From contig NW_026781872.1 of assembly GCF_031769215.1 (NCBI RefSeq), positions 186,001 through 250,000 of the forward strand: a stretch of 64,000 nt of DNA, in the 5' to 3' direction. A program made the translations under genes and the position numbers. Below, piece after piece: positions 1-64,000 of the stretch. The notes below the pieces were generated by a model. That model did not search any database. It was not told the DNA's origin and saw only the letters and a program-made list of their open reading frames with translations. The number at the start of each line of letters is the position of its first letter. Within the stretch, counting starts at the first letter, position 1. This stretch comes from Ylistrum balloti (lineage: Eukaryota).

Positions 1-800
1 TGTTTCAAACATATTTTTAAAGGTATCAGATTCTATAGTAGAAACATTCATCTTCCAAATTCCAGGTCCCAATTTGTTTTTTTCCTAATTCAAACTCTAC
101 ACTGACTAGATCGTGATCGCTAAAAATACAAGGGATAATTTTAGCAGCAGTTATTTCATTAAAAAAATTAATCACTTGATAATATAAAATCAATTCGTGA
201 TTTGGATTTGTTTCTTTTGAAAGTAAATTCTTTATTTGTAGGATTTCGCACGCGCCATACGTCTTTCAGTCCAGCGGAATCAATAAATGTTTAAGCTCTT
301 GAGTTATCGGTTCATCTTTGTGCGACGACGGTATACGGTCATACATGTTATTAAGTGTACAATTAAAATCACCAGTGTAAATATAATTAGAAGCAGTGTG
401 ATTAACTGTAAGCTCCTGTAAAAAAATTTTTTTTTTATTTCGGCGCTTATATTTGGTGCATATATTCACTATATTAAAAATAAATTTATCTTTCCTTGTT
501 ACAGAACATTTCAATAGTCTACCATCACTGTCGCGTTGTTCTATTATTTTCATATTTTGATCTAATCTGAATAGAAACGCTACACCACGTAACGCCGCGG
601 ATCCATTATTCCAAATACTTTAACTACCCCCCAAATTCCTCCATTCCTTGGCCCATACAAATTCACTTTCACTTGTACAATGGGTTTCTTGAATATATAT
701 TATATTGAATCTCCCTTTTTAACTAATAAAAGAAGTCACGCCGCTTCGTATTATCTCGTAGACTATTTACATTGATTGACACAAAATATATTGATTTCAA
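1..800 (-). mobile_element. Decayed ORF2 N-terminus (APE endonuclease) of an L1/Tx1-clade non-LTR retrotransposon; continues beyond the left edge
   Basis: Hand translation of the minus strand across stops and frameshifts gives SINVNSL...IQETHC...W..EW...SIWNNGS..RGVAFLF...DSDGRLL...GDFNC...DVWRVRNP..KEFTF....SRIDFIL...SDHDLV...GPGIWKMN. These are the canonical L1-type APE motifs. It includes track ORF 266..553. Confidence 0.93.
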
Positions 801-852
801 AGATGTAAATAAAAAGTTATTTGTTATCTTAGATTAAGCTCTATATTAAAGA

Positions 853-2003
853 TCAAATTATCAGTTCAGATACTCCCGTCTGGAGAACCAGCTTTGATGA
901 TCTTGTTCGCCTGTCTTTCCGCCGATAACGGGGTGGCCGATCTATGCTGTTGGTGCGTTTTCGACTTCCGGCTGGAGTATCGATACAGACACTAGTATCG
1001 GCCGACCGTGGACGATTTCTGGACGAATCAATGAATCCGGACATGACAGACCACATCCGTTTTACTCCCTCCTCGTTGACATGGATGCCTGCTGAATCAT
1101 TGGAATTACAACTTGTCCTTGCCGAAGGAAAACATCAGGGATATTCACGTATGTGAGGTTTTCACTTTTGTTGCAGAGCTTCTCAGAAAGTTTATTTACA
1201 CTCTCAGAATTTTCATTGGCCTGTTTTACCTTCTCGCTCTGATCTTTCCAGGGTATAATGCCGCACAAACCAATCGCGGGAGATGGAAATGTATCCTGAA
1301 CTTTCCTTATTGCTGCGGACATGTTACATATCACTTGTTCCGGATCATTGCGATTGCGAGCTACGTCGTTTGTGCCTAAGCAGAGCGTAACGTCTTTGAC
1401 GGTTGTTTCCTCGGGAAGAAGTACTATTGCCTTCTCAATAACAGCATCCATATTTTCTAAGGTAGCACCAGAAATAGACGCGTTAATAACGATATTGGAC
1501 GTTTTATTCGCTCGTTTGACGTTGGACGACCCGAACACTACTGATACTAGCGGAGGATTGTTTGACGCTGTTTTAACTTTCGTTGACGCGTTAACGGACA
1601 GCGAGTCATTCTGCGATTCGTCACTGATAGCCTGTTTTGGCTGTTTCCACACAATCTCTGCCTTCCTGTATTTCCAGAGCATAATCACCATATTCAAGAA
1701 AAGGACAGTTCATAAGAGTATGGCCAAATTGGTTACAATTGTAACACTGTGGGCCGTCCCTATTTGGACAGTCCCGTGCCACCTTTACAAACAAAATAGT
1801 TTTTGGGACTAGTAATTCTATTATGACATTTGTAACTAGGGTGATTTTTCTTTCCACAATGAACACATTCGGTACGATTATTGTCTGCGAAAATGCGTAT
1901 CTCAAAACGGCCAATACTGTTCATGATGGGGATCGTGGGCACACATCCTACCACACATAGATACCTAGTACCATTTTCAATCTCCGTACCGCGTACATTA
2001 CAG
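853..2003 (-). mobile_element. 5'-truncated, frameshifted ORF1 of the same LINE: RRM-like tail, three CCHC knuckles, SGNH/esterase-like domain and basic tail
   Basis: TEIENGTRY..IGRFEIRIF..CVHCGKKNHPSYKC (ORF 1760..1954), then a damaged second knuckle, then CYNCNQFGHTLMNC (ORF 1621..1914). The esterase blocks are VFGSSN, SGATL and LGTND (ORF 1062..1697). After a frameshift near 1100 comes DSAGIHVNEEG, which runs into ORF 853..1056. Confidence 0.85.
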
Positions 2004-2311
2004 TATATACACTAATAGATCTCAATATAAGCTGACTGCTCGTACATTAGTCGCCGTTTCATTGACGCTAGGTTTTGTGATGAAATTAGTCGGTATTGCA
2101 AACCTTGAGTACAACTCAGAAGTAACACTAGAAACTAGCAAGCTTCATGTCGGGTAATTTATAGATAACGCTTCATGGTGCCTTAGTCGAAAAAATCCTG
2201 GTGTCGTAGCTGTAAACAAGGACCTATACCACGGCTTGTTATCTTTTGATCAATGTAAACGGTTTGTTGTATAATGAAAATATCGAATATAAAATCAAAA
2301 GTAAAACTAGG

Positions 2312-2540
2312 GTAGTAGGGTGGCGCAGTGGTACCGCACTTGCCTTTCACGACGTTGTCTGGGGTTCGATTCCTGGAATGGATATGAAAAGGCTTAGGGT
2401 CACTTGCCCCACCACGTGAATTTTGCCCGGGTACTCCGGTTTCCTCCCACCCTTCGCGCGCTTCCATCCCGGCCAACAAGAGTGAATAACGTAAGTTGGG
2501 AAAAACATGCCTCACAAGTTTATTATTATATCATTATTAG
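2312..2540 (+). mobile_element. tRNA-derived SINE with V-domain-like core (BivaV-like)
   Basis: Pol III A box TGGCGCAGTGG at 2321-2331 and B box GGTTCGATTCC at 2363-2373. Core CCGGGTACTCCGGTTTCCTCCCAC at ~2427-2450, then a (TAT)n-like tail. Homologous copies occur elsewhere in the window. Confidence 0.82.
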
Positions 2541-3985
2541 AAACAAATTATTGCTGTAACAACAAAACGAAATACATATCTGATCTGATTGTAGGTACAA
2601 ACTGATATCAACATAATTCGTGTATAACAGTATGTATATCAATGTTACTGTATATGTATCAAACGTTGATGATCCCACCTAGCGCGTTTTATTGAATCAA
2701 ACACACATATTTCGTGTATGGAAACACATTGATACAAACATACGTATCACCAGTGTGCTTATAATAATAATACTATGTAATAACTAATTATGTATATAAT
2801 AATGTTATTAAATGTTAATTACCGTAGCGACTGTACAATATCTGATAAACCTCGACTGATTTAGTTGCTTTGATCACACTGGAATATTATACAATGTTTG
2901 CTTGCCGAACTATACGCTACGTACCTTACAATACACGTTGTTTGGGATATATAACTTTAACAATCGGCAAGTTTCAATTAATATTCAATAATAATATAAC
3001 TTATTGATGTTAAGTTAATTTGGATAAAAAGCAATAGTGCCACACTATATTATAAATCACTTGAAATAGACAATGTATGTAGCAAAAGGATTCTTGATAG
3101 TTGAATGAATTGTGTAAGTATGCACATGTCCTTGTACACTCAGTTCTGAAATTATTTGGCATTGACCTTGAAAACGGAATGTAGGAGAGATATCAACATA
3201 ATTGTGAAAAAAGTTACTATCGATACATAACAAAGAAGTATTGATCAATGCAGCCAGCAGGTAATCATTAGTTTCTTTTTTACATTTTAACAAAAAACGT
3301 CATTTTAGATACAGTATAAATATATATTACCTGTTAGCTGGGAATAATTTAATACGTATTTACATAATGAACGATATTCATGGTAATGCCTGTAACAACT
3401 ATACACTAACTGATATACTGAGTACATTAGATGATCTGGCCACATGAGGACATTGTACAAGGTTTAATTATAAACTCCAATCAGAGATGTCTGCTCAAAG
3501 GCTGAGATGATATTGGGTTTCAAAGTACAAAATTATTGAAGACACAAAAAAATCGACTAATATTCCTTTTGTAGCCAGCGACACACCAGGATTATTTTTA
3601 TAGAGGAACTGTTTGTATGATGTAAAGCAAACAGTCGATACAATCACAATGCTATAGCTGTATAATTTTAAGCAAGGTACCGTGTCAGCTCTCGATCTGC
3701 TCAACAATGTAAACTATTGACAATGGTAAAATGAAATATATAGAAACTAAAACCAAAAAGTAAGAAGTGGATGTAACATCATAACGAAGCCATCTTAATA
3801 GTTTTCGTCTGAATATATTTACCAACTAATCTAATGAAATTGTTATTAGGCAGTATGTATATCAATGATACTGTATCTGTACCCTACGTTCATCAAAAAA
3901 AAAAAAAAAAAAAATGCAGATTTCATACATTATATACACCAGCATTACCAGTTAGCTTGCAATAATAAGAAGAATGTGCTACAAG

Positions 3986-4146
3986 GTTTGCGCAACTGTG
4001 TTCAACATCTAGCAACAAAATGGAAGCTGAACAAAACCCACATTTCCTTGACGAAGTGGCAAGTAAATGTAAGTTTAACGTCATGTCGAAACCTCGGATA
4101 CGTCACAAATAGACAGGAATTGCACCAAACCGTTCTACAGAAAATG
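3986..4146 (+). pseudogene. Decayed sulfotransferase exon 4 (relic of an older paralog)
   Basis: AAG acceptor, then GLRNCVQHLA.. and, after a frameshift, EQNPHFLDEVASKCKFNVMSK...gcaccaaaccgttctacagaaaat. This aligns by eye with exon 4 of the intact copies (DLRSCVQKMA..QDPEFLDEVARKCQFNVMS..gcaccaacccgttctatagaaaag). Confidence 0.85.
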
Positions 4147-7100
4147 TCACCCTGACACATCAGATAATAAAAAAGATTAAAACTTCAGGTTTGTGTGTAC
4201 GTTATCACGTGTGGTAAAGCCATACTTACTAATATATGTTACATTATATTCATGTAAACTAAAAAAATCCAAAAAATTGATTATTAATAGGTGTGTTAAT
4301 CACGGAAGTCAGGGAAAGTCTTATGATTTCCACTATTATCCTTTAAAGTATAATTTCTTGCGAATTGAATCCGTCTTTAAAATAGCCAATGATAGAGCCA
4401 TTCGAAAATAATGTTTACAGTGATTGAGATTTTCATAGTATGTTTTCTGTTTGAATATTTGAGAAATAAGGTCTTGTAGTTTTAAAAATTGCCCTGAAAC
4501 GAGTGATTTAGTATCATAAGTGTATATACAACTCCATCATAACCTTTAAGTTGAAATAGTTATACTTTATTACGGGAACTTTAAACAAGCTGATTTTATA
4601 TATTTTCAGTTACATTAACAAGTCTGATTTGAAACGAAATCCAATAGAATCAAACACGCGTATACATGTATATCGATTGCAAAGTTATCAGCTATTTCCT
4701 GAACACAAATTATATAAATACATTTATGCAGTTTAATTAAACTTCAAAATCCAAAAGTGACGGTGCGCGTTTTAATCATTAGCTTCATTTGGACAAGTCG
4801 GCAGAAACAATCGTAATCAATGTATTAAACTGTCATGACGTTCTTCTCTCTGTTTTGCCGGAACTCATTCCCCATCAGATAGTGAGCATATATTATCAGA
4901 CGAAATTTTTCATTATGTGAAAACATGTATATTTTCGTTGAATATAGACAAGGAGATTCGGAAATGTAAACACGTGAACAGAATCCAAACTCAAATTAAT
5001 AAAACTAACCCAAACTATTTACAACGTAATTATTTACATGGATACTCCTGAAAAGGTACAAGGAGAATAAGTCCATATATTCCAGATGAGTAAGCGTTTT
5101 ATGCTTCATCACCGACACCCTCCATGTAATACTGGTCAATTCCCGAAAGTAATGCCGCAAAAAGATACCATCTAAACCTCGGTCAATTTAAGTAGGAAAT
5201 GCCAAGTTCTTAAAAAAAGAACAAGTTAGACAACAACGAAACCAACAGGCAACGAGCATCAAACATGTCTAGGTATATATCGCACAAAGAAATAAAATAT
5301 GTCTCAATGAAATCAGTAAGACGACATTAAAATACCATACAATCTTCATAAGCATGCATTTATCGAAACCATGTTACGAGTTTGTCAGCTGTCGGTATCT
5401 TAAATGGATAAAGAGGAATTGAAAACAAATCCTTGAATATCGATTCGACTGCGACCTGCAGAACCATAGATTAGGGAAGTGGAGATGTTACTACTCAGAA
5501 ATAACAAATGCACACCAGGAAAATAAAAAACATCACTTATACCATAAGCTTGATCGAAAGCTATATCTGTTACTTTCGTTGTAGTAGTTTATATTTGTTT
5601 TATTATTTTTTGTTGACCAGGGTAAATAATAAATAAACGAAATCAACGGAGAAGGTCAAAATAACAAAAGTCAAAATGTGTAACAAGAATTTCTGTCATA
5701 TCAAACTGCACTTTGCGCCTTCTCTACTTAAATACCGTCGGCCTTATCACTGGAAATGACGTCAGAGTCGGTCATTCATAGTGAAGGAAGTATTCTGTAA
5801 GGAACGCTGGTATGTTGACAGGCTATGCGTTATTCTATGTGAATTTATTTATAGAACGTTCACCAGCGTCGGCCCTTTATAGTGAAGCAATCATGATGTC
5901 AGGGGCGCTGATTTGTGAATTGTTTGACAAGTAAACAGAGTATTTACAGGGCAGTGTCAAATTCGGTGTCGCATAGCTGTTCTGTTAGGATCTAGAACGT
6001 CTGATAACACCCTCAGCTAGTGATCAATATAGCCACCAGAAACACCATCACAGGATAGAACAGCAGAACTGTACACGAGGTAGGTACATTGAATCTTTTT
6101 GTACATCAATATATGAGATTCTGAAAAGAAAAAAATGTAAATTGTTTACGGTGAAGCATTAATGATATGTTTAACTGGTACCGACATAATAAGGTAAATC
6201 TGCTTATGTACATCATGTTCTGTGCGACAGGTTTTCAAAAACGTTAATATTTTATTATCATCATGATATCACCAATCATTGTAATTTTAACATAAAATAT
6301 GCATATTTGATATACATTTTGTTTCATACCATTATTTACTATTGTTCAAAATAGCATTAAAATTAATAATAACAAACGAGGAATCAAATATTTAATGTGC
6401 AAGTAATATGATAATGTCTGAAAAACAAAGGGTGTATAACAGAAAAATCTAAAAAAAATAAAAAAATGGAAGTATTGCAAGTATGTCAGTATAATACAGG
6501 CTTTTAAGCAATTATAGTTGCACTAGGCTGTCTGTAAAGTTTATATCTTAGTTTGCACTTAATGTCATACATTGTGACCCCGTAATCTGTAAATAACGTT
6601 TACTGTGTACACATGAAGAACAACGTAGAACAAGATATCTCAATAGATAGCAGAATATTAGGGATCCGACTTGTTTACGTCGGTGGTAGATCTATCGTAC
6701 ACCAACGGAAGCAGCATTTTATAACAAAACGGCTTATATAAAGCTAACTGTGGATAAAAAACACATGCTAGCTACAATAATGCTATTTGTTCAATCAGCA
6801 AACCTGTTAACATATCGATTTAGATAGATTAAAAGAGAACGAGTTATTACGACCATATGATATCAGTAAGCCGTAGCGAGGACATCTGATCACTGAACAA
6901 AGCCAAGCTTTTGTATGGTTACTCTGTTTTATAAATATGACATTTCATCACTCATTGACTACAATGCTAAAGAATGAAATGAGAACTTCATCGTTAGCAA
7001 AACTTAAACAGGAAAAACAAGTTGGAAGATGAAAGCATTGTGTTGACATTGAGACCAACGGATATAATCTAGCTTACCTGGTTGATTCCTCAGGTTTATC

Positions 7101-7544
7101 AAATTTAACGATATCAAACTTTGTCGTTAGTTAATATTCGGTACATGATTTGGACATTGCTCTTCATTGGACTAAAAATATAAGACATGATAATAAGATA
7201 ATATATGCAAAGAATACAGTTTATTGTTGGCGTATTCAATCTTGGTAATCTTCACGAAGGTGTGTTTTCATGAACGGTAGTTAGACTGTATCTATGAATT
7301 ATTACCCCTTGATATGCTCATTATATTAATATTGTACGGAGATCTTGTTTACTTACATGTCTATTCAATTCAACATTTCAAATGAAAATCTGTCTTTTGC
7401 TATTTGAACATTTTACTTTTATTTTTCATCCATTTCTCTGCAAATATGATAGCTTTATAAAAGACAATTCGAATATGGCAACATACTCATTATCAAAACT
7501 CAAATTCCATAAAAGTAGGGCAAACATATGAAGAAAAGAAATAT

Positions 7545-7645
7545 TTACACGGAAACTCCTGAAAAAAGTCAAATGAGAATAAGACCAGGAATTCCCGAAG
7601 ACTAAGCGTCTTCTGTTTCATCGCCGACACCCTCCATGTAAACCA
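7545..7645 (-). mobile_element. Short 3'-tail fragment of the same retroelement family as 54490-54600 (also ~5035-5150, 15865-15965, 24113-24213 on minus and ~49150-49220 on plus)
   Basis: The reverse complement ttacatggagggtgtc..agacgc..tcttc..ggtcttattct..ttttccaggagtttccgtgtaaat resembles ttacatggccggtgctgtc..agacac..tcttccgg..attctactttttccaggagtttccgtg. Confidence 0.55.
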
Positions 7646-8115
7646 AAGTCAATCCAAGTGAGTAATGTCACGTTATCAAATGAGAACAAGGAAAAAACAT
7701 GTTTTCTCCGATAGGTTTGTAATTGTACAATTGCGGGCAAGCTATTGTTTATTTCGTGTACAACACCTTCTCCTCGGTATTTTAATGATCTTCAAAAGCA
7801 TATAATTTAAAAAATATTTCATGATTCTGAAGTGTTTAATCTGATACAATTCCTATTAAACTAAGAACGCTTTAGTTCCGTCTCAACACATGCCCTGTTA
7901 TTACGAGTTTAGTTTAAAAACTCTGATTGAAACTTTGCTCTTCAGGTCTCAATTTCCCAAATTTGTCTAGTCAATTCTTGAAACGTGCTTATGGCATCTT
8001 GGTCGTGTTTTCAATGTTTGCTGAGATTCATCAGTCAATAAAATATATTACTTATGATTGAATGTTTACTTTATTTTCAGAAAAAATCTAATATATTGGT
8101 GAGCAAATCGTCATC

Positions 8116-10989
8116 ATGGAAATCCGAAAAATTGTGGATAGAGGCGGGGAAGAGATAGTTAGCAAATATTACGATGGAATTAATTTTCCGCCAGTGGTTA
8201 GTGGGAATGTCAAAGACCATTTAGAGGCAATTAGGAATTTAAAACACAAGAACGGCGACATACTTCTCGACACTTTCCCTAAAACTGGTATGTAAAGATA
8301 CTTGATGTCTCATCGTCAATGAAAGATTAAGTCATATATTTTCATGAGGCTTGATATCGTGGATTTAAATACCTTAAACTAATTATGACATTTTAACTGG
8401 GGCCCACATCCGATTCCGTGAATACTAAAATTTGTCATGTATTTCATTGTCTCATTATCTCTTAGAAAACAGCAAATGGCTATTAGCGATGAACGGTGCT
8501 TTTCATGTACATCAGTTCGTCCATATCATGGTGCATTAGTTTTGAGGTGGTCAGGTTGCCAGTGATAACGCACTCGCCTTTCACCTTGCCGTCTGGGATC
8601 TGATTCCCGAAACGGATGTGAAAAGGAAAGGAGTAAACTGACCATGCACGTGGGTTTCCCCTGGGTACTCCGGTTTCCTCCAACAATAAAACCCCTTGCG
8701 TGCGTTCACCAAAGCTACGAAGAGTGATGTATATCAGTTGAAAATAACTTGTTTCGCTATTGTTGTAAACGAAGGAAAGTTTTTTGTAGATTTGCCATCT
8801 GTGCAGCATATATAAGCATAACAGTAGTATATGTAGAATATATATGAATTACTAACATTACTTATTTATTCAAGGAACGCACTGGGGATTTGACATTTTG
8901 TATATGCTGCAAAATGGAAAAGCTGAATACAGCACAGACAACACCGCACCTTTAGATTTTGCACCTGCAGAGAAAATTGAAGCCTTAGATAGCCCAAGGG
9001 TTCTGGTATCACATTTATATCCGCAACATATTCCGAAATTCTGCACAGAGGAGAAATGTAAAATCATCTATATTTATCGTAATCCTAAGGATACGGCTGT
9101 GTCCATGCATTCCTTCATGAAGAGACTCGACATGGAGTTTATACGAGGTTATAATGGTAAATGGGAAGACTTCTTTGAACTATATGCCACACAGCCTGGT
9201 AAGTGTAATCTGAATATTTTACTACTCTATCTACTATCTACTCGGGTATATCTCTGTAATAAAACGGTCTCTTTTCTTCACATACATTTATGATTGATGA
9301 ATCTTTGAACTAGCTAAAAATTGAAAATACCGTAAAATTTACAGTCAACACTGTTGATTATTCCTGGATGTGTAATGTCAGTAAATGGTGCATTACTACA
9401 GTTCCGTCTAAGATGAGAGGAGTATCATCCAAGATGTTTTATATATTTATGTTTTTTAAAGTTTTTCTCCTTTTGTTTTTTTGTTTTGTTTTTATCTTGA
9501 AAAGAACGACAAAGGATTTTGTGTGAACTGTCGTTATTACTCCGCTGTGATATAGCTATATATTTTATCATTTTAGGCCATTACAACACCTGGTTTGAGC
9601 ACGTTAAGTCATGGTTAGATTTCAAAAAGAAGAATCCAGATTTACCTATCCTGTTTGTATCATTTGAGGACATGAAAAAGGTGTGTATTATTGTTTTATG
9701 GTACAGAATATCTTCATATACCTATTTTGAAATCGCCAGGTAATTATTTGATAAAGATAATAAATGATTAAATATATGGTAAGTGCATCTCCCCATTTGT
9801 ACTTGATTTCCTCTTAGATTTTTTCTGGATTCCAATATTCTAGTTTCCTAGTATCACTTCCGAATCTTATAAGAACAAAACATACGTTGACCAGTGAACT
9901 TTACTAACAGGATATATTGTAACTATTTATGTTTGTATCAAAAGGCGATGTGTACTTGTGAGTCTTTTCTACAAGCATCTTCGCTGGTGCGTTCATACTA
10001 TCTATCAATGAAAAAAACTGATTAGAATGCTATGTTAGAATGTCTTCTTTAAAGCATCTATAACCTTTGTTTATGCAATTAACCTTTTTGTTATGTTCAG
10101 TTCTTTTATAAATAAATAACTTTCAAACAGAATGGCATTTTGTAGAGATCGTCGTTGTCTTCAAGAATAGTACGTCTTCAAGTTTCTGAGTATTGTTTCA
10201 ATTTCAAGTTAGTGTTTATATAAATAGATATTACAAAGGTATCGACTGGACATTATCATTAAGGGATATAGATAAAGTTCTTCCATTAGTATTTCAACAA
10301 CCAATAACATGATACTGTCATATTGAAGGACTTACGAAGCTGTGTTCAAAAGATGGCAGAATATTTGGGAACGAAACAAGATCCAGAATTCCTTGACGAA
10401 GTGGCAAGAAAATGTCAGTTCAACGTCATGTCAGCGGCAAAGTCCTCAAATGCAAAAGAAACAGCAATGTCCAAAGATGGCACCAACCCGTTCTATAGAA
10501 AAGGTACACCTGTTGTAAATCACTTTGAACATGCACACTGATTTTAATGTCATGGCTGTATTAACAATATGTATAGCTGTATGTGGGACCGGAAATTCCC
10601 CCCAAGGCTGTTTATATCCTCCAGGCTAGGTTCATGAGATATGCGTTCATTTTCTTTCACGTCTTTACATATATTAGAAATAAATGTAGATATGTTTGTT
10701 TATCCAAGCTTCTGATTACTTAATAGTCAGAATATTTATGATCAGTGTCGTTCACGTGTTAATGTCATGTTGATATCACTTGAGCACAAAAATAATCGAT
10801 TAAATTATAACGGTAAAGATTATGATACTTATGTGTTGTCGTAACTTGAGGAAAGTCTTCTTCTTTACTGTTTAAGGTGAAGTTGGAGATTGGAAGAACT
10901 GGCTAACAGTGGCACAAAACGAGATGTATGATGCAGTGATTAAAGAAAAAATGGTTGACATTGATCTAGACATTACATATACATTGTAA
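8116..10989 (+). CDS. Cytosolic PAPS-dependent sulfotransferase (Sulfotransfer_1 family, SULT1-like), copy 1, 295 aa
   Basis: Exons 8116-8287, 8875-9198, 9577-9680, 10329-10503 and 10877-10989. All introns are GT-AG and phase compatible, total 888 nt. Motifs: 5'-PSB FPKTGTHW, catalytic SHL, 3'-PB YRNPKDTAVS, C-terminal RKGEVGDWKNW. Confidence 0.95.
8546..8750 (+). mobile_element. V-domain-like SINE in intron 1 of SULT copy 1
   Basis: Degenerate tRNA head (gccagtgataacgcactcgcctttcac...ctgattccc) plus core cacgtgggtttcccctgggtactccggtttcctcc, homologous to 2312-2540. Confidence 0.75.
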
Positions 10990-12840
10990 AATCATTTTGT
11001 GAGCTTTTCTGAAATGTCACTCTCCTACTAAAACCGTTGTTTTGTTTTGTTTTAAAAATATCACAAACTGAGAATGAGTAATATATTATATGTATATATG
11101 CGAAACTTCAAAGTGAAAATTGCATTATTTTATGTACTATGTTTGACACATAGTAAACAAGGACAATTTTACGTGACAGCGAAATAACATTGCTTATTCG
11201 TCAACAATGTTTCAAACACAACCATTTGAATGCAGATGTCGAGTTGGCATCGGAATTTTGTCAACTTGCACAGGAGGAGATGAATGAGAGTATGTCTTAA
11301 CACTCACCGCAGTATACATCGGACAATCTATAAAAATGGACATATTTTCAATTTGTTATAGCCTGATCATATACTAAGCTTGTCGTTCGAGGCACATTAC
11401 AGACTTGATCTGTGTATCACATGTACTCTGTGAATATTCACATCACAACAACACAAAAAGGGACATGCATACTTGTACAAACAGCAATTATTATCAACGT
11501 TATTCATATTTTGGGTTCTCTATTCATAAATACATCAATCAAATGTTTTCAATCTACTGTCATCCTCACAGGACCGTACTGTTCAACAAAAAGCGAACAT
11601 GACCTTTCTACATATTATCTAAAAAAAAGCGAAAAGAGCAGGTGAAAATGCACCTAAGAGTAAATACAATTACCGAAAGAAAGCATGAAATAACAAAATC
11701 CGTTTTTTTACATGAGATGTGTAATAAAGATAAGACCTATATTAGGATATACATTTAAACAGTTAGTAACGATATCTATATTTAGTTATTAATGAATGAT
11801 TAGTATAAATGTATATAGCTATGGGGTGAGTGTCTGCCAGGTCAACACTGTTTTTAGCGATGTATTTTGAACTACTTCTTTGACTAGAATTTTAGATATA
11901 TTTGTAAATTGTGTGAGTAAAAACATAGGTTTGTAAGAAATTATTTTTATATATATGATAAAGAACATGTTAACAACCGGTTAGATGCGACAAGTAAATT
12001 GACGCATTCTTTTGTTAGATTTTTTAATTATGCTGATAAAAATCATTGTCTATAAGCTTTTGATAGGGAGGTTACAGCTGTTCTATAAGTTTATTTAAGT
12101 TTTCTTGGAAAGACACATACATTGTATATAGTGGATATAACGAGAGGTGGATCCGCAAGACATGCTATGATACATTTTATTATTTCATAACACCATCGTC
12201 TAAAATGGTAAGTTCTTTATCAATAATCGCTAACGATGTTACCACTTTCCGCACTACTTTAATGGATTATACATTTCATTTTCTATTACATTTCATAATA
12301 AATTTGCATTGAAATGCTAAATTTCCGTATTCTGTATATAAATATAAATGTAATCAAATCAGAATGATGTATCGAGATATCAGTTTGATATATTTGCGTT
12401 TTTGAACTTACATTTAAAATGGTTGTCCATAAAACAGTGCATAGATAAATTTAATGACCGTAGTGACCACAACTGTGTAAATCTTGACTATATTAGATTG
12501 TATGAACACATGGGAACATTCTAATAATTTACTGGTCAATATATACACTAAAAGATCTCAATATAAGCTGACTGCTCGTACATTAGTCGCCGTTTCATTG
12601 ACGCTAAGGTTTGTGTTGGAACTAGTCGGTATTGCAAACCTTGAGGACAACTCAGAAGTAACACTAGAAACTAGCTTCATAAGGTAATTTATAGGTAACG
12701 CTTCATGGTGCCTTAGTCGATAAAATCCTGATGTCGTAGCTGTAAACAAGGACATATACCACAGCTTGTGATTTTTTGATCAATGTAAACGGTTTGTTGT
12801 ATAATGAAAGTTATCGAATATAAAATCAAAAGCAAAACTA

Positions 12841-12933
12841 GGGTGGTAGGGTTGCGCAGTGGTACCGCACTCGCCTTTCGCCAAGCCGTCCGGGGTTCGA
12901 TTCCCGGAATGGATATGAAAAGGCTTGGGGTCA
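12841..12933 (+). mobile_element. SINE head truncated by a deletion (spacer 1)
   Basis: gttgcgcagtggtaccgcactcgcctttc...ggttcgattccc...gggtcac is orthologous to the 2312 SINE, with shared upstream flank, but stops before the V core. Confidence 0.75.
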
Positions 12934-13120
12934 CCTATCTTAAACGGATAAAGCGGTATTGAAAACAAATTCTTGAATATCGATTCTACTGCGACCTTTG
13001 AAACCATAGATTGGGGAAGTGAATATATTACTACTCAAACGCACAACATGGAAATAAGAAACGTCACTTTTACCATAAAACTTGATCGAAAACTATCTCT
13101 GCTGCTTTCGTTGTAGTAGT

Positions 13121-13896
13121 TAGGGCTTTTCACCCAAAATAGGGTACCAGTGTTCAGCAATCTTCTTGTCAAGTTCCACAAAGTCTAGATAACTAATAGT
13201 AGGATATATTGATCAACAAATGTTGCATTATAAGGCTTGCAAATATGAATAACCTTGATCGACATTCAAGGTCACAGGGGTTAAATATGTTTGAACCTTT
13301 AAAAAGTGTATTTCTTCGTTATTATGTAGTTATATCTCCTTAACGTTTCAAGATACAAAGTTCATCTTTGGATATGTTGTAGAGATTAACAAACAAGAAA
13401 AATATATTGTTATCAGGATAAAGGTCAACGTTCGGTTTCCGTAGGAGGTCAAAGTTGAAATCATTGTTGAAATGTACAATATAAGGTACCAGTGTTAAAC
13501 AATCTTCTTCTCAAGTTCCACAAGGTGTAGATCACTAGTATTTAGTATATTCTGATCTACATGTGTTGTTTTATAAGGCTTGCAAATATGAATAACCTTG
13601 ACTAACATTCAAGGTCACAAAGCAAGGGGGTACTGATATTAGGCTTGTAGCATGCTGGGATGAAGGACTACCATTTTTGTCCTGACTAAGAGTTGTTATT
13701 TTCTAAGTTGGTCCGAAATCCAAGATGACTACAATGACCGCTATACTGAAAATGGATGTTTTTGAACTGCTCACGTCAGCTTGTGAAATTTTGTTTAAGT
13801 TTGCCGTAAATGAAGCTGAGGGGAGTCTGTCCGATATCCAGGATTGTCGCCAAAGAAGTGAAAAGCCCGTAAAATTATTAGCAACTGTTTCTAGTT
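13121..13896 (+). mobile_element. Non-autonomous Helentron/HINE-like element
   Basis: Subterminal inverted repeat GGGCTTTTCAC (13123-13133) / GTGAAAAGCCC (13858-13868), ending TCTAGTT. It has two internal ~140 bp related units with accttga..tcaaggtc. It is absent from the paralogous empty site near 5585 (gtagtagtt|tatatttg) and is inserted in TT with no other TSD. Confidence 0.72.
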
Positions 13897-16455
13897 TATA
13901 TTTGTTTTATTATTTTTTGTTGACCAGGGTAAATGATAAATAAACGAAATCAACGGAAAAGGTCAAAATAACAAAGGTCAAAATATGTAACAAGAATTTC
14001 TGTCATATCAAACTGCACTATGTGCCTTCTTTACTTAAATACTGTCGGCATTATCAACGGGAATGACATCAGAGTCGGTCATTCATAGTGACGGAAGTAT
14101 TCTGTAAGGAGCGCTGGTATGTTGACAGGCTATGCGTAATTCTGTGTGAATTTATTTATAGAACGTTCACCAGCGTCGGCCATTTACAGTGAAGCAATCA
14201 TCATGTCAGGAGCGCTGATATGTGAATTGTTTGACAAAGTAACAGAGTATTTACAAGGCAGGGTCAAATTCGGTGACGCAAAGCTGTTCCGGTTAGGATC
14301 TAGAACATCTGATAACACCCTCAGCTGGTGATCAATATATCTGCCGGAAACACCATCACAGGACAAAACAGCAGAACTGTACACGAGGTAGGTACATTGA
14401 ATCTTTTTGTACATCAATATATGAGATTCTGAAAAGAAAAAAATGTAAATTGTTTATGGTGAAGCATTAATGATATGTTTAACTGGTACCAACATAATAA
14501 GGTAAATCTGCTTATGTACACCATGTTCTGTTAATATTTTATTATCATCATGATATCACCAATCATTGTAATTTTAACATAAAATATGCATATTTGATAT
14601 ACATTTTGTTTCATACCATTATTTACTATTGTGCAAAATACTTAAGCACTCAACATTAATAATAACAAATGAGGAATTAAATATTTAATGTACAAGTAAT
14701 ATGATAATGTCTGAAAAACAAAGGTTATATCAATATCGACTTACAGAACAATCTAAAGAAAATGAAAGTATTGCAAATATGTCAGTATAATGTAGGCGTT
14801 TTAGCAATTATAGTTGCACCAGGTTGTCTGTAAAGTTTATATCTTAGTTTGCGCTTAATGTCATACATTGTGACCCCGTAATTTAAAAGAAGTAAGATTA
14901 CACTGCTGTAAATAACGTTTACTGTGTACACATGAAGAACAACTTAGAACAAGATATCTCAATAGATAGCAGAATATTAGGGATCCGACTTGTTTACGTC
15001 GGTGGTAGATCTATCGTACACCAACGGAAGCAGCATTTTATAACAAAACGGCTGATATAAAGCTAACTACGGATAAAAAACACATGCTAGCTACAATAAT
15101 GCTATTTGTTCAATCAGCAAACCTGTTAACATATCGATTTATATAGATTAAAAGAGAACGAGTTATTACGACCATATGACATCAGTAAGCTGTAGCGAGG
15201 ACATCTGATCACTGAATAAAGCCAAATTTTTGTATAGGTACTCTGTTTTATAAATATGACATTTCATCACTCATTGACTATAATTCTAAAGCATGAAATA
15301 AGAACTTCATCGTTAGCAAAACTTAAACAGGAAAAACAAGTTGGAAGATGAAAGCATTGTGTTGACATTGAGACCAACGGATATAATCTAGCTTACCTGG
15401 TTGATTCCTCAGGTTTATCAAATTTTACGATATTCAAATTCGTCGTTAGTTAATATTCGGTACATGATTTGGACATTGCTCTTCATTGGACTAAAAATAT
15501 AAGACATGGTAATAAGATAATATATGCAAAGAATACAGTGTATTGTTTGGCGTATTCAATCTTGGTAATCTTCACGAAGGTGTGTTTTCATGAACGGTAG
15601 TTAGACTGTATCTATGAATTATAACCCCTAGATGAGCTCATTATATTAATATTGTACGGAGATCTTGTTTACGTATATGTCTATTCAATTCAACATTTCA
15701 AATGAAAATCTGTCTTATGTTATTGAACATTTTACTTTTATTTTTCATCCATTTCTCTGCAAATATGATAGTTTTATAAAAGACAATTCGAACATGGCAA
15801 CATACTCATAATCAAAACGCAAATTCCATAAAAGTAGGGCAAACTTATGAAGAAAAGAAATATTTACACGGAAACTCCGGAAAAAAGTCAAATGAGAATA
15901 AGTCCAGGAATTCCCGAAGACTAAGCGTCTTCTGTTTCATCGCCGACACCCTCCATGTAAACCAAAGTCAATCCAAGTGAGTAATGTCACGTTATCAAAT
16001 GAGAACAAGGAAAAAACATGTTTTCCCCGATAGGTTTGTAATTGTACAATTGCGGGTAAGTTATTGTTTATTTCGTGTACAACACCTTCTCCTCGGTATT
16101 TTAACGATCTTCAAAAGCATATGATTTAAAAAATATTTCACGATTCCGAAGTGTTTAATCTGATACAATTCCTATTAAACTAAGAACGCTTTAGTTCCGT
16201 CTCAACACATGCCCTGTTATTACGAGTTTAGTTTAAAAACTCTGATTGAAGCTTCGCTCTGTAATTATGAACAAGTCTCAATTTTCCAAATTTGTCTAGT
16301 CAATTCTTGAAACGTGCTTATGGCAGTTATCACACATTTTGGTCGTGTTTTCAATGTTTGCTGAGATTCATCAGTCAATAAAATATATTACTTATGATTG
16401 AATGTTGACTTTATTTTCAGAAAAAATCTAATATATTGGTGAGCAAATCGTTATC

Positions 16456-19235
16456 ATGGAAATCCGAAAAATTGTGGATAGAGGCGGGGAAGAGATAGTT
16501 AGCAAATATTACGATGGAATTAATTTTCCGCCAGTGGTTAGTGGGAATGTCAAAGATCATTTAGAGGCAATTAGGAATTTAAAACACAAGAACGGCGACA
16601 TACTTCTCGACACTTTCCCTAAAACTGGTAAGTAAAAATCATCGTCAGTGTAAGATTAAATCATATATTTGCATGAGGCTCAATATCGTGGATTTAAAAT
16701 GTATTTCATTTTATATCTCTTCGAACAGGACAGGAATGTGTTTTTCATCTATATCATGGTGCATTAGTTTTAAAGTGGTCAGGTTGTCAGTGCTAACGCA
16801 CTCGCCTTTCACCTAGCCGTCTGGGATCTGATTCCCGGAACGGACGTGAAAAGGAAAGGAGTAAACTGCCTGTTCACGTGGATTTTTCCCTGGGTACTCC
16901 GGTTTCCTCCAACAGTAAAACCCCTTGAGTGCGTTCACCCAAGAAAAGAAGAGTGATGTGTATGAGTTGAAAATAACTATAAATCGCTATTGTTGGAAAA
17001 TAAGTAAAGTTTTTTGTAGATTTGCCACCTGTATAGCATAGTAAAGCATAACAGTAGTATATATAGATTATATATAAATTACTAACATTACTTTTATTTA
17101 TTCTAGGAACGCACTGGGGATTTGACATTTTGTATATGCTGCAAAATGGAAAAGCTGAATACAGCACAGACAACATCGCACCTTTAGATTTTGCACCTGC
17201 AGAGAAAATTGAAGCCTTAGATAGCCCAAGGGTTCTGGTATCACATTTATATCCGCAACATATTCCGAAATTCTGCACAGAGGAGAAATGTAAAATCATC
17301 TATATTTATCGTAATCCTAAGGATACGGCTGTGTCCATGCATTCTTTCATGAAGAGACTCGACATGGAGTCGATGCGAGGTTATAATGGTAAATGGGAAG
17401 ACTTCTTTGAACTATATGCCACACAGCCTGGTAAGTGTAATCTGAATATTTTACTACTCTATCTACTATCTACTCGGGTATATCTCTGTAATAAAACGGT
17501 CTCTTTTCTTCACATACATTTATGATTGATGAATCTTTGAACTCGCTAAAAATTGAAAATACCGTAAAATTTACAGTCAACACTGTTGATTATTCCTGGA
17601 TGTGTAATGTCAGTAAATGGTGTATTACTACAGCTCCTGATAGGCTGAAAGGAGTAATATCCAAGATTTATTTTTTATTTATTTGTTATGTTTTTTAAAG
17701 TTTTTCTCTATTTGTTTTTTGTTTGTTTGTTTTTTTATGTTGAAAAGAACGACAAAGGATTTTGTGTGAACTGTCGTTATTACTCCGCTGTGATATAGCT
17801 ATATATTTTATCATTTTAGTGCATTACAACACCTGGTTTGAGCACGTTAAGTCATGGTTAGATTTCAAAAAGAAGAATCCAGATTTACCTATCCTGTTTG
17901 TATCATTTGAGGACATGAAAAAGGTGTGTATTATTGTTTTATGGTACAGAATATCTTCATATACCTATTTTGAAATCGCCAGGTAATTATTTGATAAAGA
18001 TAATAAATGATTAAATATATGGTAAGTGCATCTCCCCATTTGTACTTGATTTCTACTAAGTAAGTAGATTTTTTCTAGATTTCAATATTCTAGTGTCCAA
18101 GTATCAATTCCGAGTCTAAGAAGAACCAAACATAGGTAGATCAGTGAACTTTACTAACAGGATATATTGTACCTATTTCTGTTTGTGTGTACTTATGTGT
18201 CTTTTCTACAACCCTCTCCGCTGGTGCGTCCAAACTATCTATCAATGGATAAACTGATAAGAATGCTGTGTTGGGGTCTTTTCTTTAATGCATCAATAAC
18301 CTTTGTTTATGCAATCAACCTTTTGTTATGTTCAGTTCTTTTATAAATAAATAACTTTCAAGCAGAATGGCATTTTGTAGAGATCGTCGTTGTCTTCAAG
18401 AATAGTACGTCTTCAAGTTTCTGAGTATTGTTTCAATTTTAAGTTAGTGTTTATATAAATAGATATTACAAAGGTATCGACTGGACATTATCATTAAGGG
18501 ATATAGATAAAGTTATCCATTAGTATTTCAACAACCAATAACATGATACTGTCATATTGAAGGACTTACGAAGCTGTGTTCAAAAGATGGCAGAATATTT
18601 GGGAACGAAACAAGATCCAGAATTCCTTGACGAAGTGGCAAGAAAATGTCAGTTCAACGTCATGTCAGCGGCAAAGTCCTCACATGCAAAAGAAACAGCA
18701 ATGTCGAAAGATGGCACCAACCCGTTCTATAGAAAAGGTACACCTGTTGTAAATCACTTTGAACATGCACACTGATTTTAATGTCATGGCTGTATTAACA
18801 ATATGTATAGCTGTATGTGGGACCGGAAATTCCCCCCAAGGCTGTTTATATCCTCCAGGCTAGGTTCATGAGATATGCGTTCATTTTCTTTCACGTCTTT
18901 ACATATATTAGAAATAAATGTAGATATGTTTATTTTGATGTTTGTTTATCCTAGCTTCTGATTACTTAATAGTCAGAATATTTATGATCAGTGTCGTTCA
19001 CGTGTTAATGTCATGTTGATATCACTTGAGCACAAAAATAATCGATTAAATTATAACGGTAAAGATTATGATACTTATGTGTTGTCGTAACTTGAGGAAA
19101 GTCTTCTTCTTTACTGTTTAAGGTGAAGTTGGAGATTGGAAGAACTGGCTAACAGTGGCAAAAAACGAGATGTATGATGCAGTGATTAAAGAAAAAATGG
19201 TTGACATTGATCTAGACATTACATATACATTGTAA
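16456..19235 (+). CDS. Cytosolic sulfotransferase copy 2, 295 aa (apparent copy3/copy1 chimera)
   Basis: Exons 16456-16627, 17107-17430, 17820-17923, 18563-18737 and 19123-19235. Introns are GT-AG, frame is intact, motifs as in copy 1. Confidence 0.93.
16774..16980 (+). mobile_element. V-domain-like SINE in intron 1 of SULT copy 2
   Basis: Same element and position as 8546-8750. Confidence 0.75.
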
Positions 19236-21087
19236 AATCATCATTTTGTGAGCTTTTCTGAAATGTCACTCTCCTACTAAAACCGTTGTTTTGTTTTGTT
19301 TTAAAAATATCACAAACTGAGAATGAGTAATATGTTATATGTATATATGCGAAACTTCAAAGTGAAAATTGCATTATTTTATGTACTATGTTCGACACAT
19401 AGTAAACAAGGACAATTTTACGTGACAGCGAAATAACATTGCTTATTCGTCAACAATGTTTCAAACACAACCATTTGAATGCAGATGTCGAGTTGGCATC
19501 GGAATTTGTCAACTTGCACAGGAGGAGATGAATGAGAGTATGTCTTAACACTCACCGCAGTATACAACGGACAATCTATAAAAATGGACGTATTTTCAAT
19601 TTGTTATAGCCTGATCATATACTAAGCTTGTCGTTCGAGGCACATTACAGACTTGATCTGTGTATCACATGTACTCTGTGAATATTCACATCACAACAAC
19701 ACAAAAAGGGACATGCATATTTGTACAAACAGCAATTATTATCAACGTTATTCATATTTTGGGTTCTCTATTCATAAATACATCAATCAAATGTTTTCAA
19801 TCTACTGTCATCCTCACAGGACCGTACTGTTCAACAAAAAGCGAACATGACCTTTCTACATATTATCTAAAAAAAGCGAAAAGAGCAGGTGAAAATGCAC
19901 CTAAGAGTAAATACAATTACCGAAAGAAAGCATGAAATAACAAAATCCGTTTTTTTACATGAGATGTGTAATAAAGATAAGACCTATATTAGGACATACA
20001 TTTAAACAGTTAGTAACGATATCTATATTTAGTTATTAATGAATGATTAGTATAAATGTATATAGCTATGGGGTGAGTGTCTGACAGGTCAACACTGTTT
20101 TTAGCGATGTATTTTGAACTACTTCTTTGACTAGAATTTTAGATATATTTGTAAATTGTGTGAGTAAAAACATAGGTTTGTAAGGAATTATTTTTATATA
20201 TATGATAAAGAACATGTTAACAACCGGTTAGATGCGACAAGTAAATTGACGCATTCTTTTGTTAGATTTTTTAATTATGCTGATAAAAATCATTGTCTAT
20301 AAGCTTTTGATAGGGAGGTTACAGCTGTTATATAAGTTTATTTAAGTTTTCTTGGAAAGACACATACATTGTATATAGTGGATATAACGAGAGGTGGATC
20401 CGCAAGACATGCTATGATACATTTTATTATTTCATAACACCATCGTCTAAAATGGTAAGTTCTTTATCAATAATCGCTAACGATGTTACCACTTTCCGCA
20501 CTACTTTAATGGATTATACATTTCATTTTCTATTACATTTCATAATAAATTTGCATTGAAATGCTAAATTTCCGTATTCTGTATATAAATATAAATGTAA
20601 TCAAATCAGAATGATGTATCGAGATATCAGTTTGATATATTTGCGTTTTTGAACTTACATTTAAAATGGTTGTCTATAAAACAGTGCATAGATAAATTTA
20701 ATGACCGTAGTGACCACAACTGTGTAAATCTTGACTATATTAGATTGTATGAACACATGGGAACATTATAATAATTTACTGGTCAATATATACACTAAAA
20801 GATCTCAATATAAGCTGACTGCTCGTACATTAGTCGCCGTTTCATTGACGCTAAGGTTTGTGTTGGAACTAGTCGGTATTGCAAACCTTGAGGACAACTC
20901 AGAAGTAACACTAGAAACTAGCTTCATAAGGTAATTTATAGGTAACGCTTCATGGTGCCTTAGTCGATAAAATCCTGATGTCGTAGCTGTAAACAAGGAC
21001 ATATACCACAGCTTGTGATTTTTTGATCAATGTAAACGGTTTGTTGTATAATGAAAGTTATCGAATATAAAATCAAAAGCAAAACTA

Positions 21088-21180
21088 GGGTGGTAGGGTT
21101 GCGCAGTGGTACCGCACTCGCCTTTCGCCAAGCCGTCCGGGGTTCGATTCCCGGAATGGATATGAAAAGGCTTGGGGTCA
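21088..21180 (+). mobile_element. Truncated SINE head (spacer 2 duplicate)
   Basis: Duplicate of 12841-12933 at +8247. Confidence 0.75.
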
Positions 21181-21367
21181 CCTATCTTAAACGGATAAAG
21201 CGGTATTGAAAACAAATTCTTGAATATCGATTCTACTGCGACCTTTGAAACCATAGATTGGGGAAGTGAATATATTACTACTCAAACGCACAACATGGAA
21301 ATAAGAAACGTCACTTTTACCATAAAACTTGATCGAAAACTATCTCTGCTGCTTTCGTTGTAGTAGT

Positions 21368-22143
21368 TAGGGCTTTTCACCCAAAATAGGGTACCAGTGT
21401 TCAGCAATCTTCTTGTCAAGTTCCACAAAGTCTAGAGAACTAATAGTAGGATATATTGATCAACAAATGTTGCATTATAAGGCTTGCAAATATGAATAAC
21501 CTTGACCGACATTCAAGGTCACAGGGGTTAAATATGTTTGAACCTTTAAAAAGTGTATTTCTTCGTTATTATGTAGTTATATCTCCTTAACGTTTCAAGA
21601 TACAAAGTTCATCTTTGGATATGTTGTAGAGATTAACAAACAAGAAAAATATATTGTTATCAGGATAAAGGTCAACGTTCGGTTTCCGTAGGAGGTCAAA
21701 GTTGAAATCATTGTTGAAATGTACAATATAAGGTACCAGTGTTAAACAATCTTCTTCTCAAGTTCCACAAGGTGTAGATCACTAGTATTTAGTATATTCT
21801 GATCTACATGTGTTGTTTTATAAGGCTTGCAAATATGAATAACCTTGACTAACATTCAAGGTCGCAAAGCAAGGGGGTACTGATATTAGGCTTGTAGCAT
21901 GCTGGGATGAAGGACTACCATTTTTGTCCTGACTAAGAGTTGTTATTTTCTAAGTTGGTCCGAAATCCAAGATGACTACAATGACCGCTATACTGAAAAT
22001 GGATGTTTTTGAACTGCTCACGTCAGCTTGTGAAATTTTGTTTAAGTTTGCCGTAAATGAAGCTGAGGGGAGTCTGTCCGATATCCAGGATTGTCGCCAA
22101 AGAAGTGAAAAGCCCGTAAAATTATTAGCAACTGTTTCTAGTT
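21368..22143 (+). mobile_element. HINE-like element (spacer 2 duplicate)
   Basis: Duplicate of 13121-13896 at +8247. Confidence 0.72.
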
Positions 22144-24703
22144 TATATTTGTTTTATTATTTTTTGTTGACCAGGGTAAATGATAAATAAACGAAATCAA
22201 CGGAAAAGGTCAAAATAACAAAGGTCAAAATATGTAACAAGAATTTCTGTCATATCAAACTGCACTATGTGCCTTCTTTACTTAAATACTGTCGGCATTA
22301 TCAACGGGAATGACATCAGAGTCGGTCATTCATAGTGACGGAAGTATTCTGTAAGGAGCGCTGGTATGTTGACAGGCTATGCGTAATTCTCTGTGAATTT
22401 ATTTATAGAACGTTCACCAGCGTCGGCCATTTACAGTGAAGCAATCATCATGTCAGGAGCGCTGATATGTGAATTGTTTGACAAAGTAACAGAGTATTTA
22501 CAAGGCAGGGTCAAATTCGGTGACGCAAAGCTGTTCCGGTTAGGATCTAGAACATCTGATAACACCCTCAGCTGGTGATCAATATATCTGCCGGAAACAC
22601 CATCACAGGACAAAACAGCAGAACTGTACACGAGGTAGGTACATTGAATCTTTTTATACATCAATATATGAGATTCTGAAAAGAAAAAAATGTAAATTGT
22701 TTATGGTGAACCATTAATGATATGTTTAACTGGTACCAACATAATAAGGTAAATCTGCTTATGTACACCATGTTCTGTTAATATTTTATTATCATCATGA
22801 TATCACCAATCATTGTAATTTTAACATAAAATATGCATATTTGATATACATTTTGTTTCATACCATTATTTACTATTGTGCAAAATACTTAAGCACTCAA
22901 CATTAATAATAAGAAATGAGGAATTAAATATTTAATGTACAAGTAATATGATAATGTCTGAAAAACAAAGGTTATATCAATATCGACTTACAGAACAATC
23001 TAAAGAAAATGGAAGTATTGCAAATATGTCAGTATAATGTAGGCGTTTTAGCAATTATAGTTGCACCAGGTTGTCTGTAAAGTTTATATCTTAGTTTGCG
23101 CTTAATGTCATACATTGTGACCCCGTAATTTAAAAAAAAGTAAGATTACACTGCTGTAAATAACGGTCACTGTGTACACATGAAGAACAACGTAGAACAA
23201 GATATCTCAATAGATAGGAGAATATTAGGGATCCGACTTGTTTACGTCGGTGGTAGATCTATCGTACACCAACGGAAGCAGCATTTTATAACAAAACGGC
23301 TGATATAAAGCTAACTGTGGATAAAAAACACATGGTAGCTACAATAATGCTATTTGTTCAATTAGCAAACCTGTTAACATATCGATTTATATAGATTAAA
23401 AGAGAACGAGTTATTACGACCATATGATATCAGTAAGCTGTAGCGAGGACATCTGATCACTGAATAAAGCCAAATTTTTGTATAGGTACTCTGTTTTATA
23501 AATATGACATTTCATCACTCATTGACTATAATTCTAAAGCATTAAATAAGAACTTCATCGTTAGCAAAACTTAAACAGGAAAAACAAGTTGGAAGATGAA
23601 AGCATTGTGTTGACATTGAGACCAACGGATATAATCTAGCTTACCTGGTTGATTCCTCAGGTTTATCAAATTTTACGATATTCAAATTCGTCGTTAGTTA
23701 ATATTCGGTACATGATTTGGACATTGCTCTTCATTGGACTAAAAATATAAGACATGGTAATAAGATAATATATGCAAAGAATACAGTGTATTGTTTGGCG
23801 TATTCAATCTTGGTAATCTTCACGAAGGTGTGTTTTCATGAACGGTAGTTAGACTGTATCTATGAATTATAACCCCTAGATGAGCTCATTATATTAATAT
23901 TGTACGGAGATCTTGTTTACGTATATGTCTATTCAATTCAACATTTCAAATGAAAATCTGTCTTATGTTATTGAACATTTTACTTTTATTTTTCATCCAT
24001 TTCTCTGCAAATATGATAGTTTTATAAAAGACAATTCGAACATGGCAACATACTCATAATCAAAACGCAAATTCCATAAAAGTAGGGCAAACTTATGAAG
24101 AAAAGAAATATTTACACGGAAACTCCGGAAAAAAGTCAAATGAGAATAAGACCAGGAATTCCCGAAGACTAAGCGTCTTCTGTTTCATCGCCGACACCCT
24201 CCATGTAAACCAAAGTCAATCCAAGTGAGTAATGTCACGTTATCAAATAAGAACAAGGAAAAAACATGTTTTCCCCGATAGGTTTGTAATTGTACAATTG
24301 CGGGTAAGTTATTGTTTATTTCGTGTACAACACCTTCTCCTCGGTATTTTAACGATCTTCAAAAGCATATGATTTAAAAAATATTTCATGATTCTGAAGT
24401 GTTTAATCTGATACAATTCCTATTAAACTAAGAACGCTTTAGTTCCGTCTCAACACATGCCCTGTTATTACAAGTTTAGTTTAAAAACTCTGATTGAAGC
24501 TTCGCTCTGTAATTATGAACAAGTCTCAATTTTCCAAATTTGTCTAGTCAATTCTTGAAACGTGCTTATGGCAGTTATCACACATTTTGGTCGTGTTTTC
24601 AATTTTTGCTGAGATTCATCAGTCAATAAAATATATTACTTATGATTGAATGTTGACTTTATTTTCAGAAAAAATCTAATATATTGGTGAGCAAATCGTT
24701 ATC

Positions 24704-27484
24704 ATGGAAATCCGAAAAATTGTGGATAGAGGCGGGGAAGAGATAGTTAGCAAATATTACGATGGAATTAATTTTCCGCCAGTGGTTAGTGGGAATGTCA
24801 AAGATCATTTAGAGGCAATTAGGAATTTAAAACACAAGAACGGCGACATACTTCTCGACACTTTCCCTAAAACTGGTAAGTAAAAATCATCGTCAGTGTA
24901 AGATTAAATCATATATTTGCATGAGGCTCAATATCGTGGATTTAAAATGTATTTCATTTTATATCTCTTCGAACAGGACAGGAATGTGTTTTTCATCTAT
25001 ATCATGGTGCATTAGTTTTAAAGTGGTCAGGTTGTCAGTGCTAACGCACTCGCCTTTCACCTAGCCGTCTGGGATCTGATTCCCGGAACGGACGTGAAAA
25101 GGAAAGGAGTAAACTGCCTGTTCACGTGGATTTTTCCCTGGGTACTCCGGTTTCCTCCAACAGTAAAACCCCTTGAGTGCGTTCACCCAAGAAAAGAAGA
25201 GTGATGTGTATGAGTTGAAAATAACTATAAATCGCTATTGTTGGAAAATAAGTAAATTTTTTTGTAGATTTGCCACCTGTATAGCATAGTAAAGCATAAC
25301 AGTAGTATATATAGATTATATATAAATTACTAACATTACTTTTATTTATTCTAGGAACGCACTGGGGATTTGACATTTTGTATATGCTGCAAAATGGAAA
25401 AGCTGAATACAGCACAGACAACATCGCACCTTTAGATTTTGCACCTGCAGAGAAAATTGAAGCCTTAGATAGCCCAAGGGTTCTGGTATCACATTTATAT
25501 CCGCAACATATTCCGAAATTCTGCACAGAGGAGAAATGTAAAATCATCTATATTTACCGTAATCCTAAGGATACGGCTGTGTCCATGCATTCTTTCATGA
25601 AGAGACTCGACATGGAGTCGATGCGAGGTTATAATGGTAAATGGGAAGACTTCTTTGAACTATATGCCACACAGCCTGGTAAGTGTAATCTGAATATTTT
25701 ACTACTCTATCTACTATCTACTCGGGTATATCTCTGTAATAAAACGGTCTCTTTTCTTCACATACATTTATGATTGATGAATCTTTGAACTAGCTAAAAA
25801 TTGAAAATACCGTAAAATTTACAGTCAACACTGTTGATTATTCCTGGATGTGTAATGTCAGTAAATGGTGTATTACTATAGCTCCTTATAGGCTGAAAGG
25901 AGTAATATCCAAGATTTATTTTTTTATATATTTGTTATGTTTTTTAAAGTTTTTCTCTATTTGTTTTTTGTTTGTTTGTTTTTTTATGTTGAAAAGAACG
26001 ACAAAGGATTTTGTGTGAACTTTCGTTATTACTCCGCTGTGATATAGCTATGTATTTTATCATTTTAGTGCATTACAACACCTGGTTTGAGCACGTTAAG
26101 TCATGGTTAGATTTCAAAAAGAAGAATCCAGATTTACCTATCCTGTTTGTATCATTTGAGGACATGAAAAAGGTGTGTATTATTGTTTTATGGTACAGAA
26201 TATCTTCATATACCTATTTTGAAATCGCCAGGTAATTATTTGATAAAGATGATAAATGATTAAATATATGGTAAGTGCATCTCCCCATTTGTACTTGATT
26301 TCTACTAAGTAAGTAGATTTTTTCTAGATTGCAATATTCTAGTTTCCAAGTATCAATTCCGAGTCTAAGAAGAACCAAACATAGGTAGATCAGTGAACTT
26401 TACTAACAGGATATATTGTACCTATTTCTGTTTGTGTGTACTAATGTGTCTTTTCTACAACCCTCTCCGCTGGTGCGTCCAAACTATCTATCAATGGATA
26501 AACTGATAGAATGCTGTGTTGGGGTCTTTTCTTTAATGCATCAATAACCTTTGTTTATGCAATCAACCTTTTGTTATGTTCAGTTCTTTTATATATAAAT
26601 AACTTTCAAACAGAATGGCATTTTGTAGAGATCGTCGTTGTCTTCAAGAATATTACGTCTTCAAGTTTCTGAGTATTGTTTCAATTTCAAGTTAGTGTTT
26701 ATATAAATAGATATTACAAAGGTATCGACTGGACATTATCATTAAGGGATATAGATAAAGTTCTTCCATTAGTATTTCAACAACCAATAACATGATACTG
26801 TCATATTGAAGGACTTACGAAGCTGTGTTCAAAAGATGGCAGAATATTTGGGAACGAAACAAGATCCAGAATTCCTTGACGAAGTGGCAAGAAAATGTCA
26901 GTTCAACGTCATGTCAGCGGCAAAGTCCTCACATGCAAAAGAAACAGCAATGTCGAAAGATGGCACCAACCCGTTCTATAGAAAAGGTACACCTGTTGTA
27001 AATCACTTTGAACATGCACACTGATTTTAATGTCATGGCTGTATTAACAATATGTATAGCTGTATGTGGGACCGGAAATTCCCCCCAAGGCTGTTTATAT
27101 CCTCCAGGCTAGGTTCATGAGATATGCGTTCATTTTCTTTCACGTCTTTACATATATTAGAAATAAATGTAGATATGTTTATTTTGATGTTTGTTTATCC
27201 TAGCTTCTGATTACTTAATAGTCAGAATATTTATGATCAGTGTCGTTTACGTGTTAATGTCATGTTGATATCACTTGAGCACAAAAATAATTGATTAAAT
27301 TATAACGGTAAAGATTATGATACTTATGTGTTGTCGTAACTTGAGGAAAGTCTTCTTCTTTACTGTTTAAGGTGAAGTTGGAGATTGGAAGAACTGGCTA
27401 ACAGTGGCACAAAACGAGATGTATGATGCAGTGATTAAAGAAAAAATGGTTGACATTGATCTGGAGATTACATATAAATTGTAA
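24704..27484 (+). CDS. Cytosolic sulfotransferase copy 3, 295 aa
   Basis: Exons 24704-24875, 25355-25678, 26069-26172, 26812-26986 and 27372-27484. Frame is intact and the C-terminus is DIDLEITYKL. Confidence 0.94.
25022..25230 (+). mobile_element. V-domain-like SINE in intron 1 of SULT copy 3
   Basis: Duplicate of 16774-16980. Confidence 0.75.
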
Positions 27485-28996
27485 AATCATTTTGTGAGCT
27501 TTTCTGAAATGTCAATCTCCTACTAAAACCGTTTTTTGTTTTGTTTTAAAAATCTCACAAACTGAGAATGAGTAATATGTTATTTGTATATATGCGAAAC
27601 TTCAAAGTGAAAATTGCATTATTTTATGTACTATGTTCGACACATGACAATTTTACGTGACAGCGAAATAACATCGAAATGACATGGTCAACAATATTTT
27701 AAACACTGCAGATGTCGAGTTGGTATCTCTTGGTAAATTGGAATTTGTCAACTTGCCCAGGAGGAGATGAGTGAGAGTATGTCACAACACTCACCGCAGT
27801 ATAAATTGGACAATCTATAAAAACGGACGTATTTTCAATATGGTATAGTGTGATCATATACTAAACACAGAAAGGGACATGCATACATGTACACACAACA
27901 ATTACTATCAACGTCTTTTATATTTTGGGTTCTCTATCCATAAATACATCAATCAAATGTTTTCAATCTACTGTCATCCTCACATGATCGTACTGTTCAA
28001 CAAAAAGCGAACATGACCTTTCTACATATTATCTAAAAAGCGAAAAGAGCAGGTGAAAATGCACCTAAGAGTAAATACAATTACCGAAAGAAAGCATGAA
28101 ATAACAAAATCCGTTTTTTTTTTACATGAGATGTGTAATAAAGATAAGACCTATATTAGGATATACATTTAAACAGTTAGTAACGATATCTATATTTAGT
28201 TATTAATGAATGATTAGTATAAATGTATATAGCTATGGGGTGAGTGTCTGACAGGTGAAGAATGTTTTTAGCGATGTATTTTTAACTACTTCTTTAACTA
28301 GAATTTTAGATATATTTGTAAATTGTGTGAGTAAAAACATAGGTTGGTAAGACATGATATTTATATATTTTCATAAAGAACACAGTAACAACCGGTTAGA
28401 TTCGATAAATAAATTGACGCAATCATTTGTTAGATTTTTTAATTATGCTGTTTGATAGGGTAGAATATATCTGTTATATCATAACAGTTGTCAACAGAGT
28501 AATTGCCATTTTATTATGCCATATATGCACGCATGTGAGTGTTTGTGTGTAAGACTAATGTCTTGTACTTTTTTACGGTTTCTTTTTTTTGTTTTGAAAT
28601 AAAGATATAAGCACGAAAAGCATCTAATTAACGTGTCAGTTTTGTAACAAGCTGAACCCCGGTAACAAGTGCATGCTGTTTTCTCAAATTACAGGATGCA
28701 TTTCTATTTGCTTTGTCTTTAACGACTGCTTCTCCTGTCGAATCTTGCCCCATTGAAATTTTCTTGGAAAGACACACCCATTGTATATAGTGGATATAAC
28801 GAGAGGTGGATCCGCATGACATGCTATGCTACATTTTATTATTTCTCTTTCATAACATCATCGTCTAAAATGGTAAATTCTTTATCAATAAGCGCTAACG
28901 ATGTTACCACTTTCCCCACTACTTTAATAGATTATACATTTCATTTTCGACTACATTTCACAATAAATTTGCATTGAAATGCTAAATTTCAGTATT

Positions 28997-28997
<1 letters not shown>

Positions 28998-29055
<58 letters not shown>
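28998..29055. repeat. Compound microsatellite (CA)~23(TA)~6
   Basis: Directly visible in the sequence. Confidence 0.97.
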
Positions 29056-30995
29056 ATCAAATCGGAATGATGTATCGAGATATCAGTTTGGTATTTCTGC
29101 GTTTTTTATTCAAAATTGTTGTCCATGAAACAGTGCATAGATAAATCAAGTAAGAAACACAATCTTAGATAGTACCTATCGTCTTGTCGAATAGTACTGT
29201 TTCTCGTATCTTACCCTGGTACGCGGTTGTTACCAGCCTGTATACTGCATAACACAGTCACCGTTCCTACCGATAGGTGAACCCTTATCACTACTCTGAA
29301 GTCTCAATCTTTACCAGTATATTAAACAAACTGATTTCCTTAAGCCTTATTAGATTATCGACAATAATACACAGCCATATGTGCGAGCAGTTGAAACTCG
29401 TGGTAGATAAGTTTTTGTTCACGTCATAGCACATGTCTGTGAGTAAGTCTCACAATAATTTTTTCTCTTTGTCATCGATTAAAAATGACACGACATAACA
29501 ACCCTGGAATTGCACATATCACTGATCATTAATTCTGCTGGTCACTTTATGAGCCCAGTTTAATGACAGATACTCGCGAAATGATAACGCCAACACAATT
29601 TTTCGAGTATCATTAATTCTCCAATCTTAGATTGAATTCCATAGCGACAGTAACAAATAAACATGTCAAAAACAGGCATCATCCTATAATATCACTTCGA
29701 CATTACAGAGCTTTTTTTGGCAATAATACTCACATCGCTGAAAATACATTCATCTCACAGAATTTGAAAGACCACGAACAATAAAAGTTGAAGTGTAGTG
29801 GCAAATTTACTGTGAATTCCATTGTTAACGGTAGAATTGAATCATAATTTGATATCAAACATAAACACTAATATCATAAAGACAAAAGTATCATAATATG
29901 CTTAAATGCATCGAAAACATCCGACTAAACTGCTGCCACTGATTCTGTAGACAATGTGACGTCGGTGAAATATTGATATTGTATCTGTGTACATTTCTTA
30001 ATCAATACACTAATGAGCCGTGCACTTGTGAGCAACATAAACTTCAATTAAACTTTTGCTTTAAACATTTTGTAGTTGGTGTTCCTTCATTATGCTCTTG
30101 GGTGTGCATTTTCGGATATCAGTTACGATTTACATTCGTTTATCATGATTTAAGTTGTTCTCAAAGACTCCCTGCTCCTTCCATTTTCATCCATAGTTTC
30201 ACAAGATAAACTTGTCAATATATGAGTTCGAGGTGGAAAGTACACAAAACGTTAGGTTTTTTTCTGATAATTGACGATTGCTTCTAACCCTCGGTGGAGT
30301 CGCTCAGATGATGTGTATTTTTCCCGACAAGAGGTTGTTTTATGTAACACAGATACCTGGTCTGTAATATAACACGAGTACGCATCGTCAGGTTTTATTC
30401 AGTTAACTAGGACACATTTAACATATAGACAACGCTCTATCAGGGTGGAAGGTATCATAATGATAACACGTGACTGTAGATAATATGTGACTGATTCAGC
30501 ATTGTTATGTTCTAAATGTTAACCTTTAACATAAAATTAATTCTTTTTAGGAATTCCCTGCATGAATTAGGTGAAACTCTGCTCGCATGTTTCCCTGTAT
30601 ATCTACGTAGTTAAAGGTGAGTTTCATGACTCACTGCTCGTACATACTTCTGGAGTAAGACATTTAAAGCATTGTGGATAGAGAGGATGCAAAACTTGAG
30701 CTGAAGTATTTGTTTGCATCATGTAAACTTCTGCCAGAGAAAGAAAAAAAAAGATAATATGTTAATAATTTTGATTTATAAGGAAGAGGAATTCGAGTTT
30801 AAGGAACTGAATATTTCGAAAATATTGGCAAAACGTGTGTTATCAACATACAAATATAGTGGATTGGAACATCTTAATAAAACATGATCTGGAATGTTTC
30901 TCACTGTATAACATTGTTGATGAAATATTGAAATGTATTGGTTGTATTTGATTTTCAGAATTCTATCAACATCTAAACAAGAAAACCAAATTACA

Positions 30996-33900
30996 ATGGA
31001 GATCCTACAGACCGAAGATAGAGGTGGCGAAGTGATAATAGATAAATATTATGACGGAATTCGGTTTCCTGCAAACATCCCTGGGAATGTGAAAGACCAG
31101 TTGGTGTCAGTAAAGAACCTGAAACACACGAAAGGTGATGTCTTTCTCGACACCTTCCCTAAAACAGGTATGATATAGAAAATAAATGCTTTGGCACGTT
31201 TAGAATGTAATATTGGTATCTTATGTAGCGGTCCGTTCACGTTATTTCAACGCTATTATTATATATTATATCATTACTAACAATAATTGGAATATCTAAA
31301 GCTTTTATTTTTTAAATTTGTTTTTTGTTCGTTATTATACACGTGTGTATAAGATGCATTCCCTAAGTATTGTGGCATTTTCTCGTCAAAGTTATGTTCT
31401 TGTTATCATGATTGGTCGAAATATTGTGATAATGAAATAAATTTATAATGATAATATACTACTTAGTGCAGATATCTGCTGTAGAGAAGGATAATACACA
31501 TCTTATTCGTACTGCACTAACACGATCATTTCACGAACGCAGTGTTTGTACATCATTTCAGAAATCTGACTTTTTTCGTAAAGGATGCAGTCACGGAAAA
31601 GCGGATTAAAGATGTGATATAGCCAGCAACAAATGAACGATATGATGGTTCAGAAATGTTGCGGTAGTTCTAAAACAAACTATGTGATCGTTCAGAAATG
31701 ATGCTATGGTTTCGAGATAACGTAATGGTTCAGAAATGATGTGATCGTTAAGAGGAAATGTGATGATTACGTGAGGAATTATCATGTGTACAGTGTTTTT
31801 AAACATGAATATAACTGACTGAATTATACAGATGTTATATATCGTATACATATATTTACATTTTGTTTTTTATTTTAAAGTAAATGCATCGTCGCCATTT
31901 TGTTTCATATTCCACATTTAGTACTATAACATATATTATATCATTACTTAGAAGTGAAAAGTTCCCAATATTGTAAACGATCCAAAAAGCGACATATACG
32001 AGATTTAAAATAAAAGCAACTAATATATATATATATATGGTGTATTTTTCAGGAACACATTGGGCATATGAAATTTTGTATATGTTACAAACTGGGAAAG
32101 CAGAATATAGTTCTGACCCCTTTATGTGCTTAGAATTCCAAGCAACTGACAGACTGGATGCCTTCGAAGGTCCTAGGGTTTTAAAGAGCCATTTATATCC
32201 GCAACACATTCCGAAGTTCGTGGAAGACGGGAAATGTAAAGTTGTTTACATCTATCGTAACCCAAAGGATACAGCGGTATCATTGTACTCTTTTATCAAG
32301 CGTGTTAACGTAAATGGCCTCAAAGGGTACAACGGCACATGGGAACATTTCTTCGAAATATTCGCCACAAAACCAAGTAAGTAAAGAATTATTACTCATA
32401 AATATAATGCGTCTGATATCAGTAAACAAGATCAAGTATTTTCATCGTTCGCATGCCTGTATCAATATTCTTGTTTGTTCAATACCTATTCATGTCCGTA
32501 GGTCTGTTTTTTAATTATCATATATCTTAAATCCAACAGAATAGAGGAAAGTTGATTGAGGGTTTTCTACTTACGTTTATAAACAATGATGACTGTACTT
32601 TTACAACTTTTCTTGAATCTAAAGTGCACTACAACAGCTGGTTTGAACACGTGAAAGCGTGGCTGGATTTTAAAAAGGAAAATGCAGAAATACCAATCCT
32701 GATGGTGTCATACGAGGACATGAAAAAGGTATTTTATTCCATAGTGTATTATAATATCATAGTTTCATGGAATGCATCTCTTATCACAGTAACGATCTCA
32801 ACAAGTAATGTCTTCCCGTATGGGGAGTTCCGTTTAGTTATAACACTTAACATTGCTAACGTGTCGCAGATGTCACGGATTGAGATAGTCCATAGGGATT
32901 AAATCTAACACAAATCTAAACATTGCTACCAGATATGGGCATAAGTAAAACACAACAAGTATATATGTATATGATTTATAAGAAAAATAGTAACATATTT
33001 ATGTTTAACGTTTTTACAGGACTTAAGGAGCTGTGTTAAAAAGATGGCAGAACATTTGGATGTGAAACGAAATCCAGAATTCCTTGATGAGGTAGCGAAT
33101 AAATGTCAGTTTAATGTCATGTCAAAGGCACAGAGGTCAAATGTCAAAGAAACGACGCTCAGCAAAGATGGTAGCAACCCATTCTATAGGAAAGGTAACG
33201 AATTAAGGAAATATTAGGGTATTTAACTATATCGATGTTCAGTGTTTTTATCGTTACATTTTGTTAATGGCAACTTTGACTGTAGATCAGACATATGTGG
33301 ATTTCTATAGATACAAAGTAACTATACAAATAGTACAATCTAGTACAAATTGACGATAAGAAACAGTACTGTGATGTAATACGGAATGGTCTTTATAATA
33401 ATAATAATAATATTTTACAAATAAGACATGACAAGTAAGAATTACTGAGTTATATTTCATCCCAGGACAATTCTATGTGTTATGTTTATACCATCTAATG
33501 AAGTAAACTAGATCATACAGGCCTTCATTTCGAGAACTTGTCAGTAAAGCTGTGGACATAAGTGTAAAAATTTATAATATGAGTAGTGAAAAGTGATTAA
33601 ATTTTATCAAAAAATATCCTAGTGCTTCCCCTGCTGGATTTCTATGAAAATCCTTTAAAACCATTTGATCAACTCCATATCTTTTATCTTGTTAGAGACG
33701 AATGAAGGTCATATATTATAGGCTGTTATGGAAGTGTGACGATTGGATAATGTAGACTCTGATGCCGACACTTGTACTGGACAAAGTCAAAATTTCCATT
33801 TCTACTTAACATGTATTTCTGATTCAAATATCCTATCATGAAACACAATACATTTTACCTGGCGTCCTTGTATTGGTTTAGATGATGAATTTATTTCGTA

Positions 33901-34160
33901 AGGTATATTTATAATAATTATGTATCCAATGAACGATGTGATGATTTAGAAATGATGCAAATATATCCAACAACGGGTTGGCTAGAATATCATTTCGGTG
34001 AAAAGTGTCGTAAGAAATTCACACGTTTATCATTTCCATTATTAAAGGTGGCGTTGGTGATTGGAAGAACTGGCTAACTGTGGCACAGAACGAGATGTAT
34101 GATGCAATGCTACAGGAAAAAATGGCTGACATTGATCTAGAAATCAAGTACACATTATGA
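30996..34160 (+). CDS. Cytosolic sulfotransferase copy 4 (divergent paralog), 295 aa
   Basis: Exons 30996-31167, 32053-32376, 32625-32728, 33020-33194 and 34048-34160. Exon lengths and phases are identical to copies 1-3, while the introns are unrelated by eye. Motifs FPKTGTHW, LKSHLY, YRNPKDTAVS, RKGGVGDWKNW. Confidence 0.95.
31625..31790. repeat. Short degenerate tandem repeat (tgatcgttcagaaatg-like units) in intron 1 of copy 4
   Basis: Recurring gttcagaaatg motif at ~20-45 bp spacing. Confidence 0.55.
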
Positions 34161-37100
34161 CTGATCATTAGTGCCATGTTTACTGAAATATCCACACACT
34201 AGTGTGATCGGTGTTTATATTTCATCGTCAAGTCATTAACTAGTAATACTTCAAAATTTGTAAAACGAATGTAAAAAGCACAATTCAGATTTAGATAAGA
34301 TACATAGTAGTCAAACGACTCGGGTGCATAAAAGATCAATCCTTATGAAAAAAAAAGAAAAAGATTGTTCTTTCTCGCGATCGGGGAAACTCTATAAGAA
34401 AACGTTAAGAAACGAAATGATGAAATCTTAGAAAGACACATTCAACACTTCTTTACAAATATCATACCCACTAAACATTCCATGCTATTTTAGGACTGCT
34501 TGGAAGGATCTACGGTCCTTAGAGCTGAAATGAAGTAATTCCCTTTCTTCATAGTAGAATGATACTGATATGACTTGTGTGGTTTTACATGAATGAAAAA
34601 TTCGACTCTATCACTAAGAAAACAATGTGACGGTCTTATTTGAGGACGTACTTTGCCGACTAGACAATCATTTCAGGATATATAAATCACAAACTGATTC
34701 AAGTTTTCGATAGGGAAATTTAACTAAATCTGACGATCGTTCAAAATTTCAAACTGAAAATCAAGGAAAAAAGTACAAATATTACAACAAAGATTATTTA
34801 CACTAAAAACCTAAAGTAACTCACAGTTCTGGAAGAATAAGGTCTGATTCAATAACGACAACCAGTGTACTTAATTCTTGGACAATGGATCAATGTCTGC
34901 TAACGAGAATCGAACACATCTTACTTTATATCGCGCATAGTATTTCCCTACCAGATTAGGTAAGAGACAACGATAATAAGTCTTTGCCATCTAACATCTC
35001 AACAACAGTTTTCTGTCCGAACTCGTGCCCGAGTTCTCAAAGTCAAGGGGCAGGTTATTATTTTGGGATATATCGCGATACTTGTCGCTTTCAGAGGATT
35101 TAGTACTGGTTAAGAATAACGATTTCAATACGTCATAACAGATAGTTATGTCCCCCAAACGAAGTAAGGACAATATTGTTTGTCTTCTTATCATAATAAT
35201 TATTATCACAGGTAATTTATCGAGGGGAAATGTGTTGGAAATAATCATGATATCTTTTCTACCAAAAACGTCCCAAAGACAGAACTTAGGGATACAGTAA
35301 ATGTGCATACTTACACTCACTGCTCAACTATCAAGGATCGTGTTGAAACATACATAAACATATGTCGATATTCAGTTCAAATTATTGTCGGTATACTCTG
35401 TTGCAATTGATTTTTATCAAATTCAACTCATCATCAGTAATTTAAAAGTATTTGATATAGATTCAACTTAATTCTACATAAGGTTTGTACAGTAGTGGTG
35501 ACGCACAATGCACCTAACACTTCGTGCGCATACCCTGCAGGTATCGTGCGCACGCACGCACGATTTAAATAATGATCACATGAACATTAAAATTGATCCG
35601 TGATTATAAAAGTATTTTTTTATAAATATCACTGAATCTGCATTATTTAGTCTTATCGTATACAGTTTCACAACTGGATGAACGTGGCTAGTAGTTACTT
35701 TGGTATTTTAGGAATAAAAAGGGAACACTAAATATTCCTAAAAAAAAAGTGCCTCCGACAACGAACGTTTACCTTATACAGGTATACACGTGACAAGTTC
35801 AAGTCCGTACGGCCGGGTCGCCCGTGAAACAAACACAACACGTTTACCTGAGCATATACTTTTTTGTTTACAAAATGTATGGGAGTAATACAGAATAATG
35901 AAAATAAATTTTCCTTTCTGAAGGTATGAGATTTTAAATGAGTCATTGCTGTGACACATGTACATTTAATGTTTACATTTATAATGTGTGTCTAGAATCG
36001 AACATCGTGCGCATAAATGTGCGATAGCTTATTTCGTCCAATTTTCCTGTGGAACTTCTCATGCAGACACCGTGAGCACACCACACACCTGTAACAAGGG
36101 AAATAACTCCAGACAGCTTGGTGTGAGTTTAAATAGTATATAGCAAGTTAGCCTTCCTCAACATCCCCGCGTTATTTTGTAGTGACTACGATCAATAAAA
36201 AAGCCAAAACAAAAAACAAAACATAAGTATCATTATTTAAATACCTATTTATTGATCATTATTATGAACTAACAGGTATTAAGTATCTATATAAGGCGTA
36301 CGTATTTAAAAAGCAGCTGTGTCTATCATTAGAGTTCACTGAAAATTTACAACAGAATTTACATGTAGGCTGCTTTTAGCCTATTTACTAATTATCAAAA
36401 CATTAGTACATTTTTATTTGTGGTTAACATAGTGAAAGCCTCCTTACAATCATGCGATGATTTTTTTCTCCTACAACGGTCTATTAAATCAGACTCGACA
36501 TCGATATTGGTTTAGTTTTATTTGTAACCATTTTTAGAACTGAGTGTTTCAGTGAATTTGCACAATATAGTTACCTATCCAAATCTATTTTACAACACAT
36601 ATAATGATGAGGTTAATATCTATTCACAGTGATTAATAGCGCATTCTTAATGAAACTCGTCGTCAGTAAATTAATATTATTCAATATACATGGAACGTTT
36701 AATAGATGTTTATAAAAGGAGGATAGCGCCAAACCAGCTTGAATTGGAATTTAAACCATGTAAACTTTGTACAATCTCCCCCGAGTGGTCAGATCGTTGA
36801 ATTTAGTCAACATATACTCGGATCAGTTGTTTTTATTTTCACTAGTGTAACTAACATGCAAATCAGATCAGGGGAATAATGATGTATATATTGTCACGAA
36901 CTTATGATGATGTGGTGTGGATGGTGTACGAGCATGCATGCGTGAGTGAATGCCGATATTTATTGTAGTATTTGTTCTCATGCCGTTGTCTAGGTAGGTG
37001 ATCTATTTTTTGCCACGTCACCTGTACAACCGGTCCGTGTATCTGTGTGTGACGAGTCGTCCTTTGTGGGTCGAAAGTGTGTGACGAGTGGACTTATATT

Positions 37101-37552
37101 GTGTTTTGTAATGGGTTTCAGAGTGTGTAAGTCAAGTGGCCACTGGTATGAAAGTTGACTTCGGGAGTAGTGTTCCTTTGTGTTAGTAGACAGAGCTTGG
37201 ACTCCCAAGAGTGCAGACGTGTTTACGACACTCTGATTTTATTGGCTTTGTCTCTTTCCCATGAGTTTATTTATCTGTTTGTACTCTATCGTCATGTACT
37301 TATGATAATTTTAAACATGCAGAATACAAATTTTTAATTATATCTGTATCCACGTGCCCTAGTCGTATTTGAAGTTGAAGTGAACCAAGTTCCACTACGC
37401 GTGCCCTAAATCTAAAAGTGACAATGCTATTTGTCACAATATAAATACTTACAAACATATATTCCGCTGGTGTTCGTTGATAACTATATTCCGATTTAGA
37501 ACGGTTACATGTCTCTTTGTTTAAAACTATACAGCTACGGCACCGGTATTTG

Positions 37553-37880
37553 ATCGACTGGTCGCTCCGTAATACATATATAGTTCACCTATAAATACTC
37601 TTGCATGTAAATTTCTACGCAAAGAAAAGTAGCCGATAAGTTTCTGGTGTTTCTAAGTAATGAACCGAAGTTCCTTGTTTAAAATCATACACACACGGCC
37701 CTTTATTTCATCGACTGGTCGCTTCGCAGTTCACAAATAGTTATCATTTAAATAATGCTGTGTGTAGCTTGATATGCAAAGAAAAAGTAGCCGATAAGGT
37801 GGTGGTGTTTTCAAGTAATGAACCACAATTCCTTGTTAAAAACTATTCAGTTAGGACTACCTGAATTTATCGACTGTTTA
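37553..37880. repeat. Two diverged ~158 bp tandem units
   Basis: atcgactg recurs at 37553, 37710 and 37869. The first two units share caaagaaaa(a)gtagccgataag..gtaatgaacc..ttccttgtt. Confidence 0.75.
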
Positions 37881-39386
37881 CAGGCCAGTGCTTAAGCAAC
37901 TAGGCATACATAACCAAGTGCCTAGCATGCTACTGAAAGTCAAGAACAAGTCACCATGAGGTCGAATGATCTAATTTGTCGATATAATCTTTGATTAGTT
38001 GTCTTAAAGAGACTACGGTCATTCTAAATAGATAAAAAATCAGATTATCTAACTACCTTGCGCCGTCGAGGAAATTTAACATGTTCGTATATAAGAGGCG
38101 TTGTGCAAGAGCTTTTTTGACCGGTCAACCCCGACTTTTGATTGGTAAAATCTGGACATGTCTTTGACGTCGTAGGTGTGGTGTTACCTGTACCTCGAAA
38201 ACTCGATTTCTATGAACATAGGTATGCCGTTGTGGTTTTACACAATTTGTTTGCCATTTTCACAATAAGGCCGCTACATAGCGGCTTCTTATTTGTTGAA
38301 ATTTAGATATCGTTCGATTTCCAAGAAAATTGGTGTATACATTATGTATGGCATTATCAACCACTTGAGTAAGTCCTTTTCTGATTAAACAAAATGGCCG
38401 GCGAGGAGAGTTTCGGATTGAATTTATTTTGAGGACGTATAAAACGGCCCTCGTTACAATGAATAACTCTAACCCTACTCTTACCCTAACTCGATTCAAT
38501 GCAGTCGTGCACCTGTCCGTCAGATGATTTCTGTGTGGTACAAAGAAGTGTTTACGCGCAATTCTAATATCCAGAAAAGTTATATCGACACGGGTTGCCC
38601 ACACAACTGATATAAAACCAAGACATATATATGAAACTAGAAACGGCGTCTGACTGACCAGTTCAAAATGAACACGACTGGAGACAAGCGTGTGGTTTGT
38701 TTTATTAGACGATAATAATGGGTCGTTAGTGCAATGTCGAGACACGGTTCAATGGCCTTCCTTTGTCATTCGTGTTACTAGATTATTGATAATTCTGTCT
38801 ACTAAACTCGGACTCAATTTGAAAAAAAGCAGATAAATATATATATATATAATAGTAATGATAATAAAAACACATGGAATAGCCAGCTGGTGATATGAAT
38901 ATTTATGTAGATAAGAGTGTATAGTTTAGGTCAATACAAACGAGTATGGATTAGCGAAAAACGTTCGCAATGTAAACATTTTTATCATAAGATCGATTCA
39001 TTGACATTTTATCTGCTTTTTTTAAAAACGTTTTAAATCGAAACACTAGTTGATAGAATCTTATATTAGTGAGTGAAATTGCTTTTGATACACATCGATA
39101 TGTTCAAATATTATAAAACCGTTGAACACGTGATTCCTATTTGTAGTCGTTACTGATAAAACCTACCATGGTATCACTTCAGTTTTATATCGGACAAAAA
39201 GAGAAAAAAATCAATATGGGTTGTGTTGGTAATTTCGTTGGCTATTCCATATACCCATAATACGTTCATATTCATTGCTCCCATTTCATGCTTTCTATTT
39301 CTGTCGGTCTGGATAGAATTCATTTGGGTCTGACCTGGATAAAGTTTCCTGTGCATTTGATTACAGAAAATCGTTCCTATGTACTG

Positions 39387-40523
39387 ATGTGGCGATTACT
39401 TGTGATACTTCTGTCTTTGACAGCAATGCCTAATGCTTCGAATAACAACGACGCCGAAACGTCTTTATCTACAACAACAGATATTGTCAATAACAGATTG
39501 CCAACTCGGCCAGACGACATTGGCAAGTCGCTGACAAACCCAAAAATCACCGTCAAAGACATGTCGATTATTACCGATCAAAATCTAGTTACTTCGCCAG
39601 AGGATTGCGATAATATTGTGACGATAAATCAAGGATTACTTGACCGCACATCAACAATTTCAACATCGGAAGGTGTAGACAGTGTAACAACAACAAACGT
39701 GGAGAATATTGATTTCACAACTAATTCAGACGGTGTTGATGATAAATTTACAACTGGCTCAGAAGGTATTGATAATGAAGTGACAACTAACTCAGACGGT
39801 GTTGATGATAAATTTACAACTGGCTCAGAAGGTATTGATAATGAAGTGACAACTAACACAGACGTTGATGATAAATTTACAACTGGCTCAGAAGGTATTG
39901 ATAATGAAGTGACCACTAACTCAGACGGTATTGATGATAAATTTACAACTGGCTCAGAAGGTATTGATAATGAAGTGACAACTAACTCAGACGGTATTGA
40001 TGATAAATTTACAACTGGCTCAGAAGGTATTGATAATGAAGTGACAACTAACTCAGACGGTGTTGATGATAAATTTACAACTGGCTCAGACGGTATTGAT
40101 AATGAAGTGGCAACTAACACAGACGTTGATGATAAATTTACAACTGGCTCAGAAGGTGATAATGAATAACTCGGTGTTGATGAGAATTTACAACTGGCTC
40201 AGAAGGTATTGATGATGAAGTGACAACTAACTCAGACGGTATTGATGATAAATTTACAACTGGCTCAGGAGCTATTGGTAATGAAGAGACAACTAACGCA
40301 GACGATATCGATAATATACTGAAAACTAACACAGAAAGTATTGATGAATCATTCACAACTATTGCATACGGTATTGATAATGAATCGACAACTAATCTAA
40401 ATAATCAAGACAATCACGTGATCACTATGCATAATAGTGTTGATGAAATAAGAACAACTACAGGAAATGTGTTAGAAAACGCCGTGGAGAGTGGATGTGG
40501 AGAGAATGTTGAAGACCATCCAA
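39387..40523 (+). CDS. Exon: signal peptide MWRLLVILLSLTAMPNAS plus Thr/Asp-rich repeat region
   Basis: Acceptor ttacag at 39366, ATG at 39387, donor A|GTAAGT at 40524. The frame breaks in a damaged repeat unit at ~40157-40190 (track ORFs 39288..40169 and 40220..40531). Confidence 0.72.
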
Positions 40524-43500
40524 GTAAGTGATATCAATTACCAATGTAATAAAAACATTAAAATATTTAATTGTATCGGTTTTTATATCGAGTTTTCATT
40601 TTAGAACAGTTTGGCGACAGATATAAATTGTATAAATCCATAAACATTAACAGGTCTAACATTGTTTTCATTCGAACTCTTAAATCACAATAGCATTACA
40701 AACAAAAGCACGAAATATCCAATGTTTTGCAAATATCTCTTTTACAAATCGTAAAAAAATGTGTCACACAACAAGTGTAGAAATAAGGCGGTTTTACCAA
40801 ACGTTTTTGTGAAATTCTAACAACTTAAAGTCAGCTTCTGTTATCAAAAAGCGATCGCTGTTCGACATATAAATATCATGACATAATGCACTTTTTTAAT
40901 CACTATATATCCTTGGTAAGCTGTTCACGTGAACGTTTAGTTCTCCACGTTTACCACAACAAAACATACTTTGATTTATTTGATAAGCAGATTCGTTCAA
41001 ATATTGAAAAAACAAGGTTTTCGTTTTGTGGTTTTGAGTAGCCATGCTTTACATTATAGATTCTAGCAATTCTTCGGGACAATATTGTTTTTCCTCACGT
41101 TGAGCAACTAGCATGAGTAAACGCCTGTATGATGCTGTTTGATCATTTAACTACACTGAATTCTAGAAATACTGAACATGGAAGGAATTACGATTACATA
41201 TCAATCTTTTATCTTCCTAATTCTAGTTCTGGTATCAACGATGGATATTAAAACATCTCCAATGGAGATATCTCCTGGTCATGATGAAATCTGTATCCTC
41301 TGTCAAACCTTTATAGAACAACATAACGTAATCGATGTGTACAGCATTTCTTTATATCGGACAACAGAACATTCTGTAGCATTATTGACCAAAATTGTTT
41401 CCGCTGTCAAAATAAAAAATACAACTGCTGTACGTTGGTGGAACAAGAAATTGCGAAGCAGGAGAGGTGTAGAAGTGACTGCTGCTATTAGTTCGAATTA
41501 TTGCTTTCTTCGTTTGGCCATTCAGCGAATCGACACCTTATGTGATGATGCGAAGGAATATAGATGTGTCATGACAGCCCAAACCAACAACGGGCAAATA
41601 ACTGCTTTCTCTGACAGTAGGCACATACAACTTAACCCTGCAGGTGGGTAAATCTCGGATAATATTGAATGTTATGTTTCTGACGTTGAATTGAAATTCG
41701 TAGCAAGGAACTGGTTGCACGATTTAGGGCCTGATCATCATTGCTTCATTTCGGTTAACATTGTTCTTTGACTTTAAGATGTATCTTGAAGAAGCAAGAT
41801 GTCGCCAACTTACGGACAAAATCTTAACACAAGATTTAAAAAAATGAAAAGTATGAGGAAGTTATACGGTCGTCAAAGAGATCTCATTAGATTCTATTTG
41901 ATGTACGACATGAAGCCGGAAGTACATGATACTCGTTCGTTTTCCTGTTGGTTCCGTTGTTGCTTACTGCCGTCGATAAAACAGAAAATGCGCACTCCTT
42001 CGGAACTCCTGGCCTTAGTCTTCTTGTATATTTTCACGAGTCTTCATGTAAATATTTAGATATTTTGTCCTAGTGTATTAAATATGCGTACGGATAAATG
42101 TTGATATATTCTAGTTGTGTTTCTTACGTGTTTATACTTGTTGATTTTCACGGCTGAGCGGTAAAACTCGTTAGTCTGTAATCGTTAAAATATGACAGGT
42201 AGAGGGTGATCCAGGTACCGTTTCCAGGTTGTAACATTTAGTGCAGTAAAGTAATCAATCACCCGGCGTCTTTCGTATATAAAACATCTGGTCGGTCATA
42301 ATTTATTCTTTATTGAAAAATGTTTATCCACCTGAAACCTAAAATAAATACCATGTACAAGTGTTTATATAAGATGATACCGAATACATGTATATGTGTG
42401 TTTTACTGTTCATTCTTAACCAATTTATAACCTGTGTGCTACAGTTCATCCGTTACCAATGTGACTATACATTTCTTGCAGTTGACACTCTCTACACAAA
42501 TGATATTGAACTAAGGGACCCTGGTTATGTGAACAGTGAACTACAGCATGAATATACTGTAGGCACTAAAGTGGAACTGACCTGTAAAGGATTATCCGGC
42601 AGTGACGGTCTGGCACACAAATGGCTGGTAGCATCGGATGGGGATCCTTGTAATGTAAGTAATTCAACTATTTCAAAATCAAAATTTTGTTTTCCGCACG
42701 AAAAAAAAAAAAAAAAAAAGAAAAAAAGAGAATTTCATCACGCTATATCATCAAAGTAAATATATTCTCCAACAATTTGTAAGCAAACGACAAATACACA
42801 CTTTTTGTTATAGTATTAATAACTACAGGTCAAGTTTTGTGTCTTTTGTACAACCCACCCCCCTCCCCCCACCACTCTCGTTCTGCTCATTATTTTAACA
42901 AACATTAAACATGATCATCGTGTAGTGTTAGGAACACGAAATGACCATATAAGGCATTTCAAGCCGTAATTTCGTTCTTCTGTATCTATTTCTAAATTGA
43001 TTTTTAAACGGCGTTGTGTACTTGTTTATGTTTTGTACAACATCTACCACTGATGTTCTCCTGATAGTCTGTAAACACGGACCAGGATGATATCTACAAT
43101 AAATCCGGATACTTTCTCAATGACAATTATCACGATTTACCACTAAAGTGAAAGCGGTAATGGTAATTTTTATCTACTTTAAGAACCTAACATGGTCACC
43201 CGGTGTCGGTTTCTAAATGATAATATTTTGTTTGGTACAAGATTGAAAGACGTCCACTTAACGATTTACTAGGATGCTGATTTTTTGTTTGTTTGGAGAG
43301 AGTTGTAATTAATGTTTGACGTTAAGATGATTGCAATTAATTCCACTTACAGACTATCAGCGTTTCTTTGGTGATTTAAGTTGCTTACCCTTACAGACAA
43401 CCGGCGTGTCTTTGGTGATTTAAGTTACTTCCACTTCCAGACAATCAACTTACCTTTGGTAATTTAAGTTACTTCCCCTTACAGACTATCAGCGTAACTT

Positions 43501-46500
43501 TGGTGATTTAAGTTACTGACTCTTACAGACAATCAACGTTCCTTCGGTGATTTAAGTTACATTCCCTTACAGACAACCGGCGTGTCTTTGGTGATTTAAG
43601 TTACTTTCCCTTACATACTATCAACGTACCTTTGGTGATTTAAGTTACTTTCCCTTACAGACTACTAACGGACCTTTGGTGATTTAAGTCACTTCCCCTT
43701 ACAGACAATCAACTTACCTTTTGTAATTTAAGTTACTTCCCCTTACAGACAATCAACGTACCTTTGGTGATTTAAGTTACTTCCCCTTACAGACTTTCAA
43801 CGTACCTTTGGTGATTTAAGTTATTTCCCCTTACAGACTACCAACTTACCTGTGGTGATTTAAGTTACATTCCCTTACAGACTATCAACGTATCTTTGGT
43901 GATTTAAGTTACTTCCCCTTACAGACTATCAACGTACCTTTGGTGATTTAAGTTACTTCCCCTTACAGACTATCAACGTACCTTTGGTGATTTTTTCACC
44001 GATCATTGAACTAGATGGCTGTACTTATATAGTCAAAACTAATGCTATCCTAACCATTCCTAATGATACACGGACAATAGTTGTGTGGTGCTTGGTATCA
44101 GATGCAAGAACAGCAGAAGAGGAATGCGCCAATATCACAGAAAACAGCCTGACGAAAAGTGTTGTTATCATACCCGGTATGTATGTTTTACCTACCATAG
44201 ACAGCAGTTTAAATTTATCATGCCAACATATTTCCTTTGAATTGTGAAATTATTTTTTGTTATTTCAAATATGGGTTTTTCAATTGGAATATTATAATAT
44301 AACAATGGACCTGAAATAATCCGGAAGCCGACAATCCGGGAAAATCACCATCCGGACGGAAATGTTGCGGGACGGATCTACGTAACGTTAATTGTACCCA
44401 CTGGTCCGGAAATTCGAATTCCAGTTCAGAGTAATATTCCTGCAATAATCCGGACATGTTTTGTTAATACATGAAGACAATTTGCTATGTTTGGTCAGCC
44501 TACCCAGAGTTATACAGTACACCGTTAGTCACTGTGGGTAGTCACAGACAGCTGACAGATCACCGTCCTAGCCATACACCTGAGGATCTCGTTTCACCAT
44601 TAACAGTACTGTTGTACTGGATAAAATGAACTAAATGAAAAATATATATATAAATCAGAAGCGGGTGTACGTTTTTCCACTTGTATACCCCTTTCGAAAT
44701 CATAATTTCTACAATTTAACGATAAAATAACGGTAAAATGAACAAAGGCACGATGGCTTTACCCTACGTCTGGTTACACTGAACTTTCATGGTGTCTGAA
44801 CGTTTAGTGTAAACAATGTGAATACTTCCTGAGTGGGTTCCAGTCCAATCGGTCCATCTTTGATAAAATAATTTGCATTTTGAAATCAAATACCAAAAGA
44901 AAGGACAGGTCAGTACTCCTCAATCTTGATGTTAAATCCACATTTCAAGTTTTATACGACATGTATGTTATCGTATCTGCAGATAAGACGGCGTCCAATA
45001 ACTTGACCCTTGTCTGCAAACATTTTTACATTTCCTATGTAAAAAACCGGGCTTACTTGATAACGTATAATAACTCCATGAAGCCGGTTTAAGTTTGTTA
45101 CCATGGTAATCAGTCTGACAGTAAGGAAACATCTTCATGAAGCTGGTTTAAGTTTGTTACCATGGTAATCAGTCTGACAGTAAGGAAACATCTTCATGAA
45201 GCTGGTTTAAGTTTGTTACCATGGTAATCAGTCTGACAGTAAGGAAACATCTTCATGAAGCTGGTTTAAGTTTGTTACCATGGTAATCAGTCTGACAGTA
45301 AGGAAACATCTTCATGAAGCTGGTTTAAGTTTGTTACCATGGTAATCAGTCTGACAGTAAGGAAACATCTTCATGAAGCTGGTTTAAGTTTGTTACCATG
45401 GTAATCAGTCTGACAGTAAGGAAACATCTTCATGAAGCTGGTTTAAGTTTGTTACCATGGTAATCAGTCTGACAGTAAGGAAACATCTTCATGAAGCTGG
45501 TTTAAGTTTGTTACCATGGTAATCAGTCTGACAGTAAGGAAACATCTTCATGAAGCTTGTTTAAAGTCGGGTAATCTAGTTTGATATGCGAGTTCCCATT
45601 AACTGCCTGCGATGTTAGGGACTGATGAGACTGGGTCCAAGCTCTTAGCACTTCGACTATTTAGGAATAAAAACATTTTACTGAGAGTACAGGTTCTGTC
45701 TCGACTTCATAGATCGGCGTTTTACAGCATGGAAACAGCTTTTATTACATTTATGCAATGTTAAGTTTAAATGGTTTCATTACTGGACTCTACTGTATCT
45801 CACTGTTATTTATTGAAAGAGTATATTCACTTGTGTGTTTTTATGCAATCTTCTCAGACATAATACTTATGTTTATATACAGTTGCATCGGAGGAAAACG
45901 AAGATCCCTGTGTTGACCCATCAAATCGTAAGTAAAACAATGCATTCCTGACGACTAGTACTAACTCCAATCATCCCGACATACTGACTAGGTCGGTTCA
46001 AATGTCTTTGATACAAATCAGTTTTCAATCCTTTGGAACCCCCACATGTATACTGTAAATCACTTAAATTTCGTGAATACATTATTTCGTGAACTTATTT
46101 CTGCAAACATATTCGAGGATTGATGATTTCGCGAACGCTAATCTAGAAATGATTTTAAATTTCCGAATGCTGAGTTATTTGAGAAATGGATTCTGCAACG
46201 ATCCTTTATCGGCAACTTATAGCTTCATTTTGGTCACCAGGAGATCAATAGGCCTGACATTCATATCTAAACTTATCATACAGAAGTTGAACAACGGTTT
46301 TATATCTTATTATTTACTTAATATTTGTAAATAATGAAATTTAATGATATAATAATGATACTTCGTAAGTCATCAACTCTGTTAACATTTTAACACAAAA
46401 GTAGCAGCGGTGATGGATTAACGCATGCCCGAAACATGTCCTACAGTTGTACATTTTAATGACGCAATTTTCTGCTACAGTCAACAGTATGGGGATGCCG

Positions 46501-49500
46501 TTTAAACGAGTTGTGAATATGTTGAATTTGAAAGTAACATTTGTCAAGTAGATCTGTTTTTTGTTAATATGATAAGTTATTTATAAAACCAATGCATGTG
46601 TAAAGGGAAATAAAAACAAGTTAACACATGGATAACAAAAATGATCATCAAGAGATTCGTACAAATTATAGCGAGAAATTTGTGATTGGCTCTCCTCGCG
46701 AATTAACGCGAACAGAAATACCACACGAAGTGATTTACGGTACAAAACTTTAAGGAAAGCGAATGAACGCGAACATCAATACCACACGAAGTGATTTACG
46801 GTACAAAACTTTAAGGAAAGCGAATGAACGCGAACATCAATACCACACGAAGTGATTTACGGTACAAAACTTTAAGGAAAGCGAATGAACGCGAACATCA
46901 ATACCACACGAAGTGATTTACGGTACAAAACTTTAAGGAAAGCGAATGAACGCGAACATCAATACCACACGAAGTGATTGACGGTACAAAACTTTAAGGA
47001 AAGCGAATGAACGCGAACATCAATACCACACGAAGTGATTTACGGTAAAATACTTTAGGGAAAGCGAATGAACGCGAACATCAATACCACACGAAGTTAT
47101 TTACGGTACAAAACTTTAAGGAAAGCGAATGAACGCGAACATCAATACCACACGAAGTGATTTACGGTACAAAACTTTAAGGAAAGCGAATGAACGCGAA
47201 CATCAATACCACACGAAGTGATTTACGGTAAAATACTTTAGGGAAAGCGAATGAACGCGAACATCAATACCACACGAAGTTATTTACGGTACAAAACTTT
47301 AAGGAAAGCGAATGAACGCGAACATCAATACCACACGAAGTTATTTACGGTACAAAACTTTAAGGAAAGCGAATGAACGCGAACATCAATACCACACGAA
47401 GTGATTTACGGTACAATACTTTAAGGAAAGCGAATGAACGCGAACATCAATACCACACGAAGTGATTTACGGTACAAAACTTTAAGGAAAGCGAATGAAC
47501 GCGAACATCAATACCACACGAAGTGATTTACGGTAAAATACTTTAGGGAAAGTTAATTAATCCGAACATAAATACCATACGATATGCAAGTGATTTACGG
47601 TACAATACTTTAAGGAAATTCTTAACAGGTCATTTTGCCCTAGAAGTTCTATTTATAACTCATCTGAAACGCTTAGTTTTATTCTCCATTTTTTAAAAAA
47701 CTTTACTATGGAGTCTGTGTAATTCTTTCTTTTGTTCATGTTTTGTCTCAGCTTTCTTAAAGAACCTGTTTCACGGTAAAAGTAATTTTGACCACATTCC
47801 AATTCCATCGTTATTGCATGTTATTTGTAGTAACCCATTAAATTCCTACGAATTTATGTTTAAAAGTCCCGAAGTCCCCTATGGCCTGTACTATGGCCTT
47901 TTCTATGATCCCTGTCATGGGTGTGAGCCAGGGTCCACATCTTTGACTATGGTATTTGATTTGGTTCACATATTGGTATTTTCATGTCTTTGTCACTTCG
48001 ACGATCAAAGCTTCACATAGATAGACGTAGTGTATAATAGGCTCATACTTACTCCCGTCCGATTTTTATACTGCAGTTAAAATTGCAAAACAAGGGACAT
48101 AATTTGTCTCATGGATTTGCCTAGATTGGCATGAATTCTGTCCAGGTTGCATCAAAGAAATTTCGTATTGTTCAAGACAAAGTCAATCACTAATCCATGC
48201 TATTATTCACATGTCTTTCCTGGCTGCTACCAGACGTTTCTATTGACATAAATGTCGAATGTGACTGATGAATTTATTCGGATGACATAAATCTCAACCT
48301 ACTAGACAATATGAAAAAGTTCGTTTAACTTACTAACGTGGAGTAAAACAAAAAAATAAGTGATTTGGCTAGGCTAATAAAACCGTGCTAAGCGCTATAA
48401 CATGTGTTTATCTACTCAAATTGTGAAATTACAATGCATTTCATGTCCTAAATTGTCAATAATATAAAATCGAAAATTACTTTTGCATAACGTAGGGGGT
48501 GGTAATGGTTGGATAACGTACATACGTATTTACTGTTGATAGTACTTGTTGCATTGATTTAATGATTTGCAACTTTTTTTAAAGGTCCATTCATTTACAG
48601 ACCGGAAAACACAAGCTATCATCAAGGTGAACCATTAAACCTGACGTGTACTTTCAATGGCAGTCAACAATACGGGTGGTATTTCCGACGCTTACCCTCC
48701 GAGATATGGGTCCTTACTCAGCTTGAATATAATCAGGGTTGGAAATCCCTTACACTCATTATACCGAGCTTGTCCCTGGTCCACAGGGGATGGTACAAAT
48801 GCATGACAACCCATTGTTACTTAGATATGAGTAACAGGGATAACGATCAAACAATATTCATCGATGTTTTATATGGTAAGTAAAATTAACCCATAATTGC
48901 ATATCATGTTTAACAGCGTTAGATCCATAGGTAGAGAATCGGTCTGTTTCACAGGAAGATCCCTCGTGTGTGCTACGATCTTTATCAGTACGATAGGGTT
49001 TCCTTGGGAGTCTGCACTCAAAGACCTTTTTTTCATGTCGTTCTATAGCTATCAGGCAAAGCGCTTTATCAAAAATCGCTGTATTTAATGTCTCCACCAT
49101 AACGTGTTGTGTGAAAACCAACAGCTACTACAAAGAAATTCAAAATGCAAGAGACACTTCCTCTTCCGAAACACATGGTCTTATTCTACTTTTTTTCTGG
49201 AATCTCCGTGTAAATCTTACTTTTGTCCATAGTTTTCTCTTATCCTATTGTATTGAAGTTTGGAGTATAATTCTGTTCACGTGGTGGTATTGTTTTGTTT
49301 ATTTGTTTTTTATAAACAACGTAAACAAAACATGGTGCTGTTCAATTTAGCTCTTATTACTAAGATTGTCTTAATTCTTGATCAGTTTTAATTGATTATA
49401 TTCATGTCGTAATTTCATAAAAGGTGATGTCGATTATAACATTTCTTTGGGATATAAATATTAAATTTTATAATTCTTTTACAAAAACAATATTATCAAT

Positions 49501-52500
49501 TTAATTTAATTATAGTAAATATTTCTTTCTATTATCGTCGGAAGCTGTTGCTGATAACAACATAAAATATGGATGGAAAACATACGAAATTAGCGTTAAG
49601 ATTAGTTACTAATTATCAGCGATGACATAATGTCTGATTTTATTTCCGACAGAGTCGTGCAGACAAAATGGTATTCTGATAGCGGGGTGAGTAACAACAT
49701 ATATCTATATGGGGAACCATTCTGTTGTTATGATTTTCTCAAATATCAAGCTGATCGATGTTATATAACTAAACCATTATAAATCATTTGTTATGACTGG
49801 ATTTCTAGAAACTTCACAACAGCTTAGGATCCATCGTCCATGTATGTATTATTTATATTACAATTGCAGAATGAAATCTGGTTTCAATGGTTGCTTTGTC
49901 CTCTCATTCGTTTAGCATATATTCCCCCAAAAATATGTAATATTTGTTTTTACATGATTTTTATCTAAATATTTAACGACCAATCTCATTGAAAAAATCT
50001 GTTAACTACAGCCGTTTTCTGTCGTAGATCTTAATCAGATAAGTAATAATGTTTTATGACGACCACATACAGCTGCCCCAGTGATAACGCATTCGAATTG
50101 CCTTTCACCTATACGTCCGGGGTTCGATTCCTCGAATAGACGTACAACAGAAAGGAGTTACTTATCAAACCATGTGGTTATTCCCCGGGAAATCTGCCAC
50201 AATAAGACCTTTCGCGCGCTTCCATCCATGCCAACACAGGTTATTGGTATCTAATGGATACACTTTTTCGCATTTTTTGCAGCACAAACAAAATTTAGAT
50301 TTATATATATGTTGCGAGAAATATATTCCTGAGCAACAATATGAATAACATAATTTGCGCCATTTCACGACTGTAAGTCGTTAGATTTAACATGAATTTA
50401 TAAAACCAAACACATATATAGGCATGTCTATGAATTTGCTTTTTTGGATTCGTGTATAGAGGTAATTAGTGCGTCTTCATGTGCTGCCAACAATGGAACA
50501 ATAGCATCCATCCATAATGCACACAAATCTACCATGGTATACGGATTCTCTTTTCATGTACTTCGTTTAGAAACACTAGTAAACATAGGTGAGTTTGAAG
50601 CTGAAAAGATCAAAATGATATATACATATATGGTAGCCTGTTTCTGCAAGTTTTTTATAAACAGCATGAGAAGAAATTATATTAAGTGAATCGTTTCCTT
50701 GTGCAATGAAATTAAACGACCAATGTATATGTATATATATTTTTTTTCCTTCTTTTTTTTCAAATACATGGGATACTTGCAAATAATATTACGTGGCCCT
50801 TGTACACTGTTCTGAAATAATCATGCATTGTTACATATATCTAAGCATATACCGCAAGCAGCTTTTTTATTGGTTTACAGTCACTTTGTTATGTTATTCA
50901 GCCAAATAAAAAAAGTTTAGAAAACAATTTTTTTGTTCATTAGAGAAGTTATATAACTTTTTTCACTTTGTCTTTTTACACAGGCTTGAGTTTGACTGCA
51001 AATACATTATCATGGCAGAATTTCGTATGGGCAGATGGCTCACCACTAACATTCAGAGAAGTGTAAAACATTTTATTTCTCCATTTGTCATGCAGAAAAA
51101 AATTTTCATTTCACAAGTCATTCCTTTAATTACATTTATGCATTGGTTAGTCTCAAAATCAGTTCCATGAGAATGATACAGGTTAAAAACATTAAAAATA
51201 ATGATAGCGCTGTTCGTATGTGTTGAAATAGGATCATGGTCAAGTCACCTCTTGTAAGCTAGCTTCACAGAAAACTACTTACACCAATGCATGTACAAGT
51301 GTTGAGGTGAATTTTAAAATGTATGAAGGTCATTAGATTCTAGAGTTACGGTACATATCCATCTAAATATTATTTCAGCTGACTTTGGGTTTCTTACTCG
51401 CCTTTGTGGAGTTCTCGGCTTCTACCCGCGACGTTAACCTGTCACATACATGTTTTAAAAACGGTCCATTGAAAGTCAAGATCTGATCACAGATGCTGGC
51501 TGTATCATCATCCACATATTTACGTTCTGTATCCTTAAATCATATGCCTTGTGAAAGATAGCTTTCTTTTTCCAGCATAGACGATTTGTCTTGCTTCGTT
51601 TGCCTTGAAGACTATCCCGTTGTGGTAGCGATGGTATATAGAGAATCCTTGAGAAGCATTACGTGGGTTCCAGCATTAGACGACACACATGTAGCGTGTG
51701 AATGGCGAATGGAACATCTACGTACGGATAGATATGGTTAGATCAGGCATTAACACATAGAGGGTTTTATGATGCTCTTAGACGTTTTCATTTTGCTGAG
51801 CATGAAAACTTCGTGACGAGTTTAATCTATCTCGTTTCAAATAATTTAAATCTGAATTGGCGAACTGTACGTCCGTCCTAGGAGGTGATTCCAGAAATGG
51901 TAAAACAATCCATGGTATTGTTATGGCTGACAGGCGAGTTATGTAGAAATATATAGCCAGTACATGGGGGTAGGGGGTGGGGAGGTTTCACAGGAAAGCT
52001 TATATTCCATATTTACGGAAAATCTTGTAATGAGAAAGTTCTCAGCCCGTTATATACCGAGACATCTTACAGTTGACCGTTCTAAATGATTGAAGCACTC
52101 TGATGCATCCCCCGCCAAAGAAGGAAAAGCTATCCGATAAGTTGAAAATGTTATGGTCTCGGTTTTCTGGGATGCTGGTGGTATTCTGAGGGCAGATTGC
52201 TTATAAAAGATACAAACAATAAATGACACATATCATGTAACACTTCTTAGGCAGTTAAGAGATAATATTAAACTCTGGAGACGCGGTTAACTCAGCAAAG
52301 AGGGGTTGTTCTGAAAGGACAATGCCACTGTTTACAAGTCTTATCGTGATGGCGGCTTCCATCAACGACTGTGCCTTTGAACTGATTGAGCACTCACCTT
52401 ATCCGCCTGATATCGCTAGATCATACTTCTATCTATTTCCAAAATTGAAAAAAATGTCGTTTTCGGTGTCCACTTTAGGTTGGGTAGTGACGTCATACAT

Positions 52501-55500
52501 GCAGTGGAGGACATAGCTAGCAAAAGTATAATATATACTGAGGGGGATTTTGTTAAAAATAATGCAATATGTCCACCAATAATCAAACGTTTAAATATGT
52601 GACTCACAATCATCAATCAGCCCTCGTACTTATCACCGTAATTAATTAATATATAGGAAAATAGGTTCTGTATGAAAAGACAAATCGAAAAGAAAGGTAG
52701 GCATGGCATACTTTTATAAATAATAATATATATAGTCATATTAACATTTGCATAAAATATCATTCTTCCTTAATACTTAATCAGATTTTGAAATGTCAAT
52801 TCCTGTAATAAACGATGTTGTATACACAGCTTCCAACCTGGCAAACACTTACAATCCTGATATATTATCATTATAAAATGTGTTGTATAATTATTATAAG
52901 ATCTCTATAGATTATCTGTGTTTAATCTAAGCTGCATTCTTAGAGATATGAAATATTCCTTTATATATATATATTTACGACTTTGACATGTCGGTATTAT
53001 CTTAGTGTTTTTTTGTATTGAAGGTCTCAGTCTGCCAACAGGTAACTATGACTACACCGGAAACAAGGCGATGTTCCATTGTCATTCGGGCGAGTATATA
53101 TCTGCTGTTTATTTATGTGATGGAACATCTGACTGTAATGACGTTACAGATGAAATGACCTGTGGTAAGTAAAGGACATAACATGAAACGTATCATTGAT
53201 GGCCGGTTCTCTAATGATTTAATGATACCTCGATCGTGTAAGGATTATAAAAAATGAATATTTCATCAAAAGTTTGAAGTTATATTTTAGCCAAAATTAC
53301 ACACTTTTATTCAAACTACTAGTCTCTATTTTAAATGCTGTAAAAATTGTGTTACAGCCTTATAGTGATACTGTTTGCACAAGAAGTGGAATCGATAGCA
53401 TCCGAATTGGGAAGAACACCAAAGAGCTTTTGACCAATTTTTAATACCCTCTTAAAACAAAAATACCTTTTATTAGAAAATTTGATTTTTCTATCCTGAA
53501 TACATCCATACCACATCCAAAAGTGTGAGACTTCTTCGTTCTTACTGTGATGCTGTTTGCTCTAGAACTGGAATTGATAGCATGCGAATATAGAAGACCT
53601 CCAAAGAGCTTTTGACCAATCTTCAACACCCTCTTCCAGAAAAAATGCCTTCTATTGGAAAATGATTTGATTTTCCACCCTGAACACCTCAATACCTCAT
53701 TCAAAACTGACTGCTTCGTTGTTTTCTTATTATGAGAACTTTCATCTCCAAGAAAGATGCAAGGCGGCATACGTACATGGTTGAGAACTGTACTAAAGCG
53801 TATTTCGTTAGTAGATATATACGGAGGGCGAAATTGTAAAAATGATCGAGAGTCTGGTTACTGCGCCCCTCTGTTGGCTGACTTGTTTTTGTTCTAATAC
53901 GAGGCTGACTTTATTGAACAGCTTATCAAAACAGGTTACAAAGACCTTGAAAAGCCATTTAAATTTCACTTTCATATGTATTGATAACGTGTTGTCTGTC
54001 AAAAACAAGAAGTGTATTGACTAAGTTCATCATATATACCCACCAAAATTGGATTTCAAAGACACGATATACTCTTCTACATCAGCTGAATATCTCTTTT
54101 GTTTCCGACAACGAAATCAACATGGACAACTTTCTACTATGCTGTCTGATAAAAGTGATGATTTCAATTTACTTATTGTGAACTTTCTATTTCTTGAAAG
54201 CAATATTCAACATCTCTAACCCATGGTATTTACCTTTCACAGTGGATTAAATATTTAAAGGCCCGCTTCCATCATTGCGATTTTCGTGTAAGAAATCACA
54301 GGGTTTCAGATGATGCAGGGTAATGAAATGGTCGCAATAGTGATCTGGTTGAGAAATAATATATTTCTTTGTATGATATGAAGCTTGATATGTTTTTAAT
54401 GCTCGTTAGTTTGCCTGTTGGTTCCGTTGTTGTCTACCTTGTTCTTGTTTTTAAGAACTTGACGCTTCTTACTTAAATTGATCGAGGTTTACATGGCCGG
54501 TGCTGTCGAAGAAGAAAAAAGACACTGCTCTTCCGGAACACATTGTCTAATTCTACTTTTCCAGGAGTTTCCGTGTTAATCTTTCTTTTGTTCCTGTTTT
54601 TCACTAGTTTTGAGGACTTTGTGTTTTGATTATGATAATGTTTACATGTTGGTATTTTCTAAAAAATTTTCACAGACAGAGGATGCCTTGGCGCTACTTT
54701 TCAATGTGATTACGGCGCCTGTATTCCAGCATCCAAAAGTTGCGACTTTATAAAAGACTGCGCCGACGGCTCAGATGAGTTATTATGTAGTATGTGAAAA
54801 CTTTCATATTAATGCTACGTTTTATTTTTCATATCTTTTTTTTCCCCCGAACGTTTTATTTACAAAGGAATTATGTTAAAAACAACATAGGAGTGCTCTC
54901 ATTTAACAGACATCATCCACACTGTCATTAACGTAATCATTCGTATATAATATATTGATGTAACAACCTATATGCATATATGACATTAAATATTGCAATT
55001 TATAAATCTTTTTTCTAATATTTTCTTTCTGTAATTTTTTAATGTAGTTTTAAAATGTATCCTCTTACTCATCATCATTACACCTGCTTATCAGGCTCTC
55101 CTTATAAGGAATAGAAGGACAAATTCAGTTGTCTCTGGCCTAAATCATATCTGCTGCCTTTACATGCCAAAAAGGCTTCTATCGTAGATTCTTCCTATAT
55201 AGCAGTACAGGAAGAACCGATATCAGAATATATAAAACCGCATCATTTGTTTTCTGACCGTGAATGTTTTGGTAAAAAAAACAATAATAAGAATTAAGAT
55301 AAAGTATTTTTTCTTTGGTGTTTATTTTAAAGTAGCCTAATGATGACACGTAATATAACAGCGACCCTGGGATTTATGGGAGTGCTGGGTTCCAATGCAC
55401 ACTATCCATACATTATAATTATTATAGTAAATAAAATGGTGCCGTCATCTGTAGTTTACTCATAGAGCAAAGTATGAATACGTACACACATGATTATGAA

Positions 55501-58500
55501 AGGATGTAAAACTTTATTCCATAAATAAAGCATTTTATTTCTCAAAGAACATCGGAATAACAGAATAATAATCCGAATTCCAGTTCATTAAATGACAGCC
55601 GAAGTTATTCATTGAACGTTGAATGGCAAAGGATCTCTTTCAAGAGCAATGGAATTTAACCCAAGCACCAAATTAAATGAAAATGGATGGTATTTGTAGC
55701 ACCTTGAGTGACAACCCGAAAAAAACAAATCAAAAGGTCCGTAGAGCCTGTGCTACCACCCATTTAGTGTCGTAACCATAGGAGTATGACAGGGTTCAGT
55801 ATTTTCTTTTGAAAAAAGTATTAAAACCACAGTATTCATTACCAAGTGATATCATGTTGGATAGACAAGGACCAGTATGGCAATATGGTGGTAAATATGT
55901 ATAAAAATATTGCAAAATAAAAAAGTGGAAATGTATTATTTTTATTGACATTTTTGCAAAGAACTGAATCATGTATTTCAAATTTTGATGCAATCTTTAT
56001 TTGGCGCTTGAGGATGAGAACATTTGTTGATAATTTCAGGAAATTCGAAAAACCGTTAAAGGTGTCATTTAAAAGCAAAAAAAAATATATATTAGTATTT
56101 CAAATTGTTGGGGTTCTACAGGGGCCAATATCGCTAAAAATATGTAAAAACAAAGTGTACAAGGCCATAAAATGTCAGTTATCTCTATTAGTTCAGGAGT
56201 TTTATGGTGACCTGAATATAATCTGATTTACTTTGAGAGTGTTATGAAAATAAAATAAACGACTTAAGAAACTTTACTATCTTTTTGCGATGTAGGAAAA
56301 TTATTTCATATTGTAGATCACCCTTCTTGCGATGACGGATATTGGCAATGTGCTAATAAGGAATGTATACCAGTTTATGATATATGTGATGGTGACCTGG
56401 AATGCGTAGATGGAAGTGACGAATCTCACGAACTCTGTACAGGTATTAATATATTATGTAGACCAAACTTTTGACAAGAGGAGGGTTACTGTTACTTTCC
56501 ATCAATCTGAATTCATATAATTTTTTTACATTAAGATTTACACGAGATGATTATCATGTGTCTTGCACAGAAATCAACAAGGTGATTCCTCTATGAAATA
56601 CAAAGTCTTAGACAGAAAGAAGAATAAGAGCAAAATATAAAGAAAAGAAAACTATTGTATTTATGCTTTAATTGTACAACGATCTATTATATTTTTTACT
56701 TTTGAATTTTGTACTTTGTAATCACGGATACAATAATGAAATATCGTCGTCATAGATTTATTTTTAAGAATTGACAAAATATTGTTGGGATTTTAGAAAA
56801 TAGAAACGTGTTAACAAAGAAGAGAACTTGTAATTATCCCAACTATAGTCGCTTTAATTTGTCATGATTTACGCGTTCTTTGTTTCAGATAGAAACGTTC
56901 TACCATCAGAATATACTTTCCGGTGCCTTGAACCGAACCGTATTTTACCGTTGGCGAGGAAATGTGACGGTGTGCATGACTGTAAATCGGACGAATCATC
57001 ATGTTCGTCATTTACGACCTACTTCTCCTGTTCTTCATGGGTCGAAAGGACAAACGATGTCGCCTCGTCTGAGGTATCGGTTGACTACGGAATGCCACAA
57101 TACGGTACTTTTACGTTCAGTTACATTATGTTTAAGGATTTTATTTCATTGGCTAGGACTCTGAAAAGAACACTGAATTTTGAAGCAAGAAAACAAAATA
57201 TAACTATTTCATTCAGAATGGAAAATGAGGCAAAAAGTACAATATTGTTATCTCATGACACTTTAAGTCGTTATAAATAAGAGATTTGTTTACAAATGAT
57301 TACAAAAATCATAAGAAGACAGTTGAATGGTTATGTTAAGATAATTTACGTATAAAGGCGATAGCTCGATTTAAACTGAAATTGATATTCAGTACCGATG
57401 TTGTATTCCATGAAATAGAACTGTCATTTGACGGCGTAGTAAAGGTCAAGTGTTGGATGTGTTTAATAACATTTAAGAATATATATTCTTTGTTCGTATA
57501 TATTTATTTCTTGCAGGAAAAGTAAGCGTACACTGCCTCATCTCCAACATGACAGTTGACACAACCTGGACATTCTTACCAGAACAAGATGTAGTGATAC
57601 CATACGAGGTAGTATCAATTGTGTCTAATGCATTTTGGTTTGAGACAAAGTGGTCCAATAGGCAATTTCAAGAGATCGCTTACCAGTCTCGATTTCAACA
57701 GAAGGCAATGCTAGCTGCAGCATCATCTTGTGTGCAGTATATTCGGCCATGTAGCTACTTCGTTTACATCCCTGGAGTTGTGATTGAGTGGACGAACGGA
57801 GATGGTGATTTACACAGTATGGAAATTGCTGATTACGAAGGATGTTTTGGATTATGTACTAGAGCTGAGTGAGTAGATGTAACTTTAAGTTATATATCGT
57901 ATCAAATTGATTTGTTTATGTAAAAGCTTTCATTACAAGGCACATATATCATATCCATTTTACATATGATTAACTGACCTGACTACAAAAACAACAAAAG
58001 AAAACCCTATCCCTAGTATATAGTACAAAATACAAAGAAAAATTACTTAAACACTATCAAAGAACAATAAGACCAGATGTTCCGGAAAGGTAAACGTCTT
58101 CTGCTTTATCAATACCACTCGGCACGTGACTCTCGGTCAATCTAAGTAAAGTGAAATGTGATATAACACTTTTCTTGATATGTAATTTAACAAAGTTTTC
58201 ATATCTAAAGCAGGACCATTTCTGAGAATAGATATCCTGATAAAAATTGAATAGCAAAAACAAAAACCTCTTTTGACTTTACCAACCATTCCATGAACAT
58301 TTCCAATCAGTCATTTAATCTTCAGGTTAAACTTATCTGGAAAAAAACACTGCAAACGTTTTTTTAATGTTGCAGACACTGTATACTATGTTTGTGTTTT
58401 TTATGCTCATATAGCAGTCATTATGAATGCATACATTTATCATTGTGCTTAAATCCAAAACATGACTATGCGCTAAAACTTTGCTTTGATTATACACGGT

Positions 58501-61500
58501 ATAATCTTATCTACAGAATTTACCTGTTTATCTGCCACCGATTACAAAAGTTTTCTCAATGATATCTTCTGTAACAATAGAAGTCAACAGAAATTCTGTT
58601 CTTTTATCTAATCTCATTTAGAATTTATTTCATCATGTGACGAACACACCTTTTTGTTTACATTTCATATCGTAGAATGTGGAAAAAAAGTCTTACTAAA
58701 TGGAAATTTAATAGAGGAAAGTTAATTTGTTCGTTTCACAAGCAATGAACCACATCCGTGAATGGTTACACCCTGTCATATCAAAAATCCGTTCAGAATA
58801 TGGTACTGTAGAGGAAAATTTCAGCGGCGATACAAAGTTGAATGGTTTGTACTCTGGTGACCTTTCAACAAGTTCTTAGTGTAAGCATTATTGAATGGTT
58901 TGTACTCTGGTGACTGTCAACAAGTTCTAAGTGTAAGCATTATTGAATGGTTTGTACTCTGGTGACTGTCAACAAGTTCTTAGTGTAAGCATTATTGAAT
59001 GGTTTGTACTCTGGTGACCTTTCAACAAGTTCTAAGTGTAAGCATTATTGAATGGTTTGTACTCTGGTGACTGTCAACAAGTTCTAAGTGTAAGCATTAT
59101 TGAATGGTTTGTACTCTCTGGTGACCTTTCAACAAGTTCTAAGTGTAAGCATTATTGAATGGTTTGTACTCTGGTGACTGTCAACAAGTTCTTAGTGTAA
59201 GCATTATTGAATGGTTTGTACTCTGGTGACCTTTCAACAAGTTCTTAGTGTAAGCATTATTGAATGGTTTGTACTCTGGTGACTGTCAACAAGTTCTTAG
59301 TGTAAGCATTATTGAATGGTTTGTACTCTGGTGACTCAACAAGTTCTAAGTGTAAGCATTATTGAATGGTTTGTTCTCAACAAAGTGTAAGCATTATTGA
59401 ATGGTTTGTACTCTGGTGACCTTTCAACAAGTTCTTAGTGTAAGCATTATTGAATGGTTTGTACTCTGGTGACCTTTCAACAAGTTCTAAGTGTAAGCAT
59501 TATTGAATGGTTTGTACTCTGGTGACTGTCAACAAGTTCTAAGTGTAAGCATTATTGAATGGTTTGTACTCTGGTGACTGTCAACAAGTTCTAAGTGTAA
59601 GCATTATTGAATGGTTTGTACTCTGGTGACTGTCAACAAGTTCTTAGTGTAAGCATTATTGAATGGTTTGTACTCTGGTGACCTTTCAACAAGTTCTAAG
59701 TGTAAGCATTATTGAATGGTTTGTACTCTGGTGACTGTCAACAAGTTCTTAGTGTAAGCATTATTGAATGGTTTGTACTCTGGTGACTGTCAACAAGTTC
59801 TAAGTGTAAGCATTATTGAATGGTTTGTACTCTGGTGACCTTTCAACAAGTTCTTAGTGTAAGCATTATTGAATGGTTTGTACTCTGGTGACCTTTCAAC
59901 AAGTTCTTAGTGTAAGCATTATTGAATGGTTTGTACTCTCTGGTGACTGTCAACAAGTTCTAAGTGTAAGCATTATTGAATGGTTTGTACTCTCTGGTGA
60001 CCTTTCAACAAGTTCTAAGTGTAAGCATTATTGAATGGTTTGTACTCTGGTGACCTTTCAACAAGTTCTTAGTGTAAGCATTATTGAATGGTTTGTACTC
60101 TGGTGACTGTCAACAAGTTCTTAGTGTAAGCATTATTGAATGGTTTGTACTTTCAACTCTGTAAGCATTATTGAACCTACTCAACAAGTTCTTAGTGTAA
60201 GCATTATTGAATGGTTTGTACTCTGGTGAATGGTTTGTCAACTGTCAACAAGTTCTTAGTGTAAGCATTATTGTTCTTAGTGTAAGCATTATTGAATGGT
60301 TTGTACTCTCTGGTGACTGTCAACAAGTTCTTAGTGTAAGCATTATTGAATGGTTTGTACTCTGGTGACTGTCAACAAGTTCTTAGTGTAAGCATTATTG
60401 AATGGTTTGTACTCTCTGGTGACTGTCAACAAGTTCTAAGTGTAAGCATTATTGAATGGTTTGTACTCTGGTGACCTTTCAACAAGTTCTAAGTGTAAGC
60501 ATTATTGAATGGTTTGTACTCTCTGGCGACCTTTCAACAAGTTCTAAGTGTAACAAGTTCTCAACAAGTTCTTAGTGTAAGCATTATTGAATGGTTTGTA
60601 CCCTCTGGTGACCTTTCAACAAGTTCTTAGTGTAAGCATTATTGAATGGTTTGTACTCTGGTGACCTTTCAACAAGTTCTTAGTGTAAGCATTATTGAAT
60701 GGTTTGTACTCTGGTGACCTTTCAACAAGTTCTTAGTGTAAGCATTATTGAATGGTTTGTACTCTGGTGACTGTCAACAAGTTCTAAGTGTAAGCATTAT
60801 TGAATGGTTTGTACTCTGGTGACCTTTCAACAAGTTCTAAGTGTAAGCATTATTGAATGGTTTGTACTCTGGTGACTGTCAACAAGTTCTTAGTGTAAGC
60901 ATTATTGAATGGTTTGTACTCTGGTGACCTTTCAACAAGTTCTTAGTGTAAGCATTATTGAATGGTTTGTACTCTCTGGTGACTGTCAACAAGTTCTAAG
61001 TGTAAGCATTATTGAATGGGTTGTACTCTGGTGACCTTTCAACAAGTTCTTAGTGTAAGCGTTATTGAATGGTTTGTACTCTCTGGTGACTGTCAACAAG
61101 TTCTAAGTGTAAGCATTATTGAATGGTTTGTACTCTGGTGACCTTTCAACAAGTTCTAAGTGTAAGCATTATTGAATGGTTTGTACTCTGGTGACCTTTC
61201 AACAAGTTCTTAGTGTAAGCATTATTGAATGGTTTGTACTCTGGTGACCTTTCAACAAGTTCTAAGTGTAAGCATTATTGAATGGTTTGTACTCTCTGGT
61301 GACCTTTCAACAAGTTCTAAGTGTAAGCATTATTGAATGGTTTGTACCCTCTGGTGACCTTTCAACAAGTTCTTAGTGTAAGCATTATTGAATGGTTTGT
61401 ACTCTGGTGTCAACAAGTTCTAGTGTAAGCAATTGAAGTTCTCAACAAGTGTAAGCATTATTGAATGGTTTGTACTCTGGTGACTGTCAACAAGTTCTAA

Positions 61501-63850
61501 GTGTAAGCATTATTGAATGGTTTGTACTCTGGTGACCTTTCAACAAGTTCTTAGTGTAAGCATTATTGAATGGTTTGTACCCTCTGGTGACCTTTCAACA
61601 AGTTCTTAGTGTAAGCATTATTGAATGGTTTGTACTCTGGTGACTGTCAACAAGTTCTAAGTGTAAGCATTATTGAATGGTTTGTACTCTGGTGACTGTC
61701 AACAAGTTCTTAGTGTAAGCATTATTGAATGGTTTGTACTCTGGTGACCTTTCAACAAGTTCTTAGTGTAAGCATTATTGAATGGTTTGTACTCTGGTGA
61801 CCTTTCAACAAGTTCTAAGTGTAAGCATTATTGAATGGTTTGTACTCTGGTGACCTTTCAACAAGTTCTTAGTGTAAGCATTATTGAATGGTTTGTAGTT
61901 CTCTGGTGACCTGTCAACAAGTTCTAAGTGTAAGCATTATTGAATGGTTTGTACTCTGGTGACCTTTCAACAAGTTCTTAGTGTAAGCATTATTGAATGG
62001 TTTGTACTCTGGTGACTGTCAACAAGTTCTAAGTGTAAGCATTATTGAATGGTTTGTACTCTGGTGACCTTTCAACAAGTTCTTAGTGTAAGCATTATTG
62101 AATGGTTTGTACTCTGGTGACTGTCAACAAGTTCTAAGTGTAAGCATTATTGAATGGTTTGTACTCTGGTGACTGTCAACAAGTTCTAAGTGTAAGCATT
62201 ATTGAATGGTTTGTACTCTGGTGACCTTTCAACAAGTTCTTAGTGTAAGCATTATTGAATGGTTTGTACTCTCTGGTGACTGTCAACAAGTTCTTAGTGT
62301 AAGCATTATTGAATGGTTTGTACTCTGGTGACCTTTCAACAAGTTCTTAGTGTAAGCATTATTGAATGGTTTTGTGACTTTCAACAAGTTCTAGTGTAAG
62401 ACTCTGTCTTTCAACAAGTTCTAAGTGTAAGCATTATTGAATGGTTTGTACTCTGGTGACCTTTCAACAACAAGTTCTGAATGGTTTGTAGTGTAAGCAT
62501 TATTGAATGGTTTATACTCTCTGGTGACTGTCAACAAATTCTAAGTGTAAGCATTATTGAATGGTTTGTACTCTCTGGTAGTGTAAGCATTATTGAATGG
62601 TTTGTACTCTGGTGACTTTCAACAAGTTCTTAGTGTAAGCATTATTGAATGGTTTGTACTCTGGTGACCTTTCAACAAGCATTATTGAATGTGTAATCTC
62701 AACATTATTGAATGGTTTGTACTCTGGTGACCTTTCAACAAGTTCTTAGTGTAAGCATTATTTGGAATCAACAAGTTCTTAGTGTAACTGAATGGTTTGT
62801 ACTCTGGTGACTTTCAACAAGTTCTAGTGTAAGCATTATTGAATGGTTTGTACTATCTGGTTCTAAGTGTAAGCATTATTGAATACATTTTGACTTGAAA
62901 TTAAAAACATTATTTACAATTAAAACGACTTGTATTTTACCAATGTCACAGCCTATATAGGACTCAACACGTGTTTAATATATTTGCAGTGGATTATAAC
63001 TCTGAAGTATTGAGATCAACAAGTTCTGAAAGTATTGAACAATTAGTGTAAGCATTATTGAATGGGAGTGTATACACATATATTTTAAATTTATGAGGCT
63101 TAATGTCTGTTACCTAATTTTCATTTAAACTATTGCAGATATTTTACTTAATGTGCACTATTTCGTTATTTATCAGATGTTGGCTGTATTTAATGGAGGT
63201 TTGTCAATCATTTGCTGGTAGGGATGTTTATTGGTTTAAAAGTATAAATGGTATCATAATTCACAATATTGATTTCAAATTTTAGATCTACACTATCACA
63301 ACAGACAGCCTAGTTACGTTCCATGTAAAAATGGTCTTTATTATGACCCATCCCTTCAGTGCTTGATGAATTTTGACCCTACTGGAGAGCCGATGGCCTG
63401 TCGTGACCTCACGCACCTCGAAAACTGTGGTAACTGATGACATTATGTACACTTAAATCATCTTGTTATTTGGCAGGAAGGAAAGCGATATAATTTCAGT
63501 CCTTTGTTATGTTTATATTGAAAGATTGTAAAAATGCACAAATGAAGCTAAACAGTAATATCAATTCATCCGCTATAACATTAATATACGGACAATCATC
63601 AAAGTTACAAAGTTTGGAATTAATTTGATAACATATCATATCCTACGTGACTATATACTATAATACTGTAAGAATACTTATTACGTGAAGAAAGATTGAA
63701 ATGTAGCAACCATCCCTCTTTATTTTTTTTCAGATCGTTTCACGTGTCCCGAATACTATGTTAAATGTCCAGATTCTTTCTGTATCCATATGAAATATAT
63801 ATGTGACGGTACTGGGCACTGTCCAAACCGTGAGGACGAATTAGACTGTG
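39387..63850 (+). CDS. Partial multi-exon gene for a mosaic secreted or cell-surface protein (signal peptide, acidic Thr-rich repeats, Ig-like domains, C-type lectin, LDLa repeats, PAN-like segment); GRL101-like receptor ectodomain; 3' end outside the window
   Basis: Hand-spliced exons: 39387-40523, 41227-41643, 42482-42654, 43969-44176, 45883-45927, 48585-48875, 49653-49686, 50422-50588, 50984-~51060, [gap], 53024-53164, 54676-54789, 56317-56442, 56889-57104, 57517-57868, [gap], 63286-63429, 63734-63850. Phases chain correctly apart from the two gaps and a frame break at ~40160. Confidence 0.7.
39717..40290 (+). repeat. Coding tandem repeat, 66 bp (2x33 bp) unit TTNSDGVDDKFTTGSEGIDNEV, ~9 units
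   Basis: Visible in the DNA and in the ORF translation. Two units are 63 bp variants (TNTDVDDKF). Confidence 0.95.
41227..41643 (+). CDS. Exon: V-type Ig-like domain (ICILC...W...LRLAI..TLCDDAKEYRC)
   Basis: Phase 1-1 exon of 417 nt. The C..D...Y.C F-strand motif is present. It lies within track ORF 41178..41651. Confidence 0.75.
42482..44176 (+). CDS. Two exons (42482-42654, 43969-44176) forming a second Ig-like domain (VELTC...HKW...DGCTY...VVWC)
   Basis: Acceptor ttgcag and phase 0 donor AAT|GTAAGT. The last ccccttacag acceptor of the 44-bp array gives in-frame TINVPLVIFSPIIELDGCTY. Donor G|GTATGT. Confidence 0.7.
43340..43993 (+). repeat. 44-bp minisatellite, ~15 units, made of a polypyrimidine tract, AG and the first 8 codons of the exon
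   Basis: Unit actatcaacgtacctttggtgatttaagttacttccccttacag. AG falls at exact 44-nt steps from 43352 to 43968 (AT at 43616). Confidence 0.97.
44295..44460. mobile_element. Possible MITE relic with repeated aatccgga subterminal motifs (pogo/Tc1-like)
   Basis: Several (a)atccgga motifs are clustered after a tacaatggacct-like start. No second terminus was found. Confidence 0.35.
44860..45076 (+). mobile_element. Relic of a Penelope-like RT region
   Basis: Track ORF 44880..45092 contains YVIVSADK(T)ASNNLTLVCKHFY. This matches the VPADKAxNNxxxVCK motif that precedes the RT of the family seen at 53390-54600. Confidence 0.6.
45077..45565. repeat. 59-bp tandem array, 8 near-identical units plus a partial
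   Basis: Unit catgaagctggtttaagtttgttaccatggtaatcagtctgacagtaaggaaacatctt starts at 45077, 45136, 45195 and so on. It contains the palindrome TTACCATGGTAA. Confidence 0.97.
45883..45927 (+). CDS. 45-nt linker exon (VASEENEDPCVDPSN)
   Basis: tatatacag acceptor, C|GTAAGT donor, phase 1-1, open frame. Confidence 0.7.
46051..46742. mobile_element. ~690 bp TA-ended MITE
   Basis: Left end TACTGTAAATCACTT (46051) and right end AAGTGATTTACGGTA (46728-46742) form a 15-bp inverted repeat with one mismatch. There is no coding capacity. Confidence 0.78.
46704..47620. repeat. 61-bp tandem array, ~15 units, made of the MITE right terminus plus flank
   Basis: Unit gaacgcgaacatcaataccacacgaagtgatttacggtacaaaactttaaggaaagcgaat. 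Period 61 (46765, 46826 and so on). Confidence 0.97.
48585..48875 (+). CDS. Exon: I-set/C2-type Ig domain (LNLTC..GWYF..LTLIIPSL..HRGWYKC), missed by the ORF track
   Basis: tttttaaag acceptor, 291 nt open, G|GTAAGT donor, phase 1-1. The Cys-Trp-Cys core is intact. Confidence 0.88.
49653..51060 (+). CDS. Three exons (49653-49686, 50422-50588, 50984-~51060): N-terminal two-thirds of a C-type lectin domain
   Basis: Spliced: ESCRQNGILIAG|HVYEFAF...ASSCAANNGTIASIHN...VNIG|LSLTANTLSWQNFVWADGSPLTFRE. Phases 1-2-1 chain. The last donor is weak and the C-terminal lectin exon was not found. Confidence 0.75.
50066..50235 (+). mobile_element. Degenerate copy of the tRNA-derived SINE
   Basis: cccagtgataacgca..gcctttcacc...ggggttcgattcc, and 3' part ttcgcgcgcttccatcc shared with 2455-2470. 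Confidence 0.7.
51770..52560 (+). mobile_element. Decayed mariner (Tc1/mariner) transposase with internal deletions
   Basis: Fragments MRKFSARYIPRHLT, VMVSVFWDAGGI, LLRQLRDNIK..RRG, DNA and FELIEHSPYPPDIARSYFYLFPKLK. The last is the YSPDLAPSD equivalent (track ORF 52322..52516). Confidence 0.88.
53024..57104 (+). CDS. Four LDL-receptor class A exons (53024-53164, 54676-54789, 56317-56442, 56889-57104)
   Basis: [131 protein letters not shown]. All are phase 1-1 with GT-AG. Confidence 0.92.
53390..54600 (+). mobile_element. Decayed Penelope-like reverse transcriptase with 3' tail
   Basis: Across stops and frameshifts: KNTKELL, FDFSILNTSIPH (duplicated at ~53600-53700), YTEGEIVKMIE, CAPLLADLFLF*YEADFIEQL, IDNVLS (YIDD equivalent), IYP..L..KDT, DKSDDFNLLIVNF, GIYLSQ. 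RT identity is firm; the PLE assignment is from recalled motifs. Confidence 0.78.
57517..57868 (+). CDS. Exon: segment ending in the start of a PAN/Apple-like domain (CSYFVYIPG...GCFGLC)
   Basis: ttcttgcag acceptor, open frame (track ORF 57549..57872), GA|GTGAGT donor, phase 1 to 2. The domain label is from pattern recall only. Confidence 0.72.
58838..62883. repeat. ~4.05 kb satellite of 52-55 bp units (~75 copies) inside an intron
   Basis: Unit gaatggtttgtactct(ct)ggtgac(cttt|tgt)caacaagttct(t|a)agtgtaagcattatt. There are several scrambled patches. Confidence 0.98.
63286..63850 (+). CDS. Two exons (63286-63429, 63734-63850): atypical LDLa-like repeat and LDLa repeat of GRL101 type
   Basis: VPCKNGLYYDPSLQCLMNFDPTGEPMACRDLTHLENC and FTCPEYYVKCPDSFCIHMKYICDGTGHCPNREDELDC. 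Both are phase 1-1 with GT-AG. Confidence 0.9.
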
Positions 63851-64000
63851 GTGAGCGTGATGTTATCTCTCTTCTTGAAATGGTTTTACAGAATTTGGCT
63901 AAAGAGCAACAAGAAAATACCAATATGTTAACAATCATAATCAAAACTCAAATCCAATATATAAACAAAATTAAAATATAAACAAAAGGAAAATTTTACT

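Follow-up and report, generated by a model that had tools for sequence, protein, structure and literature searches.

LOC132543479 of Ylistrum balloti: a probable type C LGR gene with a mosaic Ig, lectin-like and LDLa ectodomain

Introduction

Does a long series of small, mostly phase-1 exons on a contig of the scallop Ylistrum balloti encode one receptor and, if so, of what kind? The stretch analysed here (the ‘window’) comprises 64,000 nucleotides, positions 186,001 to 250,000 of the forward strand of NW_026781872.1. An initial annotation of its letters had chained plus-strand exons from an ATG at 39387 to the end of an LDLa exon at 63850, and read in them an acidic mucin-like stalk, three Ig-like domains, a C-type lectin, an LDLa series and a ‘PAN-like’ segment; LRR and rhodopsin-type 7TM exons were predicted to lie to the right. 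We find that the locus probably covers, from the 5' end, three quarters of a single protein-coding gene, LOC132543479, encoding a ‘GRL101-like’ type C LGR with a mosaic ectodomain.

Results

One gene model continues past the window

RefSeq carries LOC132543479 as a single gene model, the product of which (P0134, 1734 aa) aligns to the window and the downstream locus (L003) at 100% identity as a single GT-AG chain. The closest matches of P0134 are scallop proteins that carry the name GRL101, and Pfam recognises within it LRR_8 (6.4e-47, six stretches), Ldl_recept_a (4.5e-35, five stretches) and 7tm_1 (5.6e-27, residues 1324–1584). The RefSeq model leaves out Ig1, Ig3, a 34-nt mini-exon and the first large exon of the lectin-like domain (CTLD-a). 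The full chain consists of 22 coding pieces totalling 6153 nt (2050 codons plus stop) with consistent phases; within the window the chain begins and ends at the points originally given to it, and the predominance of phase 1 is confirmed. From Ig1 to the stop codon every exon is open, the 594-codon LRR/7TM exon included, and splice sites are canonical apart from the acceptor of lectin-like exon a. Domains and exon chain can both be demonstrated, the domain searches having been run exon by exon or with the database protein P0134. A search of sequencing runs returned no RNA run containing the locus; one DNA-like run (X1) alone did so.

Read from the N-terminus, the product would run from a signal peptide through acidic Thr-rich repeats to a V-like Ig domain, a C-like Ig domain and Ig3; then through a divergent C-type-lectin-like domain, three LDLa modules, a degenerate LDLa, an unnamed Cys-containing domain and a four-Cys motif; and finally through two further LDLa modules, about 10 LRRs and a rhodopsin-type 7TM bundle to a tail of ~150 aa resembling a pseudokinase fragment. 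The part that lies downstream of the window is made up as follows:

L003:1198–2982 (+), exon of 1785 nt encoding LDLa6, about 10 LRRs and TM1–6, 1.2–3.0 kb past the window end
L003:3732–3868 (+), TM7 exon
L003:5907–5970, 6347–6573 and 6888–7013 (+), three tail exons, to the stop codon

The LRR and 7TM exons predicted to the right are the first two of these, in which the motifs DRF, CWFP and NPFLY read intact. Within the tail, a segment of ~75–130 aa matches the αE helix and catalytic loop of protein kinases, although HRD is replaced there by HGN (TYK2 JH2, E 1.5e-5; positions 87–159 of 258 in the PK_Tyr_Ser-Thr profile, as found on P0135). A complete catalytic domain—the HRD Asp, DFG and N-lobe—is not present in the tail, which, judging from these matches, would be at most a pseudokinase fragment.

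Ig3 and the lectin-like domain as probable parts of the receptor

Four exons following Ig3 encode the lectin-like domain:

48585..48875 (+), Ig3 exon, phase 1-1, recognised by Pfam as Ig
49653..49686 (+), mini-exon of 34 nt opening the lectin-like domain (SCRQNGILIA), phase 1-2
50422..50588 (+), lectin-like exon a, phase 2-1, acceptor uncertain
50984..51062 (+), lectin-like exon b (GLSLTANTLSWQNFVWADGSPLTF), phase 1-2, dN/dS 0.05
51576..51736 (+), lectin-like exon c with the C-terminal Cys (...VACEW), phase 2-1, dN/dS 0.33

Ig3 is identified by Pfam at gathering score: over 48566–48880, Ig_3 scores 30.5 bits (5.4e-7; cut-off 30) and Ig_2 30.2 bits (5.6e-7; cut-off 27). Its orthologue in Mizuhopecten (M.) yessoensis, at L011:874–1194, is 46% identical, shares the donor TATG / GTAAG and yields a dN/dS of 0.34. 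The mini-exon has its counterpart at L011:2329–2362, with an identical cag acceptor and gtgagt donor, and corresponds to the ‘TCxDxGV’ of paralogues P0132 and P0133; because its change of phase from 1 to 2 fits only between Ig3 and CTLD-a, these exons are locked into one transcript. For exon a (67% amino-acid identity to M. yessoensis) the acceptor AG of M. yessoensis reads GG in Y. balloti, and the closest in-frame AG places the start at 50422.

That this region encodes a lectin-like domain is suggested by features appearing in their proper order across 49653–51736: paired Cys residues, a ‘C..NG.LA.IH’ helix, a WIGL-like strand and W.W.DGS. Amongst protein-language-model neighbours of a paralogue's lectin segment, 28 of 30 carry Lectin_C (score 0.93), and the related mollusc receptors P0136 and P0139 have Pfam-grade Lectin_C at the equivalent position. 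Pfam returned no match for the domain itself, phmmer against the Lectin_C segments of relatives was not significant, and the best PDB match to a profile of exon a was a type II antifreeze protein (a CTLD) at an E-value of only 0.48. The translated exons b and c hold neither EPN/QPD nor WND, the Ca2+/sugar-binding motifs; the predicted domain is divergent in sequence and lacks the sugar-binding motifs. The C-type lectin of the initial annotation is retained as a putative lectin-like domain, spread over four exons rather than the pieces originally chained, from which the mini-exon had been missed.

The M. yessoensis locus L011 is colinear within 14 kb, encompassing Ig3, the mini-exon, CTLD exons a, b and c, LDLa1–4, the unnamed (X) domain, the four-Cys motif, LDLa5 and the large LRR/7TM exon, with splice sites and phases common to the two species. 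Between them, dN/dS ranges from 0.05 to 0.34 with dS of at least 1, the large exon giving 0.15; conservation and selection are demonstrable from Ig3 through to the stop codon. In GenBank the M. yessoensis orthologue is modelled only from mid-gene onwards; its 7TM exon carries a 1-nt deletion. Paralogous RefSeq models with an Ig-CTLD-LDLa-LRR-7TM layout exist in Pecten maximus (P0132), Argopecten irradians (P0133) and Y. balloti itself (P0135), and the Y. balloti paralogue on contig C586 has the same exon order; the Y. balloti genome contains at least 25 GRL101-like loci. Shared exon order, splice sites and phases in M. yessoensis, together with purifying selection and the paralogous RefSeq models, make the linkage of Ig3 to the lectin-like domain, LDLa series and LRR-7TM part well supported at the sequence level. 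The fusion proposed initially, of Ig, lectin and LDLa blocks into one receptor, is supported from Ig3 onwards, whereas the joining of exon 1, Ig1 and Ig2 to it is a matter of splice phase (see below).

The LDLa series and an unnamed domain

The remaining exons within the window are these:

53024..53164 (+), LDLa1 exon, phase 1-1, Pfam Ldl_recept_a 1e-9
54676..54789 (+), LDLa2 exon, phase 1-1, Pfam 2e-11
56317..56442 (+), LDLa3 exon, phase 1-1, Pfam 1.1e-7
56889..57104 (+), degenerate LDLa4 and the beginning of the unnamed Cys-containing domain, Pfam just 0.035
57517..57855 (+), unnamed domain (the ‘PAN-like’ segment), frame stopping at 57870
58838..62762 (strand not assigned), satellite of 52/53 bp occupying most of an intron
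63286..63429 (+), four-Cys motif exon (CKNG...CLMNFDPTGEPMACRDLTHLENC), phase 1-1
63734..63850 (+), LDLa5 exon, phase 1-1, Pfam 1.2e-7, the final exon in the window

The LDLa series is as previously described, with Pfam matches between 1e-7 and 2e-11 at 53.0, 54.7, 56.3 and 63.7 kb and a weak one at 56.9 kb. Compared with M. yessoensis, the exon at 56889–57104 is 62% identical over 88 aa, the unnamed domain 66% identical (dN/dS 0.16) and the four-Cys motif exon 82% identical, the motif being found also in Aplysia P0137 and in the scallop paralogues. The label ‘PAN-like’ finds no support: 57517–57855 has no Pfam family at E<=1, no PDB match with a three-sequence profile and no atlas neighbour, and its AlphaFold model, at pLDDT 40, is unusable for a fold search. 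At the end of this exon the stop falls four codons past a conserved Cys, so that the sole phase-1 donor removes that Cys; the donor in the RefSeq model cuts within its codon.

A frame break in exon 1

At the 5' end of the gene we see the following:

39387..40155 (+), first part of exon 1, in open frame: start codon and signal peptide (MWRLLVILLSLTA...), then 22-aa tandem repeats that are acidic and rich in Thr
40156..40205 (+), frame break in the repeat array, one repeat unit being 16 nt short, which brings in a TAA at 40167–40169
40206..40523 (+), second part of exon 1, with degenerate repeats, ending at the donor CAA / GTAAGT in phase 1

The repeat has a 66-nt period and 6.8 copies, the composition is 21–23% D+E, 22–27% S+T and 1–2% Pro, and P0134 maps onto the exon from 39426 at 100% identity. 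The acidic mucin-like stalk is present, as far as signal peptide and Thr-rich repeats are concerned, but not as one open frame. RefSeq handles 40156–40205 as a 50-nt GT..AG ‘intron’ (junction 40155 / 40206); all remaining introns of the gene are at least 305 nt long.

One possible reading is that in Y. balloti this gene is in decay, or represented by a null allele, such that the layout of the family is real but the full receptor is no longer made from this locus. The frame break with its stop, bypassed in RefSeq by an implausibly short intron, would fit such a reading, as would the GG in place of the conserved CTLD-a acceptor, the stop behind the X-domain exon with its sole phase-1 donor at the cost of a conserved Cys, and the 1-nt deletion in the M. 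yessoensis orthologue; moreover, in a second individual 10 of the 12 differences across exon 1 and Ig1 are amino-acid-changing, at a density equal to that of the intron, a pattern that looks neutral. Saying this, each of the lesions has an in-frame bypass, namely phase-1 donors within the repeat array, the AG at 50420–50421 and the donor at 57855, and assemblies are error-prone in repeat arrays; contigs from run X1 break within the exon-1 repeats and leave 40027–40238 uncovered. The open frames from Ig1 to the stop, the intact 7TM motifs of the 594-codon exon, the otherwise canonical splice sites and the low dN/dS of that exon likewise speak against decay, which we regard as distinctly unlikely.

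An Ig V+C cassette between exon 1 and Ig3

Two Ig domains, on three exons, lie between exon 1 and Ig3, followed by a short piece that the initial annotation had also placed in the chain:

41227..41643 (+), Ig1 exon, phase 1-1, encoding a V-set Ig domain
42482..42654 (+), Ig2a, phase 1-0, encoding the N-terminal half of a C-like Ig domain, junctions from P0134
43969..44176 (+), Ig2b, phase 0-1, encoding the C-terminal half of that domain
45858..45927 (+), candidate exon of 70 nt, ctcag / ... / gtaagt, reading D-IILMFIYSCIGGKRRSLC-stop in phase 1

In Ig1 the residues C25, W70, D107, Y111 and C113 are invariant in our alignment (A3), giving the pattern C...W...DxxxYxC. The AlphaFold model (pLDDT 90.9) is a two-sheet sandwich for which Foldseek returns nanobodies (VHH) and CRIg at probability 1.0 and TM 0.6–0.8; as modelled, Ig1 is a V-set immunoglobulin fold, in keeping with its earlier assignment as Ig-like. 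Its nearest relatives are Ig-only bivalve proteins (P0121 from M. yessoensis, 35% identity). Searching the exon against a protein library of 1.84 billion representatives gave eight matches, none with a 7TM domain and no orthologue amongst them; two of the eight, P0122 and P0127, were rejected as low-complexity artefacts. The C-like domain of P0121 is likewise divided over two exons, and in Y. balloti the acceptor of Ig2b is located in the final unit of a 44-bp minisatellite. A word search with the Ig2 part of P0134 found P0134 alone, Ig2 occurring in no other annotated long protein.

The 70-nt piece is no more than a candidate exon: it stops when entered in the phase that Ig2b leaves, RefSeq does not include it, and neither comparative nor RNA support was found for it when sought. 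Its features can be accommodated in a different way. Exon 1, Ig1 and Ig2 could form a short transcript that ends in or after 45858–45927 and encodes a protein of the Ig-pair type, the receptor splicing exon 1 straight to Ig3 or having a first exon that has gone unrecognised, in which case the joining of Ig2 to the receptor in the RefSeq model would be a modelling artefact or one of several isoforms. The relatives of Ig1 and Ig2 are single-pass proteins built of Ig domains only, with two V+C pairs, a TM and RRLRSRG-stop in P0121 and three pairs in P0123. The C586 paralogue and the P. maximus protein run from signal peptide and mucin-like part to an Ig3-type domain with no cassette between, other Ig1-like copies in the genome are not adjacent to any GRL101-like locus, and Ig2 is confined to P0134. 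The 70-nt piece, for its part, has a good acceptor and, ahead of its stop, a hydrophobic stretch and KRR. Against this, the hydrophobic stretch is of ~13 residues, below the length of a membrane span; a perfect GTAAGT donor follows, for which a last exon has no need; and comparative support is lacking. Two separate products seem to us, on balance, rather unlikely.

The link from exon 1 through the cassette to Ig3 is suggested by compatible phases. Between Ig2b and Ig3 (44.2–48.6 kb) there is no candidate for a separate signal-peptide exon with a phase-1 donor, and the best match within 30–49 kb to the signal-peptide and mucin exon of the P. maximus paralogue is exon 1, a weak likeness (E 0.005). 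Lacking signal peptides themselves, Ig1 and Ig2 depend on exon 1 for one, and for Ig3, too, exon 1 is the sole visible signal-peptide exon; as the cassette exons all keep phase 1, their inclusion in the receptor is cost-free. Exon shuffling would have brought the Ig V+C cassette into the first intron, which is of phase 1, the source being the Ig-pair membrane proteins of bivalves. At the M. yessoensis locus, the 873 nt upstream of Ig3 contain no conserved block.

Placement within the LGR family

With a 7TM domain, LRRs directly before TM1, LDLa modules N-terminal of the LRRs and a matching position in the tree, the gene qualifies as a type C LGR. In a quick FastTree analysis of 19 7TM segments (midpoint-rooted, the Lymnaea GRL101 sequence not amongst them), two LGR5 sequences separate with support 100 and the gene groups with receptors of the RXFP/GRL101 type, within a mollusc clade (support 99) that stands apart from the many-LDLa pair Bulinus P0145 and Macrosteles P0142. 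The N-termini within this clade vary: CUB plus lectin, lectin, MAM (below the Pfam cut-off) and Ig plus lectin. GRL101 proper has about 12 uninterrupted LDLa modules; here there are 5–6, interleaved with other domains. The resemblance to GRL101 noted at the outset is thus borne out by the names of the top matches, but by this quick tree the 7TM domain falls outside the many-LDLa GRL101 type.

Discussion

For the layout as such, novelty is not supported. RefSeq already carries the gene as one, lectin-bearing LDL and LRR receptors are published from Biomphalaria, and other scallops have the same arrangement in their annotations; an architecture already common amongst annotated bivalve proteins is, through these scallop paralogues, partly what we find. 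P. maximus LOC117338985 (P0132, 1547 aa), A. irradians P0133 (annotated ‘GRL101-like’, 1527 aa) and Y. balloti P0135 (1442 aa) likewise proceed from a signal peptide and, in part, S/T-rich sequence to Ig, lectin-like domain and LDLa series, and then to the unnamed domain, four-Cys motif, two LDLa, LRRs, 7TM and a kinase-like tail, with 51–53% identity to this gene in the LRR/7TM exon. They differ in having neither the V-like plus C-like Ig cassette nor the long acidic 22-aa repeats, and in an additional exon after the unnamed domain.

In the SudRes2 cluster of Biomphalaria sudanica, CTL+LDL+LRR ‘GRL101-like’ GPCRs form an expanded, polymorphic family for which the authors propose a role in immune recognition (PMC12297450). 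As here, a C-type-lectin-like domain precedes the LDLa and LRR parts; unlike ours, these gastropod receptors are described with one LDL repeat and without Ig modules, a kinase-like tail or the unnamed Cys-containing domain. The many-LDLa receptors, Lymnaea stagnalis GRL101 and its relatives (Bulinus P0145, Macrosteles P0142), share the combination of LDLa, LRRs and rhodopsin-type 7TM, but have 7–12 consecutive LDLa modules (7–8 stretches detected in P0145 and P0142) and no other N-terminal module. RXFP1 and RXFP2 share the type C layout with LDLa beside LRRs, and the 7TM domain of fish RXFP2a is 34% identical to that of this gene; they have, however, one LDLa, neither Ig nor lectin modules, and a defined peptide hormone as ligand. 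The Ig-pair membrane proteins of bivalves (XP_021374253.1 of M. yessoensis, our P0121; LOC134251491 of Saccostrea cucullata, our P0123) match the cassette in having a V-like exon and a C-like domain split at the same place (25–35% identity), yet consist of Ig-pair repeats only, without LDLa, LRR or 7TM, P0121 ending in a single membrane span. The Ig modules and the pseudokinase-like tail, as additions to lectin+LDLa+LRR GPCRs, appear undescribed.

What might such a receptor bind? In RXFP1/2 the LDLa module is required for activation (review PMC4561518), and by analogy the distal modules of our receptor would capture ligand, binding being relayed via the LRR/LDLa part to the 7TM bundle and on to G-protein signalling. 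One alternative is that the ligand is a conserved insulin/relaxin-type peptide and the distal modules are only spacers or co-receptor parts. The 7TM and LRR parts do group with type C LGRs including RXFP, away from LGR5, and an insulin-like ligand has been proposed for GRL101 by Veenstra (bioRxiv 10.1101/2021.04.15.440029); set against this are the position of the gene outside the many-LDLa GRL101 pair, the variable N-termini of its clade, and the at least 25 loci in the genome, unlike a one-hormone/one-receptor system. We consider a hormone of this kind unlikely. Membership of a large, mollusc-specific, domain-shuffled family, and the polymorphic N-terminus of this gene, make a lineage-specific ligand, whether non-self or environmental, the more likely. 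The receptor may serve in pattern recognition, as suggested initially.

A more specific proposal, which we make tentatively and would not expect to prove correct, is that of a scallop LGR with an Ig V+C cassette captured from a single-pass Ig family and, on the cytoplasmic tail of its subfamily, a JH2-like pseudokinase fragment. Should cassette and tail both be expressed and functional, the result would be a GPCR coupling a variable, pattern-recognition-style ectodomain to a kinase-derived intracellular scaffold; to our knowledge, such a signalling layout is undescribed for LGRs. In practical terms, four well-supported exons are missing from the RefSeq model of LOC132543479, in which a 50-nt intron also spans the frame break.

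Within the LGR family the GRL101-like branch has expanded in molluscs, and a lectin-bearing cluster of this kind has recently been tied to schistosome resistance in snails. Domain shuffling has reworked the N-termini of these receptors, with Ig, lectin-like, CUB and probably MAM domains (the last below the Pfam cut-off) according to lineage; how it proceeds can be followed cleanly, exon by exon and in phase 1, at this locus and in the scallop paralogues. If expressed, the receptors would be candidates for GPCR-based sensing of non-self or of the environment.

Exon content of the window

All searches were made with single exons or with database proteins. Reading the window by stop-to-stop frames on the + strand and by Pfam scans, we see the following features:

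39387 (start), + strand: signal peptide, from the stop-to-stop frames
after the signal peptide: acidic Thr-rich array, 66-nt (22-aa) unit, 6.8 copies, 21–23% D+E and 1–2% Pro
41227-41643, + strand: Ig1, with C...W...DxxxYxC, which is invariant in V-set Ig domains
42482-42654 and 43969-44176, + strand: Ig2, C-like Ig domain, with the exon boundary precisely where the M. yessoensis Ig-pair protein P0121 has it
48585-48875, + strand: Ig3 (Pfam Ig_3, 5.4e-7, barely over the Pfam cut-off)
49653-49686, + strand: 34-nt mini-exon, exposed by tblastx; counterpart at 2329-2362 of the M. yessoensis orthologous locus (L011)
53.0, 54.7, 56.3 and 63.7 kb, + strand: LDLa modules (Pfam scans)
56.9 kb, + strand: degenerate LDLa (Pfam scans)

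Most of the initial annotation, which had described a mucin-like stalk, three Ig-like domains, a C-type lectin, an LDLa series and a ‘PAN-like’ segment, stands on this reading; the exon 1 array, though, is no classical proline-rich mucin. The predicted fold of Ig1 has a pLDDT of 90.9, with nanobodies and CRIg as structure matches (probability 1.0).

A 44-bp minisatellite (14.9 copies, 43337-43993) carries a 3' splice-site-like ‘ccccttacag’ in every unit, and the acceptor in use for the second Ig2 exon, Ig2b (43969), lies inside the last of these. Ig2b and Ig3 lie 4.4 kb apart, with two further minisatellites between them (45077-45564, 59 bp x 8.3, 99% identity; 46698-47618, 61 bp x 15, 95%). 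A satellite of 52/53-bp units (~3.9 kb, 58838-62762) takes up most of the intron that follows the unnamed-domain (‘PAN-like’) exon and precedes the 4-Cys exon. Tandem sulfotransferase-like gene copies (‘YPQHIPKF...IYIYRNPKDTAVS’) lie upstream of the receptor gene, at 25378-32902 on the + strand.

The LRR/7TM region and cytoplasmic tail

In the right flank of the window (L003, contig positions 250001-330000), a single 611-aa open frame at 1170-3002 encodes a sixth LDLa, LRRNT, ~10 LRRs and TM1–TM6 (DRF, CWFP), with TM7 (NPFLY) at 3641-3895; LRR/7TM exons are thus present on the side where they had been predicted. The top database matches are M. yessoensis proteins named GRL101 (71% and 66% identity). 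RefSeq already holds the locus within the 648-Mb assembly of this saucer scallop, as “uncharacterized protein LOC132543479 [Ylistrum balloti]” (P0134, 1734 aa; found by a word search with a paralogue), whose sequence aligns with the window and the following 10 kb at 100% identity. Pfam finds LRR_8 (6.4e-47), Ldl_recept_a (4.5e-35) and 7tm_1 (5.6e-27) in P0134, the layout of which is that of a type C LGR.

Beyond the membrane domain lies the cytoplasmic tail:

L003:6347-6573 and 6888-7013 (6.3–7.0 kb right of the window): receptor cytoplasmic tail exons, kinase C-lobe-like fragment

All PDB matches of the scallop-subfamily tail are kinases (120/120), the best being the TYK2 JH2 pseudokinase (E 1.5e-5; “VIHGNVSDRNVYI” against “LVHGNVCGRNILL”). 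In kinase terms, ‘SFLHRRNVIHGNVSDRNVYI’ matches the alphaE helix followed by a catalytic loop that has HGN where HRD is expected. Lacking the catalytic Asp and spanning just a fragment of the kinase domain, the tail looks, from its sequence, like part of a protein-kinase C-lobe. The scallop paralogues share it; the Aplysia and Logan relatives lack it.

A probable single gene from Ig3 onward

A search of sequencing runs for the locus turned up no RNA run. Whether Ig3 and all that follows belong to one gene was addressed by comparison with the M. yessoensis gene for P0001 and its 10-kb flank (L011). P0001 takes as its start a Met inside the ‘PAN-like’ exon; the preceding 10 kb, which carry no annotation, hold, in colinear order, counterparts of Ig3, three lectin-like exons, LDLa1–4 and the ‘PAN-like’ exon (46–85% aa identity), with splice sites common to both loci. 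In both species the mini-exon is bounded by a cag| acceptor and a |gtgagt donor. It shifts the phase from 1 to 2 and supplies the lectin-like domain with its first Cys. Ig3 ends at a phase-1 donor and lectin exon a opens at a phase-2 acceptor, and the mini-exon fits only between these two. Ig3 and the lectin-like domain, and through the succession of phases 1-2-1-2-1 also LDLa1, are thereby linked in one reading unit. Between the two species dN/dS is 0.05–0.34 in every exon, at dS of at least 1 (Nei–Gojobori).

The closest Y. balloti paralogue (on contig C586) has an identical exon order, and three RefSeq proteins, P0132 and P0133 (its P. maximus and A. irradians orthologues) and P0135 (a further Y. 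balloti paralogue), share the layout SP-(S/T-rich)-Ig-lectin-like-LDLa...-LRR-7TM. The complete Ig-lectin-LDLa-LRR-7TM exon set of the C586 paralogue lies on the minus strand at 263000-298000 (L014-L017); it appears under-annotated, the sole database protein seen from a contig of its length being P0007, a 374-aa ‘relaxin receptor 2-like’ fragment. The GenBank model P0001 also misses ~10 upstream exons and is cut off in TM5, the 7TM exon having lost 1 nt that is present in Y. balloti (L011:14075-14175); since the exons downstream stay conserved, this is an assembly error or a recent lesion.

The lectin-like exons contain C-type lectin hallmark motifs in order, Lectin_C accounts for 28/30 language-model neighbours of the paralogue's segment (score 0.93), and Pfam-grade Lectin_C occurs at the same place in the more distant clade members P0136 and P0139 (Littorina). 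Pfam, phmmer and PDB profile searches gave no significant match for the scallop sequences, and EPN/QPD and WND are absent. The evidence, not significant, is suggestive of a divergent C-type lectin-like domain, for which canonical Ca2+-dependent sugar binding is unlikely.

The 5' block

The one-gene reading is at its weakest for exon 1, Ig1 and Ig2. In its favour, these exons all keep phase 1, and the gene's 22 coding pieces total 6153 nt (2050 codons and a stop). Ig3 requires an upstream signal-peptide exon with a phase-1 end, and none was found between 44.2 and 48.6 kb; when the P. maximus paralogue's SP+mucin exon is compared with 30–49 kb, exon 1 matches best (E 0.005), and the C586 paralogue has an SP+S/T-rich first exon 3.5 kb ahead of its Ig exon. 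Against it, the relatives of the Ig1/Ig2 cassette form a family of membrane proteins built solely of Ig domains (P0121; P0123 of Saccostrea), and the cassette is found neither in the receptor's paralogues, nor beside any other GRL101-like locus of the Y. balloti genome, nor in any other long annotated protein. On balance, we lean slightly towards the cassette forming part of receptor mRNAs; we read the V+C cassette as having moved into the phase-1 first intron by exon shuffling, possibly with alternative splicing. For a 70-nt exon proposed initially (45858-45927), translation in the phase handed on from upstream gives D-IILMFIYSCIGGKRRSLC-stop; it might serve as an alternative end or as a poison exon, or have no role at all.

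The RefSeq model includes Ig2 but leaves out four exons (Ig1, Ig3, the mini-exon and lectin exon a), and its start codon is the second ATG in the signal peptide; in a Gnomon model such a pattern suggests that the 5' end was made without RNA support. The Y. balloti copy has three blemishes. One exon 1 repeat unit is 16 nt short, giving a TAA at 40167, a frame break that RefSeq spans with a 50-nt intron (the gene's other introns are at least 305 nt). The lectin exon a acceptor, AG in M. yessoensis, is GG, with an in-frame AG 20 nt upstream whose use would add eight residues. Lastly, the ‘PAN-like’ exon (57517-57855) has a stop four codons past a conserved Cys that its sole phase-1 donor cuts off. 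In exon 1 and Ig1, a second individual (run X1) shows 12 differences, at a density like that of the intron, and 10 of them are amino-acid-changing. Taken together, these points are compatible with an N-terminus under relaxed or diversifying evolution, or with a copy in the early stages of decay; old decay is disfavoured by the intact 594-codon LRR/7TM exon.

Family context

In a FastTree phylogeny of 7TM segments, the gene, its scallop paralogues and “GRL101-like” proteins of Aplysia, Littorina and Saccostrea belong to one mollusc clade (support 99), whereas the many-LDLa GRL101 type (Bulinus, Macrosteles; 7–8 LDLa stretches), RXFP sequences and LGR5 lie outside. N-terminal modules vary within the clade (CUB+lectin, lectin, MAM below the Pfam cut-off, Ig+lectin), and the Y. 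balloti genome has at least 25 GRL101-like loci. A CTL+LDL+LRR GRL101-like cluster of Biomphalaria sudanica was read as immune recognition in 2025 (PMC12297450); we found no description of Ig-bearing members in the literature. In RXFP1/2 the LDLa module is needed for activation and may be a tethered ligand (PMC4561518); by analogy, a comparable mechanism might operate here.

What had been observed at this locus thus largely holds, as does the prediction to its right, for a gene already annotated (imperfectly) and with relatives already published. The gene codes for a type C LGR of mosaic build, from a family that has expanded in molluscs, and its features beyond those published relatives are the Ig additions and the pseudokinase-like tail.
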